Below are positions 1-64,000 of a stretch of 64,000 bases of DNA, one piece after another; the stretch's first letter is position 1, and each line of letters begins with the position of its first letter. The stretch spans positions 480,001-544,000 of the forward strand of contig CP084166.1 of NCBI GenBank assembly GCA_021513695.1. Reading direction: 5' to 3'. The notes beneath the pieces are model-generated. The model saw only the letters and a list, made by a program, of their open reading frames with translations, was not told where the DNA came from and did no database searches. Source of the DNA: Candidatus Heimdallarchaeum aukensis. Lineage in GTDB: Archaea; Asgardarchaeota; Heimdallarchaeia; Heimdallarchaeales; Heimdallarchaeaceae. Both the position numbers and the translations under genes were made by a program.

Positions 1-503
1 TATTGAAAGGATACTTTGCTATGTGGCTGTCACAGTATCTATCTTACAATTTTGGAAATAATGACCCTTGGAGCATTTGCTTTGCAGGTATTTTTGCTAT
101 ACTTGGACATAATTGGCCAATATGGTTATTAAGTCATGGTGGAAGAGGAGTAGCAACAACTCTTGGTAATTTGATGTTTTTCAATCCTATCTTCTTTTTA
201 ATATGGCTAGCAACGTTTTTCTTACTCAGTTTTCCTCTTATGTATTCAGCTATCGTTTACATCACTAGTTTTATAGTTATGGGAGTTATTCTATACTTCT
301 GGCCCTGGTATGTAAGTCCGATGGTAACAGAACTGAAAAACGACCCCAATCTAGGTTTTTTATCAATGATAATGCTTTTCGGTATAACTCTTGTTGTTCT
401 TTCGCGTCAAAAATCTAATTTCATGAAAATAAAGAATGGTGAAGCAAAAAGAATGAAATTATGGAAAATATTCCAAGGAAAGGCAGATGAAGCCTTAAAA
501 TAA
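1..503 (+). CDS. plsY: Glycerol-3-phosphate acyltransferase PlsY, C-terminal part (5' end lies before the window).
   Basis: Polytopic membrane protein containing LGHNWPIWLLSHGGRGVATTLG, which matches the conserved PlsY motif (E. coli YgiH: [22 protein letters not shown]). The ORF is open at the window start. Confidence 0.55.
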   Translation, partial: LKGYFAMWLSQYLSYNFGNNDPWSICFAGIFAILGHNWPIWLLSHGGRGVATTLGNLMFFNPIFFLIWLATFFLLSFPLMYSAIVYITSFIVMGVILYFWPWYVSPMVTELKNDPNLGFLSMIMLFGITLVVLSRQKSNFMKIKNGEAKRMKLWKIFQGKADEALK

Positions 504-541
504 ATTCTTTCTTTCTTTTTCTATCTTTTTAACAATTTTTT

Positions 542-1288
542 CTATTTTAGTTCTATTAATTCAGAGGATTCTATTTCTAGCGAAAGAGTCTCTTTTTCAT
601 TTTGTATCTTTAAAAGTCCATTATCCTCAATTCCTTCTACTGTATATTCTTGATTTTTGTAGATAATATTATTTTTGCACAATATATCATAAGAATTAAA
701 TTCCTTCAAGATTTCTTTAAGATTGTTTTTTAGAACCTTGATAATATAGTTTTTAATTTGCTTATGCAATTCTTTTGTTAATTTCTCATTATCTACTTTT
801 ATTTTCAAGGATTCATTTATTGAAATAGCTATAGAATTGACTGGAGAGTCTAAAGAAAGAACTTTGTTATTTGTATTTATTCCTATTCCAACGAGTAGAA
901 AATTACAATTTGTATCTTTCACTGTATCAATTAAAATTCCGCCTAACTTTCTTTTTTCTAGAATTATATCATTTGGCCATTTAATTTTAACAGGTATAGA
1001 CAGAATTGTTTCTATTGCTTTTCTTACTCCTAAAGCAATAGAATAATGAAGAAAAGCATATTGTTTTTGATTTATTTCTTCTTTTTTACAAAAAACAAAC
1101 GTTCCCCACCAACCTCCTTTTGGAGAAAACCATTTACTCTGTTTTCTTCCAATACTTGCAGATTGTTCCTCTGCTATTATTAACAAATCTTCATTTTTTG
1201 CTAATTCTAAATAAGACAAAGCTACATTTTGAGTGGAAGGAACAGATTGAAAATGAATGATTTTCAAGGAAAAGGATTCTTGAGCCAT
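542..1288 (-). CDS. birA: Biotin--[acetyl-CoA-carboxylase] ligase (BirA-like biotin protein ligase).
   Basis: GRKQSKWFSPKGGWWGTFVF matches the BirA GRGRRGRxWxSPxG biotin-binding loop. 248 aa. Sits next to the carboxylase genes. Confidence 0.7.
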   Translation of the reverse strand: MAQESFSLKIIHFQSVPSTQNVALSYLELAKNEDLLIIAEEQSASIGRKQSKWFSPKGGWWGTFVFCKKEEINQKQYAFLHYSIALGVRKAIETILSIPVKIKWPNDIILEKRKLGGILIDTVKDTNCNFLLVGIGINTNNKVLSLDSPVNSIAISINESLKIKVDNEKLTKELHKQIKNYIIKVLKNNLKEILKEFNSYDILCKNNIIYKNQEYTVEGIEDNGLLKIQNEKETLSLEIESSELIELK

Positions 1289-1401
1289 TATTTTCGTCGA
1301 AAAACACTTTTATTTAAACTTTTTTTTGTTTTATCAAGATAAAATTATTTAATCATAAAAACAAATTGGGTTTTTAAAAGACCTTTTTTTCTTTAAACTT
1401 A

Positions 1402-2976
1402 ATGGCTCGTATTACTCATATTGGACATGATAAAGGAATTTTGGAAGAAAAAAGACAAACAATACTTTCACTAAGAGAAAAGTCTCTAAAAGGTGGGGGA
1501 GAGGAAAAAATAGCCAGTCAACACAATAAAGGAAAGCTTACTGCGAGAGAGAGAATAGAATTATTGGTTGACGAAAATTCTTTTTGCGAAATAGATCAAA
1601 TAAGAAAATCTCAACATTCTGAATTAGAAATGGAAAAAATAGAAGGAGACGGTGTAGTAACAGGTTATGCAACTATTAATGGTAGACGAGTCTTTATTTA
1701 TAGTCAAGATTTTACCGTTTTGGGAGGAAGTTTAGGAAAAACTCACGCAAAAAAAATTTGTAAAGTTATGGATCTTGCTCTTCAGAGTGGGTGTCCTATA
1801 ATAGGGTTACTTGACTCTGGAGGAGCAAGAATTCAAGAAGGAATAGATTCTCTAGCTGGTTATGGTGAAATATTTTATAGAAATGTAATGAGTTCAGGGG
1901 TAATTCCCCAAGTTTCTATTATTTTGGGTCCTTGTGCTGGAGGAGCGGTCTATTCTCCTGCCCTAACTGATTTTATTATTATGAATCAAATTAATTCATT
2001 TATGTTTGTTACTGGCCCTCAAGTTGTTAAGACAGTTACCGGTGAAGATGTTTCATTCTATGATTTAGGAGGAAGTGAAGTACATAGTTCACTTAGCGGA
2101 GTAAGTCATTTAGTAGGAGAAGATGAAGAGGAAACGATAAATTTAGCTAAGAGACTCTTATCTTACCTTCCATCGAACAATTTAGATGACCCTCCACAAG
2201 AAATAGATGATATCGAAGAAAATGATCAAGATATTCTTTCTGATATTATTCCTGAGCAGGAAAATGAACCTTATGATATGAAAAAAGTAGTTGAAACAGT
2301 TTTAGACCAAGACAGTTTCTTTGAATTACAAGAAAATTGGGCAAAAAACATTATTGTTGGTTTCGGAAGATTAGAAGGTTTAACTGTCGGTATTATTGCA
2401 AACCAACCTTTATTTCTTGGAGGAGCTATAGAATATAATGCTGCGGATAAAGCAGCAAGATTTATTCGTTTTTGTGATTCATTTAACATCCCTATAATTA
2501 CTTTTGTTGATGTACCTGGTTTTATGCCAGGATTAAAACAAGAGGAAGAAGGAATAATTCGTCATGGAGCTAAAATGCTTTTTGCTTATTCAGAAGCTAC
2601 TGTCCCAAAACTTGCAGTAATAACAAGAAAAGCTTATGGAGGAGCTTATATTGTTATGAGCTCAAAGCATTTAGGAGCTGATATTAATTTTGCTTGGCCT
2701 ACAGCAGAAATAGCTGTCATGGGGGCAGAGGGAGCTTGTAATATTATTTATAGAAAAGAACTGAAAAAAGCTGAAAATCCAGAACAAGCTTTGCAAGATT
2801 TTGTTGTAAAATACAAAAAACAGTTCAGCAATCCTATTCGAGCAGCTGAGAAAGGATATGTTGACAAAGTTATTTTGCCTGAAGAAACAAGAATTGAACT
2901 TTCTAATGCCTTGAAATTTTTACAAAATAAAAGGATAGATACCCCGAAAAGAAAACACGGGAATATTCCACTTTAA
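1402..2976 (+). CDS. pccB: Acyl-CoA carboxylase carboxyltransferase (beta) subunit, PccB/AccD5/methylmalonyl-CoA decarboxylase-alpha family.
   Basis: 524 aa. The N-terminus MARITHIGHDKGILEEKRQTILSLREKSLKGGGEEKIASQHNKGKLTARERIELLVDENSF is the canonical propionyl-CoA carboxylase beta start. Two crotonase-fold CT halves are present (GGSLGKTHAKKICK..., ...ITFVDVPGFMPG...). Confidence 0.85.
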   Translation: MARITHIGHDKGILEEKRQTILSLREKSLKGGGEEKIASQHNKGKLTARERIELLVDENSFCEIDQIRKSQHSELEMEKIEGDGVVTGYATINGRRVFIYSQDFTVLGGSLGKTHAKKICKVMDLALQSGCPIIGLLDSGGARIQEGIDSLAGYGEIFYRNVMSSGVIPQVSIILGPCAGGAVYSPALTDFIIMNQINSFMFVTGPQVVKTVTGEDVSFYDLGGSEVHSSLSGVSHLVGEDEEETINLAKRLLSYLPSNNLDDPPQEIDDIEENDQDILSDIIPEQENEPYDMKKVVETVLDQDSFFELQENWAKNIIVGFGRLEGLTVGIIANQPLFLGGAIEYNAADKAARFIRFCDSFNIPIITFVDVPGFMPGLKQEEEGIIRHGAKMLFAYSEATVPKLAVITRKAYGGAYIVMSSKHLGADINFAWPTAEIAVMGAEGACNIIYRKELKKAENPEQALQDFVVKYKKQFSNPIRAAEKGYVDKVILPEETRIELSNALKFLQNKRIDTPKRKHGNIPL

Positions 2977-2997
2977 AATTATTAAGAGGAGAATTTT

Positions 2998-5900
2998 ATG
3001 AAAACTCTAAAAGAACTAAAAAATGAACTACAAATTAAATATCCAATTTTTGGATATAATCCTATCGGACTTGCTGATCCCACGTTAGCTATTGAAATCT
3101 CCAAACTTGGAGGAGTGGGATTAATTAACACTATTGGACTTGAACAAGAAGAACTAACTAAGATTCTTGATCAATGCGAACTTAATCTACCCACACAACT
3201 ATGGGGAATAAGGATTAACGATCTTTCTCACATTAAATGGATTAATCATGAACGAAGTATTCCAATCGTTATCCTACCGGAGAAACCTACAAGATTACAA
3301 CTGGATAAACTGCGTAAAATAAGTAAATTTATTGTCGCTGAAGTTTTATTTGTTGAAGAAGCAAAAAGTCATCTTGAATGGTCAGATTTCTTTTTAGTTA
3401 AAGGTATTGAAGCAGGAGGAAAAGTTGGTACAAAAGCTTCTTTTATTCAGATTCAAGAGTTTTATGAAACTGGATGGCCTTTTATCATTCAAGGAGGAAT
3501 GGGTGCTTTTAATATTAGTTCTGCTCTAATAGGAGGAGCAATAGGAGTAGTTTTTGAGGGACAATTATATCAATTTCCTGAATGTCCTCTTTCTGAAGAA
3601 GCGAAAAAGTATCTTGCTTCTTTAGGTGAAAATGATTCTTTCATTATCAATGAAAGTGGTAAAGAAGGTTACAGAATTTCTGGAAAACTAGCTAACAAAG
3701 CAATTAGAGAAATAAAACAACTAGAAGAAGAATCAAGTGAGGAAAAAATACTTGATAGAATTACTGAATTTGAAAAACCTCACGATCAATTTGGTTTTAA
3801 GAGTCAGAACATTAAACACGCATTTTTACCACTAGGTAACGATGTTTTCTTCTCCACATTCTTCAAGAAAAGATTTGGAAATTTAACAAATTTTGTGGAG
3901 CAAGCTCTTAAGATAGCTGATGAACAAATACAGATTGCTCTAAGAAATTGGCCTTTTGCAAAAGGTTCTACTTTATCCAACTTTCTAGGTACAAAATATC
4001 CTATTATTCAAGGCCCTATGGCTAATGTTTCTGATAATGTAGACTTTGCTATTAATGTAGCGAAAAATGGAGCTCTTCCTTTCTTAGCTTTGGGTGGATT
4101 ACTAAAAGAAGAAACTGAGGAGCTTTTTGATAAAGTTAGAGAAAGTGAACTTGTAAAATATTCCTATGGTTGTGGGATTATAGGTTTAGAAGCAGTTAAA
4201 CAAAGGAGAGAAGAGCACCTTTCTTTAATGAGAGATCTTAAACCTCCCTTTGCTTTGATTGCTGCTGGAACAGTTAATTTAGCTAAACAAGTACAAGAAA
4301 TGGGTTTTAAGACTTTATTACACACTCCCGCTCTATCAATGTTTAAAGATTCTATCAAAAATGGAATAGATTTACAAATTTTAGAAGGGAGTGAATGTGG
4401 AGGACATATTGGACTTCTTTCATCTTTTATTTTATGGGAAAGTATTTTGGAATTTTTAGATGAAAATAGAGAACAGATAGAAAAACCTTTGAAAATAGCT
4501 TTTGCAGGAGGGATATCTGACGGCACTAGTTCTGCGATGCTAGCAGTTATGATTGCTAAACATCTAGATATTATAGAATCAGCAATACAGATGGGTACAT
4601 CCTACTTATTTACTGAAGAGATTCTAGAAACAAAGGCTTTAACTGGATTTTATCAAGAACTTCTTCTTAATTCTAACTACACCAGAATTATAGGCTCAAC
4701 AGTAAATACTCGAGCACGAGCTGCTCCTTCACCTTTTGTAGATCAAACAATTAAAAGAGAAAGAGAGAGAATTAGACAAAAAATACCAATAAAAGAAAGA
4801 AAAGAACTTTACGAGAAAGATAATCTAGGAGCTTTAAGAATTGCAGCTAAAGCTGAAAAATGGAATAACGATCATGTTCCTGGTACTGCAACTACACAGT
4901 TTATAAAAATCGATGAAGAGGAACAGAAAAACTTTGGTTGCTTTATGGCTGGAGAAGTAATAGCAAAGAAACGTAGTATTTACAAGATAGATGACCTACA
5001 CTATGATATTTCAGTAATTGGAAAAGAAATCTTAGAAAAGCAATCAACTTCTATTGCTGATTATTTACTTTCAAAAGAAAAACTAGAAGCTTATGTTTCT
5101 AAAGAACAAAGTCCTCTAGTTATAGATAGTACTAATAAAATTGCTATAGTAGGAATAGGTAGTTTCTTCCCTGATGCTCCAAACACAGAAAAATTCTGGG
5201 AAAATATTGTTAACAAACATTATGCTGTAACTGAAGTACCTATTGAAAGATGGGATCCTAAATATTATTATGACGAAGATCGAACCGCTCCAGACAAGAC
5301 TTATACCAAAATTGGAGCGTTTGTAAAAGAATTTAAATTTAAACCTATTCAATTCAAGATTCCTCCTAAAGTAGCTGAAAAGATGGATGAAGTTCAGAAA
5401 TGGTCATTAATTGCTGCAAAAGAAGCTTTAGAAGATGCTGGAATACCCACAGATGGCAAGAAACGCCTACCTATAGGAGTAATTGTAGGCAATGCTTTAG
5501 GTGGAGAAAATCAGAGAATTACTAACAGGAGATTACACTATCCAGAAATTGAAGAACAACTAAAAATTTTATTAAGCTCAAAATTGTCTGATGAGGAAGT
5601 AGAAAAGTTTGTTTCTTCTTTCAAGAAAGAATATCTCAGTAAATACGCAGAGATTACAGAGGATACTATGCCTGGAGAATTATCTAATGTTGTTGCGGGA
5701 AGAATAGCCAATATATTCAATTTATCTGGTAAATCAATGACAACAGATGCTGCATGTGCTTCTTCTCTTGCTGCTCTGGACATTGCGGTAAAAAGTTTGT
5801 TGAATAACGATTTTGATACTATTCTTGTTGGCGGAGCAGATAGATCTATGGATGTTTCTTCTTATGTTAAATTCAGTAAGATCGGTGCTCTTTCTGCAAC

Positions 5901-7518
5901 TGGTTCTCGACCTTTTGATTCCAAGGCAGACGGTTTTGTAATGGGAGAAGGATGTGGTTTTCTTGTCTTGAAGAAATTGAAAAAAGCTATTGAAGACAAT
6001 GACAAAATTTATGCCATAATTGATTCTGTTGGTTCTTCCTCTGATGGTAAAGGAAAAGGAATTACTGCTCCTAATCCTTTAGGACAAAAAGAAGCTATTG
6101 AAAGAGCTCTTGAACAAGCTAAAGTTTCTCCTTCTGAGATAGATTTAATTGAAGCACATGGAACTTCCACCATAGTAGGAGATAAAACAGAAGTTCAAGT
6201 TTTAAATGAGATTTTCACAGAAAAACAAAAAGAAAGAAAAAGGAAAATAGCTCTTGGTTCAATTAAAAGCCAAATTGGTCATTTAAAGAGCGCAGCAGGT
6301 ATAGCTTCTGTTATAAAAGTAGCTTTAGCTCTTGACAAGAAAATTCTTCCACCAACGATAAATGTTCAAGAACTTAATCCTGCGATTGATTGGAATAATT
6401 CTAATCTTTTTGTTAATCTTGATGCTCAACCATGGGAAAAGGTTGATAACTCTATCAGAAGAGCAGGAGTTTCTGCTTTTGGTTTTGGAGGAACAAATTA
6501 TCATACAATCTTGGAAGAATATATTCCAGAAGCACAGTACATAGAAAAAGAAAAGCAACCAATAGTTGAACTAAAAGAACAAAAAGAAGAAGTTTGCTTC
6601 CTTTATACTGGACAAGGAAGTCAATATTTAGGCATGATAAAGGAACTTTATGATAATTATCCAACTGTTAGAAAAACAATAGATGAAGCTTCAGTTATTG
6701 CTAAAGAGAGTTTAAATGCTGATTTGCGTGAAATAATTTTTGGTTCACCTCAACTTTCCAAAGTTGAAAATGAGGAAAGATTAAGACAAACAGAATACAC
6801 TCAACCTTCTCTCTTTGTAGTCGAAGTTGCTTTAACTAGATTATTGAAAGAAAAAGGAATTGAGCCTACAAGAGTAGCTGGACATAGTTTAGGAGAATAT
6901 ACTGCTTTAGTTGCTGCGGGAGTGTTCTCTTTTGAAGATGGATTAAAAGCTGTAATAGAAAGAGGAAAAGCGATGGCAAAAGCTTCTAAAAGTATCCCTG
7001 GAGCAATGGCAGCTATTCTTACATCTCAAGAAAAAGTTAAGGAAATTATAGAAAAGGTAAATGAAGGTTATATAACAGTAGCCAATTATAACTCATTAAA
7101 CCAAACAGTGATTTCGGGAGAAGAAAAAGCTGTAAACAAAGCTATAGAACTTTTCTCTGCAAGAAAAATAAAAGCAATAAAATTAAATGTTTCAACAGCT
7201 TTTCATTCTATTATTGTTAAAGATGCAGAAATAGAAATGGAGAGAGTGCTTAACAGCCTGACTTACAATAAACCTTCAATTCCTGTCTATTCAAATGTAA
7301 CGGGAAGTTTGTACCCTGACAAACCCTCTAAAATTAAAGAACTTCTAATTAATCAGCTCTGTAATTCTGTTCAATGGGTTAAGATTTCAGAAATGGTCAT
7401 TAATTGCTGCAAAAGAAGCTTTAGAAGATGCTGGAATACCCACAGATGGCAAGAAACGCCTACCTATAGGAGTAATTGTAGGCAATGCTTTAGGTGGAGA
7501 AAATCAGAGAATTACTAA
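2998..7518 (+). CDS. PKS/FAS-like megasynthase, 5' segment: FMN-dependent enoyl reductase (nitronate monooxygenase/FabK/PfaD-like) - ketosynthase (KS) - acyltransferase (AT). The last ~45 codons are out of frame because of the 1993-bp tandem duplication.
   Basis: ER: YPIIQGPMANVSD...ALPFLALGG...GSECGGHIG (about 3990-4700), preceded by a degenerate NPD-like half. KS (about 5140-6520): IAIVGIGSFFPDAPNTEKFWENI, active-site TDAACASSLAAL, EAHGTSTIVGDKTE, GSIKSQIGHLKSAAG. AT (6590 onward): GQGSQ, GHSLGEYTA, TAFHS (malonyl-type). The frame breaks at 7385/7386 and the tail VINCCKRSF... is nonsense. Confidence 0.8.
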   Translation: MKTLKELKNELQIKYPIFGYNPIGLADPTLAIEISKLGGVGLINTIGLEQEELTKILDQCELNLPTQLWGIRINDLSHIKWINHERSIPIVILPEKPTRLQLDKLRKISKFIVAEVLFVEEAKSHLEWSDFFLVKGIEAGGKVGTKASFIQIQEFYETGWPFIIQGGMGAFNISSALIGGAIGVVFEGQLYQFPECPLSEEAKKYLASLGENDSFIINESGKEGYRISGKLANKAIREIKQLEEESSEEKILDRITEFEKPHDQFGFKSQNIKHAFLPLGNDVFFSTFFKKRFGNLTNFVEQALKIADEQIQIALRNWPFAKGSTLSNFLGTKYPIIQGPMANVSDNVDFAINVAKNGALPFLALGGLLKEETEELFDKVRESELVKYSYGCGIIGLEAVKQRREEHLSLMRDLKPPFALIAAGTVNLAKQVQEMGFKTLLHTPALSMFKDSIKNGIDLQILEGSECGGHIGLLSSFILWESILEFLDENREQIEKPLKIAFAGGISDGTSSAMLAVMIAKHLDIIESAIQMGTSYLFTEEILETKALTGFYQELLLNSNYTRIIGSTVNTRARAAPSPFVDQTIKRERERIRQKIPIKERKELYEKDNLGALRIAAKAEKWNNDHVPGTATTQFIKIDEEEQKNFGCFMAGEVIAKKRSIYKIDDLHYDISVIGKEILEKQSTSIADYLLSKEKLEAYVSKEQSPLVIDSTNKIAIVGIGSFFPDAPNTEKFWENIVNKHYAVTEVPIERWDPKYYYDEDRTAPDKTYTKIGAFVKEFKFKPIQFKIPPKVAEKMDEVQKWSLIAAKEALEDAGIPTDGKKRLPIGVIVGNALGGENQRITNRRLHYPEIEEQLKILLSSKLSDEEVEKFVSSFKKEYLSKYAEITEDTMPGELSNVVAGRIANIFNLSGKSMTTDAACASSLAALDIAVKSLLNNDFDTILVGGADRSMDVSSYVKFSKIGALSATGSRPFDSKADGFVMGEGCGFLVLKKLKKAIEDNDKIYAIIDSVGSSSDGKGKGITAPNPLGQKEAIERALEQAKVSPSEIDLIEAHGTSTIVGDKTEVQVLNEIFTEKQKERKRKIALGSIKSQIGHLKSAAGIASVIKVALALDKKILPPTINVQELNPAIDWNNSNLFVNLDAQPWEKVDNSIRRAGVSAFGFGGTNYHTILEEYIPEAQYIEKEKQPIVELKEQKEEVCFLYTGQGSQYLGMIKELYDNYPTVRKTIDEASVIAKESLNADLREIIFGSPQLSKVENEERLRQTEYTQPSLFVVEVALTRLLKEKGIEPTRVAGHSLGEYTALVAAGVFSFEDGLKAVIERGKAMAKASKSIPGAMAAILTSQEKVKEIIEKVNEGYITVANYNSLNQTVISGEEKAVNKAIELFSARKIKAIKLNVSTAFHSIIVKDAEIEMERVLNSLTYNKPSIPVYSNVTGSLYPDKPSKIKELLINQLCNSVQWVKISEMVINCCKRSFRRCWNTHRWQETPTYRSNCRQCFRWRKSENY

Positions 7519-9378
7519 CAGGAGATTACACTATCCAGAAATTGAAGAACAACTAAAAATTTTATTAAGCTCAAAATTGTCTGATGAGGAAGTAGAAAAG
7601 TTTGTTTCTTCTTTCAAGAAAGAATATCTCAGTAAATACGCAGAGATTACAGAGGATACTATGCCTGGAGAATTATCTAATGTTGTTGCGGGAAGAATAG
7701 CCAATATATTCAATTTATCTGGTAAATCAATGACAACAGATGCTGCATGTGCTTCTTCTCTTGCTGCTCTGGACATTGCGGTAAAAAGTTTGTTGAATAA
7801 CGATTTTGATACTATTCTTGTTGGCGGAGCAGATAGATCTATGGATGTTTCTTCTTATGTTAAATTCAGTAAGATCGGTGCTCTTTCTGCAACTGGTTCT
7901 CGACCTTTTGATTCCAAGGCAGACGGTTTTGTAATGGGAGAAGGATGTGGTTTTCTTGTCTTGAAGAAATTGAAAAAAGCTATTGAAGACAATGACAAAA
8001 TTTATGCCATAATTGATTCTGTTGGTTCTTCCTCTGATGGTAAAGGAAAAGGAATTACTGCTCCTAATCCTTTAGGACAAAAAGAAGCTATTGAAAGAGC
8101 TCTTGAACAAGCTAAAGTTTCTCCTTCTGAGATAGATTTAATTGAAGCACATGGAACTTCCACCATAGTAGGAGATAAAACAGAAGTTCAAGTTTTAAAT
8201 GAGATTTTCACAGAAAAACAAAAAGAAAGAAAAAGGAAAATAGCTCTTGGTTCAATTAAAAGCCAAATTGGTCATTTAAAGAGCGCAGCAGGTATAGCTT
8301 CTGTTATAAAAGTAGCTTTAGCTCTTGACAAGAAAATTCTTCCACCAACGATAAATGTTCAAGAACTTAATCCTGCGATTGATTGGAATAATTCTAATCT
8401 TTTTGTTAATCTTGATGCTCAACCATGGGAAAAGGTTGATAACTCTATCAGAAGAGCAGGAGTTTCTGCTTTTGGTTTTGGAGGAACAAATTATCATACA
8501 ATCTTGGAAGAATATATTCCAGAAGCACAGTACATAGAAAAAGAAAAGCAACCAATAGTTGAACTAAAAGAACAAAAAGAAGAAGTTTGCTTCCTTTATA
8601 CTGGACAAGGAAGTCAATATTTAGGCATGATAAAGGAACTTTATGATAATTATCCAACTGTTAGAAAAACAATAGATGAAGCTTCAGTTATTGCTAAAGA
8701 GAGTTTAAATGCTGATTTGCGTGAAATAATTTTTGGTTCACCTCAACTTTCCAAAGTTGAAAATGAGGAAAGATTAAGACAAACAGAATACACTCAACCT
8801 TCTCTCTTTGTAGTCGAAGTTGCTTTAACTAGATTATTGAAAGAAAAAGGAATTGAGCCTACAAGAGTAGCTGGACATAGTTTAGGAGAATATACTGCTT
8901 TAGTTGCTGCGGGAGTGTTCTCTTTTGAAGATGGATTAAAAGCTGTAATAGAAAGAGGAAAAGCGATGGCAAAAGCTTCTAAAAGTATCCCTGGAGCAAT
9001 GGCAGCTATTCTTACATCTCAAGAAAAAGTTAAGGAAATTATAGAAAAGGTAAATGAAGGTTATATAACAGTAGCCAATTATAACTCATTAAACCAAACA
9101 GTGATTTCGGGAGAAGAAAAAGCTGTAAACAAAGCTATAGAACTTTTCTCTGCAAGAAAAATAAAAGCAATAAAATTAAATGTTTCAACAGCTTTTCATT
9201 CTATTATTGTTAAAGATGCAGAAATAGAAATGGAGAGAGTGCTTAACAGCCTGACTTACAATAAACCTTCAATTCCTGTCTATTCAAATGTAACGGGAAG
9301 TTTGTACCCTGACAAACCCTCTAAAATTAAAGAACTTCTAATTAATCAGCTCTGTAATTCTGTTCAATGGGTTAAGAT
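5393..9378 (+). repeat. Perfect direct tandem duplication, 2 x 1993 bp (5393-7385 and 7386-9378), running from mid-KS to the end of AT inside the megasynthase gene.
   Basis: Direct sequence comparison gives a constant offset of 1993. Identical antisense ORFs at 5538-5783 = 7531-7776 and 6325-6558 = 8318-8551 confirm it. Unit length is 3x664+1, so the reading frame shifts at the junction. Confidence 0.9.
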
Positions 9379-12300
9379 AATTGAAGAGATGTATAACGAT
9401 GGAGGAAGAATTTTTGTAGAAGTAGGACCTAAAAAAGCATTGTACAACTTTGTTAAAGATATTTTAGGTGAAAAAGAAGACATTCAAACTTTTCTTACAT
9501 TAAACCCGAAAGTAGGAGAGTTAAAATCTTTTAATGATACTGTCTCTAAATTAAAAATGAGCAAAAGAAGAGAAACCGAAACCCCAGTTCAAACTAAAGA
9601 AAAAATAGTTTACAAAGAATCAGCACTAGATGTTTTACTTAAAAATAAAGAGATTAACAACTTGGTCTCTAAACCCTATTTCCGTGAGTATTTGAAAGAG
9701 AACAGCAATCTTCTTTCATCTATAATGAAACAAGGTTACGAGCAGTTCTCAAAGTACAGAGAATCATTGGTTATTGCTGAAAAAGCTAAATATTGGGATA
9801 TAAACTTTGATCTTATTGGTGTTACTGGTGTTGGAATTGGTCTCCCAGGAAAGAATAGAGCTGTTTTCTCTGATGATAATTTTGATCTTATTCTCAATGG
9901 AACAAATCTTATCGAATCTGTTGAAGATACAATAAAACAAGAAACTTTAGACAAAAACATCGTTAGGTTAGTTAAATCTCCTGATGGTAATGCAACTTTT
10001 GAAGCAATTGACGATATAAGTAAAGTTATTCAACTTGCAGCACAGATAGGAGAATTAAACTTCAAAGAATTAGGTATAGAAGATAAATTGGCTAAAGCTT
10101 TAGACTCCACTTTTATTATGGCTATAGGTGCAGGACTAGAAGCGTTGAAAGATGCTGGTATTCCTCTTGTTGAAAGCAAAATAGTTACTTCAACTGGAAA
10201 AACTTTGAAAGGGAGCTGGACTTTACCAGAATCCTTACAACATGATACTGGAATAGTTTTTGCTTCTGCTTTTCCCGGATATGATAATTTAGTAGATGAA
10301 GTAACAAGACATCTTGTAGCTAAATTTGAAAACAAAACTAATAAAGAGATTGAGGAGATATTTGAGCAATTAATTAATGTTGTATCAAACCCTGAAGCAA
10401 AAGAAGAGATCTCTAACTGGTTCTTGGAGAAACAATCTCTACTGGAAGAAAAAGAAGAAAAGTATACTTTTAGTAGAGAGTTCCTTTACAAAGTTTTGTC
10501 TATGGGGCACTCTCAATTTGCCCAATTTATTAAAGCTAAAGGTCCGAATACTCAAGTCAATGCTGCTTGTGCTTCTACAACCCAAGCAATTGGTGTAGCA
10601 GAAGATTGGATAAGAACTGGAAGATGTAAGAGAGTAATAGTAATAGCTGGAGACAATGCTGCAAGCAAGAATCTGTTACCTTGGATAGGTGGGGGATTCT
10701 TAGCAGCTGGGGGAGTAACCACAAAAGCCGATGTTAAAGAAGCTGCTTTACCTTTTGGAAAAGAAAGACATGGATTAATTATAGGTTCAGCTTCTGCAGG
10801 TCTTGTAATTGAAAGCAGAGAATCCTATGAAGAAAGAGGAGTTAAACCAATAGTAGACCTTGTGGGTACTTATATGGCAAATAGTGCTTATCATGGTTCT
10901 AGATTAGATGTCAACCATATTTCTGAAGAACTTGAAAGCTTTATTGAAAAAGTAGAAAGAAGATATAATATCGACAGGAAAAATATCGCTAAAGAAGGTA
11001 TTTTTGTCTCTCATGAAACTTATACACCTGCAAGAGGAGGAAGTGCAGAAGCAGAAATTCAATCACTTCTTAATGTTTTCAAAGAAGATGCTTATTCTAT
11101 GACCATAATAAACACAAAAGGATTTACAGGTCATTCAATGGGTGCAGGAATAGAAGAAGCTGTAGCTATTAAAGCAATAGAAAAAGGTAAGATTCCTCCA
11201 ATTGCTAACATAGAGAAACTTGACCCTGCCTTTTCTAAATTTAAGTTCTCAAAAGGAGAAAAGAGAAGATTTTCCTTCGCTTTGAGATTAGCAGCTGGAT
11301 TTGGGTCACAATTAGCTTTTGCTCTCTTCAGGTTAAATACTTACGACAACAGATTCTCTGCCCAATACAATGAATGGCTCAAGAGTCTTGGTGGTGGCAA
11401 AGAAGAGTTATTTGTTGAAGGCAGAGTACTTAAACTCAAAACAGATAATAAGAAAAAACAAGCTGATTTAGTTAAGAAACCAGCAGTACAAAAAACTGTT
11501 GAAAAGAAAATTAAAACTGTTACAAAAGCACCTACAGATATTCTTCAAGTTGTAAAAGATATTATTTCTGAAAAAACAGGTTATGAAACAGAAGTCATTG
11601 AAGAAAATATGCATTTAGAAGAAGATCTTGGGATTGACAGTATTAAAGCAGCAGAAATAATGAACGATATTAGCGATAAATGGTCAATACCTCAAGAAAA
11701 ACTCTTCGAACAATTTGATATCGATACACCAGGAAAAATTGCAAAGTTCATTTCTGAAAACACAAGCGCTCCTGAAGAGACAAGTTATTCAGTTGAAACA
11801 ACTGTAGCAAAAGAGGAAGTAAAAAGAGCAGAAACTTCTAGTGTTTCAACAGGAGATATTTTAGTGCGAATTAAAGAAGTAATTGGAAAACACACAGGTT
11901 ATGACATTCAAGATCTAGATGAAAACTATGACCTAGAAGAAGATCTGGGAATAGATACAGTAAAACAAGCAGAAATTTTTGGAGATTTAAGAGATTTATT
12001 CGGATTGGATTTAGATGAGACTTATGCTTTAGCAGATTATCGAACAATAGCTGACATTGCCCAAGCAATATCTACAGAGAAACCAGTGGAAAAGGTTAAA
12101 CAAGTGGAAACTGAAGAAAGCGGAGAGATTAGAACAGCACAACAACCAACAATCATATCTGAAGCTGAAAGTTCAATTTCCAGAGAAGAAGTTACAAAAG
12201 AAGTGCTTTCAATTATCTCAGAAATTACAGGATACGATACAGAAGATATAGAAATAGAGATGGATCTAGAGGAAGATTTGGGTGTTGATAGTATCAAGAT

Positions 12301-15300
12301 TGCTGAAATTCTAAGCTCTTTGGGAAGTAAGTTCGACCTTGAATTTGATGAGATGTCTGATCTTTCAGGAATTAGAAATACAGAAGATATAGTGGAAGCA
12401 GTGATAAAAATTAAGCAATCCATTGAACAAACTCAAACCCCAACCAAAACAGAAGAACAATTAGCTGTAAGTCAAAAACTTAAAGTTGAACAAGAAGAAG
12501 AAATAGTTATTCGTAGTGTAGAACCTGTTCTAAAGCCTTTAGAACAAAGTGAAGTAAATAAATTTAATCTAGAAGATAAAAATCTCTTACTTCTAGATAT
12601 TCATTCAAAAGAAGCCAAATATATCTATTCTTTACTTGAACAGAAGAAGGCTAAAATTGAGCTTGTTAGGATTAATTCTGAAGACTCAGAAAAACCAAAT
12701 AATAATAAATATGACTTAATCTTAATCTTATTACCAGATGATCACAATTCTGCAAATGATACTAAATACTTTGAGCAACTATTTCTTACCCTACAACAGC
12801 TAGAGTACAATCATAATACTAAGATTGTTTCTTACTCTGTTGAAGACTATTTAGACTCTAAAAAGGAGATAATTCCTTTAAGTGGAGGTATATCCGCTTT
12901 TGTTAAGACTATTGGTCAAGAATTTGAACTAGACATTAAACATGTTTATTCCACAAAACCTGAAGAACTAGTTACAGAGTTGGAAAATTGGGATAAAAAC
13001 CTTGAAGTTATTTATTCAGAGGGTAAAAGATACATTTTCAGTCACATGAGAAAAATACCTCTAGAACAATTACAAAAAGAAAAAATCGAACTTACAGAAG
13101 ATGATCTTATACTTGTTACTGGAGGAGCAAGAGGTATCACTTATGAATGTATTAAAGAACTTACAAAAGATGCTAAACCTTCAATTGCTATCGTTGGTAG
13201 AACTAAACTTCCAGAAGATGTATCTGAATTGCTCTTCTTAACCGACAAAGAAATAGCAAACAAAAAAGAAGAGATAAAAGAAAAACTTGCTCAAGAAAAT
13301 GAAAAAGTTACTCCAGTGATGATAGAAAAAGCTTGGAAACGCTTCCTAAACACTGTTGAAATTGCAAAGAATATTCTCTATTTAATTGAAAATGAAGTGA
13401 ATGCTAACTATTATTCTGCAGATGTTTCAGATGAAGAACAAATGAAAAGTGTTTTGAGTCAAATTGAAGAAGATTTCGAAAAAACTATAACTCTTATTGT
13501 ACATGGTGCGGGAATAGAAGAATCTAAAGCTTTCAAGAAAAAGAAACTAGAAATGGCAAAGAAAATAGTACAAGTAAAGATTTCAGGGTTATACAATATT
13601 CTAAATAATATAGATCAATCTAATTTGAAGAAGATCATCTGCTTTAGCTCAATTGCAGGAAGATTTGGTAATAGAGGACAAGTGGATTATGCTTTTGCAA
13701 ATGGTTATCTAGCTAGAACATGCTGGAAGTTTAAACAACAAGGAATTAACGCTCTAGCTATAGATTGGTCAGCTTGGGCAGATATAGGCATGGCAACACA
13801 AGGTTCTATTCTTAAAGTGCTGAAAGCTGCAGGAATAACTCCCATTCCATTAAAAGAAGGAATAAGAATATTTTCTGAACTAACCAATTACAATGTAGAA
13901 CAAAGTGAATTAATAGTTGCAGGAAAACTTGGACTTCTTCTAAAAGAAATAGAAGATAAAAAAACAAGTGGTCAACACGATACTAGTATGAACACAGAGA
14001 GTTATCCAATGATTGATGAAATTAGAAAAACAGACAACGGTTTTATTGCTTCAAAGACACTAAAATATGATTATGACTTATACATGAGAGATCATCAAAT
14101 CCAAGGATTGCCAATATTTCCTGCAGTAATGGGATTAGAATTCTTCGCTGAGATGTTCAAACTTACAACAGAAAAAGATGTTTACGCAATAGCAGAAGTA
14201 TCGTTTAGAGAAGCAATTAAACAGTTTAAGAACAAAAATGTTGAACTTCAATGTTCATTTGATACAGAAAGAGGGGATATGGAAATTAAAACAATCTTTA
14301 CAGACATTAAAGGAGTTCAAAAAGAAAAGAAACACTTCTTCTGTAAGTCTGTAAAAGATACGACAGAAAAAAGCTATAAGAAAAAGAAGATAGAAAAAAG
14401 AGTGATACCACTACTTTCCAAAGAAGTGATCTATCAGCTTTTCTTCCATGGTCCAAGTTTTCAAGTTTTGGAGAATTTGAATGAGATAAAAGGAAATATC
14501 ATCTCCACTAATGTCCAGATTCCAAATCTGCCTTTATTCAAAGATGAAGAATTGAAAACTATTCTCGTTCCTCGAGCAATAGAAGCGGCTTTACAGACAG
14601 CAGGGTTGTATGACATGTTCATTAACAATGTTGTTTCATTGCCATCAAAAATAAAAAACTTGGAAGTATACAAGGAAACAGAAGCTGTTTTTGCTGAAGC
14701 TGAATTCCTAAAGATAGAGGAAAGACATAGTTTCTTCAATGTAAAGATTTACGATGCTGAAGGAGAAGTAATAATGGTTTTAGAACAACTAGGAATGATA
14801 CATACTTCTATGCCCATAAATTTGGACGAAAAAGGAAAGAAACTCTTCCAGATGATTAAAGGATATCATGAAATAAGAACAAAAGTAGATGACGAAAAAG
14901 TAGCTGTTTTACCTATTCACAAAGTAGTAGAAGAATACAGAAAAAATAGACAAGAACTAGAAAATAAACTAGTTGCTTACGAAAAAACAAGATTTACTAA
15001 AATATCCAACGAAAAAAGAAAAATGGAATATTTAGCGGGAGTAATCCTTGCTAAAGAACTTTTTTCCAAATATGAAAACATTACCGATTTCAGAAGTATA
15101 GAAATAAAAAAGAAGAGTAAGGGGCAACCTTACTTTTTCAACAGACAACTAAAAGAAGAAACGGATTGGTATGTTTCTATTAGTCATTCAAATGATTTCG
15201 CTGTAGTCTCTATTGAGAAACAACCAGTAGGAATAGACATAGAAAAAGTAGAAGAAAGAAGTAAAAGTTTCTATGGCGAAGTTTTTTCAGATTATGAATT

Positions 15301-15538
15301 ATCAAAAATTGCTGATGACCATACTTTAGGAACAAAATATTGGACTGCTAAAGAGTCATTAACTAAAGCATTAGGAGAAGGATTACATATTAAACTAAAA
15401 GAAATTGAGTTTGGTTACAACGATGGCAAATTTGATCTAAAAAAATATCCTTCTTCTCTAAAACAAGATCAATTGCAGACTTCTATTGAATCTATTGAAG
15501 CAGCAGGTTATGTTGTTTCTAAATGTGTAATAAAATAA
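7577..15538 (+). CDS. PKS/FAS-like megasynthase, 3' segment: duplicated partial KS - AT - second KS - three tandem ACPs - ketoreductase - dehydratase - C-terminal Sfp/EntD-type 4'-phosphopantetheinyl transferase domain.
   Basis: TTG start inside the repeated KS. AT copy at 8583-9440. KS2 (about 9780-11350): IGVTGVGIGLPG, NAACASTTQAIG, SHETYTPARGG, GHSMGAGIEEA...IPP. ACPs: LEEDLGIDSIKAAEIM (about 11620), LEEDLGIDTVKQAEIF (about 11935), LEEDLGVDSIKIAEIL (about 12265). KR: LVTGGARGITYE (about 13110) and YAFANGY. DH hot-dog: HQIQGLPIFPAVMGLEF (about 14090). PPTase: ...VSISHSNDFAVVSIEKQPVGIDIEKVEE...WTAKESLTKALGEG (15000-15538). Confidence 0.8.
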   Translation: MSDEEVEKFVSSFKKEYLSKYAEITEDTMPGELSNVVAGRIANIFNLSGKSMTTDAACASSLAALDIAVKSLLNNDFDTILVGGADRSMDVSSYVKFSKIGALSATGSRPFDSKADGFVMGEGCGFLVLKKLKKAIEDNDKIYAIIDSVGSSSDGKGKGITAPNPLGQKEAIERALEQAKVSPSEIDLIEAHGTSTIVGDKTEVQVLNEIFTEKQKERKRKIALGSIKSQIGHLKSAAGIASVIKVALALDKKILPPTINVQELNPAIDWNNSNLFVNLDAQPWEKVDNSIRRAGVSAFGFGGTNYHTILEEYIPEAQYIEKEKQPIVELKEQKEEVCFLYTGQGSQYLGMIKELYDNYPTVRKTIDEASVIAKESLNADLREIIFGSPQLSKVENEERLRQTEYTQPSLFVVEVALTRLLKEKGIEPTRVAGHSLGEYTALVAAGVFSFEDGLKAVIERGKAMAKASKSIPGAMAAILTSQEKVKEIIEKVNEGYITVANYNSLNQTVISGEEKAVNKAIELFSARKIKAIKLNVSTAFHSIIVKDAEIEMERVLNSLTYNKPSIPVYSNVTGSLYPDKPSKIKELLINQLCNSVQWVKIIEEMYNDGGRIFVEVGPKKALYNFVKDILGEKEDIQTFLTLNPKVGELKSFNDTVSKLKMSKRRETETPVQTKEKIVYKESALDVLLKNKEINNLVSKPYFREYLKENSNLLSSIMKQGYEQFSKYRESLVIAEKAKYWDINFDLIGVTGVGIGLPGKNRAVFSDDNFDLILNGTNLIESVEDTIKQETLDKNIVRLVKSPDGNATFEAIDDISKVIQLAAQIGELNFKELGIEDKLAKALDSTFIMAIGAGLEALKDAGIPLVESKIVTSTGKTLKGSWTLPESLQHDTGIVFASAFPGYDNLVDEVTRHLVAKFENKTNKEIEEIFEQLINVVSNPEAKEEISNWFLEKQSLLEEKEEKYTFSREFLYKVLSMGHSQFAQFIKAKGPNTQVNAACASTTQAIGVAEDWIRTGRCKRVIVIAGDNAASKNLLPWIGGGFLAAGGVTTKADVKEAALPFGKERHGLIIGSASAGLVIESRESYEERGVKPIVDLVGTYMANSAYHGSRLDVNHISEELESFIEKVERRYNIDRKNIAKEGIFVSHETYTPARGGSAEAEIQSLLNVFKEDAYSMTIINTKGFTGHSMGAGIEEAVAIKAIEKGKIPPIANIEKLDPAFSKFKFSKGEKRRFSFALRLAAGFGSQLAFALFRLNTYDNRFSAQYNEWLKSLGGGKEELFVEGRVLKLKTDNKKKQADLVKKPAVQKTVEKKIKTVTKAPTDILQVVKDIISEKTGYETEVIEENMHLEEDLGIDSIKAAEIMNDISDKWSIPQEKLFEQFDIDTPGKIAKFISENTSAPEETSYSVETTVAKEEVKRAETSSVSTGDILVRIKEVIGKHTGYDIQDLDENYDLEEDLGIDTVKQAEIFGDLRDLFGLDLDETYALADYRTIADIAQAISTEKPVEKVKQVETEESGEIRTAQQPTIISEAESSISREEVTKEVLSIISEITGYDTEDIEIEMDLEEDLGVDSIKIAEILSSLGSKFDLEFDEMSDLSGIRNTEDIVEAVIKIKQSIEQTQTPTKTEEQLAVSQKLKVEQEEEIVIRSVEPVLKPLEQSEVNKFNLEDKNLLLLDIHSKEAKYIYSLLEQKKAKIELVRINSEDSEKPNNNKYDLILILLPDDHNSANDTKYFEQLFLTLQQLEYNHNTKIVSYSVEDYLDSKKEIIPLSGGISAFVKTIGQEFELDIKHVYSTKPEELVTELENWDKNLEVIYSEGKRYIFSHMRKIPLEQLQKEKIELTEDDLILVTGGARGITYECIKELTKDAKPSIAIVGRTKLPEDVSELLFLTDKEIANKKEEIKEKLAQENEKVTPVMIEKAWKRFLNTVEIAKNILYLIENEVNANYYSADVSDEEQMKSVLSQIEEDFEKTITLIVHGAGIEESKAFKKKKLEMAKKIVQVKISGLYNILNNIDQSNLKKIICFSSIAGRFGNRGQVDYAFANGYLARTCWKFKQQGINALAIDWSAWADIGMATQGSILKVLKAAGITPIPLKEGIRIFSELTNYNVEQSELIVAGKLGLLLKEIEDKKTSGQHDTSMNTESYPMIDEIRKTDNGFIASKTLKYDYDLYMRDHQIQGLPIFPAVMGLEFFAEMFKLTTEKDVYAIAEVSFREAIKQFKNKNVELQCSFDTERGDMEIKTIFTDIKGVQKEKKHFFCKSVKDTTEKSYKKKKIEKRVIPLLSKEVIYQLFFHGPSFQVLENLNEIKGNIISTNVQIPNLPLFKDEELKTILVPRAIEAALQTAGLYDMFINNVVSLPSKIKNLEVYKETEAVFAEAEFLKIEERHSFFNVKIYDAEGEVIMVLEQLGMIHTSMPINLDEKGKKLFQMIKGYHEIRTKVDDEKVAVLPIHKVVEEYRKNRQELENKLVAYEKTRFTKISNEKRKMEYLAGVILAKELFSKYENITDFRSIEIKKKSKGQPYFFNRQLKEETDWYVSISHSNDFAVVSIEKQPVGIDIEKVEERSKSFYGEVFSDYELSKIADDHTLGTKYWTAKESLTKALGEGLHIKLKEIEFGYNDGKFDLKKYPSSLKQDQLQTSIESIEAAGYVVSKCVIK

Positions 15539-15572
15539 TATGGAGATTAAAAAAAAAAAAAGGTGATAATAT

Positions 15573-16334
15573 ATGTTACAACTGAATTATGATATAAAAT
15601 TTAGAAAGGATTTCATTCATGGAATTCTTTATTTGCCGGATGAAGAGGGGCAGTTCCCTTTAGTTATAAGATTGAACGGTTTTCCGGGCAATTCTCCAGA
15701 AAAAGAAGAACAAAGATTAGCAGATATTATCACCCAGAATAATATGGCTTTTTATGCCTTTGACTATGTAGGAGTAAGAAAAAGTACAGGGACATTTAAT
15801 TATTATACGAGTTTGGAAAACATAAATACTGTTATAACAGATTTATCACATCATCCTCGAATTAATCCTGCAAAGATTGCTCTTCTTGGAGAAAGCTTCG
15901 GAGGAGCAATGGCAATAAGCCAAGGAGTAAGAGACCAAAGAATAAAATGTATTGTTTTAAGGTCTCCTGTATATGATACTGAAGTTATTCCTCAAATACC
16001 GTCTTTTAATACTTTAGTTAAAATATGGTCCAGAAACAATCAAATACGTTTCCCTAAAGGAGACATAAGTGAATTATACTACAAACAAACTAATCTTTAC
16101 AATCCTAAAAAAATAGCAAATTTAGTTAATTGCCCCGTAAAATTGATTGCAGGAGATAAAGATGAGTTGTTGGAAGTTAAGGGTTTTAGAGAACTTTACA
16201 AATGTTTACCACGGAAACTAAGAAAAGGAATTGATATCATTAAAGGAGCAGATCATAACTTTACTAAACAAAAACAGTTTATAGAATTAAAGAGTGAACT
16301 TTCCAGCTTTTTGACTTGTTGCCTTTTAGGGTAA
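15573..16334 (+). CDS. Alpha/beta-fold hydrolase (dienelactone hydrolase/esterase-like); candidate thioesterase for the megasynthase.
   Basis: 253 aa. GxSxG nucleophile elbow LLGESFGGAMA, a later Asp (AGDKDE) and His (GADHNF). The start sits 35 nt after the megasynthase stop. Confidence 0.55.
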   Translation: MLQLNYDIKFRKDFIHGILYLPDEEGQFPLVIRLNGFPGNSPEKEEQRLADIITQNNMAFYAFDYVGVRKSTGTFNYYTSLENINTVITDLSHHPRINPAKIALLGESFGGAMAISQGVRDQRIKCIVLRSPVYDTEVIPQIPSFNTLVKIWSRNNQIRFPKGDISELYYKQTNLYNPKKIANLVNCPVKLIAGDKDELLEVKGFRELYKCLPRKLRKGIDIIKGADHNFTKQKQFIELKSELSSFLTCCLLG

Positions 16335-16346
16335 ATAACTTATGGA

Positions 16347-16838
16347 GTGCAAAAGATGAAGAAAAAAATAATCTACAACAATGAAGAATACATAATAGAA
16401 GCTAAAGGAGAAGACGAGATAGTAGTGAATAATAAGACTTTCAAAGTTAACTTAAAAGAGAAAAACAAGAATTTTTTCAATATAGAAATTCAAGGAAAGA
16501 AGTTTATTATAGAAGTAAGAGAAGGAGAATTCTATTTAGACGGAGAGAAAATAGAAAAATTATCAATTAGCCCCTATTTTCCACAATTAAAGAAACAAAA
16601 ACAAATGATTAACTCTCAAAAAGAAGTAGTAAAAGCACCTATACCAGGAACTATAACTCAAATACTAGTTAAAGAAGGAGATACAGTAAAAAAAGACCAA
16701 GAATTATTTATCCTTGAAGCGATGAAAATGAGAAATAGAATCTTAACAACCATTGACAAAGGTGTAGTAAAAAAAATCTACGTTAGCGAGAATGAAACTG
16801 TATCTCAAGATCAAAAACTAGCTATAATTGAAAATTAA
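16347..16838 (+). CDS. accB: Biotin carboxyl carrier protein (BCCP, biotinyl/lipoyl domain).
   Basis: C-terminal biotinyl domain with EAMKM (the biotinylated Lys in FILEAMKMRNRI). 163 aa. Confidence 0.75.
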   Translation: MQKMKKKIIYNNEEYIIEAKGEDEIVVNNKTFKVNLKEKNKNFFNIEIQGKKFIIEVREGEFYLDGEKIEKLSISPYFPQLKKQKQMINSQKEVVKAPIPGTITQILVKEGDTVKKDQELFILEAMKMRNRILTTIDKGVVKKIYVSENETVSQDQKLAIIEN

Positions 16839-17073
16839 ATAAAAAAATAACAAAACAAATTTATTGCAAAAATAATTTAAAATTCGCACAAATATTTGGA
16901 TACTTCTTCTTTTTTAAATTCAAATTTTATCAAAAACTTGAAAAGAATGCTAAATAGTCTATTTTTTAAATAAATAGGAAACAAAAAAAGTTTAGACTAA
17001 GTGGTTAGTTTTTGAAGTATAAATGAGGAGAAATAGGAACTGTATAATTTAAAGAAGAATAAAAAAAATAGGA

Positions 17074-17661
17074 CTAATCAACCATAAGTTTGGGAAATTT
17101 TGAAAGTTCCATTAATTTCATGAATTTTTTTCCTTTCTTAAAAATAGTATCTATACATTCAATTATTATATCCAAAAGCTCTTCTACTTTTTCTTTTTTT
17201 ACAGGTTTTAGTCCATGAGCAAGTATTGATTCATTTCTCTCTTTTAAAAGGTCTTTCATTTTGTTGGATGAAGAAAACATTTTCCCAAGATCATCATTCA
17301 AATCGTCTAAAACTAGATAACAATCATATAATCCCAACTTTACTTTTGAACCATTACTTTTTCTTTCTTTGAAATAACTTATACGTTGAGAAGAAACTCC
17401 TAACTTTTCTAATTGCTCTAAGGATATGTCATGGGGAGGTAAATTGTAGGCACTCTTTAATCTATACTGTGCCATAAGTTCTACAGCTCTGTAGAGCCTA
17501 GCCATTGCATCATCAAACTTTTCTTCTTTTAATCGACGTTTTGCGTTATTTAATAAATCTGCAAGAAAATAAAGGTCTTTCTCTATTTTTTTATCACTTT
17601 TATGTAACAAGTCGCACAAAAATTCTTTATTAAAACTATATTCTTTGCCAAGCTGTTTCAT
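17074..17661 (-). pseudogene. Duplicated 3' fragment of csx1 (HEPN half only) created by the 2.7-kb tandem duplication.
   Basis: Identical to the C-terminal 195 aa of the 409-aa Csx1 at 19770-20999. Lacks the CARF domain. The upstream frame is replaced by the repeat junction. Confidence 0.55.
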
Positions 17662-17679
17662 TTTATCAAAAGCTTCTTT

Positions 17680-18234
17680 ATGGTTAAATCTACTAAAATA
17701 TCCAACGAAAAAAGAAAAATGGAATATTTAGCGGGAGTAATCCTTGCTAAAGAACTTTTTTCCAAATATGAAAACATTACCGATTTCAGAAGTATAGAAA
17801 TAAAAAAGAAGAGTAAGGGGCAACCTTACTTTTTCAACAGACAACTAAAAGAAGAAACGGATTGGTATGTTTCTATTAGTCATTCAAATGATTTCGCTGT
17901 AGTCTCTATTGAGAAACAACCAGTAGGAATAGACATAGAAAAAGTAGAAGAAAGAAGTAAAAGTTTCTATGGCGAAGTTTTTTCAGATTATGAATTATCA
18001 AAAATTGCTGATGACCATACTTTAGGAACAAAATATTGGACTGCTAAAGAGTCATTAACTAAAGCATTAGGAGAAGGATTACATATTAAACTAAAAGAAA
18101 TTGAGTTTGGTTACAACGATGGCAAATTTGATCTAAAAAAATATCCTTCTTCTCTAAAACAAGATCAATTGCAGACTTCTATTGAATCTATTGAAGCAGC
18201 AGGTTATGTTGTTTCTAAATGTGTAATAAAATAA
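17680..18234 (+). pseudogene. Duplicated stand-alone copy of the megasynthase C-terminal PPTase domain.
   Basis: Identical to the last 184 aa of ORF 7577-15538 (GIDIEKVEE, WTAKESLTKALGEG). Begins at the repeat junction with a TTG/GTG-type start. Expression is uncertain. Confidence 0.45.
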
Positions 18235-18269
18235 TATGGAGATTAAAAATAAAAAAAAGGTGATAATAT

Positions 18270-19031
18270 ATGTTACAACTGAATTATGATATAAAATTTA
18301 GAAAGGATTTCATTCATGGAATTCTTTATTTGCCGGATGAAGAGGGGCAGTTCCCTTTAGTTATAAGATTGAACGGTTTTCCGGGCAATTCTCCAGAAAA
18401 AGAAGAACAAAGATTAGCAGATATTATCACCCAGAATAATATGGCTTTTTATGCCTTTGACTATGTAGGAGTAAGAAAAAGTACAGGGACATTTAATTAT
18501 TATACGAGTTTGGAAAACATAAATACTGTTATAACAGATTTATCACATCATCCTCGAATTAATCCTGCAAAGATTGCTCTTCTTGGAGAAAGCTTCGGAG
18601 GAGCAATGGCAATAAGCCAAGGAGTAAGAGACCAAAGAATAAAATGTATTGTTTTAAGGTCTCCTGTATATGATACTGAAGTTATTCCTCAAATACCGTC
18701 TTTTAATACTTTAGTTAAAATATGGTCCAGAAACAATCAAATACGTTTCCCTAAAGGAGACATAAGTGAATTATACTACAAACAAACTAATCTTTACAAT
18801 CCTAAAAAAATAGCAAATTTAGTTAATTGCCCCGTAAAATTGATTGCAGGAGATAAAGATGAGTTGTTGGAAGTTAAGGGTTTTAGAGAACTTTACAAAT
18901 GTTTACCACGGAAACTAAGAAAAGGAATTGATATCATTAAAGGAGCAGATCATAACTTTACTAAACAAAAACAGTTTATAGAATTAAAGAGTGAACTTTC
19001 CAGCTTTTTGACTTGTTGCCTTTTAGGGTAA
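18270..19031 (+). CDS. Alpha/beta hydrolase, second identical copy.
   Basis: 100% identical protein to 15573-16334. Confidence 0.55.
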   Translation: MLQLNYDIKFRKDFIHGILYLPDEEGQFPLVIRLNGFPGNSPEKEEQRLADIITQNNMAFYAFDYVGVRKSTGTFNYYTSLENINTVITDLSHHPRINPAKIALLGESFGGAMAISQGVRDQRIKCIVLRSPVYDTEVIPQIPSFNTLVKIWSRNNQIRFPKGDISELYYKQTNLYNPKKIANLVNCPVKLIAGDKDELLEVKGFRELYKCLPRKLRKGIDIIKGADHNFTKQKQFIELKSELSSFLTCCLLG

Positions 19032-19043
19032 ATAACTTATGGA

Positions 19044-19517
19044 GTGCAAAAGATGAAGAAAAAAATAATCTACAACAATGAAGAATACATAATAGAAGCT
19101 AAAGGAGAAGACGAGATAGTAGTGAATAATAAGACTTTCAAAGTTAACTTAAAAGAGAAAAACAAGAATTTTTTCAATATAGAAATTCAAGGAAAGAAGT
19201 TTATTATAGAAGTAAGAGAAGGAGAATTCTATTTAGACGGAGAGAAAATAGAAAAATTATCAATTAGCCCCTATTTTCCACAATTAAAGAAACAAAAACA
19301 AATGATTAACTCTCAAAAAGAAGTAGTAAAAGCACCTATACCAGGAACTATAACTCAAATACTAGTTAAAGAAGGAGATACAGTAAAAAAAGACCAAGAA
19401 TTATTTATCCTTGAAGCGATGAAAATGAGAAATAGAATCTTAACAACCATTGACAAAGGTGTAGTAAAAAAATCTACGTTAGCGAGAATGAAACTGTATC
19501 TCAAGATCAAAAACTAG
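19044..19517 (+). pseudogene. BCCP second copy, with the C-terminus altered by a 1-nt homopolymer-length difference.
   Basis: Identical to 16347-16838 up to ...DKGVVKK. An A7 tract replaces the A8 tract, so the protein ends ...STLARMKLYLKIKN, replacing the last 18 residues of the biotinyl domain fold. Confidence 0.5.
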
Positions 19518-19769
19518 CTATAATTGAAAATTAAATAAAAAAATAACAAAACAAATTTATTGCAAAAATAATTTAAAATTCGCACAAATATTTGGATACT
19601 TCTTCTTTTTTAAATTCAAATTTTATCAAAAACTTGAAAAGAATGCTAAATAGTCTATTTTTTAAATAAATAGGAAACAAAAAAAGTTTAGACTAAGTGG
19701 TTAGTTTTTGAAGTATAAATGAGGAGAAATAGGAACTGTATAATTTAAAGAAGAATAAAAAAAATAGGA

Positions 19770-20999
19770 CTAATCAACCATAAGTTTGGGAAATTTTGAA
19801 AGTTCCATTAATTTCATGAATTTTTTTCCTTTCTTAAAAATAGTATCTATACATTCAATTATTATATCCAAAAGCTCTTCTACTTTTTCTTTTTTTACAG
19901 GTTTTAGTCCATGAGCAAGTATTGATTCATTTCTCTCTTTTAAAAGGTCTTTCATTTTGTTGGATGAAGAAAACATTTTCCCAAGATCATCATTCAAATC
20001 GTCTAAAACTAGATAACAATCATATAATCCCAACTTTACTTTTGAACCATTACTTTTTCTTTCTTTGAAATAACTTATACGTTGAGAAGAAACTCCTAAC
20101 TTTTCTAATTGCTCTAAGGATATGTCATGGGGAGGTAAATTGTAGGCACTCTTTAATCTATACTGTGCCATAAGTTCTACAGCTCTGTAGAGCCTAGCCA
20201 TTGCATCATCAAACTTTTCTTCTTTTAATCGACGTTTTGCGTTATTTAATAAATCTGCAAGAAAATAAAGGTCTTTCTCTATTTTTTTATCACTTTTATG
20301 TAACAAGTCGCACAAAAATTCTTTATTAAAACTATATTCTTTGCCAAGCTGTTTCATTTTATCAAAAGCTTCTTTATGGTTAAATCTATCCCATAAACTA
20401 AAAGAATCAATTAAATTGTAATAGTATTCTTTTGTTTTGTCTCCGTTTAATAATACTATTTCATCTAAATAATTTCGTGCAGCATTATATCGATAATTAT
20501 TGAAAGATTCTTTCATTCTCCTTAACAATAATTTGTCATATACTGAATAAAGACTTTGCTCGACAATTCTTTCAGTACCTGAAAGAACAACACCATCTTT
20601 TCTTCTGCCTGAAATCAAAGTTAGTTTTTTGTGAAAAAGTACTGCAGCGATAGCTGCACTCATAGTCATTGTTTTTGTTCCAGAAGTATAGTCAATTATT
20701 ATTTCAGAATTGGAATACTTGTATATCTCATTCTGAATTAGTTGAAAACAACTATCAAAATCATCAATAGAAGTAAATTGAATAAATTCGTAAGAAGACA
20801 ATTCCTTGTTATACTGTGATTTATGTTGCCTTTCTATCTCCTTTATTGTTTTACGACTGTCTTCAGAACCAAAAAAAACAATATGATCAGGTTTATAGTG
20901 TTCAATACAAACTAGCAGTCCATGAGCTAAACTCTCAATTTTCTTGTCAACGTCCTCCCCTATTGCAGTTCCTACAGTCATAAAAAGAATACGTTTCAT
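19770..20999 (-). CDS. csx1: Csx1/Csm6-family CARF-HEPN ribonuclease (type III CRISPR ancillary effector).
   Basis: N-terminal CARF: MKRILFMTVGTAIG... and IIDYTSGTKTMTMSA (the D-x-T-x-G-T-K-x-M motif). C-terminal HEPN R-x6-H: RNESILAH. 409 aa. Confidence 0.7.
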   Translation of the reverse strand: MKRILFMTVGTAIGEDVDKKIESLAHGLLVCIEHYKPDHIVFFGSEDSRKTIKEIERQHKSQYNKELSSYEFIQFTSIDDFDSCFQLIQNEIYKYSNSEIIIDYTSGTKTMTMSAAIAAVLFHKKLTLISGRRKDGVVLSGTERIVEQSLYSVYDKLLLRRMKESFNNYRYNAARNYLDEIVLLNGDKTKEYYYNLIDSFSLWDRFNHKEAFDKMKQLGKEYSFNKEFLCDLLHKSDKKIEKDLYFLADLLNNAKRRLKEEKFDDAMARLYRAVELMAQYRLKSAYNLPPHDISLEQLEKLGVSSQRISYFKERKSNGSKVKLGLYDCYLVLDDLNDDLGKMFSSSNKMKDLLKERNESILAHGLKPVKKEKVEELLDIIIECIDTIFKKGKKFMKLMELSKFPKLMVD

Positions 21000-21111
21000 G
21001 GTAAACCACTAACTAACTTTTAAAATAATTAAATCAAAATTTTTAAGCGTTACTAAAAACAAATATGTAAATAAAGCAATTACAAGGTAAAAATCCGTCA
21101 TCTTACTCAAC

Positions 21112-21690
21112 TTAAATTACTTTGAAACGGCCATAACCTAATGCAGTTTTTGCACCTAGTCCATGAATTTTCAATATGCCTGGCAGTAAGCTATTAATAA
21201 AATTCAAGTCTTCATCCATTTCAGTATAGTTTCTCTTTGGTAATAGCACAATTTGAAACTCTTGTTCAACATCAACAGCAAGAAACGGAATAGGAATAGG
21301 CTTCATCCAATCTCCTGGTGCTTCTTTTTCCAAATAATATTGTGAATAATGAGGAGTAATAATTTCTCCTTTTAATCTTGGAAATTTAGTTGGTAACATG
21401 TCTAAAAATATCATAGAACCAACTTCATTTGAGAGAGTTTTTTGATTTTCTTCTTTTGATAAAGAACCAAAAATTCTCTTTATTTGTTTTTTTTCGTTAT
21501 CGTCGTCCATTAGATCTATTATATAATCACGGATAGCACCTTTCAACGAGCTACCAGGTAGAAAAGGAACACCTAATGTATAGTGCCACAGAAAACCCAC
21601 TTCAATTGGATGTGGAAGACCAACACCTGTAATAAATGGAGTCAAAGTTCTAACATAAATAATTCTTCCATTTCGCTGTTCAGACAACAA
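21112..21690 (-). CDS. cmr6: Cmr6 (Cas7-group RAMP). The frame is actually open upstream to 21933.
   Basis: RAMP signatures: PFITGVGLPHP, FLPGSSLKGAIRDY and a C-terminal G-rich loop HGLGAKTALGYGRF. The ORF track starts at a TTG. The same frame stays open for 81 more codons up to the in-frame stop at 21934-21936, which overlaps the cmr5 stop. No ATG/GTG/TTG occurs in that extension. Confidence 0.6.
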   Translation of the reverse strand: MLSEQRNGRIIYVRTLTPFITGVGLPHPIEVGFLWHYTLGVPFLPGSSLKGAIRDYIIDLMDDDNEKKQIKRIFGSLSKEENQKTLSNEVGSMIFLDMLPTKFPRLKGEIITPHYSQYYLEKEAPGDWMKPIPIPFLAVDVEQEFQIVLLPKRNYTEMDEDLNFINSLLPGILKIHGLGAKTALGYGRFKVI

Positions 21691-21926
21691 TAGTCTATGC
21701 TCAATGCATCTCTTAAGTAAAAAATTTTCATGTTTTACTTCATTATCAGTAAGTTTAGTAAAATGTTCAATCCATTTTTTCTTTCCCTCACTTATATATT
21801 CGATGTAATTATTTTTTTTCCACTTGTCAAAAAATTTTGAGTAGACTAAACCCTTGTTTGCACATTTATAGTTTTCATAGAAAAAGTTTTGTTCATTAAA
21901 CTTATGTCCTTTATAGATTACATTAG

Positions 21927-22223
21927 TCAGTTTTCATTCACCTCAACCTTGGCTTGAGCTAGTTTTTTTAGCCATCCAAGGAACTCTAAAGTTTCTATCT
22001 GTGCAAGAATATACTCATCTTGTGTTGCATTTGTAATGTTATAAATTAAATCATTAGAATCTGTAAAAATATTCACCTTTTTTAACCATGTTTCTATAAT
22101 ATCAACAATTTTTTTATGGGCCTTTTTATCGCCATTATCGGGTTTAGGAGTTGCACTTGCTAGTTCCATTGCAATGGCTTGTCCAAGACCATTCATTACA
22201 ATTGTAGCTGGTAAACTTTTCAC
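21927..22223 (-). CDS. cmr5: Cmr5 (Cas11 small subunit).
   Basis: 98-aa helical protein between cmr4 and cmr6. It carries an NGLGQAIAMELAS-type motif resembling the Cmr5 GLG region. The call rests on position and size. Confidence 0.5.
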   Translation of the reverse strand: MKSLPATIVMNGLGQAIAMELASATPKPDNGDKKAHKKIVDIIETWLKKVNIFTDSNDLIYNITNATQDEYILAQIETLEFLGWLKKLAQAKVEVNEN

Positions 22224-22327
22224 ATAACTTAAAAAGCTTGAATTGTTTATTTCGTCATCATCAATTACTTCATTTATTGATGCTAAAGCAAATTTAGCCC
22301 TATCGTTATCTGATAAAAACTCCAGAT

Positions 22328-23275
22328 TTATTCACCTCCTTTATCTGCATCAATTTTATCTATATGATGAATGATTTTTTCTGCATAATCCAGTTTTACA
22401 TGAAACCAACCTTGACCAACAGTTTCATTTCCTCCGATCTGGAGAAAACAACTATTAGTTAATAAATTGTCCAAAAAATCAATTCCATCTTCCTCAGAAA
22501 AAACTAAGCAATACATTAGAGTATCAGAGGAAATGTACTCTTCGTACCACAAATTTCTGCTTGACTTTGTCTCTGAATTTAATATATTCCTTGCTCGTAT
22601 TTCTAACCCAAAATTTGCGAACCATTTAAAATCATCATTATGAAGTATAACAAGCTGGTCTTTTAGTCTGTTCCTTACATCATCATCGGGTATCATAGCT
22701 GATAATAAATTAGCCAAATTGTCTATACCTTCACTTTCTTCTTTTTCAAATTGCCGTTCTTCAAGAAAAATATATTGTTCATTCACACAAGATAGAGTTT
22801 TTCCTCTTGTCACTTCGGGAATTGTAAATGAATATTTTATTCCTAAGCGTTTTAGGTCTCTTTTCAGTCTTTCTAATATATATGGACAAGTAATCCATCT
22901 ATAATTCGTCAATAAACTTCGTACTGGTAGCAATAGTAAGCGTGCATCAGAAATTAATAATTTTCCAGCAGAATCAGAACTTCCAAAGTACTTATCAACC
23001 TTTTTATTTGTTATATTAGAATTAACACCAACATTCTCATTAGCTAAACCACGCAGTGAGCCTTTTAAACTAGTGCTTGGTATGAAAGGATAACTTGTAA
23101 TTGTTTCACGAGCTACGGGACAATCTACTATTGATGTAGGATGTCCAGTTCCTGTATGAACAAATGTTTCAGCCAACATTTTCATTATTTTCCCTTTTAA
23201 ATTCGACTTCTTTTCATTTTGTTCCATATTAATCACCTCTTTCCCATTTTCCAAAAAGAAATTGTCCAAATCCAA
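22328..23275 (-). CDS. cmr4: Cmr4 (Cas7 backbone RAMP).
   Basis: FIPSTSLKGSLRGL and a C-terminal G-rich loop QIGGNETVGQGWF. 315 aa from the longest start. The true start is probably an internal Met (MEQNEKK or MKMLAETF), because the longest start overlaps the cmr3 3' end by 47 nt. Confidence 0.7.
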   Translation of the reverse strand: MDLDNFFLENGKEVINMEQNEKKSNLKGKIMKMLAETFVHTGTGHPTSIVDCPVARETITSYPFIPSTSLKGSLRGLANENVGVNSNITNKKVDKYFGSSDSAGKLLISDARLLLLPVRSLLTNYRWITCPYILERLKRDLKRLGIKYSFTIPEVTRGKTLSCVNEQYIFLEERQFEKEESEGIDNLANLLSAMIPDDDVRNRLKDQLVILHNDDFKWFANFGLEIRARNILNSETKSSRNLWYEEYISSDTLMYCLVFSEEDGIDFLDNLLTNSCFLQIGGNETVGQGWFHVKLDYAEKIIHHIDKIDADKGGE

Positions 23276-24389
23276 ATTCAGTTAATTTACCTATTTTATT
23301 GGAAACCAATCTTTTTAATGAAGATGTATTTTTTTCATCAAAAAAGAATGTAGACCCTGGAGGAATAAAAGGTCTGACTTCTAGAGGTTCTTTTTTTACT
23401 GCATTCCATCCTCCAATGCGAAGAATATCACCAATGTTAGCACCTATAACCTCAGAACCAAACTTTTTTGACAAAAATGTCATAACTTCATCTAGAGAAT
23501 CTCCTAAATATGCAGGAGTAATAAATGTAATTGTAAAATTATCAGAAACTGTTGAAATAGGGGGTATTTTATCAATTACTGGGAATTCTATTTCCTTGTA
23601 ACTAATATTAGCTATCTTTCCTTCTCCACCTATACGGTTACACCAATTTTCAATTGAGTCAAGTAAATCAATACCATTGACTTTCATACAAAGTACAATA
23701 TTTTCTAACCTTATCATTTGACGCGAAAATAAATTTCCAGTAACTGCAGTATTGGTTGTAGGATCTATTTCAATACCAATCTCATTTTCTTTTTGCCATA
23801 ATTTATTCTCAGAGAGAAAACGAACATTTTTAAGACTTTCAGAAGAAAAGGACAATAATCTTTCTAGATCATCAAATTTAACATAATAATTTTGTAATGT
23901 TTTATAACCATAATTACCACTTCTTCTTGGAAGTAAAATACTCTTTCTATCATGTTTGTCTTTACTTATACTTGACAAATACTTTTGTTTAGAAGGAATT
24001 AAATAATCCAGATCTACAATCTCTTCGTTTTTTTGAGAGGAAATGTGTCCAATTATATGTAAAGGAACAGGAAATAAAGGATGAAATTGATTATCCTCTT
24101 TTAATAATAAGTAAGGACCAAAAAAGTCTAAAGGCCCAAGATCGGTACCATCACCCAATTTACTAATTATATTTTCATCCCATTTACTGCTTCCATCCCA
24201 TCCATAATATCGAGCTAGTAAGGATCTTATTAGTCCAGTAATTGAAAATGGAGATGGTGGAAAAACACTTTTAACAAAATCTGACGAACTATCACTTTTA
24301 TAGAAAGAATAGTTTCCTCTAAAAAACAACCTATCTAAAGGTTCAATTATGAAACACTGTTCCTTAGCCATTTTTATTACCAACCCCAT
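23229..24389 (-). CDS. cmr3: Cmr3 (Cas5-group RAMP).
   Basis: The N-terminus FIIEPLDRLFFRGNYSF matches the Cmr3 IxPLDPLFFRDG signature. 386 aa. Lies between cas10 and cmr4. Confidence 0.7.
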   Translation of the reverse strand: MGLVIKMAKEQCFIIEPLDRLFFRGNYSFYKSDSSSDFVKSVFPPSPFSITGLIRSLLARYYGWDGSSKWDENIISKLGDGTDLGPLDFFGPYLLLKEDNQFHPLFPVPLHIIGHISSQKNEEIVDLDYLIPSKQKYLSSISKDKHDRKSILLPRRSGNYGYKTLQNYYVKFDDLERLLSFSSESLKNVRFLSENKLWQKENEIGIEIDPTTNTAVTGNLFSRQMIRLENIVLCMKVNGIDLLDSIENWCNRIGGEGKIANISYKEIEFPVIDKIPPISTVSDNFTITFITPAYLGDSLDEVMTFLSKKFGSEVIGANIGDILRIGGWNAVKKEPLEVRPFIPPGSTFFFDEKNTSSLKRLVSNKIGKLTEFGFGQFLFGKWERGD

Positions 24390-26373
24390 GTTGATAAAGA
24401 AATTTTATAATATCAAGAAAACTTATAAAAAACTCATTTTCAGAGCTTTCAGGTATATACTCATTATTCTCATCTAATACTCTATATGACCGCTTCATTA
24501 GTTTAATCAATAAGCAAATAGTGGAATCTAATTTTTCGTTATTTAATTTTCTGTTTTCATGAGTAACAAATTCAGATTTTAATACTGTACTCAAATCTTT
24601 TCCAAAATCAGATATCTTTACAACATTTAGAGATTTACTTATTTCTTTATTTTCGTTTAATTTTCTAAAGACATTTCTAATTCTATACAATGCTCCTATC
24701 GAAAGATCGACATTAGAATCATAAAATAATTCAGAAATAAATTTCTCAAAATCATATCCATTTTTCTCAATAGAAGAAATAACGTCAAAAGTTGTTACAT
24801 ATTGATATTCTTTAGTTCCTCCTTTTAATAATGAAATTGCAATACTAGATCGACCATTATAATCTTTTGCAACTTCATCCAAAAGATAATGAGCTTTTTT
24901 CAAGACATCTTGTAAAGGATCATTAAAATGAGCGAAAACAATTCCTGCGGACATTGTTGCTTTTTTAGCATGCTTATCCATTTCTTCAACAAATCTATTA
25001 TTAATTGAAATTGCACATGAAATAACTTTATTTATTGGAACAAAAGCTAGAACATCGTCACCTCCAGCGTAAACAAGTACTCCATTATAATTTCTTACAA
25101 TTTCTTCTACTTCAATTGCAAATTTGGCAAGAATCTTACTAACTTTTTTTATAGCTTCTTTTTCTCCTTTTTCTTTCAATTTTTTGATAACATCACCTAT
25201 TTTATCACCATCCATTATCAGAACAGAGTAATAAGGTGATGGTATTATTTCACACTTATCGTAAATATTATCAACAAGATTTTTAGAAAGTTTTTTTCGA
25301 TATTCTTCGTATTCGGATGGAAACATAATTTTATTCTCATTTTTTAATAAGTCAGTATAATAAAGTTGAGCATCTAACTGAAAGAAAGGTTTGATTGCCT
25401 TTGCATCTTCTGATGCTCCTTCTTTATTGAAATTAAAATCAAACCATTGAGTAACATTAGGTCTTTTCAAATGTGATAAATCTTTGACTTTTTTAGCAAA
25501 ACTAATCAAAGATTTTCTCAATTCTAAATCTGTAGCAGCTTTTTCTTCTAACATGAACAACCAAGGTAAAGCTGCAATATAAACCGTTGAGGGCCAGTTT
25601 AGTATAGTTTTGCTTTTTAGAATTTCTTCTGAACATAAAGGAAACAATCGTTTTATTAATGCAATAGAAGAAAGCCTTTCATCATCTTTTAGTACGTATT
25701 TTAAAATATTTTTTCTAACTCGTTCCCAAAATGCATCTTGCTTATCTTTTTCACTTGTACTTTTTCCTCTGATAAAACCCGATAATTCTTGCCAATTTCC
25801 CATCATTTTACAACGATCACCCTTCTCAACAGGGAAAGAAAAAGGTGACCAAAGTTTAAAGTTAGAGAAATATTTTATTTCTTCTTCATTTTCTACTATT
25901 AACCATCGTATATTCCAAAAATTACTAGTTTGTCTAGCCCAAATCTTCTTTACTTCTGGATATTGTTTTTCTAGACTTGAAAAATATCTATCCCAAATCG
26001 TATCACAAATCCTCAACCATTCATTTCTAACAACAATTTCTGCTTTTTTAGCTAATTGAAAAGGATCTTTGCTTTTAGTTTTTATCACAGCTTGGTTTGG
26101 AATTGAACCTACTTTTGGGACTCCTTCAAGACCTTTGGTTTCATTCTTATCTGATTTTTCTTTTAAAGCATTTATAAAGGAATAAAATTCATTTCCATCT
26201 AGATTAGGCGATTCTATTGTTCCTCCAGAAATCATAAATTCATGCAATGCAACCCCAGTTAAGTAAGAAAGCAAATAAGAACCTACCCATAAATCTTGAG
26301 TCTTTCTAGCTTGTGCAATAAAAGACTGAACTGGGCCTATGGAAAAAATAATTGTAGTCTCATTAGTATCCAT
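24364..26373 (-). CDS. cmr2: Cas10/Cmr2 lacking the N-terminal HD nuclease domain, with an intact GGDD cyclase (Palm) motif.
   Basis: The N-terminus IIFSIGPVQSFIAQARKTQDLWVGSYLLSYL is the typical Cmr2 D1-domain start. VLVYAGGDDVLAFVP provides GGDD. 669 aa, which corresponds to Cas10 minus the ~200-aa HD domain. Confidence 0.8.
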   Translation of the reverse strand: MDTNETTIIFSIGPVQSFIAQARKTQDLWVGSYLLSYLTGVALHEFMISGGTIESPNLDGNEFYSFINALKEKSDKNETKGLEGVPKVGSIPNQAVIKTKSKDPFQLAKKAEIVVRNEWLRICDTIWDRYFSSLEKQYPEVKKIWARQTSNFWNIRWLIVENEEEIKYFSNFKLWSPFSFPVEKGDRCKMMGNWQELSGFIRGKSTSEKDKQDAFWERVRKNILKYVLKDDERLSSIALIKRLFPLCSEEILKSKTILNWPSTVYIAALPWLFMLEEKAATDLELRKSLISFAKKVKDLSHLKRPNVTQWFDFNFNKEGASEDAKAIKPFFQLDAQLYYTDLLKNENKIMFPSEYEEYRKKLSKNLVDNIYDKCEIIPSPYYSVLIMDGDKIGDVIKKLKEKGEKEAIKKVSKILAKFAIEVEEIVRNYNGVLVYAGGDDVLAFVPINKVISCAISINNRFVEEMDKHAKKATMSAGIVFAHFNDPLQDVLKKAHYLLDEVAKDYNGRSSIAISLLKGGTKEYQYVTTFDVISSIEKNGYDFEKFISELFYDSNVDLSIGALYRIRNVFRKLNENKEISKSLNVVKISDFGKDLSTVLKSEFVTHENRKLNNEKLDSTICLLIKLMKRSYRVLDENNEYIPESSENEFFISFLDIIKFLYQHGVGNKNG

Positions 26374-27569
26374 TATATCTCCTCTTTACAATCAAATCTA
26401 TCAAAAAATGAATCTAAAAACGACCAATTTACTGCTAAAGGGACTTCTGTTGAATTTACTATTTTTTTTACTGTTCTATTACGAATTCTGTGTTGTTTTG
26501 TTGCTATAATTTTGAGTTTATTGTTCTGTAAAAATTTGGATTTTAATATCAAACCTATTGCAGCATAATGCTGTTGAACTTTAATGATTTTTATGAAAAG
26601 CGGGCTTGCTCTTCTAGTTGCACTATTTGAAAATGGTGATATCATTACACTTGTTTTATTGCTCTGAAAATAATAATTATGAGGTAAGCCAAAAATAATA
26701 CGTTCAGGATGCTCTTCAATTTTATTTTTATTAGTAAAATCAAGCATTAGATCATGATCTCTCTTAAAGTTTCTCTCAGCTCTTATTCCTCCTGGTAGTT
26801 CTCCACTATCCCCATAACTTCTATATTTTAATAACTCAAATCCAATAGAATTTAACAATTTATTAACATCACTGTCAATTTTTAATAAACAAGCCCTAGA
26901 ATACCTTGAAAAACGGGAATACAGTAAATCATTAATTTGTATCTGGTCTTCTTCTTTAAATTCAGCAAGAAAGTTCTCAATATTAATTTTTAAATCTTTT
27001 ACATTCTTTGATTGGATATATTCTAGCTCATCACCATTTTTTATCTCTTCAATATGAAATGATCCTAACCCTCGTCTAGATCTTGCGCCTATACCTCCAA
27101 AATAACTGAGAGCTATTAGAGCTTTAATAATAGAATTTTTAATGGATTTTTTACATTTTTTATTCAAATTTCTAAAGTAGATATTTATTTTTCCATTAAC
27201 AGGTGGTAAAACATATTCCTTAATATCATCTTTATGTTTTTTAATACCATATGTTAAATAACTTAATCCATATTCATTTTTTCCATATCCTTTAAAATGA
27301 CCCTTTTTGAAGTAATCTACCTCTGCATTTAATATCACCTTAGATTTACCAACGGACTTATCTGTGCTACTGAAAATCATAGTTTCATTACGATATAATT
27401 CATCTATAGTTTTTAGCTTAAAGTATTTCCAAGCTATCGCTCGCCACCAGAATCTTAAAGCCCCTTTAAAACTAGAAAGTCTAAATTCTGCTTTAGACTG
27501 ATCATAGCCGCGTAAAAATAGAGGAGTAACTATTTCAAACTTAACTGAAATATGTTCATACTCTTTCAC
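26373..27569 (-). CDS. cmr1: Cmr1 (RAMP).
   Basis: LSSFKGALRFWWRA matches the Cmr1 S-x-KG-x-LRFWFRA motif. G-rich loop GGIGARSRRGLGSF. The stop overlaps the cas10 start (TAATG-type coupling). Confidence 0.7.
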   Translation of the reverse strand: MKEYEHISVKFEIVTPLFLRGYDQSKAEFRLSSFKGALRFWWRAIAWKYFKLKTIDELYRNETMIFSSTDKSVGKSKVILNAEVDYFKKGHFKGYGKNEYGLSYLTYGIKKHKDDIKEYVLPPVNGKINIYFRNLNKKCKKSIKNSIIKALIALSYFGGIGARSRRGLGSFHIEEIKNGDELEYIQSKNVKDLKINIENFLAEFKEEDQIQINDLLYSRFSRYSRACLLKIDSDVNKLLNSIGFELLKYRSYGDSGELPGGIRAERNFKRDHDLMLDFTNKNKIEEHPERIIFGLPHNYYFQSNKTSVMISPFSNSATRRASPLFIKIIKVQQHYAAIGLILKSKFLQNNKLKIIATKQHRIRNRTVKKIVNSTEVPLAVNWSFLDSFFDRFDCKEEI

Positions 27570-27836
27570 AATTATGACACCGTCAGCAATACAATTATTA
27601 TTTTATCTATTGTTTTTTATTTATAAGTTTAGTCTAATATTTTAAACAAAGTGTAATTTTAAATTTAAAATTTAAAAAAGCAATTATTTATTTATGATAG
27701 TCCTCATTACGTTTTATTTTTAGTAAAAATAGTTGTTTTAGTTAATCTTTTTTAAATGTAAAAGATAAATACTAATTTTTTCTATTAAATGGTTTAAATA
27801 CTTTTTTAAAGAAAGTATTACCTAATACATATAATT

Positions 27837-28391
27837 ATGTGTGAGCTAGTATATGTAACATTAGCTGGTTCTTCTAAAAAAGCTATTGTAAACTCAATAT
27901 ATTTTACAGTAAAAGAATTTATTAAAAAAAATATTAAATCAGTTGAAAAATTGTCAATTTTGATAATAAAATCAAATACAAGTCCAATAAAAAAAGAGTC
28001 TATAAAAACTTCTATAACAGAATATTTTAGTCTATCAAAAGAATTATCGGATATCAAAATTGAATTTTTCGAAGAAAAAGTAGTTCCAGAGCATATGTTA
28101 ATAGATATTTTTAAAGAGATTCAAAATGAACTTGTTCCTTTTTTAGACAATAATCAAAATAAGCTAATTATTGTAGATTTGACCGCATCAAGAAAAATAA
28201 TGTCGATAGGTCTCACTCTAAGTATTATTGAGTATTGGAAAAAGAAAAAAAACAACAATGTTTTTGTGTCCTATTACTTACTTAAGAAATTTTACGACAA
28301 TAAAGAGAAAATAACTATAGAATTATTTCCTGATGAATTCTCCGTTGAAATATGGTCTATCAAAGATTTAGAGGTGATCTTTAGTGAATGA
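27837..28391 (+). CDS. Small stand-alone CARF-like protein (candidate cyclic-oligoadenylate sensor or ring nuclease), transcribed divergently from cmr1.
   Basis: 184 aa. Begins ELVYVTLAGSS (CARF-like strand-1 motif) and contains LIIVDLTASRKIMSIGL, resembling the CARF D-x-T-x-G-x-K-x-M core. The call is based on motif reading only. Confidence 0.4.
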   Translation: MCELVYVTLAGSSKKAIVNSIYFTVKEFIKKNIKSVEKLSILIIKSNTSPIKKESIKTSITEYFSLSKELSDIKIEFFEEKVVPEHMLIDIFKEIQNELVPFLDNNQNKLIIVDLTASRKIMSIGLTLSIIEYWKKKKNNNVFVSYYLLKKFYDNKEKITIELFPDEFSVEIWSIKDLEVIFSE

Positions 28392-28980
28392 TAAAGAAAC
28401 AGAACTATATTTTGCTCAGTTTTTTGAAAAATTTCTAAAAAACAAAGAAATTATCATTAAAGGTTACAATGAAAGCAAAAATAGTGAATTTGAAATATCT
28501 TTCTCTGAACCGAAATTAATTTTCACTGGTGGTTTGCTCAATAGTACCATTCGAGATCTACTCTTTAATATAGCTATAGACAAAAATCAATTTGCTAAAA
28601 ACTATGAAGAACTAATTAGTGCAATTAATGAGGAATATATCATCGCAAAAAAGGATAATCGAATTCTAGCTTTGGGTATTGATACCAATATAATCTATTC
28701 AGGAGTTCTACTTACTGGATTATACAAACGTTTAATGAAAAAATTAGACTGGAAATTCCCTTTAATTGTAATCTCACATACCACTTCAGAAGAAATTCAC
28801 TATAAACGAGCTTCTAAATATAAAAATCCAACTTTAAATCAATTTAAAGCTAATATTCAGAAACAATCTGAAAATATTCAAAGTTTATTAAATAAAGTAT
28901 TTGCTGAAGAAGGAATGAATATTTCAGAAAGTGTTTATAGAAATCTACTTGATAGAGATGGTAGATTAGGCCATCTCTAG
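28384..28980 (+). CDS. Hypothetical protein, translationally coupled to the CARF-like gene (8-nt overlap).
   Basis: 198 aa. No clear family. Contains ILALGIDTNIIYSG, which is weakly PIN/NYN-like. Operon partner of 27837-28391. Confidence 0.3.
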   Translation: MNDKETELYFAQFFEKFLKNKEIIIKGYNESKNSEFEISFSEPKLIFTGGLLNSTIRDLLFNIAIDKNQFAKNYEELISAINEEYIIAKKDNRILALGIDTNIIYSGVLLTGLYKRLMKKLDWKFPLIVISHTTSEEIHYKRASKYKNPTLNQFKANIQKQSENIQSLLNKVFAEEGMNISESVYRNLLDRDGRLGHL

Positions 28981-29200
28981 GAGTATACAAATTGCTCTTA
29001 CATCGCATTAAAATGAATACAATTGTAATAAAATCAATTCACCCTTATTACTCTGGAAAGTTTTCCAATAATGGAAATGTTCCTAGAGAAATTGGTGCAA
29101 TATATGATTCTTTAGTTTGCATTAATTCATAACTCTAGAAGAAGGATTTTTGAACAAGATTAAATTAAAAAAAAAAAAGGATATAGAGAAAGTTGAGTTG

Positions 29201-30718
29201 TTACCAAATGAAGTCTACTATTAAGTTTCCAAGTGTCCAAGTAGATGGTAAAATACCAACTGATGCCAGAGCACACCATGCATCATACGCAAATCCAATA
29301 CCATACACAGGTTCTAAAGCATCACCAATACCAGCATCAATAACATTTGCAACAATAGTTTTCATTTCACTTGTAGAAATAGTACCGTCGTCAACAAGAG
29401 CGATTGCAACAGAAATAACACCTGTAGCAAGCATAGATATACATGGTGAAAAATAACTCGTTTTAAGAGCGTTTTTTAGGATATTTCTTATTTCTTCTTC
29501 AGTTATAGTGTCAGTAGGGGATACCTTAAACAAGTTTCCAATTAATTCATAGGTAGCATCTTTTATGTGTGCACCTGTGCTCCCTATTATTTTATCAGTG
29601 AAGTCTCTTAATGCTTTTGCCATTTTTCCTGCGGTTTCTGTGGAATGAGAAAGATAATAACTATTACAGTATCCCTTAATGTCTTCAATGACTTTTAGAG
29701 TATTATCTACAAGTTGATAACTATTCAATGAAGCTTTGATATCAGAGGTATCTGATGTTCTATCGCTAGCGAATGCCATTATAAATTCCCTGATTTCTCC
29801 AGAACCATCACCCCAACTAAATACATCTTTTGCTAGTATTTTCCATTTAAGGGGTCTGTGGGCGTAAGAAGGATTGTTTACTGATATCGTGAATTCAAGA
29901 GTTTTTTCTCCAGGATCTGGATTGGAAGAGCTATGTCTGTCCCATAATTGTGCTATATACACATTTTCATTATTAACAGCATCGTAGTAACCCAAATACA
30001 CATCAAGTTGAGTCCAGTCTGAGTATGATATCCTTGTCTTTACATATATATAATCAACATATACATTATCTGGTACGTAATAGTTATATATTGAAGCATA
30101 AGCCATAAAGGGATCGTCTAATTCTACTTCATTGTGATAAGTACTATCGAAGTAATAAGCATCTCTTGATACTGCTACAGAACCTTCACCCCCCTCACCG
30201 CCATATGGACTGTTTGTTTCATACTGACTATTTCCGCCTATTCCAGTTGTAATCGCGATAGACCAATAATCGATATATCCTTTATCACCGCTAGCACAAT
30301 CTTCTACGCGTAATTTCCATGTACCATAACAGTTGAATCCTTTAAAATAACTTGTAATAACGAAATCCTGATGGATGTCATCTGAGCTACCACCTTCTCT
30401 GTCCCAAATTTGATAAGTTAACCCACTAGGACTGACAACCCATATTTTTAGGTCTCCAATCCATGTATGAATAATGCTCACGTAAACTGAAACAGTATCT
30501 ATAGAATCAGATTTTGAGATATATATATAGCTTTCTGTTGTAGAATGATCATAGATATTATAGTTTGATCCATTGGACCCCTGTGTACCTGCAGCACTTG
30601 TAGCGCTAGTTGGCATTATGAATGTATTTTGAGGAATCACTGTTACTATCATTAATGCTAATATAGACAGACTTATTAAGTAGATTTTTGATTTAGATTT
30701 TAATTTCATGTTATCCAT
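29201..30718 (-). CDS. Secreted protein with a proprotein-convertase P-domain (pre-peptidase C-terminal-like) but no protease domain.
   Basis: Signal peptide/TM at the N-terminus (LISLSILALMIVTVIP). HTWIGDLKIWVVSPSGLTYQIW...GTWKLRVEDCASGDKGYIDYWSIAI matches the P-domain GDLxIxLxSPxGT...GxWxLxVxD...G.LxxWSL pattern. Confidence 0.5.
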   Translation of the reverse strand: MDNMKLKSKSKIYLISLSILALMIVTVIPQNTFIMPTSATSAAGTQGSNGSNYNIYDHSTTESYIYISKSDSIDTVSVYVSIIHTWIGDLKIWVVSPSGLTYQIWDREGGSSDDIHQDFVITSYFKGFNCYGTWKLRVEDCASGDKGYIDYWSIAITTGIGGNSQYETNSPYGGEGGEGSVAVSRDAYYFDSTYHNEVELDDPFMAYASIYNYYVPDNVYVDYIYVKTRISYSDWTQLDVYLGYYDAVNNENVYIAQLWDRHSSSNPDPGEKTLEFTISVNNPSYAHRPLKWKILAKDVFSWGDGSGEIREFIMAFASDRTSDTSDIKASLNSYQLVDNTLKVIEDIKGYCNSYYLSHSTETAGKMAKALRDFTDKIIGSTGAHIKDATYELIGNLFKVSPTDTITEEEIRNILKNALKTSYFSPCISMLATGVISVAIALVDDGTISTSEMKTIVANVIDAGIGDALEPVYGIGFAYDAWCALASVGILPSTWTLGNLIVDFIW

Positions 30719-30910
30719 TTCTTCTCACCTGTCGTAAGTAGAGGCATCCTCATACTCAAATGGGATGCCAATTTATATTTCACTACCGTTCTTTAAAAAT
30801 CAATTGTGCTTATAAGCAAAGCCTAATCTTGTTTTAATCACCATCAAGAACTTTTATGAATATAAAAAGAAGAAAGCTTTTTATTGTTGTTATCATATTA
30901 AAATTTATTA

Positions 30911-33541
30911 GTGAGGTTCACAGCAGCAAATAAAATATTATTGTCTCTTTTATTCAATGATTGTGTTCATATGTCTAATTCCCATCAATATAATGTTAGC
31001 TATTATGCTACACAGCGTGGAATAGCTGAAAGTACAGGTATTCCTCTGACAAATATCCCTAGAACCCTAAAAATGTTAATTAAAAAAGGATTTGTAGAAC
31101 AAAGTATGGGGTATACAAAAGATGCAATAAGAAGAAGAAAAGTGTATTTTCTCACAGAAATTGGAAAAAAAATGGCACAAAACCTTTACCATGAGCTATT
31201 AGAGCAAGAAATTACAATAATTAATAAACACGGTAAGAGTGAATTACATCCATTTAATGAAGTAGCGAAATTATATAATGTAGACGTTATAAAGATACTT
31301 AGAAATTTGGATTTGCAAGGAAATATTATGCTGGAAGAGCTTGTTCAAAATAACAATGAGGCTAATAAAGTTTATTTTCTTAATTATACACCAGAAGAGA
31401 ATTTTTTTTTCGGAAGAAAGGAAGAATTAGAAAAAATCAGAAGATTTATTGAACACGAACACAAAAAAGTTATAGCTGTATACGGTATTGCAGGTATAGG
31501 AAAGACCTCGTTGATATTAAAAATAATGCAGAATTATAGAAAGAATTACAATATTTTTTATTATAGATTACACGAGTGGGACAGCTTACGAAGTGTGTTA
31601 ACTTCATTATCTGACTTTTTAAGTAGGCTTGGAAAGAAAAGTTTGAGAAAATATTTGAATAATAACAGACCTTGCCTTGATGAAGTTCAAGCAATATTAA
31701 GAAAAGAATTAATGAACGTTAATTCTCTGTTGGTAATCGACGAAGTTCAAAACATTGCGAGCGATGAAATAGTTGATTTACTAAAATATCTTATAATAAT
31801 CTTTTGTGCTGAAATTGAGAATTCAATCCTTATTTTCGCCAGTAGAAAGAGGGTTAATTTCTACTCAATGAAACATACTCTAAAACGAAGCATCGGAGAA
31901 ATTGTTTTGAATGGGCTGGATAGGGAATCAAGTAATAAAATAATTGAGAAGAATATAAATATAAGAAACTTTGAGGAAATTTATAATATTACACAGGGAC
32001 ATCCCCTTGCTCTTAGATTCATAAGTAATTGCAATACGTTAAAGAAAGGAGAAAAAAACATCCTGAATTATGCATTCAATGAAATATATGACAATCTCTC
32101 ACCAAAAGAGAAAGAATTGTTATTTTTTCTCTATACATGTCGATATCCAGTGACAACTCAAATGCTTTTAGATAATAACTTTTCTTATGAAACTTTCCAA
32201 AGACTCTATAACAAAAGCTTTTGTTTTAAAACAGTTTTAGGTAATGTGCAACTACATTATATCCTTCGCAGCTTCCTTCACAAGCTTTTCTCACATAGTA
32301 TATCAGAAAACACGCAAATAGTAACTAACATAAAGATTGCAGAATATTATAGAAAAAATAAAACACCCTTGAACATTATTGCTGCTATATATCATTATTT
32401 TCATGCAAAAGAACACGAACAAGCTATAAAGCTAGCGATTCAATATGAGGATCTAATTATCGAAAATGGTTATTCTCAAGAGTTGATAGATATTTTAGAA
32501 ACGTTTGAAAAAGATATTATTTTAAAAGAAGATTGGAAGAGTATACTACAACTCAAAGGTAACGCGTATAATGCAATAGGAAAAATAAATTATGCGTTAA
32601 ATTTATACTTACAAGTCTTGGAATTATGCAAGAATACAGAAAAACCAGAAATAGAGCTTTTATTGGAAATAGGAAAATTGTATTTGAAAAAAAACGCATT
32701 TGATATTGCTTTAGATAAATATATCGAATGTTTAAGAAATGCAAAAGAAAGTGATAATAAAGAGAACATTGCTTATAGTTACTATTATATAGGAAAAACC
32801 TACTGGAAAAAAGGAAATCTTAAAAAATCGATTAGATGTTTGAAGAAAGCTCTTAGGTTCAGTAATCAAACCAACAATCTACACCTTAAAGGAAAAATCT
32901 ACATGGATTTTGCGATGGTATATTCTCTCAGAGCAATGTGGCAACAAGCAATAAATAGTTCTCTTCTAAGTCTTGAATTATTAGAAAGAACAGGCAATTA
33001 CTATGAGATAAGTAAGGCGTATAATAATATTGGAGTAATCTATTCCTCTAGGGGAGATTATGAGAAAGCAATTTATTACTACGAAAAACAATTAAGATGT
33101 GCAGAGAAATACGACTTTATACGAACAAAAGTTTATGCTTTTTGTAATATTGCATGGGCAATTGCTAATAAAAATAATGTATCTAAACAAGAGTTAGAGA
33201 AAGCAATAGGTTTATGCTCACAAGCTTTTGATATCTCACGACATCTTAAGGATGATAGGATAACAGCAGGTCTCTACACAGCTTATGGTTGCTTATTTGC
33301 AAAAATGCAAAAGTGGGCAAAAGCTATCCATTACTTTAATCATGCAATCAACTACTTAGAAAAAGAGAAGGATATCCTTCTCCTTCCTCGAATATTTTTT
33401 TGGTTTGGAAAAATCTATAAAGAGAAAGGCGATATAGCCAATGCTAAGAAATATTTTAACAGAGCTTATAAATATTATAAAAGAAGAAAAAACCGAATAA
33501 GAATTAAAGAGATTGAAGTTGAATTAGAAACATGTGTTTAG
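30911..33541 (+). CDS. STAND-type P-loop NTPase with an N-terminal winged-helix (MarR/PadR-like) domain and C-terminal TPR repeats.
   Basis: Walker A GIAGIGKTSL, Walker B SLLVIDEVQN, multiple TPR-like repeats in the C-terminal 350 aa (AYNNIGVIYSSRGDYEKAIYYYEKQL etc.). The N-terminal about 90 aa looks like a transcriptional-regulator wHTH. The real start may be the ATG at 30971. Confidence 0.55.
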   Translation: MRFTAANKILLSLLFNDCVHMSNSHQYNVSYYATQRGIAESTGIPLTNIPRTLKMLIKKGFVEQSMGYTKDAIRRRKVYFLTEIGKKMAQNLYHELLEQEITIINKHGKSELHPFNEVAKLYNVDVIKILRNLDLQGNIMLEELVQNNNEANKVYFLNYTPEENFFFGRKEELEKIRRFIEHEHKKVIAVYGIAGIGKTSLILKIMQNYRKNYNIFYYRLHEWDSLRSVLTSLSDFLSRLGKKSLRKYLNNNRPCLDEVQAILRKELMNVNSLLVIDEVQNIASDEIVDLLKYLIIIFCAEIENSILIFASRKRVNFYSMKHTLKRSIGEIVLNGLDRESSNKIIEKNINIRNFEEIYNITQGHPLALRFISNCNTLKKGEKNILNYAFNEIYDNLSPKEKELLFFLYTCRYPVTTQMLLDNNFSYETFQRLYNKSFCFKTVLGNVQLHYILRSFLHKLFSHSISENTQIVTNIKIAEYYRKNKTPLNIIAAIYHYFHAKEHEQAIKLAIQYEDLIIENGYSQELIDILETFEKDIILKEDWKSILQLKGNAYNAIGKINYALNLYLQVLELCKNTEKPEIELLLEIGKLYLKKNAFDIALDKYIECLRNAKESDNKENIAYSYYYIGKTYWKKGNLKKSIRCLKKALRFSNQTNNLHLKGKIYMDFAMVYSLRAMWQQAINSSLLSLELLERTGNYYEISKAYNNIGVIYSSRGDYEKAIYYYEKQLRCAEKYDFIRTKVYAFCNIAWAIANKNNVSKQELEKAIGLCSQAFDISRHLKDDRITAGLYTAYGCLFAKMQKWAKAIHYFNHAINYLEKEKDILLLPRIFFWFGKIYKEKGDIANAKKYFNRAYKYYKRRKNRIRIKEIEVELETCV

Positions 33542-33562
33542 TTTAACTTTTGTAAGTTATTT

Positions 33563-33838
33563 ATGCAATTTTCATTGTTTACTTACACAAACAAGTTGAT
33601 ATTAACAAAAGATAAGCAATTATATTCTCTGTTAAAGAGGACTGGAATACGTAGCGAATATATGGAGCTACCTAAATCAAGAGAAATAGCCAATAAAATT
33701 AAAATAACATACAATCAGTTTTCATATCTTGCTCGAGAATTGTTAGTATTATCTCCTTATTTAATAATAGAAGTAGATAATAAATCAATAGTACTAACAA
33801 TGAATTGGTTTGGACATGAAAAAGAAAAAATGGTATAG
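33563..33838 (+). CDS. Small hypothetical protein.
   Basis: 91-aa ORF in AT-rich context. No recognisable motif. Confidence 0.2.
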   Translation: MQFSLFTYTNKLILTKDKQLYSLLKRTGIRSEYMELPKSREIANKIKITYNQFSYLARELLVLSPYLIIEVDNKSIVLTMNWFGHEKEKMV

Positions 33839-33932
33839 AGGAGTAAAACGCTACAACAAAAATTGATGGTAAAGTTAGACATTTGTGTATTAAATGAAAT
33901 AAATATACTTATACAATATGAGCTATTGCGAT

Positions 33933-34301
33933 TTATAATTCTTCTAATTCATATTCTGTAACTTCTTTTTTAAATTCTTCTTCAGTTAATAGTACAACAT
34001 CAAAATCTAAATCTTCTATTTTCATATTAATAACATTGTATGAACTACCAATTTCAATATGAGCTTTAGGAAACCCATACTTGAGATTGGATGCAATCAT
34101 AGGATAAATATTCTTTTTAGGAGGATCTCCTGCAACAGTAAATATGATGTCTAAATCACTCTTATTACGATGATTCCCTCTTCTTCTTGAACCAGCTCTT
34201 GCTATTCCACTAACTCTAAGTCCAGTATTGTTTTTTATGAAATTTCCAATACTTCTCCACAACTTTGCATATCTCTGTTCAAATTCAGGTCTTTCAGCCA
34301 C
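33933..34301 (-). CDS. Minimal nucleotidyltransferase (MNT, Pol-beta superfamily). No cognate HEPN partner is visible.
   Basis: GSRRRGNHRNKSDLDI matches the GSxxxGxxxxxSDxD NTase motif. 122 aa. Confidence 0.6.
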   Translation of the reverse strand: MAERPEFEQRYAKLWRSIGNFIKNNTGLRVSGIARAGSRRRGNHRNKSDLDIIFTVAGDPPKKNIYPMIASNLKYGFPKAHIEIGSSYNVINMKIEDLDFDVVLLTEEEFKKEVTEYELEEL

Positions 34302-34531
34302 AAGCTAAATTATTACTTAAAATATAAAAACATTTTTTCTTTTTTTCTTTAATTATTCTTAAAAATTTTTATTTTGAATTTCAAATTATTTTTTCAATTT
34401 GAATAAGAGCGTTCAAAAATTAATTTTTATTAATGTGAGGGTTTATGTTGGAATTATGACTTACTTTCAGATCAAGATCCCCACAAAGTAAGAGAATTCA
34501 TAATCATTATGAACCTTTCCTTAAGAAACTG

Positions 34532-35229
34532 GTGGATGAGAAAACGAGAGAAAGCAAAAAAGGAAGAAAAAGAATAGCAAAAAGATGGGTGATTCTGGCT
34601 TTAGCGATTATTGCTAGAATAGACGGGATAGCTTGGAGGAAGTTAGAAGAAAAGTTGTCTCTATGTGATTTTTTGATAGAAGAGGGGTGGATGAGGAAGA
34701 TTCCTTCTAAATCTACTTTTCATGCTGTATGGAGAGCAACAGAAAGTAAAATCTTAGAGCAGTGGATAATAGATTTAGGGGGAGAAATAGTGAGAAAAAA
34801 AGGGTTGAAAGCTATGGCGGTGGACAGTTCAGGGTTTAAAATCCATCAAGCTTCTGTTTGGCGTTTTCTCAAATGGTCAAGAGGGACACTAAAGAAAACC
34901 TCTAAACTAAACTTCTCTTGAAGATACACCTTATAGCTGGTTTACCCTCCAGAGCTATAGTCTCTCTAGCACATTCTGCTAGTAACACTCACGATAGTAA
35001 AGTCTTCGGTTTGTTATGGCAAAAACTTCCTTCTGCACTCTTAAGACCGCTCTTGAGATTCTATGGTGACTGCGCCCACTGGACAGAAAATATCGTCGGT
35101 CTTCTTAGCCAACATTCCTTTTTTCCTGTTATTCCCCCAAAAAGTAATGCTCGTTATCCCTCTCCTCCTCCCCTTGGACCAATAGTTCAAGCTCATCGTC
35201 TCTACCCTGTTCTCTATCGTTTATCATAA
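34532..35229 (+). mobile_element. Decayed IS4/IS5-family DDE transposase remnant (two frameshifted ORFs) in a locally GC-rich stretch.
   Basis: ORF1 carries the IPSKSTFHAVWR N-terminal motif of IS5-like transposases. ORF2 carries KIHLIAGLPSRAIVSLAHSASNTHDS (cf. HLxVDxxGLPLxxxxTxANxHD), with the first catalytic Asp lost. GC content of about 34.9-35.4 kb is clearly higher than its surroundings. Confidence 0.5.
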
Positions 35230-35861
35230 TCACCACCCCGAGTATCGTAGTAGTATTGAACACGTCTTTGGTCTCCTCAAACTCTCTCTTCCCCCAATCC
35301 TTGATCGCTTACCCTCTACCATTCTCTCTACTCTTTATAGTTCTCTCCTCTGTTACAACTACCTTTTATTCCTTCGGACCGTTTAGCAGGTGAAAAAGAA
35401 TTTTTGGACATGCTTTTTGAATTAAATTTATCAATTCCTTATTGTCAAGAAAATCATTCTTAATGGAAAAAAATCTAAACAATTTTCATAGTTTGTTTCT
35501 CCAGCAATTATATCCTCTTTTAAAGGTTAGTAAAATAAAAAAAGCAATATCGCTTTCTGCACTTTAAAAAGTTTTATTCCACTCCTTATTTTCGAAGAAT
35601 TCAGTCATAATATTCTTAATTTATTCAGTTCTTGTTAAATAAAAAAAACAATAAAAATAGAATCACATCATTTCTTGAAGTTACAACTAACTTTTGGCGC
35701 ATAATAATTATAGATTAAAATACAAAAAGTTTGCTCAGAATTTGGGACTTTGAATGTTAAAATCATTATTCACTCTAGTTCGATTAGACTTTTGTAAAAA
35801 AAACATACAATAATAAAAAAAAATTTATTTTGATTTGAGAAAAATCCAATTCTCGTCTCAA

Positions 35862-37361
35862 TTATATATTTCTCGTTTGCTCAAGTTTACTTCTTTGTTT
35901 CCACAAATTAAGTATTCTTCGCTGTTTTTCTGATATTGTTTCAGTTTTTACTCTTTTTATTGCTCCTATCTTTTCATAAAAAGCATATAGTGCTGCCACT
36001 TTTATTTCCTCATTTTCTTCTATTTTTTCTTTGATTGAAGCTTTTTCTATAAAGTCTGTTGAAACTATTCTTTCTTGGAATTCTTTTGTTTCAAGTATAG
36101 TTTTATGGAAATCTATGTTGGTTGTAATCCCACTAATTGTTAATTCTTTAAAAGCTAACCTTGCTCTTTCTATTGCGTCGTTTCTTGTTTTTCCCCATAC
36201 AATTAGTTTTCCTAAAAGAGAGTCATATTCATTTGACACATTGTAAGATGAAAAAACAAAAGTATCAAATCTTACATGATATATACTTGGAGCTATTAAT
36301 TGTTCAATTTTTCCTGATTTAGGTAAGAAGGTTTTTGGGTCTTCAGCATTTATTCTAAATTCAATTGCACTTCCATTTATTTTTATTTCATCTTGAACAT
36401 AACTTAATTTTAATCCTCCTGCTACTCTGATTTGTTCAACTACAAGATCTATTCCAGTAACCATTTCTGTTACAGGGTGTTCTACTTGAATCCTTGGATT
36501 AACTTCATTGAAATAAATTTGTCCATCTTTGTAAAGAAATTCAGCTGTTCCAGCATTAACATATCCTAGCTCTTTAGCCATCTTACAGACTTTTTCTCCA
36601 AGTTCATTTCTTTCTTGTTCTGTCAAAAATGAAGGCGCTTCTTCTATTAGTTTCTGATGAGAACGCTGAATGCTACATTCTCTATCTCCTAAGTGGATTA
36701 CATTACCATAACTATCTCCAATGAACTGTATCTCTATGTGTCTTGGAGATTCGATGTATTTCTCTATGAAAACAGACTTATTACCAAAAAAGTTCTCTGC
36801 TACAGATTGTGCTCCTAAAAGAGAGATTTCTAAAGTTTCGGGAGAGTTGACTATTTCCATTCCTTTTCCTCCCCCTCCAAAAGCAGCTTTAATAATTATA
36901 GGATAACCTATTTTTTCTGCTACTGTCTTTGCTTCTTCCAGTGTTTCTACATATCCTTTTGAACCTGGAACAACAGGTATTCCTACTTTACTTGCTATGC
37001 TTCTTGCTTTAACTTTGTCTCCTAGAAGGTCTATTACCTCTGGAGAAGGACCAATGAAAACAATCTTGCTTTTTATTACTTTTCTTGCAAATTCTGAGTT
37101 TTCAGAGAGAAAACCATAACCTGGATGTATAGCATCACATTTAGCTTTTTTGGCTATTTTTATTATTTTATCAATGTTAAGATAAGTTTCATTAACTGAA
37201 CCAGAACCAATACAATAAGCTTCATCTGCTAGTTTAACGTGTAATGACTGAGAATCGACTACGGTAAAGATAGCTACAGTTTTGATATTCATAAGTTTAC
37301 AAGCACGAATGATTCTAACAGCTATCTCTCCTCTATTTGCAATAAGTATCTTCTTAAGCAT
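35862..37361 (-). CDS. accC: Biotin carboxylase subunit of acetyl/propionyl-CoA carboxylase (ATP-grasp).
   Basis: MLKKILIANRGEIAVRIIRAC... is the canonical AccC start. ATP-grasp motifs include a glycine-rich loop, EMNPR-like NPRIQVEHPVTE and a C-terminal biotin-carboxylase domain. The longer N-terminus in the ORF track (MKLYFF...) is probably spurious. Confidence 0.85.
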   Translation of the reverse strand: MLKKILIANRGEIAVRIIRACKLMNIKTVAIFTVVDSQSLHVKLADEAYCIGSGSVNETYLNIDKIIKIAKKAKCDAIHPGYGFLSENSEFARKVIKSKIVFIGPSPEVIDLLGDKVKARSIASKVGIPVVPGSKGYVETLEEAKTVAEKIGYPIIIKAAFGGGGKGMEIVNSPETLEISLLGAQSVAENFFGNKSVFIEKYIESPRHIEIQFIGDSYGNVIHLGDRECSIQRSHQKLIEEAPSFLTEQERNELGEKVCKMAKELGYVNAGTAEFLYKDGQIYFNEVNPRIQVEHPVTEMVTGIDLVVEQIRVAGGLKLSYVQDEIKINGSAIEFRINAEDPKTFLPKSGKIEQLIAPSIYHVRFDTFVFSSYNVSNEYDSLLGKLIVWGKTRNDAIERARLAFKELTISGITTNIDFHKTILETKEFQERIVSTDFIEKASIKEKIEENEEIKVAALYAFYEKIGAIKRVKTETISEKQRRILNLWKQRSKLEQTRNI

Positions 37362-37625
37362 GAAAAGTGAATATGCTACACCTTTATTTAAATGAGTTGT
37401 TGTTTTATGAGTAAAAAATATTATAAAAAAATACAATTTCAATTTATTTGAAATTAATTCAACAGAGAAATTCTTACTTGTTACATAGGTTTCTAAATGA
37501 TCTTTAATCTTAATTATAATAACAATAGAAACAATCTAAAGAGAACACTTCCTAAATTAGTAAAGTCAGTAGACAAAAATATTAATAATTAGCAACTAAT
37601 TATCCAATTTAGTTATATTTCCCAA

Positions 37626-38589
37626 GTGTTTGACTTGAATAAAGAGGTTCTATACAATTTTTTTCATTCTCGAATCTTCAGTATCATTCAAGCTTTCTTT
37701 ATTACAATTCTGTGGTCATCTTCTTGGATACTAATAAAAGAAGGACTAGAAGATATTCCACCTATATTCTTTGCGGGAATTAGATATACTATTTCTTCAT
37801 TTATTTTAATCATTTTAGTATTTATTTTCTATAATAAAGAACAAACAAATGTAAAGATTTCCAAAAAATTATGAGGAAAACTAATTATTTATGGATTTAC
37901 TTTTTATACCATCACTCAAGGAGCTCAATTTATTGGAATATATTTTCTTCCAACTATTACAGTAAGCATGGTTTATAGTTTCACTCCTATAATTGTAGTT
38001 CTATTTTCTTACTTGATTTTAAAAGAGAAATCAAGTTTAATTCAGTTACTAATAGTTTTAGCTTCTATTGTTGGAGTAGTTCTCTACTTTAATCCCTTTT
38101 ACCAACAAGAAAGAACAGACTTTTTTACAATTGGTATTATTATAGTTATTTTTGGTGTAATAGCAAACGCCTTAGCAACAATAATTGGTCGAGACATTAA
38201 TAGTTCAAAGCAAATTCCTCCTCTTCTTGTGACATCAATTAGTAAGACTATAGGTTCGATTATTTTACTTATAGTAGCATTAATAATTGAGAATTTGCCC
38301 AAAATATCACTTAAATCTCTATTAATTATTCTTTGGTTAAGTATTGTAAACACAGCATTTGCTTTTACATTATGGAACAAAGTGATGCAAAAGCTAAAAG
38401 CAGTTGAGTTAATAATGATTAACAACTCTATGCTTGCTCAATTGCAATTTTAGCAGTAATATTTCTAGGAGAACGTCATCTAATTATAGAATGGATTGGA
38501 TTAACAATAGTTGGTTTATGCTCTATTTTTATCCAAATATTTAGAAATAATGGGACAAAAGAAGTAATTACAAATAAAAATGAAAATTA
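37626..38589 (+). pseudogene. EamA/DMT-family transporter, interrupted by an in-frame TGA (37872-37874) and a frameshift near 38410-38440.
   Basis: ORFs 37626-37874 and 37968-38453 are in the same frame, separated only by the TGA. The genuine C-terminus (LYACSIAILAVIFLGERHLIIEWIGLTIVG...) continues in another frame to 38589. TGA is a normal stop elsewhere in the window (cmr5). Confidence 0.5.
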
Positions 38590-38611
38590 AAAAAGAAAAA
38601 CTAGAGCTTTT

Positions 38612-39997
38612 TTAATTCTGTGAAGAGATGTTTATACCCTTTGTTTTAATATAAGGAGTTTCTAGATAGCCATTAACTTTTTTGGTTGTTTTACTTAAAG
38701 ACACAATATTTTTCAGTACATCGAAAACATTACCTGCGATAGTCACATTAGTTAAGGGGGTTGTGATCTCACCATTTTTTATAAGTTGAGCACCTTTAGC
38801 TACTCCAGAGAATATACCATTCTCAGATCTTTGAGAGCCAGCAAAGTATTCAAAGACTATACCTTCTTTTATATCTTCTATCATTTCATCGTATTTTGTG
38901 TCTCCTGGTTTAATTACTGGTACATTTGGAAAGATATTATTTGGAGGATTCATAAAACTGCTATTTATAAATCCACGATAAGAATTTCCTGTTGATTGTG
39001 TGTTTGCTTTGTTTGCTGTCTTTATATCAAACAAATGTGTCATCAATACTCCATCTTTAATTATTTCTAGTTCTTTAACTGGTGTTCCTTCGTCATCAAA
39101 AGGTCTAGCGGTAGAGGATTTTCCATCTAATGAATTATCTATAAACGAGAAGCCATCTATCGCTACTTTTTCTCCTATACTATCTTTCCAAAGTGATTGA
39201 TTATGTTGTGTTCTTTCTGCTGATATAGCCATTGCAATAACAATGAATATTGGGCTAAGGACAGCATCAGGTTTGAAAACAACTATGTCTGAATCTATAC
39301 CTTTTAATTTTTCAACATTGACATTTCTAATGGCTCTTTCTACTAATTCTTTACCAAATTGGTAGAAATCAACTTCTTTTGGATCTTTCACACTAAATGA
39401 ATCCGATACAAAAGAACCTACTTTCTCTCCTTCTCTTGCAATTGCAAGAAATGATCCATCAAGGCTATTTCTGATATAGTTTCCTTCTACACCAAGAGAG
39501 TTTGCTATTCCCACATATTCTTCAGAAAGGATGATTCGACTAAGGTCTGTTTTAACGCTTATTGGTGCTTCTTCAAAGGGTAATAGTATCTGTTTAGCAC
39601 TGTCTATTAGTTCTTCAACCGTAAAAGTAGATAATTGTTTTGAAAAAAGTCCTTCGATTGTTGAATAGGAACTGGGAGGAGCAAGAGCTATTCCTTCTTT
39701 TTTAGGTTTGACTTTTAACATCACAATTGCTTGTTCAACTGTTTGCTCTATTGCTTTTTTATCTGCTTTATTAGTATAACTAAATCCTTCTACAGAATCT
39801 AGTAAAACTCTTATTCCAAAACCTAATTCTTGCACTTCTTTCTCATTAGCTATTTCTTTTCCAGAACAAGTAACTTCTAGTTTCTTGTTATCAGAGAAAA
39901 ATACTTCAGCGTCTTTAACTCCTTTCTTTTCAGCATACTCAATAGCATATTGAGCAAGATAATAAGCTTCATCTCTATTGATATTTGATTCACTCAT
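38612..39997 (-). CDS. PmbA/TldE-family metalloprotease modulator.
   Basis: 461-aa paralog adjacent to TldD with the shared TldD/PmbA fold. No HExxxH. Confidence 0.65.
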   Translation of the reverse strand: MSESNINRDEAYYLAQYAIEYAEKKGVKDAEVFFSDNKKLEVTCSGKEIANEKEVQELGFGIRVLLDSVEGFSYTNKADKKAIEQTVEQAIVMLKVKPKKEGIALAPPSSYSTIEGLFSKQLSTFTVEELIDSAKQILLPFEEAPISVKTDLSRIILSEEYVGIANSLGVEGNYIRNSLDGSFLAIAREGEKVGSFVSDSFSVKDPKEVDFYQFGKELVERAIRNVNVEKLKGIDSDIVVFKPDAVLSPIFIVIAMAISAERTQHNQSLWKDSIGEKVAIDGFSFIDNSLDGKSSTARPFDDEGTPVKELEIIKDGVLMTHLFDIKTANKANTQSTGNSYRGFINSSFMNPPNNIFPNVPVIKPGDTKYDEMIEDIKEGIVFEYFAGSQRSENGIFSGVAKGAQLIKNGEITTPLTNVTIAGNVFDVLKNIVSLSKTTKKVNGYLETPYIKTKGINISSQN

Positions 39998-41398
39998 TTA
40001 ATTTCCTCCTGCAAGCATTGCTTTAACTGCTATATGTGGACCTCCAGCATCCACTTTGGCCGGTTGAATCTTTCCACAAGAACCTGAACCTAAAGAAATA
40101 ACAAAATCTTTGCCTACGCCTATAATATTGGATAAAACTTCAAAAGCGTTTCCAGTTAAAACAGGTCCCTGGTAAATTTTCTCTGTTATCTCCCCTTTAG
40201 TAATTCTAAAAGCTTCTAATGCTCCAAACATGAATTCTCCACTTGAATCTGCCTGTCCATTTTGTAGAGATTTAAGGTAGTAACCGTCACCTATAGCTTC
40301 TAATAATTCTTCAAAACTCATATCTCCAGATTCGATGTAGGTGTTCCTCATTCTAACAATTGGTTCATCAGCAAATGTGTAAGCTCTTGCGTTTCCTGTA
40401 GGTTCAACACCTAACTTTGTTGCTAGTTCTCTATTAGTCATATACCCTGTCATAACTCCATTGGTAATGATTTTCACTTCTTTTCCTTTTACTCCTTCAT
40501 CATCGAAAGGTAACCATCCTACACCCATCCAGTTAGTGCTTTCTTTAAAAGGAGAATCTACTATAGTTATTCGTTCATCACAAACTTTTTTACCCAACTT
40601 ACCTTGAGTAAAAGAGCCAGCAAGAACTAAGTCAGCTTCAGCAGTGTGTCCTATAGCTTCATGTGCAAGAACACCTACCATCTGATGATCTAATAACAAA
40701 TTATGTGTCCCTGCAGGGGGTAATGTTGCATCTGTTAATTGTGTAGATTTTTCACATGACGATTTAACTAGTTCATCTAGTGGATGTAAATCAAAAAACT
40801 CTGCTCCACAAGTATGAGACCATGATTTATATCCTCCAGCTATTTTCCCTTCTTTTGAAGCAACAGCATAACTAATAACCGTTGGTTTCATGTCTTCCCA
40901 TTCTACTCTTGTTCCTTCGTTAGTGAAAATAATTCTTTTATCAATGACCTCATTATAGCTAATTTGAAGACTTTTGACCGCTGAATAATCATTTTTTAAT
41001 TTTGAAGCTTCTTGTATCATCTTTATTTTTTCTTCAAGTGAAATGTCTAACAAGCTAATTTTCCTCGGTGATACAGCTTTTTCATCGATTATTTCTACTT
41101 CAGCTAATTGTATTTTTTCACTTTTTGAACTTGCAGAGTTTTTAGCTAAAGAAACCGCGTTAGAAACAATTTTTTCTGCATTTTCTTTGCTCAACTTATT
41201 CGTACTAGCAAAAGCCCAACTTCCATCAACTAGAACCCTAATTCCTATTCCATTTCTAGATCCTATGTTAGTGTTAATTTCTCCATTCTTATATACTAAA
41301 TCTGCAGAATATTTGTCTTGAAACCGAGCTTCTACAAATTCTGCTCCTTTTTTTTCTGCATACTCTAGAATATAGTTTAATAGATCTCTTATTTCCAA
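39998..41398 (-). CDS. tldD: TldD-family zinc metalloprotease.
   Basis: HEAIGHTAEADL provides the HExxxH-type motif characteristic of TldD. 466 aa. Immediately upstream of the PmbA paralog. Confidence 0.7.
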   Translation of the reverse strand: MEIRDLLNYILEYAEKKGAEFVEARFQDKYSADLVYKNGEINTNIGSRNGIGIRVLVDGSWAFASTNKLSKENAEKIVSNAVSLAKNSASSKSEKIQLAEVEIIDEKAVSPRKISLLDISLEEKIKMIQEASKLKNDYSAVKSLQISYNEVIDKRIIFTNEGTRVEWEDMKPTVISYAVASKEGKIAGGYKSWSHTCGAEFFDLHPLDELVKSSCEKSTQLTDATLPPAGTHNLLLDHQMVGVLAHEAIGHTAEADLVLAGSFTQGKLGKKVCDERITIVDSPFKESTNWMGVGWLPFDDEGVKGKEVKIITNGVMTGYMTNRELATKLGVEPTGNARAYTFADEPIVRMRNTYIESGDMSFEELLEAIGDGYYLKSLQNGQADSSGEFMFGALEAFRITKGEITEKIYQGPVLTGNAFEVLSNIIGVGKDFVISLGSGSCGKIQPAKVDAGGPHIAVKAMLAGGN

Positions 41399-41536
41399 TT
41401 AATCACCTTTATTAAATGAACTCTAAATTTAGTACTCTAAACTATTATTAAAACGTATACAAAAAATTAACAGTAGTAATATTTATATTATTTAAACCAA
41501 TAAAGTTCTACTTAGAACATCTTTTAGGGGTTCAAA

Positions 41537-44500
41537 ATGAAAAAGAAAGTATTTTTTATTATTAACATTCTAGTAATTATGTTATTGTTTTCTTCTTCAA
41601 CTTTTACTTTTGCTACAAAGCAAATAGACAAAAATACAGAGATCACTATTACAAGTATTGAAGAGTTTAACTTGAAGGAGAAACAAGTAATTGTAGGAGG
41701 TTACAGAGAGTTCTGCTATGGATGGGTAGGAACTGATGGTTGGGTAAATAGCTACGTCGGATTTGAAGGAATTGGATTAGTAGTGGGAAACTTGGATTTT
41801 TCAACCATTCCACAAATTTACATCGAGAATCTAGATTGGATTTCTCTCTCTACTCATTATTCTGAAGATCCATACGAGTGGAATACTAATCTTGATATTG
41901 ACTTTAGTGAATTAAGTTTTGAAGACGCTCAAAATGCAGCAGATTTAGTAAAAGAAATAATTCAACAATTCCTAATCGTAGAACTTGAGTTTGAAGGTTC
42001 GTACAGTTATGATGAGTGGAGAGGAGAATGGGTAGAAATAATATCATTTAGATATTCAGGACATGCGGACTGGTCAAACATCAAAGAATTGTATGAAGGA
42101 AGTATTCCTAGAGAAAAAGGAGGTATAGCTGAGACAATAGATATTGCAGAAGCTAAAGAATTGAGATTTGAAGGTTGGTATAATAGCTACGAACAAGCAG
42201 TGGTGGGAAGAATCGGTTTTTCATTCGGTTTCCAAAAAACAACTTTAGTCGGTGGACATTCAATAAGTTTGAAAGAGATTTTCCATATCGCAGATTTTGA
42301 AGCTTCATCAGAAGCGAGCAACCCACTAAACATATATGTAGAGTTGCCAGATGTTGAAAATTTAGATATAAGCCCTTGGTATAATGATACCCAACTAATG
42401 ATGTACTTGGAATATCACCCAAATATAGAAGAACCTTGGATCAAAGATTCAGCTTATTCAATCATAATAGATTTAAGTTCTGGAAAATATATAAGCGATT
42501 TTATTGTTTCATTTGACTACACATTTATTCCTTGGGACTTAAGAATACTTGAAGAAGCAGAATATTACATAGATCCAAGAGGATACGATAGCCGATATAT
42601 TGGTTACCAAGGTAGTCTTGCTTCTCTCTCAACAGATGCTTTTGACGAGTCAGTTCTTGAAAACATCTTCAACATTGATTTATGGTACTATGTAAATGCT
42701 TATTCTGTTGCAGAATATGCAAATATAGTTATCGATTTAAGATATACTGGGCCAGGTCCACACAACAATGACACTATAATTAGCTATTTTGAATCAATTC
42801 TTGGTTATACCTTTACTTTTGACGAAGTTACCACAGAATATGTATGGGACTATTATCAACAGCAAGATGTAGAAATAACTAGATATACCTCACATATACA
42901 AAACTTCCCTAAAGCAGATTTTGATAACTTAGTAGCTAATAGTATAGCCTATAAACATTCATCTATGATTAACAGCTCAAATATTCTTCCTGATATTACT
43001 AGATTTCATTGGAAAATAGACTACTTATCTATTTTTGATGATTATAGACACGAAATAGGCTTTTATGATTATAGTTTAGATGAATTTGAAGAATCACCAA
43101 CAAAAGCTTATACTGAAACCAGCGTCCCAAATACATATACCATAGATCTACTAAACAAATTCGGATGGACAACCTTTCCATACTCTTCTGAATCTTCGCA
43201 AATGAAAATAAGATTTGAGTCAACAATCACTGATTTAGATTCAGTGGTTTTTGACCCAGATAAAGGAAATGGATGGGGATATGATTCCTGGTTCTGGTTT
43301 TACTCGTGGAGTAATTATCAATATATCTATTATGATTTCAACTGGTTTACTGAAACTCCATATACAACAGACGATAATGGGAACAAAGTTGATCCTCTAA
43401 CAGGATTGACTATATCATTTGATAATCAATTTGAACCAGATACAATAGATATTGAACCTCCAAACATTAATGGACTACGTTATTATCCTTACCCAGACTT
43501 TTGGGACTGGGATATTTGGAGTTATTCCTATTCTGGATTAAACTTGTTTGGGGTAGATGTTGATGACAATGGATGGTTGTATTATTACGATACAAGTGTA
43601 GGGTATATGGTTCCGAGATTTCCAGGAAGTGGAGTAGATTCTGTAGAAGGAAAATTATTTTACACTGCATTACCTACAGAATTAAGCGGTGTAACTCAAA
43701 ACGTCTCCTTTATTTGGAATACCACTGCTAATCTTTACACAACTTATGTTGATTTCTCAAGTGGAGATTTTGCAGACGGTGAATGGGGTTTTGAAGTGTA
43801 TGCTAATGATTCTTATGGAAACGAGGCATGGATGTATGAGACTATAACTGTTGATAACTATGACGATGCAGAGTATGTAAATCCTGCTTCAGTAGTCTGG
43901 ACATCTACAACTCCAGAAGATGGAGCTACAGTTACTGGTGAGATAACTATAGAAGCAGAAATAACAGATGATGTAGGTGTATTCTTGGCAGTAATTTGGG
44001 CAAACTTTGGAGGATGGTTGTTTGAAGATCCAGACGAAGACGGAATTTATTCTAAAACAATCGATACAACTTACTACGTTGATGGGCCTTTAGAAATAAT
44101 TATAGAAGTATGGGACATGGAAGGACATCATACAGTTGTTTCAAGGACTTTTACAATAGACAATGTTCCTTCTGGAAACCCACCAACAATAACGTTCATT
44201 TATCCAACTGATGGAGAAACAGTAACAGGAACAATTTTGATTCAAGCAGAAGTAATCGATGATATTGGATTAAGATCTGTTACTTTCAGTGTAGATGACA
44301 GAACACCAATGGCTATGAGTTATAACGATGAAACAGGATACTACGAAGTAAGTTATAACACAAATCAGTTAACTAATGGAATGCATACATTCTACATTAC
44401 AGCAGTAGATCAAGACGAAAACGTACATACTGTTACAGCATCGATAGAAATAGAAGTAACAGGAAGCACAGGGACAGGAGAAGGCAATCCTCCAGAATAT

Positions 44501-44947
44501 AAGCTGATAAATGTACCAGTTAATCAAACAGAAGAGGAATTAGCAACACAAATAACTGCTGCAGTAGATGAATCAAAAGCAGTTGTTGATGTGTTTGTAT
44601 GGGAAATTGAAGCAAAAGACGATTATGGTCTTAATCAAATCTCTATTTCTATAGATGACAATCTGTCTGCAATGGAAGGAGCTGATGCAGGACCAGACAC
44701 ATGGAGTACATGGACCTACGAATGGGATAGCACAGAAGTAAAAGACGGAGCTCATTATGCGGTAATAACAATTTCTGATATTGATACAAATCAACATACA
44801 GTAAAAATTGTTATTGGTTTTACAACAAATAACGGAAATGTCGGAGAAAAGAAAACATTCGGAATTGATGGTTTCACCTACTTCTGGACTATTTTAGCAA
44901 TAATACCAATTTCAGTCATTAAAATTTTAAGAAGAAGAAAGCAATAA
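41537..44947 (+). CDS. Large cell-surface protein with a signal peptide, internally repeated Ig-like/beta-sandwich modules and a C-terminal TM anchor.
   Basis: N-terminal hydrophobic signal (FFIINILVIMLLFSS). Repeated modules: ATVTGEITIEAEITDDVGV, ETVTGTILIQAEVIDDIGL, VVDVFVWEIEAKDDYGL. C-terminal FWTILAIIPISVIKILRRRKQ. Rich in W/Y/D/N. Confidence 0.45.
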   Translation: MKKKVFFIINILVIMLLFSSSTFTFATKQIDKNTEITITSIEEFNLKEKQVIVGGYREFCYGWVGTDGWVNSYVGFEGIGLVVGNLDFSTIPQIYIENLDWISLSTHYSEDPYEWNTNLDIDFSELSFEDAQNAADLVKEIIQQFLIVELEFEGSYSYDEWRGEWVEIISFRYSGHADWSNIKELYEGSIPREKGGIAETIDIAEAKELRFEGWYNSYEQAVVGRIGFSFGFQKTTLVGGHSISLKEIFHIADFEASSEASNPLNIYVELPDVENLDISPWYNDTQLMMYLEYHPNIEEPWIKDSAYSIIIDLSSGKYISDFIVSFDYTFIPWDLRILEEAEYYIDPRGYDSRYIGYQGSLASLSTDAFDESVLENIFNIDLWYYVNAYSVAEYANIVIDLRYTGPGPHNNDTIISYFESILGYTFTFDEVTTEYVWDYYQQQDVEITRYTSHIQNFPKADFDNLVANSIAYKHSSMINSSNILPDITRFHWKIDYLSIFDDYRHEIGFYDYSLDEFEESPTKAYTETSVPNTYTIDLLNKFGWTTFPYSSESSQMKIRFESTITDLDSVVFDPDKGNGWGYDSWFWFYSWSNYQYIYYDFNWFTETPYTTDDNGNKVDPLTGLTISFDNQFEPDTIDIEPPNINGLRYYPYPDFWDWDIWSYSYSGLNLFGVDVDDNGWLYYYDTSVGYMVPRFPGSGVDSVEGKLFYTALPTELSGVTQNVSFIWNTTANLYTTYVDFSSGDFADGEWGFEVYANDSYGNEAWMYETITVDNYDDAEYVNPASVVWTSTTPEDGATVTGEITIEAEITDDVGVFLAVIWANFGGWLFEDPDEDGIYSKTIDTTYYVDGPLEIIIEVWDMEGHHTVVSRTFTIDNVPSGNPPTITFIYPTDGETVTGTILIQAEVIDDIGLRSVTFSVDDRTPMAMSYNDETGYYEVSYNTNQLTNGMHTFYITAVDQDENVHTVTASIEIEVTGSTGTGEGNPPEYKLINVPVNQTEEELATQITAAVDESKAVVDVFVWEIEAKDDYGLNQISISIDDNLSAMEGADAGPDTWSTWTYEWDSTEVKDGAHYAVITISDIDTNQHTVKIVIGFTTNNGNVGEKKTFGIDGFTYFWTILAIIPISVIKILRRRKQ

Positions 44948-44994
44948 TTTTTTCTTTTTTTTTCTTCTTTTTTCTCTTTTTTAAAAGATCTAAC

Positions 44995-46233
44995 CTACAA
45001 AAAATCTTCTAATTTCTTTTGTTTCTTTTTCAATTCATAAATTTTGGATTTGTTCTTATAATAATCGATTGAGTATGCTAGGAATTTTGGAATATAAGAA
45101 AATGCAGAATCTAGGGTGTCTGTGCTAACTATCTGATTTTGCATTGCTTGTCTTGCTCCTTGCCTTACAACCCAGACACCCAAAGGTAATTTATAATTCT
45201 GGTCAATTTCTCTAAAGGTTATCACTTGTGCTTGTCTTCTTATTTTTCGGAGATACTCCGTAACTGCTAATCTTGTAGCATAATATCCTCCAGATACATT
45301 TTTTGCATAAGTTTTTCGACCATTGTATAGTTCATAATCTGAAATACCAATATCCTTTGCACTTGGATTTAAGTAAGCACCCTTATACCAAACTTCAATT
45401 GCTTCAAAACCCCAAAAATCAGGTATTAATATGATATAAAAACGATTTCCAAAAAAGTAACTTGTAAAAACTTGAAATTCGTTGATTGTTGGAAACTTTT
45501 TGATTTCTTCAATATGTGATTTACTCAAAGTGTCATCAACAGCAGTGATACTCCAACGAGTAGGAACAAGTTTCCTATTTTTGCCCAAACCCAACATTCC
45601 TGCAGACATCACTCTAATTAAATTAGAAACAGAAATATTTTCTTTTCCTAAAATTGTAATCGCTTCTGAAGCTTTTAAATCTGTATCGTAATAAGCTTTC
45701 TCTATAGGTTTTAATGGGGTTTGATTCTCTGTAACATCTAGTTTTCTAATAGGAGCTACAGGTCCATGAGGAGCTAAACGAGGATCAATAGTTAGTCGAG
45801 GAATAATACTCCGTTCAAGTTCAACTTCAACATTGATGGGTTTTATACCTAATAACATTTCATGACTTTTCTGAATAATTCTAGATTCAAGAGGTTTCTT
45901 TGCATCAATTTGTGCCTTAGTCCTAATCATAGATAACCTCATCATAATAATTTCTTCTTGTGTTTTATTATTCCACAAATCACTATCATCAACCACAATA
46001 GACGGTTCTTTCGACGGAGTTAAAACTGGACCAGCATTGATTTCAGGATAGTTAAACCTTCCAACAAAAAAAGCAGGAGGAGCATATGCATCTTCAATTC
46101 TATCGATCTTCTTTACTTGAATACTCATCTCATCCATCCATTTTTTCAATAATGGACAAGGAGAAATACCACACAGATTCCTTGAAGTTTTGCATATTAC
46201 ACATAGCTCAAAATCGATATCCTGCTTTTTCAT
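44995..46233 (-). CDS. Conserved archaeal protein with an N-terminal Cys4 motif (possibly Nre-family DNA-repair-associated protein).
   Basis: Begins CVICKTSRNLCGISPCPLL. 412 aa, similar in size to arCOG Nre proteins. The family call comes from recalled motif similarity only. Confidence 0.3.
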   Translation of the reverse strand: MKKQDIDFELCVICKTSRNLCGISPCPLLKKWMDEMSIQVKKIDRIEDAYAPPAFFVGRFNYPEINAGPVLTPSKEPSIVVDDSDLWNNKTQEEIIMMRLSMIRTKAQIDAKKPLESRIIQKSHEMLLGIKPINVEVELERSIIPRLTIDPRLAPHGPVAPIRKLDVTENQTPLKPIEKAYYDTDLKASEAITILGKENISVSNLIRVMSAGMLGLGKNRKLVPTRWSITAVDDTLSKSHIEEIKKFPTINEFQVFTSYFFGNRFYIILIPDFWGFEAIEVWYKGAYLNPSAKDIGISDYELYNGRKTYAKNVSGGYYATRLAVTEYLRKIRRQAQVITFREIDQNYKLPLGVWVVRQGARQAMQNQIVSTDTLDSAFSYIPKFLAYSIDYYKNKSKIYELKKKQKKLEDFL

Positions 46234-46380
46234 TATATTTATATCTTTTTTTCAATTTTTAAATATTAATAACATTAATTTAATCTTTTTTTTATATAAT
46301 AAACAAATTATCGAAACATATATGTTAGAATTTTTCATAAAATTAATAAATATGAAAAATAATAACATTTCGATAACAAT

Positions 46381-46840
46381 GAAAATTAATTTAATTTCTA
46401 GGAAAAAAAGCTTGATATTTGGGGTTCTATTGGTTTTAGTGATATCTCTTTCATGGGGAGTGAGAGCAGATAGCAACATGAAACTTTCAATTACCACAGC
46501 ATATTACTGTGACATTGATGGAGATGGATTTGAAGATGATATTTATGCAGAAGCAATAGTATTAGCAGATGAAGGATTCAAATTTTACTACATGGAATAC
46601 TCTTTAATTTACCCATCAGGAAATGTTTATTCTGATGATCATACATATTACACCTTTGATAGTGAAACAACTTTTGTTTTCAGATTAACAAATGCTGCTA
46701 CAGAATCAGGATGGTATACATTAGAAATAACTCTATACGTATTAACTGGTGGTGGAATAACAGTTCTTTACGATAGCTTAGAGTTCGATCCCCCTGGTGG
46801 AAGTGGAGATGAACCAATAGGTGGAGGAGTTTCTCCCTAA
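46381..46840 (+). CDS. Small secreted protein. The likely start is the internal Met before the signal peptide.
   Basis: MKINLISRKKSLIFGVLLVLVISLSWGVRA is signal-peptide-like. The long ORF-track N-terminus (from 46190) overlaps the antisense gene and is probably spurious. Confidence 0.3.
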
Positions 46841-46874
46841 ATCTTGCTGAAAAAATAGAAGAAAAAAGAAATTA

Positions 46875-46926
46875 AAACTCCTTAGGTTTTAATTTTTATT
46901 TCCGTCGCTCGCCCCCTAAGGAGTTT
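46875..46926 (+). terminator. Perfect 12-bp inverted repeat (AAACTCCTTAGG ... CCTAAGGAGTTT) with a 28-nt loop, followed by a T-rich tract.
   Basis: Read directly. Lies 35 nt downstream of the 46840 stop. Confidence 0.35.
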
Positions 46927-47024
46927 CTTTCTTTTATTTCTTTCTGATTTAAACTCTACTAGTTACCTATTGTAAAAAATACTTTAATATTTAGTCAGAA
47001 AGAAATAAGGGGCAAAAATAGGAG

Positions 47025-48260
47025 GTGAAAAAAATATATAGAATTCCTTTATTACAAGTAAAAATAATTCATGCATTACAAGATAACCCTTTGGCTTCTT
47101 ATGAAGAGATAGCAAAAAAGGTTAAAATTCCTCTTACCACACTATACAGGAAAATAAGATCACTAGAAGAAAAGAAGATCATTAGAAACACTCTTTCATC
47201 CAAAATAGCTGAAAAAATAGGTTTAACCCGCTATACATTTGAATTTAAGATAAAGTCACTTGAACAGTTTCAACTAATGCAGCTTGCTTTTCATGAGCAT
47301 CCTTTTACTTATCATTATAACAGATTTTACGGAAACCAATTTGGTTTTTATGCTAAATTTGACATTCCTGAAGGAGGAATAAAGTATTTTGAATTATTCT
47401 TAAAAGAATTAATAAATAGAGAAATGTGTGAAAGTTACAACCTATATGCATCTACAGGCCATTGGGTGGATATTCAAGAGCCTATACCAAACACAAAGCT
47501 AAATCCAAAAAGTTTCAACCTTGTTGAATTCTGGGGAAAAAGACAAGAGATGAAAGAAACAAATGGAGAGAAAATTGAGAAAATTGATATAAAAAAATTA
47601 CATCCTATTCAACTTTTAATACTTCGAGATATAAACAGGAATGCTAAGCAGAAACAGAAAGACCTTTTAGAACTTTACAAAAAAGCTTTAGAGAATGAAA
47701 AAGTGAATTCAGAAGAAACAAAAATCATTCCAGAGGCATACAAATCATTCATTGAAGAATTTTTTGAAGGTAGAAGTCATGAAGCAATAATGATGGACTT
47801 TAATCGTAAATATAAATTCGTTTTTGAAAATTTAGTCACTAATTTCAGAATTAACTTTTCTCGTAACTATTTTGAGATATATCCTATGCAAGCTTATGTT
47901 ATTAAAGATATAAGCTCTGAAGAAAGTTTCCAAACTTTAAACTTATTCAAAAAATATAGACCACCTTTCAGAGCAGGTATTGATATATTAAACAGAGGAT
48001 TGTTCATTGCTGTTACTCTCCCACCGTTCTATGCTTCAAGATTCTCATACTTAATATATAGTTCCTATTCTGATTTTAAATTTTATAACATGGACTTCTT
48101 TGGAGAGCATGGTGTGGCTTATCCTTTCTATGTAAATAACTTTGATCCAATAAAAAATGAATGGAAAACAGATAAAAAATGGATAGTAGATGATGTATTT
48201 TCAAGAATTGATGGAAAACTAAACAATGGTAATTATGGTGAAAACAACAATCACCATTAA
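47025..48260 (+). CDS. Protein with an N-terminal Lrp/AsnC-type HTH.
   Basis: KIIHALQDNPLASYEEIAKKVKIPLTTLYRKIRSLEEKKIIR is a typical AsnC-family wHTH. The remaining 350 aa are unassigned. Confidence 0.4.
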   Translation: MKKIYRIPLLQVKIIHALQDNPLASYEEIAKKVKIPLTTLYRKIRSLEEKKIIRNTLSSKIAEKIGLTRYTFEFKIKSLEQFQLMQLAFHEHPFTYHYNRFYGNQFGFYAKFDIPEGGIKYFELFLKELINREMCESYNLYASTGHWVDIQEPIPNTKLNPKSFNLVEFWGKRQEMKETNGEKIEKIDIKKLHPIQLLILRDINRNAKQKQKDLLELYKKALENEKVNSEETKIIPEAYKSFIEEFFEGRSHEAIMMDFNRKYKFVFENLVTNFRINFSRNYFEIYPMQAYVIKDISSEESFQTLNLFKKYRPPFRAGIDILNRGLFIAVTLPPFYASRFSYLIYSSYSDFKFYNMDFFGEHGVAYPFYVNNFDPIKNEWKTDKKWIVDDVFSRIDGKLNNGNYGENNNHH

Positions 48261-48399
48261 TTTTTTTATTTTGCACCAAAAGTGTATAATAATTGACTAG
48301 ATATCAACAGTAATTCTTCTTAAATACTCAATTGTTTTTTGCAATTTTTTTGTCTTCAAAAATAGAATAGTTTTTGTATTTGAAGAAAAATAATTACTT

Positions 48400-49512
48400 A
48401 TGGTATCGAGTGAGTTAGAATTATACATAAAAATAGCGCAAATAACTCTTATAACATTTATTCTTGCATACTTTATCTACAGAAGAATAAAAGATAAGAT
48501 TACTGGATTTAACTGGTTTATTTTCTTATTCATTTCAGCCTTAACTCAAGGTATTGTTGAAATGATTTTATATGGATTAACATCAAATGGTTCTATTTCA
48601 GAAAATTCTACTCTACAAGAAGTACATATCATTCCTTATGCAGTTGGGTTATTCACCTTATTCTTATATTGCGAACTAATAATGAGAGAAAGACCAAATG
48701 AGATATTATTGAGCTTTATGACTTTACTGATTGGAGCTTATTTAGCAACTTTTTCTCTAGAACTAGCTTTTAACTTAAATACAGATATCCTTCCTAAATA
48801 TCGTTTAAATAGATTAATTTTCAACATTTTCCAATTTTTTGTTCTATTGGAAGCAACACTAATGTTTGCACTGGATGCGAAGAGAGTTGAATATAAGAAA
48901 CTTAGAAGAATTTCTCTTGTTATAGCAATTGCAATAGGTACATCTGCAGTTTTTGCTTTCTTCAAAATATTGGAATACTGGGTTCTTCCTTTTTCCTTTT
49001 ATGGAGCGATACCTTATGGAATTTTATTTGGAGTTTTAGCAATTGAATTTATTGCCAATCCATTCTTTGTTTATTTGCTACCGTCAAGAATAAACAAAGT
49101 TGTAGTCATAGACGATTCTGGAGTTTTACTATTTGCTGTTAGAGTTGGAAAAGAAGAACCTGACATAATCGAAGACACATTACTTTCTGGAACACTTTCT
49201 GCTATGAAATCAGTAATAAAAGAAACAACAGGAACACAAACAGAACTTCAAAAAATAGAGTTCAGAGATAAATATATGATAGTTGCAGAGAATGAAGAAA
49301 AAACAATTTCTACGATTATTATATGCGACAGAGATTCATTTATGCTACAAACAGCAGCAAGACAATTTATCAACGCCTTTGCTAAAGAGTTTAAAGAACA
49401 TTTAGAAAAGTTTGATGGATCAATTGGTAGGTTTGGTGCTGCTACACATCTAGTGCGACGTATCTTTCCTTTTGTTCCACCTAAGGAAATAGTAGAAGTA
49501 AAAGAAAAGTAA
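48400..49512 (+). CDS. Polytopic membrane protein (about 7 TM) with a C-terminal cytoplasmic Roadblock/LC7 (MglB)-like domain. Paralog 1 of 3.
   Basis: N-terminal 230 aa are hydrophobic helices. The C-terminus VVVIDDSGVLLFAVRVG...LSGTLSAMKSVIKE...IEFRDKYMIVAENEEKTISTIIICD...AARQFINAF has the roadblock beta-alpha-beta-beta-alpha pattern. Same architecture as 51373-52479 and 57404-58516. Confidence 0.4.
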   Translation: MVSSELELYIKIAQITLITFILAYFIYRRIKDKITGFNWFIFLFISALTQGIVEMILYGLTSNGSISENSTLQEVHIIPYAVGLFTLFLYCELIMRERPNEILLSFMTLLIGAYLATFSLELAFNLNTDILPKYRLNRLIFNIFQFFVLLEATLMFALDAKRVEYKKLRRISLVIAIAIGTSAVFAFFKILEYWVLPFSFYGAIPYGILFGVLAIEFIANPFFVYLLPSRINKVVVIDDSGVLLFAVRVGKEEPDIIEDTLLSGTLSAMKSVIKETTGTQTELQKIEFRDKYMIVAENEEKTISTIIICDRDSFMLQTAARQFINAFAKEFKEHLEKFDGSIGRFGAATHLVRRIFPFVPPKEIVEVKEK

Positions 49513-49651
49513 TAAGTTAGGGTTCAATTCTCTTTTTTTTAGTTTCTCTTTTATTTGAATATTAATCAAAAAGTTGGAAGAAAAAAATAAATAGTTGTTT
49601 AAGAAGCTAGAGAATTAGCAAAACTTAATCATTAAAAAATTGTAGATAAAA

Positions 49652-50545
49652 ATGGAGATTGAAGAAAAAGATAAAGTAAAACATGCTAATAAGGATAAAG
49701 AGAATACGATATACGGAGATTTTAGATCTTTAGGTTTCCTATTTCTTTTTACAGTCTTAACGGCAACAATTCTTTCTCTCGTTGATTTTTCTGTCTTAAG
49801 TAATGCAAAATGGCTTTTATCCTTATTGTTTGTTGCAGATCTAATTTTGTTAATATTTATACTACTTGTTCATAGGAATTTTATAACTATAACAGGTTTC
49901 ATAATTACAGAACAATTAAAAGAGATGTTTATTCCAAAGAAAAGAAACAAAGAAAGATTTCTAAAAAAGATTAACAAGTGGAACAGAAAACAAAAATCAT
50001 ATATAAAAGATGCAAAAGAACTTAAAGAATTGATTCCAAAGCTTATTGGATTAACTCTAATTTATTATTTGCTTATTTTCACTATCTTGTTTGATCCCTC
50101 AGCACTAACAGGTTATGGAGCATATTTCACTGTTATGTATTGGGCTTTTATTCTCTTATATGCCTTTGTTTTTCTCTTCATTATGAGATTATTTAATAAA
50201 CATCCCTTAATTTCTGGAGGAATATTTTGGGGTCTAAATGGACTATCTGTTTTTGGTTTAAAAGTACTTAATCCTATTCCTTTGTCTTTATTACTTTATA
50301 TAGCTGGTAAGAAATCATCTGAAATGAATGATGCAATCATTAGCATTATGCAAAAAACATTAATTGCTAAATTTATTTTTGCAGTTTTAAATGTTGTTAG
50401 TGTAATTGGTATAATTGTTTATTCTTTTAGAAACGCAATGAACTTTAACTTTAGTCCAGACTTAATTGTTTTTAAAGAACAATCTGCAGAAGACAACAAG
50501 AAAGAATTTCGTGGAACTGATAACCAAATTAACAAAGAAGAATAG
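49652..50545 (+). CDS. Membrane protein, hypothetical.
   Basis: 297 aa with multiple hydrophobic segments. Ends 5 nt before the IS6-like insertion. Confidence 0.3.
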   Translation: MEIEEKDKVKHANKDKENTIYGDFRSLGFLFLFTVLTATILSLVDFSVLSNAKWLLSLLFVADLILLIFILLVHRNFITITGFIITEQLKEMFIPKKRNKERFLKKINKWNRKQKSYIKDAKELKELIPKLIGLTLIYYLLIFTILFDPSALTGYGAYFTVMYWAFILLYAFVFLFIMRLFNKHPLISGGIFWGLNGLSVFGLKVLNPIPLSLLLYIAGKKSSEMNDAIISIMQKTLIAKFIFAVLNVVSVIGIIVYSFRNAMNFNFSPDLIVFKEQSAEDNKKEFRGTDNQINKEE

Positions 50546-50557
50546 ATATTCGCTAGA

Positions 50558-51320
50558 GGTAGTGTCTAGTTTTCTTCCGACAAAAATATTTGTGGGGACT
50601 CTAATAGTAAGATATGAAAACACAAAAACTATCTACTCTTTTTAAGAGATGCAGAGTCCCCAAAAAGATAATAATAAAAGCGATTTATGAATATATTGGT
50701 TCAAAGAATGGTTTGAGGACAGTAGCATGGAAGAATGGTTTAACGCATCAAACATTATGGTATTGGGTAAAGAAGTTCAGGCTCTTTAGGGAAAGTTTAC
50801 ATAGAGTTGTAGCAGAAAGAGGGGGAATACCAGAGATTATAGTAGTTGATGAAACAGAGATTAAGACCTCTCAAGGCTCAATATATCTGTGGTTCGCGTT
50901 AGATCCTTACAACAAGACTTTACTGGGTTTTAGTATTACTAAAGGACGGAGTAATCTTGAATGTTTACTAACTTTCCGTTATTGGTTCAAATGTTGGGGT
51001 TTTAAGCCCCGTATTGTCGTTACAGATGCAGGGGTATGGTATCCTGTCTTACTTCGTCTCGGTATCAAAATCTCTGTTATCAAAGGTGGTTTACGCTCCT
51101 ATATTGAACGTTTTAATGCCACCCTTAAGAGTTATCATTGGTTTCATTCTATTCTTCACTGTACTTGTCCTATCCGTGCCGTCTATGGCTCTACTCATCT
51201 TTCTGGTTTCCTTACTCTCTTTATGCTCCATTTTAATTTCGTTCGTCCTCATCAGAGCTTGGGACATCCTCCCCTTAGTTCTTTTTTACCTAGGAGGTGG
51301 TATAAAAACTAGACACTACC
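50558..51320 (+). mobile_element. Intact IS6-family-like insertion sequence (about 763 bp) with 16-bp perfect terminal inverted repeats and a flanking direct repeat.
   Basis: IRL GGTAGTGTCTAGTTTT at 50558-50573. IRR AAAACTAGACACTACC at 51305-51320. Flanked on both sides by ATTCGCTAGA (50548-50557 and 51321-51330), consistent with a target-site duplication. Higher GC than the surroundings. Confidence 0.7.
50614..51312 (+). CDS. DDE transposase, IS6-family-like.
   Basis: 232 aa. IIVVDETEIK (D), IVVTDAGVWY (D), YIERFNATLK (E), C-terminal FNFVRPHQSLG. The overlapping ORF 51014-51382 is rejected. Confidence 0.6.
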   Translation: MKTQKLSTLFKRCRVPKKIIIKAIYEYIGSKNGLRTVAWKNGLTHQTLWYWVKKFRLFRESLHRVVAERGGIPEIIVVDETEIKTSQGSIYLWFALDPYNKTLLGFSITKGRSNLECLLTFRYWFKCWGFKPRIVVTDAGVWYPVLLRLGIKISVIKGGLRSYIERFNATLKSYHWFHSILHCTCPIRAVYGSTHLSGFLTLFMLHFNFVRPHQSLGHPPLSSFLPRRWYKN

Positions 51321-51372
51321 ATTCGCTAGAACTATCAAAGTTTTTAAATAAGTACTTCTTCCTTTTTCTAAT

Positions 51373-52479
51373 ATGGATTTAAATTTTGTAGTTTCACTTA
51401 CTATCGCAATTTTCATGTTTATTTTAGGAATTATTTTCATAGTTCAATCAATAATTAAGAAAAGAACAGCGTACGTTTTTACTTCTTCAATGTTTATAGG
51501 GATGATTGCTTCTCTTATAGAAGTCTTTAGAGTAAGTAAATTACCTAATTTGGATTTTAATTCAAGCGTTTTACTTGTAATTCATTTATCATTTTGGTGC
51601 TTGATGTATCTACTTTCTTTGATTTTCTTCATTCAGCTTGAAAAAGAAAAAATCTTATCCTATATACTTCCAGTCGTCATGATTATTTATGTTCTACACA
51701 TAACTTTCGGGATTTTTTGGATTTACTCTGGTTCTTTTCCTGATCAAGCTCAGTCAACAATAACTATGTTATGGGACTTAACTTACGCTCTCATGGGAAT
51801 ACTCACTTTCTCTTACGGTGCTTATGTCCATTTTAAAACTGGAATAAAAGCACATGAAAAAGAAGGTTATTTGTTAGGAGGAGCACTCATTTTAATAAGT
51901 ATTGGCTTCCTTTTGGGTTTCATTAAAGATTTAGGTGTAAAAGTTGATATTCAAAGTATTCCTGTTGGAGAAGTACTTAAATTAATAGGTATTTTCACCT
52001 TTATTATATTCTACATTGCAAAACCAGATTACATCTTCAGATTACCTTTCCAAATTACTTCAGTTCTTGTATTTAACAGACTTGGAATGTTAATCTATTC
52101 AGCACAATATTTGACTGAAGATGGTGATGAGGAAATAGATCCTGATGATACATCGATGGAGCTAATTACTGCAGCAGTAAATGCATTTTCAACCTTTATG
52201 AAAGAAACAACTGGAAGCGAAGAACCTCTAAAAAGAGTAAAAACAGGAGATAAACTTCTGATAGTAGAACAAGGAGATAAATGTTCTATAGCAATAATCT
52301 CTACCTCTTCTAGTTATTTCATGATACAAAGCATGAGGAAAGTAATTAAGGAACTAGAAAAGAGATATGAAAAAGAACTAGAACTTGATTATACTGACTC
52401 TACCTTTTTCAATGAAGTACCGAAACTTATTTCCTACTCTTTTCCATTCTTGGGAATACCAAAAAAAGAATTGTATTAA
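51373..52479 (+). CDS. Polytopic membrane protein with a C-terminal Roadblock/LC7-like domain. Paralog 2.
   Basis: Same N-TM / C-roadblock-like architecture (…VLVFNRLGMLIYSAQYL…LITAAVNAFSTFMKE…VKTGDKLLIVEQGDKCSIAIIS…). Confidence 0.4.
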   Translation: MDLNFVVSLTIAIFMFILGIIFIVQSIIKKRTAYVFTSSMFIGMIASLIEVFRVSKLPNLDFNSSVLLVIHLSFWCLMYLLSLIFFIQLEKEKILSYILPVVMIIYVLHITFGIFWIYSGSFPDQAQSTITMLWDLTYALMGILTFSYGAYVHFKTGIKAHEKEGYLLGGALILISIGFLLGFIKDLGVKVDIQSIPVGEVLKLIGIFTFIIFYIAKPDYIFRLPFQITSVLVFNRLGMLIYSAQYLTEDGDEEIDPDDTSMELITAAVNAFSTFMKETTGSEEPLKRVKTGDKLLIVEQGDKCSIAIISTSSSYFMIQSMRKVIKELEKRYEKELELDYTDSTFFNEVPKLISYSFPFLGIPKKELY

Positions 52480-52495
52480 AAAAAATCTTTTTTTT

Positions 52496-53617
52496 CTATT
52501 CTTCTTCTTTTTCAAAAGGAAAGACATAATTTAGTTTAAGATCATCGCGTAAAAAGATTAGGTCTCGAGCAATACTATCATTAATTGGTACACCATGCTC
52601 TCTTACTCTCTTTTCTGCTTCGTATTCTTTTTCTCCAGCAGTATAAATTCTTGATTCACCAGGAGCTTTTTTAGAGTTCCTGAGCTCTCTACATATCGAA
52701 CCAGAAATCTTTTTGAAAATATTTACATCAATAAAATGTTCTACGTTTATCGCAATAAAGAAATGACCAATCATAAAGTGCCTAAAAGAACCATCTTCGT
52801 TCAACCCACTTAAATCCTTTAGGAATTTTCCGTTCTGTAAAGCTGAAGATAATATCTCTACAACAGTAGAATAACCATACCCTTTATGTCCAGATAATTC
52901 TTCTCCCTTTCCTCCAAGAGGTAAAAGTGCAGCCTTTCCATTCACAAAATCAGAGATGAGCTGCTCAGCATCAGTTCTATACTCTCCAGTTTCAGTGTCT
53001 ATTACACAACCTAAAGGAAGATCTTTATTTTCCCGAGCATAAACTTCAACTTTTCCTCTTTGAATAATAGATGTAGCACAATCCAAAACAAAAGGAAAAG
53101 CTTCATCAGTAGGTATACCAAAAGTCAAAGGATTAGTGCCTAACATAGGCTCAACACCAAAAGTAGGTGCAACAGCAGGACGAGCATTTGTACCAGTAAT
53201 CCCTATACAGTTCTCTTTTACAGCCATAAGAGCATAATAACCAGCAATACCATAATGAGTACCATTACGAACAACAACCATACCTATACCAAACTTCTTA
53301 GCCTTAGAAATAGCAAGCTCCATAGCTTTATAGGAAATATAATGACCATTACCATGATGGGCATCAATAACAGCAATAGCATCTTTATCTTTAACAATTT
53401 CATATTTGCTAATAAGATGTTGCTTTCTCTTAATACGGTCATAATAATATTTTAATCGCTGAACACCATGACTTGTTATCCCGCGAAGATCTGACTCAAT
53501 TAAAACATCAGCACTAACTTGAGCTTCCTCAACAGGATAACCCAAAGAAACAAAAACATCTCGAATAAAATCATGCAATAAATCAACTGAAACATATTTC
53601 TGATTGGAATCTGTCAT
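52496..53617 (-). CDS. Ldh_2-family (malate/L-lactate/L-sulfolactate dehydrogenase type 2) oxidoreductase.
   Basis: 373 aa. HHGNGHYISYKAMELAISKAKKFGIGMVVVRNGTHYGIAGYYA matches the Ldh_2 family core. Confidence 0.55.
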   Translation of the reverse strand: MTDSNQKYVSVDLLHDFIRDVFVSLGYPVEEAQVSADVLIESDLRGITSHGVQRLKYYYDRIKRKQHLISKYEIVKDKDAIAVIDAHHGNGHYISYKAMELAISKAKKFGIGMVVVRNGTHYGIAGYYALMAVKENCIGITGTNARPAVAPTFGVEPMLGTNPLTFGIPTDEAFPFVLDCATSIIQRGKVEVYARENKDLPLGCVIDTETGEYRTDAEQLISDFVNGKAALLPLGGKGEELSGHKGYGYSTVVEILSSALQNGKFLKDLSGLNEDGSFRHFMIGHFFIAINVEHFIDVNIFKKISGSICRELRNSKKAPGESRIYTAGEKEYEAEKRVREHGVPINDSIARDLIFLRDDLKLNYVFPFEKEEE

Positions 53618-53959
53618 CTCATTCTTAACTTAAAATTAGTCAATATAAATATTGTTTAAAATAGAAAAAAAATAAAAGAAATTCAAAAAATAAATTTCCA
53701 AAAAAAATTATCTGTATTATCTTTACATTGCTAAATTAAATATAAAATATCCATACAAATAGTTTTTTAGATACTACAACAGAATATCGCATTTATTATC
53801 ATTTATAAAGAAGTAGCATTTTTAAAGAAATTTTTTTTTTGTTTTTTTTTGAAGCATACTGTTTTGCAAAAAAATGTAGAAAATGATAAATAAATCTTTG
53901 AAACAACTAAATAAAAAACTTGAAACATAACAATTAACATTTACTTTTTTGAGAAAAAG

Positions 53960-54523
53960 TTATGATTTTTTCATTTCAAGCTGATTTACCAACCATGTAA
54001 ATGCTTCGTTTACTCCTGTTCCGTTTATTGCACTGCAGTCAAACACTGCAAAAGTTCTATCTTTCATTTCTAAATGTAGTCCTAGCAATTGTATTAGCAT
54101 TGGTGCTTGTATTGATTCTGGTAGATCTTGTTTATTTGCTATTATCAGGCAAGGTATTTTTTCTAAATACGGATTGTTAAATACATGAACTTTTAATATA
54201 TCTCTCGCTTCTGGCAATCTTTCTATATCTGCTGCATCTATTACAAATATTACTGCTGAACTTCCTGGGTAATGCACTTCCCATAGAAATCTGAACTGTT
54301 TTTGTCCTGCTACATCTACTATAGTAATATTCCAATCTGCAAAGTTTACTGTATCTATGTTTTGTCCTATTGTTGGTACTGTATCTTGAAAGTCTCCTGT
54401 GTTTACATATTTCATTAATGTAGTCTTACCTGCTGAATCTAAGCCTAAAACGATAATTTTAGCCTTTTTTTCTGATTTAAGTTTTTTCCTTAACCAAGAA
54501 GAAAACGATAGTTTAGAGCTCAT
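53960..54523 (-). CDS. Arf/Sar/Arl-like small GTPase.
   Basis: N-terminal amphipathic helix. G1 LGLDSAGKTTL, G3 VDVAGQKQFRFLWEVHY (Arf WDVGGQ...LWRHY pattern), G4 IANKQDLP. 187 aa. Confidence 0.7.
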   Translation of the reverse strand: MSSKLSFSSWLRKKLKSEKKAKIIVLGLDSAGKTTLMKYVNTGDFQDTVPTIGQNIDTVNFADWNITIVDVAGQKQFRFLWEVHYPGSSAVIFVIDAADIERLPEARDILKVHVFNNPYLEKIPCLIIANKQDLPESIQAPMLIQLLGLHLEMKDRTFAVFDCSAINGTGVNEAFTWLVNQLEMKKS

Positions 54524-54615
54524 TGTGTATTATTTCTTTATTCTAATTACCCATTAATAAAAATTGTCTAAGTCTTCAACAATAAAAAAAGAAAGTGATA
54601 AATCTTAAAAAAAAA

Positions 54616-56808
54616 TTATTGGTGTTTCTTTGCTAATTCTATTAGTTCAGGAAAGTCCATTCCTAGTTCTTTTAATTTTTCTATAGTAGGTACACCGTTT
54701 TCTGTCCATCCTCTTCTTTCATATACAGCTTTTTTCAACTTTTCATACCTTTCTTCTCTGTATTTTCTTATTGCGGCCATCTTTTCTTCTACTGTCATGT
54801 TTGTTGGATCTACACCTACTTTTTCTTTTAGTTCTTTAAGGTAGTATTTGTCTTCTCTGGACAGGTATTCTTCTTTTGTTACTGGACCCATAGCTCTAAA
54901 GGGTATAGTGTCTAATTCTTTGTAAGTTACACCTTCTGGAATGAAAAGTAAATTCATTACTCTTTGGAAGTTATAGACTCTTTCACTCATTTTAATATAT
55001 TCTCTAGAATCTATATTATTACCTGTTACACTATTGAAGTATTGGACATAATTTAGAACGTGTTCTGGCACTTTTGCAGGGTCGGCTAGATCTTCAGGAA
55101 CAGTCATTCCATGCTTTTCTATCTTTCCTTCTGCAAATTCTTTATTATCTTCTGGAACAATATCGTTCCAAGGTAACTTACATAGACCTAATAGTCCAAA
55201 GGAAGTTCTCCACATTGGGAACCACCATAGAGCTTCTGCTTTTTGTTCGAAAGTGGGCATAAAGTTATGCACCATGTCTAGAAAGATTAACCATGCTTCA
55301 TCGTGCTGTGGTCCCTTGAGTGTAAGACCATATCCTCCTTGTTGTGCAAGTGACTCTTTTGTCATATATTCGCTAAATTCTAGACCTTTAGATTCCATTC
55401 CTATATCGTCCAAAAGTTTGGCTTCTTCCTCACTCAAGTTAAACTCTTTCTTGAAGTACTCTTTCATGTATCTAATTCCTTTACCGAATATTTTACCGAA
55501 CCCATCTCCTTTTGCTACTTGGTGAATAACTTCCATTGCTCCTTCAAAATTGCCCCAAGAGAGATCTATTCCTCCAGTTCTTTCTTTGTTTAATATTCCG
55601 TATTCGTAGCACTCCATACAGAAGGCCATACCTGTTCCTACACTAATAGTATCTAAACCATAGTTATCACAATAGAAATTAACTTCAATAACATGGTCTG
55701 GGTCCCACATGTACCAGTTAGAACCTACTCCAGCAGCTGTTTCATATTCTGGACCGTCGACAGTTACTTTTTGACCTTTGTATGGTCCAGTTTTACATTC
55801 AAAACTACTCACACCATGAGTACATCCTACTGTACATCCTTTCCAACATGGGTCTGGTCCTTTTTCAAATCTCTTATAATAAGCTTCTTTACCTATTTTT
55901 TCTGCTTGTGGGTCAGAACCAAATTTGAAGTTCTTTGTTGGTAAAAGGTCAAAATCATTCATTATTGGAATCAAATGTATAGTTCCAATATTTCTCATAT
56001 CGTTTTGCTTTGGATCGAGTTCAGTTATTTCTTTACTGTGTCTCTTGGCTACTTCTTTCTCTGCTTCAGGATTAGCAGGATTGTTAGATTTGACGTTAAC
56101 ATTGCTTTTTCTTACAACTAGAGCTTTTATTTTCTTATTTCTAAATACAGTTCCTGTTCCTCCTCTTCCGGCTTGTTTATATCTTACATATCCTCTTTTA
56201 CCGTCAAACCAACTGAAATTTAAGCAACCCATATAAGCATTTTCTGCTCCAGGACCTGCAGATACAACAGAAATATTTCTTTTATCTTTTTCATCTACTG
56301 CATATCTCTCAGTAAGTATTTTTCCTATCTGAAAAGTTTCTGAAGGTAAATCTTCTGCTTCTTCGATGATTATTTTTCCATTATCTCCATCAATAAAAAT
56401 GACTAATTCTTTTTCTGCTTTACCTTGAATGGCCATAGCATCGAAACCTGCAAATTTGAGAAAAGGACCAAAATATCCTCCAACGTTTGAATCAACCAAA
56501 ATACCAGTTAATGGAGAAATGGCTGTTACAATACTTTTACCTGAACCAGGATAGTTGGTTGTTCCACCTAATGGTCCAGAAGCTATACAAAGAACATTAT
56601 CTGGGTCATCCCATTTTACTTTTTTGTCTTTAGGAATATATTTCCAAGTTAGCCAAAGATCAAATCCCCTTCCACCTATGAATTTTTCTTTCATTTCTTC
56701 TGTAACATCTTCTATTTTTGCTTCTAACGTTTCTAAATTAATGTACAATGTTTTGTTAGCATATCCTTTATCTATTACTGGAACTTCATAATTTATCTCT
56801 TTAATCAT
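54616..56808 (-). CDS. aor: Aldehyde:ferredoxin oxidoreductase (AOR) family tungstopterin enzyme.
   Basis: N-terminal AOR domain (INLETLEAKIEDVTEEMKEKFIGGRGFDLWL), characteristic internal Cys/Glu/His-rich pterin and 4Fe-4S binding regions. 730 aa. Confidence 0.7.
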   Translation of the reverse strand: MIKEINYEVPVIDKGYANKTLYINLETLEAKIEDVTEEMKEKFIGGRGFDLWLTWKYIPKDKKVKWDDPDNVLCIASGPLGGTTNYPGSGKSIVTAISPLTGILVDSNVGGYFGPFLKFAGFDAMAIQGKAEKELVIFIDGDNGKIIIEEAEDLPSETFQIGKILTERYAVDEKDKRNISVVSAGPGAENAYMGCLNFSWFDGKRGYVRYKQAGRGGTGTVFRNKKIKALVVRKSNVNVKSNNPANPEAEKEVAKRHSKEITELDPKQNDMRNIGTIHLIPIMNDFDLLPTKNFKFGSDPQAEKIGKEAYYKRFEKGPDPCWKGCTVGCTHGVSSFECKTGPYKGQKVTVDGPEYETAAGVGSNWYMWDPDHVIEVNFYCDNYGLDTISVGTGMAFCMECYEYGILNKERTGGIDLSWGNFEGAMEVIHQVAKGDGFGKIFGKGIRYMKEYFKKEFNLSEEEAKLLDDIGMESKGLEFSEYMTKESLAQQGGYGLTLKGPQHDEAWLIFLDMVHNFMPTFEQKAEALWWFPMWRTSFGLLGLCKLPWNDIVPEDNKEFAEGKIEKHGMTVPEDLADPAKVPEHVLNYVQYFNSVTGNNIDSREYIKMSERVYNFQRVMNLLFIPEGVTYKELDTIPFRAMGPVTKEEYLSREDKYYLKELKEKVGVDPTNMTVEEKMAAIRKYREERYEKLKKAVYERRGWTENGVPTIEKLKELGMDFPELIELAKKHQ

Positions 56809-56928
56809 ATTAATACACCCGAGAATATCGTTATAAATACGAAAAAAATCAACTATATAATTTTAACTCTATCTCGTCAAGTATTAAAGAAAACTAACTT
56901 TTTCTTTTAACTAAAAAGAAAGTTAACT

Positions 56929-57348
56929 TTACGAAGAATTATCAATCTTAAATTTATTAGCATTTTTGGGTTCGTGTCCAGCTTCAAAAGATTGTATCTC
57001 AAGAGTATATCTGTCAGGATCATTAAAGAAGATGTTATAAATTTGATATTTTTCGTACATACTAGGCTCTTTAGTTAGATTGACACCTTTCTCTTTAAGG
57101 TATTTCGCCCAAAGATTCACTTCATCTGGTGTTTCAACAACTAATGTTAAACATGTTTTCTCAGGATTTGAAATTTCTTCACTTGTTTCACAGAATCCCC
57201 AGTAACCATTTGAACCTATGTTATAAATTATACAGTTTGTCTGCTCTAAGGCAACTTCAAGTTCTAATAGACCAGAATAGAACTTTTTATTTTCTTCTAA
57301 ATTTTTTGTTTTCAAAAAGGTAATAGGATAAATAATTTTTGGAAGCAT
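56929..57348 (-). CDS. Small VOC/glyoxalase-like protein (tentative).
   Basis: 139 aa. beta-alpha-beta-beta-beta-like pattern (ITFLKTKNLEENKKFYSGLLELEV...). Weak call. Confidence 0.25.
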   Translation of the reverse strand: MLPKIIYPITFLKTKNLEENKKFYSGLLELEVALEQTNCIIYNIGSNGYWGFCETSEEISNPEKTCLTLVVETPDEVNLWAKYLKEKGVNLTKEPSMYEKYQIYNIFFNDPDRYTLEIQSFEAGHEPKNANKFKIDNSS

Positions 57349-57403
57349 ATATTAAATAAGTTATTCTTCTTTTAAAAATTTCTTGAGAATGTATGGATTT
57401 TTT

Positions 57404-58516
57404 TCAAACTCCAACTGTTAGTTTTGATTCATCTACAAATGGGAAGTACAATGGAATGTATTTCACTGCATCATCGAAAACAGAGGCATCTCCGCTAAAA
57501 CATACAATCTGCTCTCTAAACATTGAATTAAACTTGTTTACAAAATGTTCAAGTGAAGTGTCAAATATCCTTACCCTTCTATCAACTATTAACACTCCGA
57601 TAATATCATCTTTCTCTTTGGTTATCATGACTCTATCTTTTAGTTCAACACATTTTAATAACTGATAGGATGAATTGGTTACTTCAGAAATAAAATGAGC
57701 AAAAGCGTTAATCATTCCCCCAATTAACAAACCCTCTGATTCTTTTTTAGAATAGTTTGAAGCAGAGAAAAGAGTTGTTCCATTTTTATTAATTATTAAG
57801 AAGTTAAAAATCTCTGCAGAAGTGAATAAGACAAATTTAGGGTCAATTAAATAAATGACCAAAGTTACACCGAGAGCTAACCCAAAACCTATAGCACCAT
57901 ATGTTTCTAAAGGAACTACATGTTCCAAAAATTCCAAAATAGCCACTATAAAAGCTATAAAGAAGCTTATCCATAATAGTAATGTATGATATTGAGCTTT
58001 TTTACCTACACTCTTAACAAAGGTAAAAGTTATTCCTACTAAACATACTGTAACAACATATAGTTGAAAAAAATCTAAAAACCAAATATATAAACAGTCA
58101 TTCTTTGTTGGAACCTTCAAATTCGTAGAGATCGGGGGTAAATCAAAGAAAATATTTATCAAATAAGTAACAAATAAAGAAAAAATAATAATGTAACCTG
58201 CTTGAACTACTCTACGATCCCAAGCGTTGAAGTTACTAAAATGTATTAAAATATATAGAAATACAAGAGCATAAGGAATAATCTCTAAAGAAGGTAAATA
58301 ACTATTTTCTAAATATGCCCACTGATAACCTGCTACACGGGCAAAATAGAAAAAGAATTCTACTACACTTTGTATAATCGCCAGAATTAATGCAGCAATT
58401 AAATTTTTATAACCTTGAACTTTGTTTACTGTGCTCCGATAAGAAAAAACACCTAACATAATCAAAATAATAACAACTTGAAATAGTTTGAATATCGCTT
58501 GGCTTAGAGTTTCCAA
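57404..58516 (-). CDS. Polytopic membrane protein with a C-terminal Roadblock/LC7-like domain. Paralog 3.
   Basis: Same architecture. C-terminus …FLIINKNGTTLFSASNY…LIGGMINAFAHFISE…VELKDRVMITKEKDDIIGVLIVD…. Confidence 0.4.
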   Translation of the reverse strand: METLSQAIFKLFQVVIILIMLGVFSYRSTVNKVQGYKNLIAALILAIIQSVVEFFFYFARVAGYQWAYLENSYLPSLEIIPYALVFLYILIHFSNFNAWDRRVVQAGYIIIFSLFVTYLINIFFDLPPISTNLKVPTKNDCLYIWFLDFFQLYVVTVCLVGITFTFVKSVGKKAQYHTLLLWISFFIAFIVAILEFLEHVVPLETYGAIGFGLALGVTLVIYLIDPKFVLFTSAEIFNFLIINKNGTTLFSASNYSKKESEGLLIGGMINAFAHFISEVTNSSYQLLKCVELKDRVMITKEKDDIIGVLIVDRRVRIFDTSLEHFVNKFNSMFREQIVCFSGDASVFDDAVKYIPLYFPFVDESKLTVGV

Positions 58517-58647
58517 AGTAAATCAATTAATTGATTATATTTCTATTATATTAAATTTATGTAAAAATGCCAAAGTTACATTTTAGAAAAGATATTGAAA
58601 AAATATACTAAAACTTCTTGAATTACATATTTTTCTTTAATGAGATA

Positions 58648-58935
58648 TCATCCCCCTGCAACAAAAGGAAGTATCGATATTTCAGTTTTATCTTCAGTTA
58701 CTAGATAAGTTGACAGCTCTTCATGATGAATAGTTTTGCTATTTATCATTATATTATAAAAAGAATGTAGCTTTTTATTTGTAAATAGGAGTCCATCAAG
58801 CTCTGGATACGTCTTAGTTAAAAATTCTATTGCTTCTAAAACAGTTATTTCCTTATCTTCTAATTCAATTTCGACTTCTGCTTTATTTCCTAAAGTAGAC
58901 CTTAACTGACCAAACAAGCGAAAAATAACTCTCAT
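58648..58935 (-). CDS. MoaD/ThiS-like ubiquitin-fold sulfur-carrier or small modifier protein ending in Gly-Gly.
   Basis: 95 aa, beta-grasp-like, C-terminal ...LPFVAGG followed by a stop. Confidence 0.5.
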   Translation of the reverse strand: MRVIFRLFGQLRSTLGNKAEVEIELEDKEITVLEAIEFLTKTYPELDGLLFTNKKLHSFYNIMINSKTIHHEELSTYLVTEDKTEISILPFVAGG

Positions 58936-59000
58936 TCTTTTTCCTCTGATAAGATAAAGTAGATTAAAAGAATAAAATTGTTATGTTTTGTCAATTCTTT

Positions 59001-59561
59001 TTATATAGAATTTACCTCAAAGAATTTGACTATATTTTCTATAAGAGTAATAAAAGCTCTTTCTACATTTTCTCCTGTTTTAGCTGAAGTTTCTATATAA
59101 GGTACTTCGAATCCACTCCAATTACTTAGGCTTTTGGCATAATCTGCAGCATATTCATATGGTACTGCATTAGGAGTTGAATCACGAAGATCAGATTTGT
59201 TTCCAATTAAAAGCATAGGAACAATCTTATTTTTGTTATTCTTGATTAACTCATGAATCCAATTAGGTAATAATTCATATGTTTCAGGTCTTGAAATGTC
59301 AAAAACTAGCAAAGCACCTGAAGTTCCTCGATAATATACTTCTCTCACTGCAGAAAAACGTTGTTGTCCTGCTAAATCCCATATCTGTAGAGTATACTCA
59401 ATATTATTTAGTAGCATTTTCTTTACTGCAAAGTCTGCACCTACTGTCATGGCATATCCTGATTCAAAAGTTTCTCCTAAATATCGACGTCTTAACGATG
59501 TTTTACCTACTGCTCCTTCACCAAGCAATGAAACTTTAAAGATTCTCTGCACTTTTTTCAT
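59001..59561 (-). CDS. Rab/Ras-like small GTPase.
   Basis: G1 LLGEGAVGKTSL, G3 LQIWDLAGQQRF...YYRG (Rab WDTAGQERF...YYRG pattern), G4 LLIGNKSDL, G5 ETSAK. 186 aa. Confidence 0.75.
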   Translation of the reverse strand: MKKVQRIFKVSLLGEGAVGKTSLRRRYLGETFESGYAMTVGADFAVKKMLLNNIEYTLQIWDLAGQQRFSAVREVYYRGTSGALLVFDISRPETYELLPNWIHELIKNNKNKIVPMLLIGNKSDLRDSTPNAVPYEYAADYAKSLSNWSGFEVPYIETSAKTGENVERAFITLIENIVKFFEVNSI

Positions 59562-59717
59562 CTCTCTCTATTTCTAAAGAACTCATGCACAACATATTAT
59601 TAAATTATTTGTTTACTTGCAATGTCTACTATTTAAGAAAATTATTTTTTAGAAAAACTCTTAGTGCATTTTACCTTTTAATTAGCTTTTTATAGTTCTT
59701 TAACTACTAATAACAAG

Positions 59718-61088
59718 ATGAGTGAAGAAACAGTTGTTATTCAAAATCCTTTACTAGTGTGTAAGTACATTAAAAAATTTACTCATTATCCAGAATTTGA
59801 TAGAATTTTAATAGATAATTTAGATTGGAAAAGAGAAGATATTATTGGAATCTCCATTATTCCTATTGTAGATACTGTTCCATCAGGCAAAAATGCAATC
59901 TTTAGAATATTTATTTCAAACATGGGAGAAACAACACAAAAGGTAAAAGTTCATGTTCGTACTTTTGGTTATTTAAGCAAAAAAGAAAAGTTAAATAGAA
60001 GCCAAATAGCATTTAAAAAATTAATTATCAACAACAATGAAGTATGGTATAGAGATGTTATCATACCAAGTGATATAAAATTAGGTAAAAACTTTTTCCA
60101 GCTTGTCGTTAAATATAAAGTAAACAAAAAGAAAAGAATAATCTATGAAATTAAAGAATATACAGAGATTATGCCTTTAGATCATATAAAACAGATTGCC
60201 AGACAAAACTTTTTAGGACTTGCCCAAAAGCCCTACATTGATCCTTCTTCAATAAGTTATTGGATATATTGCTCTCTTTTTGGTTCTAGAAATTATTCAA
60301 AAGAACCAACTTTCATTTATATAACTAAATGGATTGTTTTTCTTCTAAGTATTTCTACTATTGGTGCTTACTTCACTTTACCTTTACCTGAAATAGTTCT
60401 TTATATCAGTTCAGGAGGAGCTTTGCTTTCTTTCCTAACCTTTTTTACTGATTTAGATAGACATACAGTCCGTGAGATACATGATTTAGGTTTAACTGAA
60501 TTAAAAAGAAAAGCCTTCATAGATAACATCCCGAAAAAAACCGAATGGCTTAAGTTATTCACTCTGAAAAGTGATTATTTCTATTTCATTGAAGAAGAAT
60601 CAACTTTTGCATGGAAAACTAGTACAGATAATTCATTTAAACCAGTTATTTATTCTTTAAATCAAGTTTTAGATACACAATTAAGTATAAAAGAAGGAAC
60701 AAAAGAAGAGGAAGAAAGAATAATTGAAGAAATAATAACTAATAGGAAAATAGAAAAAATTAAAACAAAAACAAAAACGAAAGAAGAAGTAGAAGAACAC
60801 GAAGGTATTGTTTTTGAAGAAGATTTGTCCATAAGTTTTGATGCAAAGATGCAAATACTTGATAGTATAACTTCATATACTGTACCTAGCAAAGCAATTG
60901 AATTAGAAGATAGTTTTGAACTTCCTGTAGAAATAATAAAAACAGAAACATTCATAGAACCTGATTCTGTAGCTTTTGATGTTTTAGATAAACCTTTTAC
61001 AACTGATTTAGAACCAATAATTACAGACAGTGAAAGTATAGACTCTAAAGGTTCACTGAAATTCAAGAAAACAAACATAGATGTATAA
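59718..61088 (+). CDS. Hypothetical protein with a central TM segment and a Glu/Lys-rich acidic C-terminal region.
   Basis: 456-aa ORF. Hydrophobic stretch IVFLLSISTIGAYFTLPLPEIVLYISSGGALLSFLTFF. The C-terminus has TKTKTKEEVEEHEG...EEDL. Confidence 0.25.
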   Translation: MSEETVVIQNPLLVCKYIKKFTHYPEFDRILIDNLDWKREDIIGISIIPIVDTVPSGKNAIFRIFISNMGETTQKVKVHVRTFGYLSKKEKLNRSQIAFKKLIINNNEVWYRDVIIPSDIKLGKNFFQLVVKYKVNKKKRIIYEIKEYTEIMPLDHIKQIARQNFLGLAQKPYIDPSSISYWIYCSLFGSRNYSKEPTFIYITKWIVFLLSISTIGAYFTLPLPEIVLYISSGGALLSFLTFFTDLDRHTVREIHDLGLTELKRKAFIDNIPKKTEWLKLFTLKSDYFYFIEEESTFAWKTSTDNSFKPVIYSLNQVLDTQLSIKEGTKEEEERIIEEIITNRKIEKIKTKTKTKEEVEEHEGIVFEEDLSISFDAKMQILDSITSYTVPSKAIELEDSFELPVEIIKTETFIEPDSVAFDVLDKPFTTDLEPIITDSESIDSKGSLKFKKTNIDV

Positions 61089-61181
61089 ATAAAGTGAATA
61101 AAATAGATATGAAAAAATTAAACTGTAATAACTAAATTTGTTTTAAACAATAAATAGAAAAACTTTATCAATATACGTAAT

Positions 61182-61943
61182 TTGGTCGATTCAATGATTA
61201 CTGGAACACATCCTTCAACTATTGCCGAAGAAGATTATTTTTCATTTATTGGTATTTTTCTTTCAGTTCCGTTTTTTATTGCTTATTTTGTAAATGAGAT
61301 GATTCTAGCTTTATTCAGACTCACAAAATACGAAAGAGAGATTGGAACACCTGTTACTGCCCCTTATCCTACTTGGAGAATGATTAATGCTGTTATTTAT
61401 GCAGTAGCAATTATTATTTTAGCTCTTCAAGTTTTAAGTTGGAGTGTAACCTATCGAAGATATGAATTCAGAAAACTTGCAAAAAGAACTGTTTTTGCTT
61501 TTCTTATTACAGCTATTTTTGTAATTATTTTTGAGTACTTACAGATTTCAATGCCTGTTCAACCTAGAGATCAATCAGATATTACTGTGCCATTTTTCAC
61601 TTTAGTAGGCTTTCATTTGTGGTCTTTTGTTAGTTTTAAACAAGTTATAGAGCATTTAGGAAAACATTACAAAACTAGAGTAGGTGATTCTATATTTTAC
61701 ATTCTCTTTGCAAGCTATCCATTCATTAAATTTGGATTACCCATAATATTATTGATATTTGTCAGTTTGGCAATGTCTCCTTATGCTTTTATTCTCTATT
61801 CTGAAATAACAATGGCATACCTAGTCGGTTTCATTTCAATTGCTCTTGGTGTTGTTCTTATAAATGATGTTGTTAAAATTGGAAGAGCGCAAGATCATTA
61901 TTTTTTCACAAAAGAGAGCACCGAAAACAAAAAAGAGGATTAA
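61182..61943 (+). CDS. Integral membrane protein, hypothetical.
   Basis: 253 aa with about 6 predicted hydrophobic helices. Overlaps the downstream convergent gene by 4 nt. Confidence 0.25.
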   Translation: MVDSMITGTHPSTIAEEDYFSFIGIFLSVPFFIAYFVNEMILALFRLTKYEREIGTPVTAPYPTWRMINAVIYAVAIIILALQVLSWSVTYRRYEFRKLAKRTVFAFLITAIFVIIFEYLQISMPVQPRDQSDITVPFFTLVGFHLWSFVSFKQVIEHLGKHYKTRVGDSIFYILFASYPFIKFGLPIILLIFVSLAMSPYAFILYSEITMAYLVGFISIALGVVLINDVVKIGRAQDHYFFTKESTENKKED

Positions 61944-62584
61944 CTTTTTTTCTCTTTTTTATCTTTAATTTTGTAGTATAAGATTTCTAGTCCAGGTTTG
62001 ACTATAAATACAATTACAAGAACACTAACTCCAATCCCAATGATTATAAAAAGTATTTTTAACAAATCGCTATTATCTTGCAGAGGATCAGAAATATATT
62101 GTTCAGTTTCGTGATTTATTGCAATTTTTATTTTTTCTTCAAGAGTTGAAGCGTAGGTAAATCCTTCAAATATGGCTACTATATAATTATAATCATCTAA
62201 AATTATTATAAATGGAACAATTCTTATCTTGTAATCTACGACTGTTTTATTAGTTACATACCCCATTATCCAGTTTTCAGAAAGATTATTTTCTTTTTTA
62301 TAATCTAAAAGTTGTTCATTTGTTTTGTTGAATTTTGCAGATAGACCGAAGATTGTAATGTTATACCTCTCTTCTACTTCTTTTATTTCATCTATTTCAA
62401 GATGACAATTTGGGCAAGTAGGAAGATAGACAAAAACTATTTTTATACCTGAATAATAAGTAACATCATCATTTTCTCCTTCTGTGTTTATAAAAGATAT
62501 ACTAACATTACTAGCATTGGCAAATAAAGAACTTAATGAAATTACTATTATGAACACTGATAGGAAATGAATTATTTTTCTCAT
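61940..62584 (-). CDS. Membrane-anchored thioredoxin-fold thiol:disulfide oxidoreductase (TlpA/DsbE-like).
   Basis: N-terminal signal/TM, CxxC motif YLPTCPNCHLE, C-terminal TM (ILFIIIGIGVSVLVIVFIV). Confidence 0.45.
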   Translation of the reverse strand: MRKIIHFLSVFIIVISLSSLFANASNVSISFINTEGENDDVTYYSGIKIVFVYLPTCPNCHLEIDEIKEVEERYNITIFGLSAKFNKTNEQLLDYKKENNLSENWIMGYVTNKTVVDYKIRIVPFIIILDDYNYIVAIFEGFTYASTLEEKIKIAINHETEQYISDPLQDNSDLLKILFIIIGIGVSVLVIVFIVKPGLEILYYKIKDKKEKKS

Positions 62585-62771
62585 TACACTTAATCACAAT
62601 AGAGCACTTTTAAATCTCATTATTGATTAATATTAAGTGAAATTCTTTTTTCATTTTATTAAAAAAAAGTTTTTAATTCAGAACAAACAATAACAATTTG
62701 AAGAGAGATTGACACTACAAGATTCTGACTTTGATATTCCAGAAGAATTTTCTTCTTATAACAAGTTTTTA

Positions 62772-64000
62772 ATGGAAAACAAGAAAATCATTTTACCTAA
62801 AATAAAAGAATGGATGAAAAAAGGAAAAACTTTTTTCCAATCATTGGTCTATGCATGTGATGAGATAGGTTCAGAGCTACCTACTCCAGATGTGTTAAAA
62901 CCCACTTTCTTAGAAATAGCTATAATTGGATATTTCCTTTTAGATGAATATGAAAAAGTATTGAAAATAGAGACTATAAGCGATAATTTTCTTTCAAACT
63001 ACTTTAAATATAAATCTGCTTGGTTATTAGGTCACAAGAAAGCACAAGCTTACCTAGCTGATCTTGTACCGTCATTAATGGAGTTAAAAAAGCAAAATAA
63101 AGAGATTTACGAAATCTGTAACAATATAATCTCTCTTGAGGTAAGTTTCATCTCTTCTAACAAAGAAAATATATTAAAACATGCTGCACAGTTCAAGCAA
63201 GATCTTTTTGATAAATCACTTATCACTACTTTTCCTCTTTTGGCTATCGAAATTGCAGGAGATTTAGCTTACAGAGAATACAGAACTGGAGATCCTGCTT
63301 TCTCTGGTTGGCTTGAAATCTATAAAGAATTAGTAGAAGCTTTTAACATGGATTCTAGGAGATTAGACTGCTACACCATTTTAGGTGGTCTTTACAGGTA
63401 CAAGGGATATTTAGAAGATGCAGAAGAATATTACAAAAGAGCTATGGAATTATCAGAAAAAATAGGAAACGAAAAAGCATACAACGAAATAATAGCAAAG
63501 ATAGCGGATTTTGAACACACTAGAGGAAACTTTGACGTTGCTTTAAAACTCTGTCTGGATGTCATTCAAAAAACTGAAGGAAAAGGAGAGATTAACAAGT
63601 CAATTTACATAAATTTAGGCGAAATCTTAATTAAACAACAAAAGTACGAAGAAGCAGTAAAATATCTGAAAAAATTAGAGAACGATGAGTCTCAAGAAAC
63701 AGCTATAATTAACATTCTCCACGGTTATGCCTTAACTAAATTAGATGAAAAAGAATTATATAATAGTGGAATCAAATTACTGGAAAAGGGAGGAGCTTTA
63801 AGCGAGAAAACAGGAAATAGAAGATTTTTGACAATTTATTACTATTACAGAGGAAGAGCTCATTTAGACAGTTATGACTTGTCTTCAGCTATAAAGAACT
63901 TTGAAATGTGTTATAATACAGCAATAAATACAGAGTTTCAATATGTTCTTTTTTCTCAAATCTACTTGGCAGTAGCTTATCTTCACCGTTTCAAAGTTTC
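62772..64000 (+). CDS. TPR-repeat protein, 3' partial (runs off the window).
   Basis: Open frame from the ATG at 62772 (TTG at 62709 is also possible) to the window end. TPR-like repeats (GGLYRYKGYLEDAEEYYKRAMELSEK, AYNEIIAKIADFEHTRGNFDVALKL, YYYRGRAHLDSYDLSSAIKNFEMCY). Absent from the ORF track because no stop is reached. Confidence 0.4.
   Translation, partial: MENKKIILPKIKEWMKKGKTFFQSLVYACDEIGSELPTPDVLKPTFLEIAIIGYFLLDEYEKVLKIETISDNFLSNYFKYKSAWLLGHKKAQAYLADLVPSLMELKKQNKEIYEICNNIISLEVSFISSNKENILKHAAQFKQDLFDKSLITTFPLLAIEIAGDLAYREYRTGDPAFSGWLEIYKELVEAFNMDSRRLDCYTILGGLYRYKGYLEDAEEYYKRAMELSEKIGNEKAYNEIIAKIADFEHTRGNFDVALKLCLDVIQKTEGKGEINKSIYINLGEILIKQQKYEEAVKYLKKLENDESQETAIINILHGYALTKLDEKELYNSGIKLLEKGGALSEKTGNRRFLTIYYYYRGRAHLDSYDLSSAIKNFEMCYNTAINTEFQYVLFSQIYLAVAYLHRFKV

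What the first reader, a model, noticed from the sequence alone, without database searches (positions are those of the whole stretch)
1..37361. Complete biotin-dependent acyl-CoA carboxylase toolkit plus BirA and PlsY, physically split by the megasynthase and the CRISPR/mobile island
Five genes sit in about 37 kb: PlsY (acyl-phosphate:G3P acyltransferase, an ester-lipid enzyme), BirA, the CT beta subunit (1402-2976), BCCP (16347-16838, with its frame-broken duplicate) and biotin carboxylase (35862-37361, opposite strand). Together they would supply malonyl-CoA to the adjacent KS/AT machinery and channel acyl chains into glycerol-3-phosphate esters, which is a bacterial-type membrane-lipid route. 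The 19.7-35.8 kb defence and IS block appears to have been inserted between accB and accC.
Basis: partly seen in the sequence, partly recalled or inferred. Interest (0 to 1): 0.6.

Follow-up and report, generated by a model that had tools for sequence, protein, structure and literature searches.

The report
Asgard fatty-acid synthase cluster with carboxylase
An archaeon closely related to eukaryotes carries a tight gene cluster with a giant fatty-acid/polyketide synthase, its own malonyl-CoA-making carboxylase and a biotin ligase; in this strain a recently inserted defence island splits the cluster, and the link to membrane-lipid assembly through the neighbouring PlsY-like gene remains unproven.

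Summary
All five genes are real. They are a PlsY-like gene (3-503, cut by the window edge), a biotin ligase (542-1288, minus strand), the carboxyltransferase (CT, 1402-2976), the biotin carrier (BCCP, 16356-16838) and the biotin carboxylase (BC, 35862-37361, minus strand).

The window is the deposited genome of Candidatus Heimdallarchaeum aukensis, which belongs to Heimdallarchaeia, not Lokiarchaeia.

Removing a 1993-bp perfect tandem duplication, which three independent sequences lack, restores one 3515-aa megasynthase. Its domain order is ER-KS-AT-KS'-ACP3-KR-DH-PPTase.

The order biotin ligase, CT, megasynthase, hydrolase, BCCP, BC recurs in Heimdall-, Loki- and Thor-group contigs. The carboxylase is therefore most likely a dedicated malonyl-CoA supply for the synthase.

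Relatives at 94-98% nucleotide identity place BC directly after BCCP. This confirms that about 16.3 kb of array-less type III-B cas genes and other genes was inserted between them.

PlsY sits next to the cluster only within the genus Heimdallarchaeum. The protein has the PlsY fold but an altered donor-site motif, and a published analysis reports that PlsC is absent. The proposed bacterial-type membrane-lipid route therefore remains speculative.

I rate this a new variant of a known kind, with moderately high interest.

The parts
3..503 (+). 3' two-thirds of a PlsY-like acyltransferase gene. The full gene is 242 aa and its first 76 codons lie upstream of the window.
   Evidence: PF02660 at E 3.7e-18. 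The full-length copy on the identical contig L001 scores 117.7 bits. TIGR00023 scores 124.4, below the 137.2 cut-off. An AF2 model (pLDDT 92.8) matches only PlsY structures 5XJ5-8. dN/dS is 0.025.
542..1288 (-). Group I biotin protein ligase (BirA catalytic type, no repressor domain), divergent from the CT gene.
   Evidence: PF03099 at E 3.2e-19. TIGR00121 scores 134.4 against a cut-off of 83.1. It is conserved upstream of CT in L003, L004, L005, L007, L008 and L094.
1402..2976 (+). Acyl-CoA carboxylase carboxyltransferase subunit (PccB/AccD5/12S family).
   Evidence: PF01039 at E 1e-188. Best PDB matches are 1VRG and 1XNW at about 650 bits. It has Ile at the S. coelicolor PccB D422 position (GGAYIVM). 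It is an exact match to UJG41225.1.
2998..7385 (+). Megasynthase, first part: ER (FabK/PfaD-like, two NMO-type repeats), KS, and most of AT.
   Evidence: Pfam NMO, ketoacyl-synt and Acyl_transf_1. PfaA TIGR02813 gives 650.8 bits on KS-AT. Motifs C919, H1054, H1095, GHSLG1295 and TAFH1400 are present.
7386..9378 (+). Second copy of a 1993-bp perfect tandem duplication of 5393-7385. It breaks the megasynthase frame and is probably a scaffolding artefact.
   Evidence: The two copies are 100% identical. The duplication is absent from the read-derived contig L001 (100% identical), from L094 (98%) and from the PR6 genome (94%). Collapsing it restores a 3515-aa ORF, the same length as in PR6.
9379..15538 (+). 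Megasynthase, remainder: end of AT, FabF-like KS', three ACPs, KR, PKS-type DH, and an Sfp-type PPTase.
   Evidence: Pfam. (PfaA C-terminal region 308 bits). (KS' resembles FabF, E 2.5e-23). (motifs). dN/dS is 0.089.
15573..16334 (+). Alpha/beta hydrolase, a candidate chain-releasing thioesterase or transferase.
   Evidence: Hydrolase_4, Peptidase_S9 and BAAT_C matches. GESFG nucleophile elbow. It is conserved directly after the megasynthase in L003, L005, L006 and L009. dN/dS is 0.020.
16356..16838 (+). Biotin carboxyl carrier protein (160 aa counted from the ATG; the ORF list starts it at GTG 16347).
   Evidence: Biotin_lipoyl at E 1.1e-16. EAMKM motif. It was called as 160 aa in L009 and L010.
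17688..20388 (+). Second copy of a 2.7-kb tandem duplication of 14992-17692. It holds a PPTase fragment (17680-18234), a hydrolase copy (18270-19031), a frame-broken BCCP copy (19044-19517) and the 3' part of the full Csx1/Csm6 gene.
   Evidence: The copies are 99.9% identical. The read-derived contig L010 (2699 bp) equals exactly one repeat unit, and L001 ends at its left edge, so the assembly graph branches at both repeat ends. Each window copy differs from L010 by one single-base indel.
17074..17661 (-). Truncated Csx1/Csm6 HEPN fragment at the end of the first repeat copy.
   Evidence: PF09670 at E 1.1e-37. The sequence is identical to the 3' part of 19770-20999.
19572..35868 (.). Inserted island between BCCP and BC, about 16.3 kb net. 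Contents: Csx1/Csm6 (19770-20999), Cmr6, Cmr5, Cmr4, Cmr3, Cas10/Cmr2 and Cmr1 (21112-27569), two small ORFs, a P-domain protein (29201-30718), a STAND ATPase with TPR repeats (30911-33541), a nucleotidyltransferase (33933-34301), and frame-broken DDE transposase fragments (34532-35229). In the first repeat copy the left edge is at about 16876.
   Evidence: families. The island is absent from PR6 and from L009. By accession numbering it is also absent from the 98%-identical strain. The window holds no CRISPR array and no tRNA. No terminal repeats were found.
35862..37361 (-). Biotin carboxylase subunit (499 aa), convergent with BCCP in island-free relatives.
   Evidence: Biotin_carb_N, CPSase_L_D2 and Biotin_carb_C. 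NF006367 scores 622.7 against a cut-off of 597. It is an exact match to UJG41247.1. dN/dS is 0.040.

Best explanation
The region is a conserved Asgard-archaeal biosynthetic cluster. Its core is one 3515-aa iterative type I fatty-acid/polyketide megasynthase related to PfaA, with the domain order ER-KS-AT-KS'-ACP3-KR-DH-PPTase. The cluster brings its own malonyl-CoA supply and cofactor-loading enzymes.

Proposed mechanism (all steps inferred from family membership):
1. The group I biotin ligase biotinylates the Lys of the EAMKM motif of BCCP.
2. BC carboxylates the biotin using ATP and bicarbonate.
3. The PccB-type CT transfers the carboxyl group to acetyl-CoA to give malonyl-CoA.
4. The fused Sfp-type PPTase converts the ACPs to their holo form.
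5. The malonyl-type AT loads the ACPs.
6. KS, KR, DH and the FabK-like ER run full reduction cycles. Because no FabA-type isomerase is present, the product should be a mostly saturated or partly reduced acyl chain.
7. The downstream alpha/beta hydrolase releases or transfers the chain.

Shown here: the gene identities, intact catalytic motifs, purifying selection, conserved gene order, and the strain-level insertion of a 16.3-kb type III-B cas/STAND/IS island between BCCP and BC in Ca. H. aukensis.

Not shown: the substrate of the carboxylase, the product of the synthase, and its fate. The adjacent PlsY-like acyltransferase is a genus-specific neighbour, and its involvement is only a possibility.
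For: Gene families.

Megasynthase: a single 3515-aa ORF is restored by collapsing the duplication and matches PR6 in length. All catalytic motifs are intact.

Operon structure: the gaps CT-megasynthase, megasynthase-hydrolase and hydrolase-BCCP are 21, 34 and 21 nt.

Conserved order:
- Ligase, CT, megasynthase in L003, L004, L005, L007, L008 and L094.
- CT, megasynthase, hydrolase, BCCP, BC in L006.
- Megasynthase, hydrolase, BCCP, BC in L003, L005 and L009.
- These come from Heimdall-, Prometh/Loki- and Thor-labelled assemblies.
- Four further CT hits share contig lengths with megasynthase hits.

Substrate hints: the CT has Ile where PccB has D422, and the AT has GHSLG and TAFH.

Selection: dN/dS is 0.02-0.09 for CT, megasynthase, hydrolase, BCCP and BC.

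Contrast with bacteria: the one bacterial homologue cluster examined has no carboxylase genes nearby. This fits a dedicated supply in a host that has no other fatty-acid synthase.

Island: it is absent in relatives.
Against: - No biochemical evidence exists. PccB-family carboxyltransferases cannot be assigned a substrate from sequence alone, and the best NCBIfam match is the mmdA subfamily, below its cut-off.
- One more distant Asgard locus (L002) has the synthase split into several genes with no carboxylase within 10 kb.
- The rest of the genome could not be searched, so this set may also be the cell's only carboxylase and serve other pathways.
- Only archaeal ether lipids have been reported from the first cultured Asgard archaeon (as cited in PMC13400652).
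- In the deposited genome the megasynthase is frame-broken. If that duplication is real, the gene is inactive in this strain.
Confidence: 0.7

Rival explanations
1. The carboxylase feeds the megasynthase, and the acyl chains are then esterified to glycerol phosphate by the adjacent PlsY, giving bacterial-type ester membrane lipids in an Asgard archaeon.
For: - PlsY-like, ligase, CT and megasynthase lie in this order in three Heimdallarchaeum-level sequences: the window/L001, L094 and PR6.
- The protein has the PlsY fold and keeps the His and GG(R/K)G motifs.
- It is under very strong purifying selection, with dN/dS 0.025.
- Bacterial PlsY accepts both glycerol-phosphate stereoisomers (PMC13400652).
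Against: - The adjacency is lost in Heimdallarchaeaceae relatives whose PlsY is 78% and 61% identical. It is also absent from every Loki-, Thor- and other Heimdall-group cluster examined.
- PlsY is a separate transcription unit, convergent with the ligase gene.
- Motif 1 is GSKNVGGRN rather than GSGNxGATN throughout the Asgard clade, and the bacterial RHxxNI motif is RQxxNF.
- TIGR00023 is below its cut-off.
- No PlsX is present in the window or upstream in PR6; the 374-aa neighbour has no family match.
- PlsC is reported absent from both Heimdallarchaeum genomes (PMC8813620).
Confidence: 0.15
2. The carboxylase is a housekeeping acyl-CoA (propionyl-CoA) carboxylase for central carbon metabolism or CO2 fixation, and its position around the megasynthase is incidental.
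For: - The CT is most similar to enzymes named propionyl-CoA carboxylase or methylmalonyl-CoA carboxyltransferase.
- Three-subunit carboxylases of this type serve autotrophic cycles in other archaea (established knowledge).
- Beta-oxidation genes lie next to the cluster in Loki- and Thor-group relatives.
Against: - The carboxylase genes bracket the megasynthase in every lineage where both flanks are visible. They sit in an operon-like arrangement with a biotin ligase and a PPTase.
- No 3-hydroxypropionate/4-hydroxybutyrate genes are present in the window.
- Ile at the D422-equivalent position fits acceptance of acetyl-CoA.
Confidence: 0.08
3. The cluster is bacterial DNA wrongly binned or assembled into an archaeal genome.
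For: - Outside Asgard archaea, the closest homologues of the synthase are bacterial, at about 35% identity.
- One near-identical contig is labelled Pacearchaeota in NCBI, so binning errors do occur.
Against: - The cluster lies inside the circularised 3.33-Mb Ca. H. endolithica chromosome and the 3.08-Mb H. aukensis genome.
- Its G+C content is the same low value of about 30% as its surroundings.
- It is flanked by Asgard hallmark genes, namely Arf and Ras GTPases and Nre, both here and in L006.
- Asgard homologues are about 50% identical to one another and form the top hits.
Confidence: 0.01

Closest known systems
[quoted passage not shown] The nearest are Type J (pfaD ER plus pfaA KS-MAT-ACP3-KR) and the Type R cluster of Koribacter, which carries an acetyl-CoA carboxylase gene.
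   Same: - The KS-AT and KR-DH regions score best against PfaA (TIGR02813).
- The ER is of the FabK/PfaD type.
- There are tandem ACPs with LGIDS motifs and an Sfp-type PPTase.
- The logic is iterative and malonyl-based.
- There is a precedent for a carboxylase gene inside such a cluster.
   Different: - All activities are fused in one 3515-aa polypeptide, with the ER at the N-terminus, an extra FabF-like KS' between AT and the ACPs, and the PPTase at the C-terminus.
- There is no PfaC-type KS-CLF and no FabA-type dehydratase/isomerase pair, so polyunsaturated products are unlikely.
- A complete three-subunit carboxylase and a biotin ligase belong to the cluster.
- The host is an archaeon; no archaea appear in that survey.
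Three-subunit biotin-dependent acyl-CoA carboxylases of archaea and actinobacteria (AccC/AccB/PccB of Sulfolobales; Streptomyces coelicolor PccB and AccB).
   Same: - BC, BCCP and a single-chain 12S-type CT are separate proteins.
- The CT scores about 640 bits against S. coelicolor PccB and about 635 bits against the Sulfolobus tokodaii enzyme.
- It has Ile at the PccB D422 position. This residue distinguishes the acetyl-CoA-accepting AccB from PccB (from my own knowledge of Diacovich et al. 2004, not checked here).
   Different: - The genes are not one compact acc operon. They bracket a megasynthase, and here they are further separated by 16 kb of inserted DNA.
- The neighbouring genes point to lipid or polyketide synthesis rather than autotrophy or propionate use.
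Bacterial PlsX/PlsY/PlsC phosphatidic-acid pathway.
   Same: - The protein has the PlsY fold, with a target-normalised TM-score of about 0.8 to 5XJ5-8.
- It passes the Pfam PF02660 threshold.
- The GH and GG(K/R)G motifs are conserved.
   Different: - It belongs to a divergent Asgard clade sharing about 30% identity with bacterial PlsY.
- Motif 1 is GGRN rather than GATN, RQxxNF replaces RHxxNI, and there is an extra conserved C-terminal tail.
- It falls below the TIGR00023 cut-off.
- No PlsX was seen, and PlsC is reported absent.
ACP-independent archaeal fatty-acid synthesis by ketothiolase/DUF35 complexes (bioRxiv 10.1101/2024.07.05.601840).
   Same: Both address whether archaea, including Asgard archaea, can make fatty acids.
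   Different: - That pathway is CoA-based and independent of malonyl-CoA and ACP.
[quoted passage not shown]
- The present cluster is ACP-, PPTase- and malonyl-CoA-dependent.
Myxobacterial PUFA synthases whose Pfa3 subunit carries a 1-acylglycerol-3-phosphate acyltransferase domain (recalled from Gemperlein et al. 2014; not checked here).
   Same: This is a precedent for physically coupling a Pfa-type synthase to a glycerolipid acyltransferase.
   Different: - There the acyltransferase is a PlsC-type domain fused to the synthase.
- Here it is a separate PlsY-type membrane protein, adjacent only in one genus.

Membership tests
Heteromeric biotin-dependent acyl-CoA carboxylase | Biotin carboxylase subunit with N-terminal, ATP-grasp and C-terminal domains, passing a curated family cut-off | tested here: met
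   PF00289, PF02786 and PF02785 all match. NF006367 scores 622.7 against a cut-off of 597.
Heteromeric biotin-dependent acyl-CoA carboxylase | Carrier protein with the biotinyl-lysine in an (A/V)MKM motif | tested here: met
   The Biotin_lipoyl domain matches at E 1.1e-16. EAMKM is present in both copies and in PR6.
Heteromeric biotin-dependent acyl-CoA carboxylase | Carboxyltransferase of the PccB/12S type | tested here: met
   PF01039 matches at E 1e-188 over 493/493 profile positions. Scores are 580-660 bits against solved PCC, ACC and 12S subunits.
Heteromeric biotin-dependent acyl-CoA carboxylase | Acetyl-CoA is the physiological substrate (the enzyme is an acetyl-CoA carboxylase) | tested here: inconclusive
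   Ile at the PccB D422 position and the malonyl-type AT next door fit this. Sequence alone cannot decide, and the best NCBIfam model is the mmdA subfamily, below its cut-off.
Biotin protein ligase (BirA) | Catalytic BPL domain above the curated cut-off; an N-terminal repressor domain for bifunctional BirA | tested here: met
   TIGR00121 scores 134.4 against 83.1. The protein has 248 aa and no HTH domain, so it is a group I ligase rather than the bifunctional repressor form.
PlsY (acyl-phosphate:glycerol-3-phosphate acyltransferase) | Pfam PF02660 membership and the multi-helix membrane PlsY fold | tested here: met
   117.7 bits against a cut-off of 24.1. The AF2 model has pLDDT 92.8. Only PlsY chains 5XJ5-8 match, with probability 1.00 and target TM 0.78-0.81.
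PlsY (acyl-phosphate:glycerol-3-phosphate acyltransferase) | Equivalog-level score (TIGR00023) | tested here: not met
   124.4 bits against a cut-off of 137.2.
PlsY (acyl-phosphate:glycerol-3-phosphate acyltransferase) | Motif 1 G-S-G-N-x-G-A-T-N, the phosphate-binding loop for acyl-phosphate | tested here: not met
   The sequence is GSKNVGGRN. The Ala-Thr to Gly-Arg change is conserved through both Asgard subclades, while the bacterial members in the same alignment mostly keep GATN.
PlsY (acyl-phosphate:glycerol-3-phosphate acyltransferase) | Partner enzymes PlsX (acyl-phosphate supply) and PlsC (second acylation) | not testable with these tools
   Neither is in the window or within the stretch seen upstream in PR6. 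PlsC is reported absent from both Heimdallarchaeum genomes (PMC8813620). The whole genome could not be searched.
PUFA (Pfa) synthase | PfaA-type KS-MAT-tandem ACP-KR-DH | tested here: inconclusive
   TIGR02813 is the best model for both halves (650.8 and 308.2 bits) but stays below its 1010 whole-protein cut-off. An extra KS' sits between AT and the ACPs.
PUFA (Pfa) synthase | PfaC-type KS-CLF with tandem FabA-like dehydratase/isomerase domains | tested here: not met
   No FabA-type domain is present in the megasynthase or the window. The only DH is PKS-type (PF21089/PF14765). KS' retains its Cys and so is not a CLF.
PUFA (Pfa) synthase | PfaD-type FMN enoyl reductase and PfaE-type PPTase | tested here: met
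   NMO/FabK-like ER. Sfp-type PPTase domain with GIDIE and WTAKES. Both are fused to the synthase.
Type III-B CRISPR-Cas locus (the inserted island) | Cmr1-6 with Cas10/Cmr2 and an ancillary CARF-HEPN nuclease | tested here: met
   Cmr3, Cas10/Cmr2, Cmr5 and RAMPs by Pfam. Cmr1, Cmr4, Cmr6 and Csx1/Csm6 by PADLOC.
Type III-B CRISPR-Cas locus (the inserted island) | Adjacent CRISPR array | tested here: not met
   No repeat array exists anywhere in the 64-kb window. The genome paper lists one array-free operon.

The most novel reading that the evidence does not exclude
Asgard archaea of at least three classes maintain a self-sufficient fatty-acid synthase that depends on ACP and malonyl-CoA and carries its own carboxylase, biotin ligase and PPTase. 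In Heimdallarchaeum its acyl chains would be handed to a divergent PlsY-type acyltransferase to make ester-linked glycerolipids. That would be a host-side route towards bacterial or eukaryote-type membrane lipids in the archaeal lineage closest to eukaryotes.
Probability: 0.15. Interest if true: 0.9.

Novelty: new variant of a known kind. Interest (0 to 1): 0.62.

Why it matters
How a eukaryote with bacterial-type fatty-acid ester lipids arose from an archaeal host with isoprenoid ether lipids is an open question. [quoted passage not shown]

This cluster is a counter-example on paper. It encodes a complete KS/AT/ACP/KR/DH/ER enzyme with its own PPTase, malonyl-CoA supply and biotin ligase. It is conserved and under purifying selection in Heimdall-, Loki- and Thor-group genomes.

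[quoted passage not shown] The carboxylase linkage was not described there.

The cluster turns the question 'can Asgard archaea make fatty acids, and what do they do with them?' into a direct experiment: express one gene plus three carboxylase genes.

On the practical side, the deposited Ca. H. aukensis genome probably misrepresents this gene as two fragments.

Tried and rejected
- A homologue search with the full 3515-aa protein timed out. I repeated it with residues 1-1200.
- The metagenome scan with the PlsY alignment was swamped by ordinary bacterial PlsY, because the derived patterns also covered the bacterial motif. Only L012-L014 were Asgard-type, and these were too short or carried no cluster genes.
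- The single-sequence AlphaFold model of the alpha/beta hydrolase was unusable (pLDDT 33), so no fold search was run on it. Its role as a thioesterase rests only on family matches and position.
- The search for terminal direct or inverted repeats, or a tRNA target, at the island ends found nothing convincing.
- The sigma-70 promoter/terminator scan gave fewer hits than shuffled sequence and does not apply to an archaeon.
- The genome paper's supplements contain no PlsX, PlsY, PlsC or carboxylase entries.
- I considered bacterial contamination, a 3-hydroxypropionate/4-hydroxybutyrate role for the carboxylase, and a true polyunsaturated-fatty-acid synthase. I reject contamination and the PUFA synthase, and give the housekeeping-carboxylase role (including 3HP/4HB) low credence; the reasons are in the rival explanations and membership tests.
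- I considered that PlsY and the cluster are an ancient linked pair. I rejected this because PlsY has other neighbours in relatives at 78% and 61% identity.

Full report
**What is in the window**

The 37-kb stretch has about 30% G+C. Along it lie the following genes:
- a PlsY-family ORF cut by the window edge (3-503)
- a biotin protein ligase on the minus strand (542-1288)
- a PccB-type carboxyltransferase, CT (1402-2976)
- two very large ORFs with polyketide/fatty-acid synthase domains (2998-7518 and 7577-15538)
- an alpha/beta hydrolase (15573-16334)
- a biotin carboxyl carrier protein, BCCP (16347-16838)
- a repeated block
- type III-B cas genes and other genes
- a biotin carboxylase, BC, on the minus strand (35862-37361/37442)

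The ligase passes the curated TIGR00121 cut-off and BC passes NF006367. BCCP has the EAMKM biotinylation motif, and its likely start is the ATG at 16356.

**Source organism**

The CT, the BC and the 1506-aa N-terminal synthase fragment are exact matches to UJG41225.1, UJG41247.1 and UJG41226.1 of Candidatus Heimdallarchaeum aukensis, on a 3,081,793-bp record. The full PlsY is 100% identical to that species' protein. Arf- and Ras-family GTPases and Nre further along the window fit an Asgard archaeon.

**Two tandem duplications**

A self-comparison shows two tandem duplications: 5393-7385 = 7386-9378 (1993 bp, 100% identical) and 14992-17692 against 17688-20388 (2.7 kb, 99.9%).

The first is not a multiple of three and is what splits the synthase into two ORFs. 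It is absent from three independent sequences:
- a contig assembled from run SRR15988954 that is otherwise 100% identical to the window
- a 98%-identical metagenome contig, L094
- the circular genome of Ca. H. endolithica PR6, 94% identical

Removing one copy restores a single 3515-aa ORF, exactly the length found in PR6. The H. aukensis genome was built from SPAdes contigs scaffolded with LRScaf using Nanopore reads from amplified DNA (PMC8813620). I therefore regard this duplication as a probable scaffolding artefact.

The second duplication behaves differently. The read-derived assembly contains a 2699-bp contig that is exactly one repeat unit, and the neighbouring contig ends at its left edge. 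The assembly graph therefore branches at both repeat ends, and the repeat junction is probably present in the reads. Each window copy differs from that contig by one single-base indel. One of these indels causes the frame break in the second BCCP copy. One intact copy of every gene remains in either case.

**The megasynthase**

The restored protein has this domain order:
- two NMO/FabK-like enoyl-reductase repeats
- KS
- AT
- a second, FabF-like KS that keeps its active-site Cys
- three ACPs
- KR
- a PKS-type DH
- an Sfp-type PPTase

The expected catalytic motifs are present: C919/H1054/H1095, GQGSQ, GHSLG, TAFH (malonyl-type), TGGARGI, YAFAN, HxxxGxxxxP, GIDIE and WTAKES. The one exception is that the second ACP has Thr where the phosphopantetheine Ser is expected.

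The best curated model for both the KS-AT region and the KR-DH region is PfaA. There is no FabA-type dehydratase/isomerase and no CLF.

**Conserved gene order**

Homologues of the first 1200 residues at about 50% identity all come from Asgard assemblies labelled Heimdall-, Prometh/Loki- or Thorarchaeota. Bacterial proteins follow at about 35% identity. Gene order around these homologues is as follows:
- In L003, L004, L007, L008, PR6 and L094, the ligase (minus strand) and CT lie immediately upstream of the synthase.
- In L003, PR6, L006 and L009, the hydrolase, BCCP and BC lie immediately downstream.
- Four further CT hits share contig lengths with synthase hits.
- One more distant locus, L002, has a split synthase and no carboxylase nearby.
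- The one bacterial homologue cluster examined has no carboxylase genes.

Within the window, the CT, synthase, hydrolase and BCCP genes are separated by only 21-34 nt.

Between H. aukensis and H. endolithica, dN/dS is 0.067 for CT, 0.089 for the synthase, 0.020 for the hydrolase, 0.066 for BCCP, 0.040 for BC and 0.24 for the ligase.

The CT has Ile at the position of S. coelicolor PccB D422. The aligned chain 1XNW carries Ile there, and from my own knowledge it is the D422I mutant. Also from my own knowledge of the Streptomyces work, that residue separates the acetyl-CoA-accepting AccB from PccB.

Together these points make a dedicated malonyl-CoA supply the best reading.

**The inserted island**

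Alignment with PR6 runs to window 16875 (19571 in the second copy) and resumes at 35869. In PR6 the BCCP and BC genes are convergent and 64 bp apart. An ENA contig at 94% identity shows the same arrangement. In a 98%-identical strain the NCBI accession numbers place BC three genes after the synthase.

The insertion is therefore a strain-level event of about 16.3 kb. It carries the following:
- Csx1/Csm6 and Cmr6 to Cmr1
- two small ORFs
- a P-domain protein
- a STAND ATPase with TPR repeats
- a nucleotidyltransferase
- frame-broken DDE transposase fragments

The window holds no CRISPR array and no tRNA, and I found no terminal repeats. The genome paper describes one array-free cas operon.

**PlsY**

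The protein passes the Pfam threshold. A high-confidence model (pLDDT 92.8) matches only the Aquifex PlsY structures. It evolves under strong constraint, with dN/dS 0.025.

Several points weaken the link to the cluster:
- It scores below the TIGR00023 equivalog cut-off.
- It belongs to an Asgard clade that shares only about 30% identity with bacterial PlsY.
- That clade has GS(K/G)NVGGRN in place of GSGNxGATN and RQxxNF in place of RHxxNI, plus a conserved C-terminal tail.
- It is next to the cluster only in Heimdallarchaeum-level sequences (window/L001, L094, PR6). In relatives whose PlsY is 78% and 61% identical, its downstream neighbours do not include the cluster (an aminotransferase gene is close by in both).
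- It is absent from the Loki-, Thor- and other Heimdall-group clusters.
- It is convergent with the ligase gene and so is not in the CT-synthase operon.
- The 374-aa gene upstream of it in PR6 has no family match and is not PlsX.
- The genome paper reports that both Heimdallarchaeum species lack PlsC.

PlsY homologues in Asgard archaea were already known (PMC6737245; PMC13400652). The step from synthase to glycerol-phosphate ester is therefore possible but unsupported beyond adjacency in one genus.

**Origin**

The closest CT relatives are about 65 Asgard clusters at 62-76% identity. Bathyarchaeia, Halobacteria, Chloroflexi and Zixibacteria follow at about 58-61%. A bacterial origin of the carboxylase is not evident from this ranking. 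The synthase itself has only bacterial relatives outside Asgard archaea, so an old transfer of the synthase followed by recruitment of a carboxylase is plausible but untested.

**Comparison with what is known**

The cluster works like a bacterial Pfa-type secondary lipid synthase cluster (PMC3098273) combined with a three-subunit archaeal/actinobacterial acyl-CoA carboxylase.

It fails a defining feature of true PUFA synthases, the PfaC KS-CLF and FabA-type dehydratases, so I do not file it as one.

It differs from the ACP-independent archaeal fatty-acid pathway reported in 2024. [quoted passage not shown]

In the searched literature I found only a brief 2020 note of a 'potentially novel PKS cluster' with PUFA-like KS domains in a Heimdallarchaeota bin (PMC7472256). 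I found nothing on the carboxylase and ligase linkage. Subscription-only literature was not searchable.

**Verdict**

I rate it a new variant of a known kind, with interest 0.62.

Noticed in passing
window 5393-9378: A 1993-bp perfect tandem duplication splits the megasynthase into UJG41226.1 and a second ORF in the deposited Ca. H. aukensis genome. Three independent sequences lack it, so it is probably a scaffolding artefact in a published 'complete' genome.
   Followed up: yes
window 9379-15538 (megasynthase residue about 2323): The second of the three ACP domains reads LGIDTVK, with Thr where the phosphopantetheine-bearing Ser is expected. This ACP may not be modified.
   Followed up: no
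window 37457-38611: Two adjacent EamA-transporter ORF fragments (37626-37874 and 37968-38453) lie between BC and TldD. PR6 has only 89 bp at this position. This is either a second small insertion or a decayed gene.
   Followed up: partly
L003 545-7319; L007 1425-7251; L008 1245-7157: In Loki- and Thor-group relatives the cluster lies directly beside beta-oxidation-type genes (thiolases, acyl-CoA dehydrogenase, ETF alpha and beta). The same is not seen in Heimdallarchaeum.
   Followed up: no
alignment A1 (PlsY homologues); window 3-503: Both Asgard PlsY subclades share GGRN instead of GATN in the phosphate-binding loop and Gln instead of His in RHxxNI. They also share a conserved basic C-terminal tail (GEAKKMKLWKIF..DEALK). 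This may mean a different acyl donor.
   Followed up: partly
window 53960-54523 and 59001-59561 (both minus strand); 44995-46233 (minus strand): Arf-family and Ras-family small GTPase genes and an archaeal Nre gene. Nre and an Arf-like gene also follow the cluster in the Heimdall-group contig L006.
   Followed up: no
window 30911-33541 and 29201-30718: Inside the island there is an 876-aa STAND/AAA ATPase with an N-terminal winged-helix domain and C-terminal TPR repeats, and a 505-aa protein with a proprotein-convertase P-domain. Neither matched a named defence system in PADLOC beyond weak hits.
   Followed up: partly
window 34532-35229 and 50614-51312: Frame-broken DDE transposase fragments lie at the right end of the island. 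A separate weak rve-type integrase ORF lies further downstream.
   Followed up: no
protein clusters: A 9.8-kb contig carrying near-identical CT and megasynthase fragments (RLG16130-RLG16132) is labelled Candidatus Pacearchaeota in NCBI. This is probably a binning or labelling error.
   Followed up: no
This suggests that two CT paralogues lie on one contig, so CT duplication occurs within this clade.
   Followed up: no

What the first reader, a model, noticed from the sequence alone, without database searches (positions are those of the whole stretch)
2998..16334. Giant single-gene PUFA-synthase/FAS-like megasynthase (ER-KS-AT-KS-ACPx3-KR-DH-PPTase) in an apparently archaeal, Asgard-like genome
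Seen in sequence: one reading frame, once the duplication is discounted, encodes an FMN TIM-barrel enoyl reductase, two Cys-His-His ketosynthases, a malonyl-type AT (GHSLGE/AFHS), three tandem ACPs with DSL-type Ser motifs, a KR (TGGARGI, YxxxN), a hot-dog DH (HxxxGxxxxP) and a C-terminal Sfp/EntD-type PPTase (GIDIE, WTAKESLTKALG). An alpha/beta hydrolase, a candidate thioesterase, follows immediately. Tandem ACPs with a PfaD-type ER and PfaE-type PPTase are the hallmark of bacterial PUFA/iterative type-I synthases. Here all of it is fused into a single polypeptide of roughly 3500 aa. The neighbourhood (Arf/Rab-like GTPases, roadblock proteins, Cmr, AOR) looks archaeal, and archaea are not expected to make fatty acids with type-I systems. 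That makes this a candidate for bacterial-type or novel lipid or polyene biosynthesis in an Asgard archaeon.
Basis: partly seen in the sequence, partly recalled or inferred. Interest (0 to 1): 0.85.

Follow-up and report, generated by a model that had tools for sequence, protein, structure and literature searches.

The report
Asgard archaeal type-I fatty-acid synthase operon
A closed genome of an Asgard archaeon (Candidatus Heimdallarchaeum aukensis) carries a giant single-protein, bacterial-type fatty-acid synthase in one operon with the enzymes that make its building block, so it can now be tested directly whether the closest archaeal relatives of eukaryotes make fatty acids.

Summary
Removing an exact 1,993-bp tandem duplication (7386-9378) gives one ORF, 2998-15538, of 3,515 aa. 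An independent Illumina contig is 100% identical to this de-duplicated sequence. Domain order is pseudo-ER, ER (FabK-like), KS, AT (malonyl type), FabF-like KS2, three ACPs, KR, DH, Sfp-type PPTase.

The window is Ca. Heimdallarchaeum aukensis, a closed 3.08-Mb Asgard genome. Full-length orthologues in Heimdall, Hod and Promethearchaeota (Loki-lineage) MAGs, plus an N-terminal fragment in a Thor MAG, share a conserved cluster: biotin ligase, carboxyltransferase, megasynthase, alpha/beta hydrolase, BCCP and biotin carboxylase.

It is not a PUFA synthase. It has no FabA-type dehydratase/isomerase and no chain-length-factor (CLF) domain, and its ER is not PfaD-type. The closest characterised relative is the Azotobacter ArsA/ArsD type-I FAS. 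Its sister clade is a Desulfobacterales-type giant synthase, so a single-polypeptide form is not unique to Asgard.

The most likely function is iterative, fully reducing synthesis of long saturated acyl chains from malonyl-CoA made by the operon's own carboxylase.

One unexpected feature stands out. All ACPs of the other Asgard orthologues and of the sister clade carry Thr at the phosphopantetheine-attachment position. In this protein, one of three does.

The parts
3..503 (+). 3' part of a PlsY-like glycerol-phosphate acyltransferase gene. The full 242-aa gene is visible in L003.
   Evidence: Pfam G3P_acyltransf, 66.6 bits. NCBIfam PlsY TIGR00023, 124 bits, just under the cut-off of 137. Adjacency to the cluster is seen only in Heimdallarchaeum: no PlsY hit in the other loci.
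542..1288 (-). Biotin protein ligase (BirA-like).
   Evidence: Pfam BPL_LplA_LipB. Conserved upstream of the cluster in the Asgard loci L004, L007-L010, L012, L015 and L016, and nearby in L014.
1402..2976 (+). Acyl-CoA carboxylase carboxyltransferase (beta) subunit, 21 nt upstream of the megasynthase.
   Evidence: Pfam Carboxyl_trans, 628 bits. Lies directly upstream of the megasynthase in 11 of the 12 Asgard loci examined; L013 starts inside the megasynthase gene.
2998..3927 (+). Megasynthase aa 1-310: degenerate FabK-like barrel ('ERn'). The catalytic GGH motif is replaced by GG[KLMR].
   Evidence: FabK TIGR03151, 44 bits. The motif alignment across 8 orthologues shows the His is missing in all.
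3955..5067 (+). Megasynthase aa 320-690: FMN TIM-barrel enoyl reductase, FabK-like, with QGPMA and ECGGH motifs.
5110..6387 (+). Megasynthase aa 705-1130: KS1, a type-I PKS/PfaA-like ketosynthase (Cys917 plus two His).
   Evidence: Pfam. PfaA TIGR02813, 697 bits for KS-AT. Motifs.
6580..7385 (+). Megasynthase AT domain, first part (aa 1195-1462). It continues at 9379-9520.
   Evidence: Pfam Acyl_transf_1. FabD TIGR00128, 253 bits. GHSLGE and TAFHS motifs indicate malonyl specificity.
7386..9378 (+). Second copy of an exact 1,993-bp tandem duplication. Almost certainly an assembly artefact; it splits the gene as deposited.
   Evidence: The duplication is absent from Illumina contig L003. The genome was scaffolded with MDA-amplified Nanopore reads.
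9379..9520 (+). Megasynthase AT domain, remainder (to aa 1510).
9803..11380 (+). Megasynthase aa ~1605-2130: KS2, a FabF-like ketosynthase with an intact Cys-His-His triad and a long N-terminal insertion.
   Evidence: FabF TIGR03150, 135 bits. PDB FabF hits around 1e-23. Motifs conserved in 8 orthologues.
11528..11764 (+). ACP1 (LGIDSIKAAE, Ser type).
11852..12076 (+). ACP2 (LGIDTVKQAE, Thr at the attachment position, the clade-typical form).
   Evidence: The Thr aligns with the phosphopantetheinyl-Ser of PigH, AcpM and ACP.
12188..12406 (+). ACP3 (LGVDSIKIAE, Ser type).
12668..13810 (+). Ketoreductase with its structural subdomain (TGGARGI; Ser...YAFAN).
   Evidence: Pfam KR, 109 bits. PfaA C-terminal region, 293 bits. 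Motifs.
13958..14860 (+). PKS-type double hot-dog dehydratase (His in DHQIQ, IEAALQ).
   Evidence: Pfam PKS_DH_N. Motifs conserved.
14948..15538 (+). Fused Sfp-type phosphopantetheinyl transferase, followed by the stop codon.
   Evidence: Pfam AASDHPPT_N and ACPS. The fusion is confirmed in L001 and in all 8 full-length Asgard orthologues.
15573..16334 (+). Alpha/beta hydrolase (GESFGG nucleophile elbow). Candidate chain-release or transfer enzyme.
   Evidence: Pfam Hydrolase_4. Nearest solved structures are esterases. Adjacent to the megasynthase or inside the cluster in the Asgard loci whose contig reaches that far; absent from the bacterial loci.
16347..16838 (+). Biotin carboxyl carrier protein.
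   Evidence: Pfam Biotin_lipoyl. NCBIfam BCCP models.
16884..35857 (.). About 19-kb island absent from a 94%-identical relative. It separates BCCP from the biotin carboxylase gene. It carries Csm6, type III-B Cmr genes and a STAND NTPase, and contains the second copy of the 2.7-kb duplication (17688-20388).
   Evidence: L001 joins window 16883 to 35858. Pfam annotations.
35862..37442 (-). Biotin carboxylase subunit of the acetyl-CoA carboxylase.
   Evidence: Pfam. NF006367, 623 bits, above the cut-off of 597. Lies within the cluster in the Asgard loci whose contig reaches that far: next to BCCP in L005, L007-L010, L012, L014 and L015.

Best explanation
The gene encodes an iterative, fully reducing type-I fatty-acid synthase. 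It belongs to the PfaA/ArsA 'secondary lipid synthase' superfamily and sits in a self-sufficient operon.

**Proposed pathway.**
1. Biotin ligase activates BCCP.
2. Biotin carboxylase plus carboxyltransferase turn acetyl-CoA into malonyl-CoA.
3. The FabD-like AT loads malonyl units onto the tandem carrier domains. These have been primed by the enzyme's own C-terminal PPTase.
4. KS1 and the FabF-like KS2 condense.
5. KR, DH and the FabK-like FMN enoyl reductase reduce each beta-keto group fully to a methylene.
6. Repeated cycles give a long, straight, saturated acyl chain.
7. The conserved downstream alpha/beta hydrolase releases or transfers the chain, because the synthase has no thioesterase domain.

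**Evolution.** An Asgard ancestor most likely acquired the system from bacteria, from the lineage that also gave the Desulfobacterales-type giant synthases. It has since been kept under purifying selection.

**Shown:** gene integrity, domain set and order, intact catalytic motifs, conserved operon, phylogenetic position, purifying selection.

**Inferred:** substrate, full reduction, saturated long-chain product, the hydrolase's role, the fate of the product (membrane ester lipid via PlsY or another lipid), and that Thr-type carriers are phosphopantetheinylated.
For: **Gene integrity.** The ORF is intact in an independent Illumina contig.

**Domains and motifs.**
- The full domain set is recovered.
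- KS-AT and KR-DH score best against PfaA. The AT scores close to FabD (253 bits; cut-off 261). KS2 is FabF-like with its triad intact.
- The ER is FabK-like with QGPMA and ECGGH.
- All active-site motifs are conserved in 8 full-length Asgard orthologues that share only 41-51% identity.

**Selection.** dN/dS is 0.18 against a 94%-identical relative.

**Operon.**
- The order BirA, CT, megasynthase, hydrolase, BCCP, BC is conserved across Heimdall, Hod and Promethearchaeota (Loki-lineage) loci.
- BirA-CT-megasynthase also precedes the Thor fragment.
- Intergenic gaps in the window are 12-34 nt.

**Relatives.**
- The Azotobacter arsABCD-type operon has the same order, split in two: ER-KS-AT-ACP-KR, then DH-PPT.
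- ArsA is described as a FAS that makes C22-C26 chains (PMC4824345; PMC3098273).
- The sister clade probably corresponds to 'Type S' of Desulfobacterium autotrophicum, which was proposed as that organism's core FAS.
- In the NJ tree, the Asgard clade, class A, and Asgard plus class A each receive 100/100 bootstrap support.
Against: - There is no biochemical or lipid evidence.
- Lipid analysis of a cultured Asgard archaeon found only archaeal lipids, although the method may have missed ester lipids (PMC13400652).
- The role of the second KS is unexplained.
- The carrier domains of the other Asgard orthologues all carry Thr instead of the canonical Ser, and whether Thr can be phosphopantetheinylated is unknown.
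- PlsY adjacency is limited to Heimdallarchaeum. PlsY needs acyl-phosphate, and no PlsX is seen in the window. The published genome analysis reports that PlsC is missing.
- Relatives of this family often make accessory ('secondary') lipids rather than bulk membrane fatty acids.
- The carboxyltransferase scores best against a methylmalonyl-CoA decarboxylase-type model, so its acyl-CoA specificity is not settled.
Confidence: 0.7

Rival explanations
1. It is a PUFA synthase (Pfa-like) that makes polyunsaturated fatty acids anaerobically.
For: KS-AT and KR-DH score best against the PfaA model TIGR02813, at 697 and 293 bits. The protein has tandem ACPs. A Shark Bay study placed Heimdall KS domains nearest to PUFA KSs (PMC7472256).
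Against: - There is no FabA-type dehydratase/isomerase and no CLF in the protein or its cluster.
- The ER is not PfaD family: 17 bits against a cut-off of 449.
- The PfaA scores of the pieces stay below the family cut-off of 1010.
- The closest characterised relative, ArsA, makes saturated chains.
Confidence: 0.05
2. It makes the alkyl part of an accessory ('secondary') lipid or a polyketide-like metabolite rather than general membrane fatty acids. Examples would be a very-long-chain, hydroxy or keto chain for a glycolipid, a wax, a hydrocarbon or a signalling compound.
For: - The characterised members of the wider family (Ars, Hgl, Pfa) all make specialised long chains.
- Two ketosynthases could set an unusual chain length.
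- Cultured Asgard lipids reported so far are archaeal.
- PlsC is reported absent.
Against: - The conserved Asgard cluster contains no tailoring genes, type III PKS, glycosyltransferase or Ole genes. It holds only carboxylase parts and a hydrolase.
- The sister Type S system was proposed as a core FAS.
- This rival overlaps the best explanation in chemistry and differs only in the fate of the product.
Confidence: 0.2
3. In this genome the gene is a dead pseudogene, disrupted by a real 1,993-bp tandem duplication.
For: The deposited sequence has the duplication and a frameshift. The 1,506-aa product is not on record as a protein.
Against: - The Illumina contig from the same sample reads straight through both boundaries and is 100% identical elsewhere.
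- The genome was scaffolded with MDA-amplified Nanopore reads.
- The second duplication carries homopolymer indels typical of long-read sequence.
- dN/dS is 0.18.
Confidence: 0.04
4. It is bacterial DNA wrongly placed in an archaeal bin or assembly.
For: The wider family is overwhelmingly bacterial: at least 592 loci, most of them bacterial.
Against: - The host genome is a closed 3.08-Mb chromosome, and ten of ten flanking proteins are from Heimdallarchaeum.
- GC content matches the surroundings.
- Eleven Asgard sequences, counting the window, form a 100%-supported clade.
- Archaeal neighbours (Nre, Arf and Ras GTPases) lie on the same contigs.
Confidence: 0.01

Closest known systems
ArsA/ArsD type-I fatty-acid synthase of the Azotobacter arsABCD operon (Shulse & Allen 'Type P')
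   Same: - Same family and same domain order: N-terminal double FabK-like ER, KS, AT, ACP, KR, then DH and PPTase.
- Identity to the window protein is 25-41% across ERn, ER, KS, AT and KR.
- It is iterative and fully reducing, and makes long saturated chains.
   Different: [quoted passage not shown] The Asgard cluster has none.
- Ars has one Ser-type ACP and no FabF-like KS2.
- Ars is not linked to carboxylase genes or to the hydrolase.
Desulfobacterales-type giant synthase. Probably 'Type S' of Desulfobacterium autotrophicum HRM2, whose product is unknown.
   Same: - It is the sister clade, with 100/100 bootstrap support.
- It is a single 3,572-4,018-aa polypeptide.
- It shares the FabF-like KS2 at 37-44% identity.
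- It has tandem ACPs with the same LGIDTVKQ[AV]E Thr motif.
   Different: - It has an extra KS-like (possibly CLF) domain between KS1 and AT.
- The PPTase is not always fused.
- It has no adjacent carboxylase, BCCP or hydrolase genes.
- The equation with 'Type S' is inferred from the species name of L075, not from the paper's figure.
Bacterial and thraustochytrid PUFA synthase (PfaABCDE)
   Same: It has the PfaA-like backbone KS-AT-ACPn-KR-DH, tandem ACPs, a TIM-barrel ER class and an Sfp-type PPTase.
   Different: It has no PfaC-type KS-CLF and no FabA-like DH/isomerase pair. The ER is FabK-like and fused in cis rather than PfaD. The PPTase is fused.
Enediyne PKSE (KS-AT-ACP-KR-DH-PPTase; architecture recalled from memory)
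   Same: The order KS-AT-ACP-KR-DH with a C-terminal fused PPTase, used iteratively.
   Different: PKSE has no ER and makes conjugated polyenes. It has no second KS and pairs with a hot-dog thioesterase. This comparison was not tested by sequence here.
Fungal/CMN-bacterial FAS-I and animal FAS-I
   Same: All are type-I fully reducing synthases. Fungal FAS also uses an FMN TIM-barrel ER and carries its own PPTase (from general knowledge).
   Different: The domain order and KS/AT lineage differ. Animal FAS uses an MDR-type ER and a TE domain. PDB FAS hits are weak and limited to the KR.

Membership tests
PUFA synthase (Pfa) | PfaA-type subunit reaching the TIGR02813 family cut-off (1010 bits). 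| tested here: inconclusive
   The protein was scored in pieces: 697 bits (KS-AT) and 293 bits (KR-DH). Each piece is below the cut-off. The whole protein was not scored in one run.
PUFA synthase (Pfa) | PfaC-type KS-CLF plus tandem FabA-like dehydratase/isomerase domains. | tested here: not met
   There is no FabA or CLF hit in the protein or in the cluster genes. KS2 keeps its active-site Cys, so it is not a CLF.
PUFA synthase (Pfa) | PfaD-family enoyl reductase (TIGR02814). | tested here: not met
   16.8 bits against a cut-off of 449. FabK scores higher, at 65 bits.
ER-first PfaA/ArsA-like 'secondary lipid synthase' family (Types P and S) | N-terminal FabK-like ER fused to a PfaA-like KS-AT, followed by ACP(s) and KR, with DH and PPTase downstream. 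| tested here: met
   The architecture is shared with at least 592 loci. It was compared directly with the Azotobacter ars-type operon and with Desulfobacterales proteins.
Ars system (Type P) | Type III PKS partners (ArsB/ArsC) that receive the ACP-bound chain. | tested here: not met
   No chalcone-synthase-like gene was found among the annotated window ORFs or next to the synthase in the Asgard loci. Such genes are present in L037.
Desulfobacterales-type clade (class A, probably Type S) | FabF-like KS2 after the AT, and Thr-type ACP motif LGIDTVKQxE. | tested here: met
   KS2 is 37-44% identical. The Thr motif is in 36/36 class A ACPs, 21/21 ACPs of the other Asgard orthologues, and 1 of 3 here. 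The Asgard plus class A split has 100/100 bootstrap support.
Desulfobacterales-type clade (class A, probably Type S) | Extra KS-like domain between KS1 and AT. | tested here: not met
   Absent in the window protein and in all Asgard orthologues.
Functional carrier protein (holo-ACP) | Ser at the phosphopantetheine attachment site, modified by a PPTase. | not testable with these tools
   ACP1 and ACP3 have Ser. ACP2 and all carriers of the other Asgard orthologues have Thr. Modification needs mass spectrometry.
Biotin-dependent acetyl-CoA carboxylase | BC, BCCP, CT and a biotin ligase are all present. | tested here: met
   BC scores 623 bits, above the cut-off of 597. BCCP, CT and BirA domains are present. 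Acyl-CoA specificity was not tested.

The most novel reading that the evidence does not exclude
Several Asgard lineages (Heimdall, Hod, Promethearchaeota/Loki and probably Thor) make fatty acids de novo with a bacterial-derived type-I synthase fed by its own acetyl-CoA carboxylase. In Heimdallarchaeum the chains pass, through the hydrolase and PlsY, into ester-linked glycerolipids. That would make these archaea living carriers of a mixed membrane, the missing step of the 'lipid divide' in eukaryogenesis. In addition, the clade's carrier domains would be phosphopantetheinylated on threonine by the fused PPTase. To my knowledge that modification has not been described.
Probability: 0.15. Interest if true: 0.95.

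Novelty: new variant of a known kind. Interest (0 to 1): 0.74.

Why it matters
**The open problem.** Archaea are textbook non-users of ACP-dependent fatty-acid synthesis. How the archaeal ancestor of eukaryotes came to have fatty-acyl ester membranes is unresolved. Reviews and genome papers note PlsY and PlsC homologues in Asgard archaea, but the papers I could search name no dedicated fatty-acid synthase in them.

**What this adds.** A complete ACP-, PPTase- and carboxylase-equipped type-I FAS operon is conserved in several Asgard classes and lies in a closed chromosome. It supplies a concrete candidate source of acyl chains, and a gene that can be expressed and assayed.

**A second point.** The threonine-type carrier domains are shared with a large uncharacterised clade of sulfate-reducer synthases. 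They raise a separate, testable biochemical question.

**A practical point.** The deposited genome splits this gene through what is probably an assembly artefact, so automated annotation hides it.

Tried and rejected
**Searches that failed or returned little.**
- The homology search with the full 3,515-aa protein timed out.
- The replacement search with aa 1-684 returned only proteins up to about 1,200 aa. Full-length relatives therefore had to come from the genome scan.
- Exact look-ups of the 1,506-aa fragment and of the 184-aa junction ORF found nothing. The reality of the second duplication is therefore unresolved. It forms its own Illumina contig, L002, but both copies carry homopolymer indels.
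- A short ACP query gave one hit.
- Tandem Repeats Finder found no arrays.

**Literature.**
- Searches for the run accession, for Loki plus PUFA synthase, for Thr-linked phosphopantetheine, and for Heimdall plus fatty-acid biosynthesis plus malonyl-CoA each returned nothing.
- The two primary Ars papers are not held. The Ars product range is taken from papers that cite them and from memory.

**Ideas rejected.**
- PUFA synthase, pseudogene and bacterial contamination (see rivals).
- PlsY linkage as strong evidence. It is not in the same transcription unit, and it is adjacent only in Heimdallarchaeum.

**Labelling caveat.** In some searches my query labels were offset:
- 'ACP1' is aa 2286-2375, the true ACP2.
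- 'ACP2' is aa 2396-2480, the true ACP3.
- 'ACP3' is aa 2506-2600, a linker.
- 'KS2' also contained the true ACP1.

The conclusions do not depend on the labels.

Full report
**1. What is in the sequence**

As deposited, the region holds two long ORFs on the + strand, 2998-7518 and 7577-15538. A self-comparison shows two tandem duplications:
- 5393-7385 = 7386-9378: 1,993 bp, 100% identical, not a multiple of three.
- 14992-17692 ~ 17688-20388: about 2.7 kb, with one mismatch and two gaps.

Deleting 7386-9378 gives one ORF, 2998-15538, of 3,515 aa.

This reconstruction does not rest on my editing alone. A 13.6-kb short-read contig from run SRR15988954 (L003) is 100% identical to the window minus 7386-9378. 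It reads through 3,326 codons identical to my protein.

The source paper states that this genome was built from Illumina contigs scaffolded with multiple-displacement-amplified Nanopore reads (PMC8813620). That fits an artefactual duplication.

The second duplication is less clear.
- Its unit forms a separate Illumina contig, L002.
- Each window copy differs from that contig by a single homopolymer deletion. One of these frameshifts the second BCCP copy.

It does not interrupt the megasynthase.

**2. Domains**

Pfam finds NMO (three stretches), KS N+C twice, the KS-AT linker, AT, three PP-binding domains, KR, PKS_DH_N, and the two halves of an Sfp-type PPTase. NCBIfam and PDB searches refine this picture.

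- KS-AT and KR-DH score best against PfaA (697 and 293 bits).
- The AT scores near the FabD cut-off.
- The second KS is FabF-like and keeps its Cys-His-His triad.
- The reductase is FabK-like, not PfaD (65 versus 17 bits).
- It is preceded by a second FabK-like barrel that lacks the catalytic His in every orthologue.
- ACP1 and ACP3 have the usual D-S motif. ACP2 has D-T, and that Thr aligns with the modified Ser of solved carrier proteins.

**3. Whose genome**

Nine of the ten window proteins I looked up are exact matches to records of Candidatus Heimdallarchaeum aukensis, on a 3,081,793-bp contig; the tenth (the biotin carboxylase as I delimited it) is not in the collection. The sister species Ca. 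H. endolithica has the same neighbours. The lineage is Archaea; Promethearchaeati; Heimdallarchaeota.

The window also encodes archaeal Nre, Arf and Ras family GTPases, AOR, and a type III-B CRISPR-Cas module. GC content of the gene (0.32-0.35) is close to its surroundings. Contamination is excluded.

**4. Conserved operon**

A strain 94% identical (L001) has the megasynthase C-terminus with the fused PPTase, then the hydrolase, then BCCP, then immediately the biotin carboxylase gene. The roughly 19 kb at 16884-35857 in the window is therefore an inserted island.

A scan of one genome per species found at least 592 loci that encode an ER-KS relative. The ten best are Asgard MAGs (Heimdall, Hod, Promethearchaeota, unclassified archaea) at 44-56% identity. 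The rest are bacteria at 32-37%. A Thor MAG and a further Heimdall MAG came from the protein search.

Wherever the Asgard contigs reach far enough, the order is the same: biotin ligase, carboxyltransferase, megasynthase, alpha/beta hydrolase, BCCP, biotin carboxylase.

- The full-length orthologues, including the window protein, are single ORFs of 3,350-3,574 aa.
- They share 41-51% identity with the window protein, and every catalytic motif is conserved.
- Against L001, dN/dS is 0.18 over 1,237 codons.

PlsY lies next to the cluster only in Heimdallarchaeum, and a gene on the opposite strand separates it from the operon.

**5. Relatives and phylogeny**

The bacterial loci fall into two architectures.

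*Class B* is widespread and includes an Azotobacter beijerinckii operon with two type III PKS genes, that is, arsABCD. It reads ER-KS-AT-ACP-KR, followed by further genes that carry DH and PPTase.

*Class A* is found in Desulfobacterales and in a few Bacteroidales and Spirochaetia. It is a single giant protein, ER-KS-KS'-AT-KS2-ACPn-KR-DH. One member comes from Desulforapulum (formerly Desulfobacterium) autotrophicum. It is probably the 'Type S' cluster of Shulse and Allen, who suggested it may be that organism's core FAS.

I built a neighbour-joining tree on ER+KS1+AT (79 sequences, 1,035 columns, 100 bootstraps). Three groupings each received 100% support: the Asgard clade, class A, and Asgard plus class A together.

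Because the wider family is bacterial, transfer from bacteria into an Asgard ancestor is the economical reading. The tree alone cannot give the direction.

**6. Function**

The domain set is complete for full reduction. It lacks everything specific to PUFA synthesis. The domain order equals ArsA+ArsD, which makes long saturated chains.

The operon supplies a carboxylase to make the extender unit, a ligase to biotinylate it, a PPTase to prime the carriers, and a hydrolase where a thioesterase is missing. I therefore read it as a self-contained fatty-acid factory. The chain length, the role of KS2 and the destination of the product are all inferred.

**7. An unexpected feature**

All 21 carrier domains in the other Asgard orthologues and all 36 in class A read LGIDT[VI]KQ[AV]E. 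All 44 in class B read LGIDSIK.... The window protein is mixed, and so is its 94% relative.

Strict conservation of the motif argues that these carriers work, which implies attachment to Thr. I found no report of this, and it needs mass spectrometry.

**8. Literature**

- A mat-metagenome survey noted a PKS in a Heimdall MAG whose KS was nearest to PUFA KSs (PMC7472256).
- A cold-seep survey listed PKSs among the BGC types inferred for several archaeal phyla, Asgardarchaeota included.
- The genome paper discusses ester-lipid genes and the absence of PlsC, but not this gene.
- A 2026 review and a 2026 PlsY study do not mention a synthase.

The gene's existence is therefore on record. Its nature, its operon, its Asgard-wide conservation and its Thr carriers are, as far as I could search, not described.

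**9. Verdict**

This is a new variant of a known kind, of high interest for the lipid-divide question, and directly testable.

Noticed in passing
window 11852-12076 (ACP2); loci L007-L016 and the class A loci L019-L083: The carrier-domain attachment motif has Thr instead of Ser (LGIDTVKQxE). This holds for 21/21 ACPs in the other Asgard orthologues and 36/36 Desulfobacterales-type ACPs. The Ars/Hgl-like relatives have Ser in 44/44. The window protein is mixed (Ser, Thr, Ser).
   Followed up: partly
window 5393-9378: Exact 1,993-bp tandem duplication that frameshifts the megasynthase gene in the deposited genome. It is absent from the Illumina contig of the same sample, so it is probably a scaffolding artefact.
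   Followed up: yes
window 14992-20388: Second tandem duplication, with a unit of about 2.7 kb covering the PPTase 3' end, the hydrolase, BCCP and a truncated Csm6. The unit forms its own Illumina contig. Each copy has one homopolymer 1-nt deletion relative to that contig (at 15553 and 19465), and the second one frameshifts BCCP copy 2. Whether the duplication is real or an artefact is unresolved.
   Followed up: partly
window 16884-35857: About 19-kb island absent from a 94%-identical strain, inserted between BCCP and the biotin carboxylase gene. It carries Csm6 (CARF-HEPN), Cmr2/Cas10, Cmr3, RAMP proteins, a P-domain protein and a STAND NTPase with TPR repeats. No CRISPR array was detected in the window.
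   Followed up: partly
window 2998-3927: The megasynthase starts with a second FabK-like barrel that lacks the catalytic His (GG[KLMR] instead of GGH). It is conserved across the Asgard orthologues and detectable in most of the bacterial loci, so it is probably a structural pseudo-enzyme domain.
   Followed up: partly
L004 1425-7251 (Thor MAG GCA_048882645.1): Two thiolases, an acyl-CoA dehydrogenase and ETF alpha/beta lie directly upstream of the biotin ligase-carboxyltransferase-megasynthase cluster. Beta-oxidation-type genes thus sit next to the synthase.
   Followed up: no
window 53960-54523 and 59001-59561 (- strand): Arf-family (162 bits) and Ras/Rab-family (158 bits) small GTPases flank an aldehyde:ferredoxin oxidoreductase gene (54616-56808). 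These are typical Asgard eukaryotic-signature proteins.
   Followed up: no
window 38612-41398 (-) and 41537-44947 (+): A tandem pair of TldD/PmbA metallopeptidase paralogues sits next to a 1,136-aa protein with a bacterial Ig-like (Big_7) domain.
   Followed up: no
window 50614-51312 (+): An ORF with weak integrase-core (rve) similarity, flanked by ORFs with no family match. It may be a mobile-element remnant.
   Followed up: no

What the first reader, a model, noticed from the sequence alone, without database searches (positions are those of the whole stretch)
5393..9378. Perfect 1993-bp tandem duplication inside the megasynthase (mid-KS to end-AT) that breaks the reading frame
The two copies are 100% identical by eye and directly abut. 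The unit length is 3n+1, so the first ORF terminates 45 nonsense codons after the junction (7518) and the second ORF restarts at an internal TTG (7577). Either a very recent segmental duplication has just pseudogenised, or split, the megasynthase, or this is an assembly artefact (repeat expansion or read-through of a circular or concatemeric template). An in-frame version would simply give KS-AT-KS-AT module doubling, which is how PKS modules evolve. The exact-copy, non-triplet nature is therefore informative either way.
Basis: seen in the sequence. Interest (0 to 1): 0.6.

Follow-up and report, generated by a model that had tools for sequence, protein, structure and literature searches.

The report
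Probable false duplication in assembly
The exact 1993-base tandem repeat that splits a giant lipid/polyketide synthase gene of an Asgard archaeon is really in the sequence, but a short-read assembly of the same strain and three relatives show one copy and an intact gene, so it is most likely an assembly error and not biology.

Summary
Observation confirmed. Window 5393-7385 and 7386-9378 are 100% identical and abut, and the unit is 3n+1. The gene is split into ORFs 2998-7518 and 7577-15538. Deleting one copy restores a 3515-aa ORF, the same length as the ortholog in Ca. Heimdallarchaeum endolithica PR6.

The duplication is probably not real. A k=31 de Bruijn contig from run SRR15988954 is 100% identical to the window. 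It runs unbroken across both outer boundaries of the unit and lacks all 30 junction 31-mers. The same assembly does break, to the base (k-1 overlaps), at the boundaries of a second tandem duplication 5.6 kb downstream (14995-17692 / 17691-20388). So it does break at a tandem repeat whose junction is in the reads. PR6 and a JGI contig also carry one copy.

The window is probably Ca. H. aukensis (inferred). That genome was built with metaSPAdes, LRScaf scaffolding on MDA/PCR-amplified Nanopore reads, and pilon. This route is prone to false duplications.

A real low-frequency variant cannot be excluded without reads. Both unit boundaries lie inside the KS and AT domains, so even an in-frame copy would not double a module. 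Interest is low. The second duplication and the Asgard PfaA-like lipid cluster are the more interesting by-products.

The parts
5393..7385 (+). Copy 1 of the 1993-bp unit (megasynthase residues about 799-1463: KS from about 86 aa into the domain, KS C-terminal domain, linker, and most of AT)
   Evidence: Exact match to 7386-9378. Domain positions.
7386..9378 (+). Copy 2 of the 1993-bp unit, probably spurious. The junction is 7385|7386 with 0 nt of microhomology.
   Evidence: None of the 30 junction-spanning 31-mers is in Logan contig L001, which covers the locus. All 60 outer-boundary 31-mers are.
2998..7518 (+). ORF1 (1506 aa): ER (NMO-like) region, KS, C-terminally truncated AT, then 43 frameshifted codons
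7577..15538 (+). ORF2 (2653 aa, mechanical TTG start): N-terminally truncated KS, AT, second KS-like domain, 3 ACP, KR, DH, PPTase. Joined to ORF1 with one unit removed, it forms a 3515-aa PfaA-like megasynthase.
   Evidence: The PR6 ortholog is 3515 aa. Its best NCBIfam match is TIGR02813 PfaA at 969 bits, against a cutoff of 1010.
14995..17692 (+). Copy A of a second tandem duplication (period 2696). It holds the PPTase end of the megasynthase, the hydrolase, BCCP and a truncated Csm6 gene. It serves here as a positive control.
   Evidence: It equals Logan contig L004 (2699 nt) apart from one 1-bp indel.
17691..20388 (+). Copy B of the second tandem duplication. It shares a 2-nt 'TA' overlap with copy A.
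   Evidence: Flanking Logan contig L005 starts at 20359, which is 20388-29.

Best explanation
The second copy of the 1993-bp unit is a false tandem duplication introduced when the genome was assembled, scaffolded or gap-closed. In the organism the gene is one intact 3515-aa ORF. It encodes a PfaA-like iterative megasynthase (ER, KS, AT, KS-like, ACPx3, KR, DH, PPTase).

Shown: the same strain's short reads assemble through the locus with one copy and no branch, and relatives have one copy.

Inferred: the window is probably Ca. Heimdallarchaeum aukensis. That genome was made from metaSPAdes contigs scaffolded with LRScaf on MDA- and PCR-amplified Nanopore reads and then polished with pilon. One plausible route is a contig join at 7385|7386 where overlapping contig ends were concatenated. 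Another is a falsely estimated gap of about 2 kb that was filled by extending one flank back over the other. The exact step cannot be identified from the sequence.
For: (1) Logan contig SRR15988954_7381 (13,596 nt) is 100% identical to the window over L001 566-7950 = window 1-7385 and L001 5958-13541 = window 7386-14969. That is one copy, with both outer boundaries in the middle of the contig. All 30+30 outer-boundary 31-mers are present and 0 of 30 junction 31-mers.

(2) Logan contigs come from a k=31 de Bruijn graph (Cuttlefish2 unitigs with Minia3 simplification, every 31-mer occurring once; PMC12424806). A junction with normal coverage therefore has to break the contig at the unit boundaries.

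(3) Positive control in the same run. At the second duplication, one contig ends at window 15024 (from the contig length of 13,596 nt), the next spans 14995-17692, and the next starts at 20359. These are exact 30-nt (k-1) overlaps at the repeat boundaries.

(4) Removing one copy gives a 3515-aa ORF, the same length as the PR6 ortholog L002 10001-20548.

(5) One copy is present in PR6 (94% identity) and in JGI contig Ga0180301_10005383 (95-96% identity).

(6) The two copies differ at 0 of 1993 positions, although relatives differ by about 5%. The unit is 3n+1 and cuts inside the KS and AT domains.

(7) The published pipeline for the likely source genome uses scaffolding with MDA/PCR-amplified Nanopore reads (PMC8813620).
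Against: No reads could be mapped, so the absence of the junction is inferred from graph topology and not from read counts. Minia3 removes short low-coverage connections, so a junction present in a minority of cells (roughly under a quarter of local coverage) would also leave the contig unbroken. It is inferred, not shown, that SRR15988954 is the library behind this assembly and that the window is Ca. H. aukensis. I cannot name the pipeline step that would copy exactly 1993 bp. LRScaf is said to merge contigs when the gap is negative (PMC6902338). A real tandem duplication next door shows that this locus can duplicate. The lack of indel differences between the copies is uninformative, because the unit has no homopolymer of 7 or more bases.
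Confidence: 0.7

Rival explanations
1. It is a real but subclonal, very recent tandem duplication. A minority of cells in the enrichment carry it. Long reads from those cells were taken into the consensus, while the short-read graph dropped the low-coverage junction.
For: Zero divergence between the copies fits a very young event. The locus carries another tandem duplication that the read graph supports. Minia3-type cleaning removes low-coverage connections (PMC12424806), so the unbroken contig only bounds the frequency of the junction.
Against: A consensus assembly normally reports the major allele. The event destroys a large conserved gene. The junction has no microhomology, unlike the neighbouring duplication. 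The Nanopore libraries were amplified by MDA and PCR, which produces chimeric molecules that mimic this pattern (PMC8813620).
Confidence: 0.2
2. It is a real duplication fixed in the sequenced population, and it has just split or pseudogenised the megasynthase.
For: It is in the deposited sequence, without Ns, and survived polishing.
Against: A contig of the identical strain crosses both boundaries unbroken, although the same assembly breaks at the neighbouring duplication. This rival requires SRR15988954 to sample a different population that is otherwise identical over about 30 kb.
Confidence: 0.05
3. It is an early step of PKS module evolution (KS-AT doubling), which could later be rescued by a compensating frameshift.
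Against: The unit is out of frame (3n+1). Its boundaries lie 86 aa inside KS and about 37 aa before the end of AT, so the fusion would carry a truncated AT joined to a truncated KS. It also needs the duplication to be real, which is unlikely.
Confidence: 0.03

Closest known systems
False (artefactual) tandem duplications in hybrid or scaffolded genome assemblies (unmerged overlapping contig ends, over-filled gaps, chimeric MDA or PCR long reads)
   Same: The copies are 100% identical and directly abut. The breakpoints are arbitrary and have no microhomology. An otherwise conserved gene is broken. An independent read-derived graph gives no support to the junction. Removing one copy restores the gene.
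   Different: The pipeline step responsible is not identified. No gap Ns or other scaffold scars remain in the window.
Genuine recent tandem segmental duplication in prokaryotes (illegitimate recombination or amplification), as shown by the neighbouring 2696-bp duplication at 14995-20388
   Same: Head-to-tail arrangement and near-zero divergence.
   Different: The neighbouring event has a 2-nt (5 of 6) microhomology and breaks the short-read graph exactly at its boundaries. Its copies differ by two 1-bp indels, and it leaves the outer genes intact. The 1993-bp repeat has none of these features and does not break the graph.
PfaA / PUFA-synthase-type iterative type I PKS (TIGR02813)
   Same: The gene being disrupted has KS, AT, tandem ACPs, KR and DH. 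PfaA is its best NCBIfam match (969 bits).
   Different: The score is below the curated cutoff (1010). ER, a second KS-like domain and a PPTase are fused into the same polypeptide. The host is an Asgard archaeon.

Membership tests
Assembly artefact (false tandem duplication) | The copies are identical and abut | tested here: met
   1993/1993 identical, with the junction at 7385|7386
Assembly artefact (false tandem duplication) | The junction is not supported by an independent read-derived assembly of the same strain | tested here: met
   Logan contig L001 crosses both outer boundaries unbroken, and 0 of 30 junction 31-mers are present. The control duplication does break the graph. This is indirect: it rests on graph topology, not read counts.
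Assembly artefact (false tandem duplication) | Summed read depth over the unit equals the flank depth | not testable with these tools
   No reads or k-mer abundances are available.
Assembly artefact (false tandem duplication) | Removing one copy restores the conserved gene structure seen in relatives | tested here: met
   The de-duplicated ORF is 3515 aa and the PR6 ortholog is 3515 aa. PR6 and JGI contig L006 each have one copy.
Genuine tandem duplication | Junction-spanning molecules are present at about genomic coverage | tested here: not met
   The k=31 contig is unbroken through both boundaries in SRR15988954. A low-frequency junction is not excluded.
Genuine tandem duplication | Doubled copy number (depth) of the unit | not testable with these tools
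   No coverage data.
PKS module duplication (KS-AT doubling) | In-frame, with breakpoints in inter-domain or inter-module linkers | tested here: not met
   The unit is 3n+1. The breakpoints are at residue 799 (inside the KS N-terminal domain, 713-997) and residue 1463 (inside AT, 1201-1500).
PfaA-type PUFA synthase (TIGR02813), for the gene itself | Score at or above the curated NCBIfam cutoff | tested here: not met
   969.1 bits against a cutoff of 1010.1 for the PR6 ortholog. It is PfaA-like but not a curated member.
PfaA-type PUFA synthase (TIGR02813), for the gene itself | KS-AT-(ACP)n-KR-DH domain order | tested here: met
   Pfam finds KS, AT, PP-binding, KR and PKS_DH_N, plus extra NMO/ER and ACPS/PPTase domains.

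The most novel reading that the evidence does not exclude
The 1993-bp duplication is a real, just-arisen (subclonal) event. Together with the read-supported 2696-bp duplication 5.6 kb downstream, it would mark a duplication-prone hotspot in the lipid-synthase cluster of an Asgard archaeon. That would catch a megasynthase at the moment of segmental duplication, before selection acts.
Probability: 0.2. Interest if true: 0.35.

Novelty: not a real feature. Interest (0 to 1): 0.1.

Why it matters
The main value is as a correction. If the sequence is taken at face value, the only PfaA-like megasynthase in this Heimdallarchaeum genome would be annotated as a pseudogene or as two genes. That would distort inferences about whether relatives of the eukaryotic ancestor can make bacterial-type fatty acyl chains. 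Here the gene sits with PlsY, a biotin ligase and all three acetyl-CoA carboxylase parts. The evidence points to an intact gene. The case also shows a cheap test for suspected false duplications: check whether a public k-mer-graph assembly of the same run breaks at the repeat boundaries.

Tried and rejected
- Exact-product look-ups of ORF1, ORF2, the dup-2 junction ORF (17680-18234) and the full Csm6 gene found nothing on record. No other assembly could therefore be shown to carry either junction.
- A scan of JGI metagenome contigs for the last 29 nt of the unit found no exact match.
- The full 3515-aa homology search timed out. A 700-aa N-terminal query worked.
- The primers published for Ca. 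H. aukensis are not in the window, so the source genome could not be confirmed that way.
- The run number SRR15988954 does not appear in the paper's supplements.
- I considered using residual homopolymer errors to decide whether the copies came from long or short reads. I dropped this because the unit has no homopolymer of 7 or more bases.
- I considered that the second duplication might also be a concatenation artefact. I rejected this because its copies overlap by 2 nt instead of abutting as whole graph edges, and because three Logan contig ends fit its boundaries to the base.
- The LRScaf paper only says that contigs with a negative gap are merged, so the artefact mechanism stays unresolved.

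Full report
**1. The observation**

The repeat is exactly as described. At offset 1993 all 1993 positions match, against 513-643 (about 26-32%) at neighbouring offsets. The exact match runs 5393-7385 = 7386-9378 and stops at both ends, so the junction has no microhomology (same family). The boundary sequences are ...GATGGATGAAG|TTCAGAAATGG (left)...GGGTTAAGAT|TTCAGAAATGG (junction) and ...GGGTTAAGAT|AATTGAAGAG (right).

The unit is 3n+1. ORF1 (2998-7518, 1506 aa) reads 43 out-of-frame codons after the junction and stops. The next mechanical ORF starts at TTG 7577 and ends at 15538 (2653 aa). Deleting 7386-9378 gives one ORF of 3515 aa.

**2. What the gene is**

Pfam finds the following:
- ORF1: an NMO-type enoyl reductase region, KS, and an AT cut at profile position about 226 of 319.
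- ORF2: a KS lacking its first about 140 profile positions, a full AT, a second KS-like region, PP-binding domains, KR, PKS dehydratase and a C-terminal 4'-phosphopantetheinyl transferase.

The best NCBIfam match of the intact ortholog is PfaA (TIGR02813) at 969 bits, just under the cutoff of 1010.

The unit covers residues about 799-1463. It starts 86 residues inside KS and ends about 37 residues before the end of AT. So even an in-frame copy would fuse a truncated AT to a truncated KS and would not give a clean KS-AT-KS-AT.

The neighbouring genes are PlsY (3-503), a biotin ligase (542-1288, minus strand), a carboxyltransferase (1402-2976), an alpha/beta hydrolase, BCCP and biotin carboxylase (35862-37442, minus strand).

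**3. Whose genome it is**

The only hit in the GTDB species representatives is Ca. Heimdallarchaeum endolithica PR6 (CP084167.1), at about 94% nucleotide identity. The paper describing PR6 also describes a second species, Ca. H. aukensis, with 88% ANI genome-wide. That genome was assembled with metaSPAdes, scaffolded by two rounds of LRScaf with Nanopore reads from MDA-amplified (and in one run also PCR-amplified) DNA, and polished with pilon (PMC8813620). I infer that the window is this genome or a very close relative. I could not prove it: the published primers are not in the window.

**4. Is the duplication real?**

An exact-product look-up of the carboxyltransferase returned a Logan contig from run SRR15988954 (13,596 nt). 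It is 100% identical to the window over L001 566-7950 = window 1-7385 and L001 5958-13541 = window 7386-14969. That is one copy of the unit, with a downstream ORF called as 3344 residues still open at the contig end.

Logan contigs come from a k=31 de Bruijn graph (Cuttlefish2 unitigs, Minia3 simplification), in which every 31-mer occurs once by construction (PMC12424806). The single copy is therefore not in itself informative. What matters is that the contig does not break at 5393 or at 7385/9379. A tandem junction adds a second way into the start of the unit and a second way out of its end, which must end a contig unless the junction path was removed for low coverage. All 60 outer-boundary 31-mers are in the contig and none of the 30 junction 31-mers.

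**5. An internal positive control**

It spans 14995-17692 and 17691-20388, with period 2696. The copies share a 2-nt 'TA' overlap (5 of 6 with ATTTA/ATCTA) and differ by two 1-bp indels in A-runs.

In the same Logan run:
- the first contig ends at window 15024 (from its length);
- a 2699-nt contig spans exactly 14995-17692;
- a 14,151-nt contig, 100% identical, starts at 20359.

These are 30-nt (k-1) overlaps exactly at the repeat boundaries. So this assembly does break where a tandem junction is present in the reads, and it did not break at the 1993-bp unit. The far end of the 14-kb contig (34509) abuts a fragmented DDE transposase. That fits a break at a multi-copy element, though its copy number was not checked.

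**6. Relatives**

PR6 has one copy and an intact 3515-aa ORF (L002 10001-20548), the same length as the de-duplicated window ORF. A JGI contig (Ga0180301_10005383, 95-96% identity) also has one copy. The two copies in the window differ at 0 of 1993 positions, while these relatives differ by about 5%.

**7. Verdict**

The most likely reading (about 0.7) is a false duplication created during hybrid assembly, scaffolding or gap closure. The real gene is intact.

I cannot identify the step responsible. Concatenated overlapping contig ends, or an over-filled false gap at 7385|7386, would give exactly this signature: identical copies, an arbitrary breakpoint and no microhomology. Chimeric MDA/PCR Nanopore reads could have supplied the false link. 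The LRScaf paper says only that contigs with a negative gap are merged (PMC6902338).

The main rival (about 0.2) is a real but minority variant whose junction was cleaned from the short-read graph. A fixed real duplication (about 0.05) would require SRR15988954 to represent a different population that is otherwise identical over about 30 kb.

The absence of indel differences between the copies is not informative, because the unit has no homopolymer of 7 or more bases, whereas the second unit has twelve.

**8. Comparison with known things, and novelty**

As an object this is a known kind of assembly error, so I score it 'not a real feature' with low interest. It fails the tests for a PKS module duplication: it is out of frame and its breakpoints are inside domains.

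The by-products are more interesting:
- a read-supported 2.7-kb tandem duplication that spans the left edge of a 19-kb insertion (16884-35857: type III-B Cmr genes, Csm6, a STAND-TPR NTPase and a transposase remnant) absent from PR6 and from an ENA contig;
- the PfaA-like megasynthase itself, whose N-terminal region has homologs at about 50% identity in Thor-, Loki/Prometh- and Heimdallarchaeota and next at about 31% in Gemmataceae.

**9. What is missing**

Read mapping or k-mer counting at the junction, depth over the unit, and PCR would settle the matter. None can be done with these tools.

Noticed in passing
window 14995-20388: A second tandem duplication, nearly perfect (period 2696, 2-nt 'TA' overlap at the junction). 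It covers the PPTase end of the megasynthase, the hydrolase, BCCP and part of a Csm6 gene. Unlike the 1993-bp repeat, it is supported by short-read graph topology: Logan contig ends fall at 15024, 14995-17692 and 20359.
   Followed up: yes
window 15553 and 19465: The two copies of the second duplication each differ from the short-read contig by one 1-bp indel in an A-rich run. A T is missing in copy A (intergenic). Copy B has A7 instead of A8, which frameshifts the second BCCP copy (157 aa instead of 163). These could be real slippage mutations or leftover polishing errors.
   Followed up: partly
window 17680-18234 and 17074-17661: The junction of the second duplication creates a chimeric 184-aa ORF that is essentially a stand-alone PPTase domain (AASDHPPT_N plus ACPS). 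It also leaves a truncated 195-aa copy of the Csm6 gene, whose full 409-aa copy is at 19770-20999.
   Followed up: partly
window 16884-35857: About 19 kb is absent from Ca. H. endolithica PR6 and from ENA contig L003. It sits between BCCP and biotin carboxylase. It holds a type III-B Cmr cassette (Cas10/Cmr2, Cmr3, Cmr5, RAMPs), Csm6, a STAND-TPR NTPase (30911-33541), a P_proprotein-domain protein and a fragmented DDE transposase (34532-35229). No tRNA gene was found anywhere in the window.
   Followed up: partly
window 3-16838 plus 35862-37442: An Asgard archaeon carries a complete bacterial-style acyl-lipid gene set: PlsY, a biotin ligase, carboxyltransferase, BCCP, biotin carboxylase and a 3515-aa PfaA-like megasynthase with fused ER and PPTase. 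Homologs of the N-terminal ER region are about 50% identical in Thor-, Loki/Prometh- and Heimdallarchaeota, and next about 31% in Gemmataceae. My one full-text search (Asgard, polyketide synthase, archaea, fatty acid) turned up no paper on such a synthase.
   Followed up: partly
window 41537-44947: A 1136-aa ORF whose only Pfam match is a bacterial Ig (Big_7) domain. It was not examined further.
   Followed up: no

What the first reader, a model, noticed from the sequence alone, without database searches (positions are those of the whole stretch)
14995..20388. Second tandem duplication (about 2.7 kb) spanning the PPTase domain, hydrolase, BCCP and the 3' half of csx1, with two tiny differences between copies
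The unit boundary cuts the megasynthase at the start of its PPTase domain on one side and csx1 in the middle on the other side. This yields a free-standing PPTase-domain ORF (17680-18234), a second hydrolase, a second BCCP and a HEPN-only csx1 fragment (17074-17661). The copies differ only by an A-to-T or T insertion in a poly-A tract (15549-15561 vs 18245-18258) and by A8 vs A7 (about 16769 vs 19447), which frameshifts the second BCCP. That looks like homopolymer sequencing noise or replication slippage, not divergence. Two exact tandem duplications within 15 kb of each other is unusual. It suggests either an unstable, recently rearranged locus or a systematic assembly problem in this region.
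Basis: seen in the sequence. Interest (0 to 1): 0.55.

Follow-up and report, generated by a model that had tools for sequence, protein, structure and literature searches.

The report
Recent 2.7-kb tandem duplication, Asgard genome
A 2.7-kb stretch of the published Candidatus Heimdallarchaeum aukensis genome is present twice, head to tail; short-read assembly graphs suggest the join is real, but it is an ordinary, very recent duplication, whereas a neighbouring 2-kb duplication that splits a giant lipid-synthase gene looks like an assembly error.

Summary
Window 14995-17692 and 17691-20388 are the same 2,698 nt (period 2,696), apart from two homopolymer indels.

The window is the published Ca. 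Heimdallarchaeum aukensis PM71 genome. It was assembled with metaSPAdes, scaffolded with LRScaf using MDA-amplified Nanopore reads, then polished with pilon.

All 41 related Asgard genomes and 5 metagenome contigs carry the segment once, so the duplication is derived and unique to this assembly.

An independent k=31 assembly (Logan) of run SRR15988954 gives three contigs that tile the locus. They break exactly at both unit boundaries, with 30-nt overlaps. A second run has a contig starting at the same base. That is the signature of a loop in the read graph, so the join is most likely real DNA and not only a scaffolding artefact.

The short-read contig carries the ancestral state at both indel sites, so the two differences, including the frameshift in the second BCCP, are probably polishing errors.

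No gene is destroyed. The by-products are a PPTase ORF lacking about 30 N-terminal residues and a Csm6 fragment with only the HEPN domain.

The other duplication (5393-9378) has no graph support and splits a conserved 3,515-aa megasynthase. It is probably an artefact or a rare variant.

This is an ordinary phenomenon and of low interest.

The parts
14995..17692 (.). Copy 1 of the repeated segment (2,698 nt; the period is 2,696 because the terminal TA is shared with copy 2)
   Evidence: It equals Logan contig L002 base for base, except for the missing T at 15553/15554.
17691..20388 (.). Copy 2 of the repeated segment
17688..17692 (.). The novel join: ATCTA from the csm6 side meets ATTTA-CTAAAAT from the megasynthase side. 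There are 2 nt (TA) of perfect microhomology, or 4 of 5 matches.
   Evidence: No hairpin or inverted repeat of note at any breakpoint.
2998..15538 (+). PUFA-synthase-like megasynthase gene (ER-KS-AT-KS'-ACPx3-KR-DH-PPTase). It is intact at its 3' end despite duplication B. In this assembly it is interrupted by the other duplication.
15573..16334 (+). Alpha/beta hydrolase, copy 1 (UJG41227.1)
16347..16838 (+). Biotin carboxyl carrier protein, copy 1 (intact; EAMKM biotinylation motif)
17074..17661 (-). Csm6 3' fragment of 195 aa with only the HEPN domain (UJG41229.1). It lacks the CARF domain and most of the 6H domain, and has no native promoter.
17680..18234 (+). ORF across the join. Four codons come from antisense csm6 sequence, followed by megasynthase residues 3335-3515. 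It is an Sfp-type PPTase domain lacking about 30 N-terminal residues. PGAP calls a 171-aa version, UJG41230.1.
18270..19031 (+). Alpha/beta hydrolase, copy 2 (UJG41231.1, identical protein)
19044..19517 (+). BCCP copy 2. Its reading frame shifts at the A7 run (19466-19472), replacing the last 20 residues. This is probably a polishing error.
19770..20999 (-). Full-length csm6 (409 aa, CARF-6H-HEPN, UJG41233.1), the last gene of an array-less type III-B Cmr operon
15549..15561 (.). A13 run in copy 1. Copy 2 (18245-18258), the short-read contig and the relatives all have a T inside the run.
5393..9378 (.). The other tandem duplication: 2 x 1,993 nt, 100% identical, blunt join, and not a multiple of 3. 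It splits the megasynthase into 1,506 + 2,711 aa.
16884..35857 (.). Variable island between BCCP and accC: csm6, Cmr1-6, two unknown ORFs, a P-domain protein, a STAND-TPR ATPase and a DDE transposase remnant. Duplication B straddles its left edge, so it arose after the island was inserted.

Best explanation
Window 14995-20388 is a genuine and very recent head-to-tail duplication of a 2,696-bp segment. It is present in a substantial share of the Ca. Heimdallarchaeum aukensis PM71 population that was sequenced.

Sequence of events:
1. (Shown) An array-less type III-B CRISPR-Cas island ending in csm6 was inserted between the BCCP and accC genes of a conserved Asgard acyl-CoA-carboxylase and megasynthase cluster.
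2. (Inferred mechanism) A single illegitimate join then formed at a 2-nt microhomology (4 of 5 bases). It connected the middle of csm6 (about codon 204) to codon 3335 of the megasynthase. The likely route is replication slippage, template switching or unequal sister-chromosome exchange.

Consequences, as for any tandem duplication:
- One copy of every gene stays intact.
- There is an extra hydrolase and an extra BCCP.
- Two promoter-less by-products face away from each other at the join: an N-terminally truncated PPTase ORF and a Csm6 fragment with only the HEPN domain. Both are most likely inert (inferred).

The two differences between the copies are most likely uncorrected homopolymer errors in a region where short reads map ambiguously. 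The second BCCP is therefore probably intact.

The duplication is probably neutral or a mild dosage variant, and unstable.
For: 1. Source and pipeline. The exact proteins are UJG41225-41233 of Ca. H. aukensis, on a 3,081,793-bp record. The paper PMC8813620 gives metaSPAdes on Illumina PE150 from unamplified DNA, LRScaf with MDA-amplified Nanopore reads, and pilon at 346x.

2. Graph topology. Logan assemblies use k=31, hold each 31-mer only once and drop singleton k-mers. For run SRR15988954:
- Contig 7381 matches window 1-14969 at 100%. By its length it ends at 15024.
- Contig 21955 is exactly 14995-17692.
- Contig 7509 is exactly 34509-20359.
- The three contigs therefore overlap by exactly 30 nt (k-1) at the first and last shared base of the unit. 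This is what a loop formed by this very join predicts, at single-base resolution on both sides.

3. Second run. SRR15988958 has a contig that also starts at 14995.

4. Derived state. PR6 (L004), L001, L049 and all 41 species-level Asgard loci have KR-DH-PPTase, hydrolase, BCCP and accC once each. L046-48 have an unbroken 409-aa csm6 next to BCCP. None of the 46 loci has a large near-identical repeat.

5. Very recent origin. There are no substitutions in 2.7 kb, against 1-8% divergence from the nearest strains.

6. The differences are probably errors. L002 and the relatives have A5TA8-like and A8. Both sites are among the longest of the unit's 12 homopolymers of at least 7 nt. The window shows 0 discrepancies against Logan in 27.7 kb of unique flank, against 2 in the 5.4-kb repeat.
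Against: - No reads, read depth or graph links could be inspected. The support comes from contig ends only.
- The Logan assembly and the GenBank assembly share the same Illumina reads, so they are not fully independent.
- A low-frequency join could also break the contigs, after which an assembler's loop traversal or LRScaf could have written two copies for a population that mostly has one.
- LRScaf is reported to inflate duplication, and an unsupported duplication sits 5.6 kb upstream (dup A ends at 9378, unit B starts at 14995).
- The right boundary was seen in one run only.
- The library types of the two SRR runs are inferred, not looked up.
- The join was not found in JGI metagenome contigs.
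Confidence: 0.65

Rival explanations
1. Assembly artefact. The organism carries the segment once. A rare or chimeric join in the reads created a loop in the graph, and metaSPAdes loop traversal or LRScaf joining of overlapping contigs wrote the unit twice. Pilon then left or introduced the two homopolymer differences.
For: - The pipeline was metaSPAdes plus two rounds of LRScaf with MDA-amplified, PCR-barcoded Nanopore reads.
- A benchmark attributes high duplication ratios largely to LRScaf. LRScaf 'merges' contigs when the estimated gap is negative.
- The neighbouring 1,993-nt duplication is 100% identical, breaks a conserved ORF, and is read through as a single copy by the short-read contig.
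- No relative has either duplication.
Against: - A pure scaffolding artefact would leave the short-read graph linear. Instead the contigs break at both unit boundaries to the base, and a second run's contig starts at the left boundary.
- The join survived Minia3's SPAdes-like graph cleaning, whereas any join for the other duplication did not.
- Plain end-to-end joining of the graph-delimited contigs (one ending at 17692, the next starting at 14995) would give TATA at the join. The window has a single TA.
Confidence: 0.2
2. The join is real but the structure is different: a minority subpopulation, a higher-order amplification of three or more copies, or an excised 2.7-kb circle alongside a single-copy chromosome.
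For: - Contig ends show only that a loop exists. They do not show how often it is traversed.
- Tandem duplications are known to expand, collapse and excise by recombination between copies (established knowledge).
- The sample is an enrichment culture population, not a clone.
Against: - The published assembly places two copies in tandem.
- The unit has no replication or recombination gene that would favour a circle.
- The join survived coverage-based graph cleaning, which argues against a very rare variant (the thresholds are not known to me exactly).
Confidence: 0.25
3. Adaptive gene amplification. The duplication was selected in the enrichment because extra hydrolase and BCCP dosage, or the new stand-alone PPTase or HEPN proteins, give an advantage.
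For: - The duplicated genes belong to one functional cluster (acyl-CoA carboxylase, megasynthase and the putative releasing hydrolase).
- The ORF across the join is in frame with an ATG.
- A duplication at high frequency despite its instability could hint at selection.
Against: - The PPTase ORF lacks about 30 N-terminal residues of the Sfp fold.
- Neither by-product has its own upstream region.
- The carboxyltransferase and biotin carboxylase partners are not duplicated.
- No other genome shows a similar state.
- There are no expression or frequency data.
Confidence: 0.06

Closest known systems
Spontaneous tandem duplications by short-homology (illegitimate, RecA-independent) joining, as described for Salmonella and E. 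coli (from my own knowledge of the Roth/Reams and Andersson work on duplication-amplification)
   Same: Head-to-tail copies, a single novel join with 2-5 nt of homology, one intact copy of every gene, identical copies, and the expected instability.
   Different: It occurs in an uncultivated Asgard archaeon reconstructed from an enrichment metagenome. Frequency, copy number and selection are unknown. The evidence for the join is graph topology, not reads.
False duplications introduced by long-read scaffolding of short-read contigs (LRScaf; benchmark in PMC10166144)
   Same: The same tool was used, and the result is exact or near-exact adjacent repeats in a 'finished' genome. The neighbouring 1,993-nt duplication fits this pattern well.
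   Different: For the 2.7-kb unit, the short-read graph branches exactly at both boundaries. A pure scaffolding artefact would not cause that.
Chimeras from multiple displacement amplification (from my own knowledge: mostly inverted joins with short homology, within about 10 kb)
   Same: The Nanopore DNA was MDA-amplified, and the join shows short microhomology.
   Different: The join is direct, not inverted. The branch appears in a run that gives 14-kb error-free contigs, which I infer to be the Illumina library made from unamplified DNA.

Membership tests
Genuine tandem segmental duplication | Two head-to-tail copies with no spacer and a single novel join | tested here: met
   14995-17692 = 17691-20388, sharing TA.
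Genuine tandem segmental duplication | Relatives carry the segment once, colinear with both flanks (derived state) | tested here: met
   41 Asgard genomes and 5 metagenome contigs are single copy. csm6 is unbroken in L046-48.
Genuine tandem segmental duplication | The join is present in sequencing reads independently of the scaffolder | tested here: met
   Indirect evidence. The k=31 Logan contigs of SRR15988954 break at 14995 and 17692/20388 with exact 30-nt overlaps. A contig of SRR15988958 starts at 14995. The reads themselves were not seen.
Genuine tandem segmental duplication | Read depth over the unit twice that of the flanks, with long reads spanning both copies | not testable with these tools
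   No read or coverage data are available.
Genuine tandem segmental duplication | Short homology at the two parental breakpoints | tested here: met
   ATTTA vs ATCTA, with TA shared. This is weak and could be chance in a 30% GC genome.
False duplication from scaffolding (LRScaf-type) | The assembly pipeline includes a step known to create duplications | tested here: met
False duplication from scaffolding (LRScaf-type) | The short-read graph is linear through the region (no branch at the unit ends) | tested here: not met
   Not met for 14995-20388. Met for the other duplication at 5393-9378, which contig L003 reads through as a single copy.
MDA chimera | The join is confined to the amplified library | tested here: inconclusive
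   The branch is present in SRR15988954, whose contigs match 27.7 kb of flank without error. Table S6 of the paper says the Illumina library was not MDA-amplified. The library type of the run is inferred, not verified.
Stand-alone Sfp-type 4'-phosphopantetheinyl transferase | Complete two-subdomain fold (about 225 aa) | tested here: not met
   The ORF starts at the equivalent of about Sfp residue 33. Pfam AASDHPPT_N matches only from profile position 35 of 100.
Csm6/Csx1 CARF-HEPN effector | CARF sensor domain plus HEPN RNase domain | tested here: not met
   The fragment 17074-17661 has only the HEPN domain. The full gene 19770-20999 has a Rossmann-like CARF domain, 6H and HEPN, and does meet the feature.

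The most novel reading that the evidence does not exclude
The duplication is a selected gene amplification in an Asgard archaeon growing in enrichment culture. It would raise the dosage of the putative chain-releasing hydrolase and the biotin carrier of a bacterial/eukaryote-like fatty-acyl megasynthase pathway. It would also release a sensor-less HEPN RNase and a free PPTase module, giving a live example of domain fission by duplication in the lineage closest to eukaryotes.
Probability: 0.06. Interest if true: 0.45.

Novelty: new member of a known kind. Interest (0 to 1): 0.2.

Why it matters
The main value is as quality control for one of the few 'complete' Heimdallarchaeial reference genomes. 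Three points follow for users of that record:
- The GenBank record shows the conserved 3,515-aa megasynthase as two proteins (UJG41226.1 and UJG42174.1) because of a probably spurious 1,993-nt duplication.
- It lists an extra hydrolase, a PPTase fragment, a Csm6 fragment and an apparently frameshifted BCCP, all of which come from the 2.7-kb duplication.
- Anyone counting gene families, domain architectures or pseudogenes in Asgard genomes should collapse or verify these entries.

Biologically, the 2.7-kb duplication would be one more example of an unstable tandem duplication, here caught in an uncultivated archaeon.

Tried and rejected
1. Strain-mixture explanation for the graph branches, i.e. 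a second strain identical only within the unit. Rejected as unsupported. The divergence step between L049 and the window lies near 15350, not at 14995, and the flanking Logan contigs are clean for 13.6 and 14.1 kb.

2. Mobile-element or circular-element explanation for the unit. It holds no integrase, transposase or replication gene, there are no terminal repeats or hairpins at the breakpoints, and there is no tRNA in the window.

3. Search for the join elsewhere. Exact 41-nt and 22-nt junction patterns gave no hit in JGI metagenome contigs. The 184-aa junction ORF is not on record in any assembly. Only GenBank's own 171-aa call exists.

4. Search for the right-boundary contig end in the second run. 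Only SRR15988954 was returned.

5. Using the perfect identity of the 1,993-nt copies to judge their origin. This is uninformative, because that unit has no homopolymer of 7 nt or more.

6. CRISPR array search (TRF and short direct repeats). None was found, which fits the paper's 'array-free operon'.

7. Literature search for an earlier description of these duplications. The genome paper mentions non-tandem repeats, CRISPR repeats and intragenic tandem repeats, and the word 'duplication' does not occur in it.
Full report
WHAT IS IN THE SEQUENCE

A self-comparison of the 64-kb window gives exactly two large repeats, both tandem:
- 14992-17692 against 17688-20388 (99.89%).
- 5393-7385 against 7386-9378 (1,993 nt, 100%).

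At base level the first one is a 2,698-nt segment, 14995-17692 = 17691-20388. Its two copies share the terminal dinucleotide TA, so the period is 2,696 nt.

The parental breakpoints read ...ACAAGATT|TACTAAAAT... and ...GGTTAAATCTA|TCCCATAA.... The join reads ...GGTTAAATC-TA-CTAAAAT....

Inside the unit the copies differ at two places only:
- Copy 1 has A13 where copy 2 has A5-T-A8.
- Copy 1 has A8 where copy 2 has A7.

WHAT THE GENES ARE

Pfam results show that the unit contains four things:
- The last 181 codons of a giant synthase, which is part of its C-terminal Sfp-type PPTase domain.
- An alpha/beta hydrolase.
- A biotin carboxyl carrier protein (BCCP).
- On the other strand, the 3' half of a CARF-6H-HEPN gene of the Csm6/TIGR02710 type.

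The cut in the synthase is at residue 3335. This aligns to about residue 33 of Sfp, so the ORF across the join (17680-18234) lacks roughly the first 30 residues of the fold. Its ATG and first four codons come from antisense csm6 sequence.

The cut in csm6 is at about residue 204 of 409. The 195-aa fragment has the HEPN domain but no CARF sensor.

Because the duplication is tandem, the megasynthase 3' end (copy 1) and the full csm6 (19770-20999, at the end of copy 2) both stay intact.

The A7 allele shifts the frame of the second BCCP after the EAMKM biotinylation motif and replaces its last 20 residues.

WHERE THE WINDOW COMES FROM

Exact protein look-ups identify the window as the published complete genome of Candidatus Heimdallarchaeum aukensis, a 3,081,793-bp record with proteins UJG41225-UJG41233. 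GenBank annotates all the products of both duplications:
- Two identical hydrolases.
- The 195-aa Csm6 fragment.
- A 171-aa PPTase protein.
- The synthase as 1,506 + 2,711 aa.

The genome paper (PMC8813620) describes the assembly:
- Illumina PE150 reads from a NEBNext library were assembled with metaSPAdes.
- The contigs were scaffolded in two rounds of LRScaf, using Nanopore reads made from MDA-amplified DNA.
- The result was polished with pilon at 346x.

The paper does not mention these duplications.

The LRScaf paper says that contigs with a negative estimated gap are 'merged'. [quoted passage not shown] An artefact was therefore a serious possibility.

COMPARISON WITH RELATIVES

The sister genome Ca. 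H. endolithica PR6 (L004, about 93-94% identical here) has both segments once. There BCCP is followed directly by the biotin carboxylase gene accC. The metagenome scaffolds L001 and L049 show the same arrangement.

All 41 species-level Asgard genomes that carry the hydrolase have the order KR-DH-PPTase (fused), hydrolase, BCCP, accC, each once and without csm6.

Three JGI metagenome contigs (L046-48, 96-99% identical) carry the Cmr operon with an unbroken 409-aa csm6 next to BCCP.

None of these 46 loci has a large near-identical repeat.

Two conclusions follow:
- The window's stretch of about 16884-35857 is a variable island: an array-less type III-B system with csm6, a STAND ATPase, a P-domain protein and a transposase remnant. 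It was inserted between BCCP and accC.
- The 2.7-kb duplication straddles the island's left edge, so it is younger than the insertion and unique to this assembly.

IS THE JOIN REAL?

The most informative evidence comes from Logan, an independent assembly of public runs. Logan uses k=31, represents every 31-mer once, discards singleton k-mers and cleans the graph with Minia3. In such an assembly a tandem repeat must appear as one contig, bounded by branch points.

For run SRR15988954:
- Contig 7381 (13,596 nt) is 100% identical to window 1-14969 over the 13,541 nt returned. By its length it ends at 15024.
- Contig 21955 (2,699 nt) is exactly 14995-17692.
- Contig 7509 (14,151 nt) is exactly 34509-20359.

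The three contigs therefore overlap by exactly 30 nt (k-1) at the first and the last base that the two copies share. That is what a loop closed by this particular join predicts. The first base at which the join context and the flank context differ is 14994 on the left and 17693/20389 on the right.

A contig from a second, noisier run of the same accession block (SRR15988958) also begins at exactly 14995.

A purely scaffolding-made duplication would have left the graph linear, and these contigs would have been fused.

I tested one alternative cause of the branches, a co-occurring strain identical only within the unit. The nearest strain's divergence step is near 15350, not at 14995, so I found no support for it.

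Caveats:
- I saw contig ends, not reads, depth or links.
- Logan and the GenBank assembly share the same Illumina reads.
- The frequency and copy number of the duplication in the population remain unknown.
- The right boundary was recovered from one run only.
- The join is absent from JGI metagenome contigs.

THE TWO SMALL DIFFERENCES

The short-read contig carries A5-T-A8 and A8. That is the copy-2 state at the first site and the copy-1 state at the second. The relatives also have a T inside the first run, and A8 at the second.

Each copy in the window therefore has one derived homopolymer state that the short-read consensus does not show. The two sites are the longest run and one of the two 8-nt runs among the unit's 12 homopolymers of at least 7 nt.

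The window has no discrepancy with Logan in 27.7 kb of unique flank, but two in the 5.4 kb where reads map ambiguously.

Residual polishing errors are the simplest reading. Real post-duplication slippage cannot be excluded: a collapsed graph would pick the ancestral allele at both sites by chance about one time in four.

THE OTHER DUPLICATION

The 1,993-nt unit (5393-7385) is not a multiple of three, and its join is blunt. It splits the synthase.

Removing one copy restores an uninterrupted 3,515-aa ORF. That ORF aligns end to end without gaps to a 3,519-aa MAG orthologue over all 3,515 of its residues (98.35%), and end to end, with two small gaps, to the 3,515-aa PR6 orthologue (95.05%).

The Logan contig reads straight through the region in single copy at 100% identity, with no break. 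The join is therefore absent from that run, or too rare to survive graph cleaning.

This duplication is most likely an assembly or scaffolding artefact, or at most a rare variant. The 'two duplications in 15 kb' therefore do not share one explanation.

MECHANISM AND MEANING

Shown:
- A single direct join with 2 nt of microhomology.
- Identical copies.
- Single-copy relatives.
- An origin after the island was inserted.
- A loop in the read graph.

Inferred:
- Formation by illegitimate recombination or template switching.
- Instability.
- No function for the by-products. The truncated PPTase and the sensor-less HEPN fragment face away from each other 18 bp apart, without their native upstream regions.

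There is no evidence for selection.

VERDICT

The thing itself is an ordinary, recent tandem duplication that is probably real in the sequenced population (confidence about 0.65). It has two probable polishing errors, and it sits next to a probably spurious duplication in a scaffolded metagenome-derived genome.

Interest is low. The practical value is a warning about the annotation of this Asgard reference genome.

Noticed in passing
window 5393-9378: A second tandem duplication (2 x 1,993 nt, 100% identical, blunt join, not a multiple of 3) splits a conserved 3,515-aa megasynthase into UJG41226.1 (1,506 aa) and UJG42174.1 (2,711 aa). The short-read Logan contig L003 reads through it in single copy, and the de-duplicated ORF aligns gap-free to a 3,519-aa MAG orthologue. 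It is probably an assembly artefact in the public record.
   Followed up: yes
window 3-16838 and 35862-37442: A gene cluster that looks bacterial or eukaryotic in an Asgard archaeon. It comprises PlsY-type glycerol-3-phosphate acyltransferase, biotin protein ligase, acyl-CoA carboxylase beta subunit, a single 3,515-aa PUFA-synthase-like megasynthase (ER-KS-AT-KS'-3xACP-KR-DH-PPTase), an alpha/beta hydrolase, BCCP and biotin carboxylase. The 3' part of the synteny is conserved in all 41 species-level Asgard genomes retrieved. In the searched literature I found only a passing mention of a Heimdallarchaeota PKS (PMC7472256). It may bear on fatty-acyl lipids and the 'lipid divide'.
   Followed up: partly
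window about 16884-35857: A variable island of about 16.3 kb (not counting the duplicated unit) sits between the convergent BCCP and accC genes. It holds an array-less type III-B Cmr1-6 operon with csm6, two unknown ORFs, a P-domain protein, an 876-aa STAND-TPR ATPase and a DDE transposase remnant (34532-35229). It is absent from PR6, L001 and L049, and shorter in JGI contigs L046-48. The window has no CRISPR array and no tRNA. It is probably the paper's 'array-free operon C7'.
   Followed up: partly
window 15350-17692 compared with L049 and L047: Divergence among close strains is mosaic. L049 is about 98.5% identical up to about 15350 and about 92% from there to 16860. L047 is 99% identical over 16452-17692 but 92.7% to the left of 16412. 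This suggests recombination tracts at the island's left flank.
   Followed up: partly
L050 (Logan SRR15988958 contig 481), equivalent to window 15699: The second run's contig carries an extra A in an A5 run that splits the hydrolase ORF. The dataset is therefore noisy, possibly one of the MDA-amplified Nanopore runs. Its platform was not verified.
   Followed up: no
L022 5713-6766 and L038 5885-6686: Diverged internal repeats of roughly 300 nt (74-86% identical) lie in the orthologous megasynthase genes upstream of the KR domain. I infer these are tandem ACP-domain repeats, as in PUFA synthases. They are unrelated to the near-identical duplications studied here.
   Followed up: no
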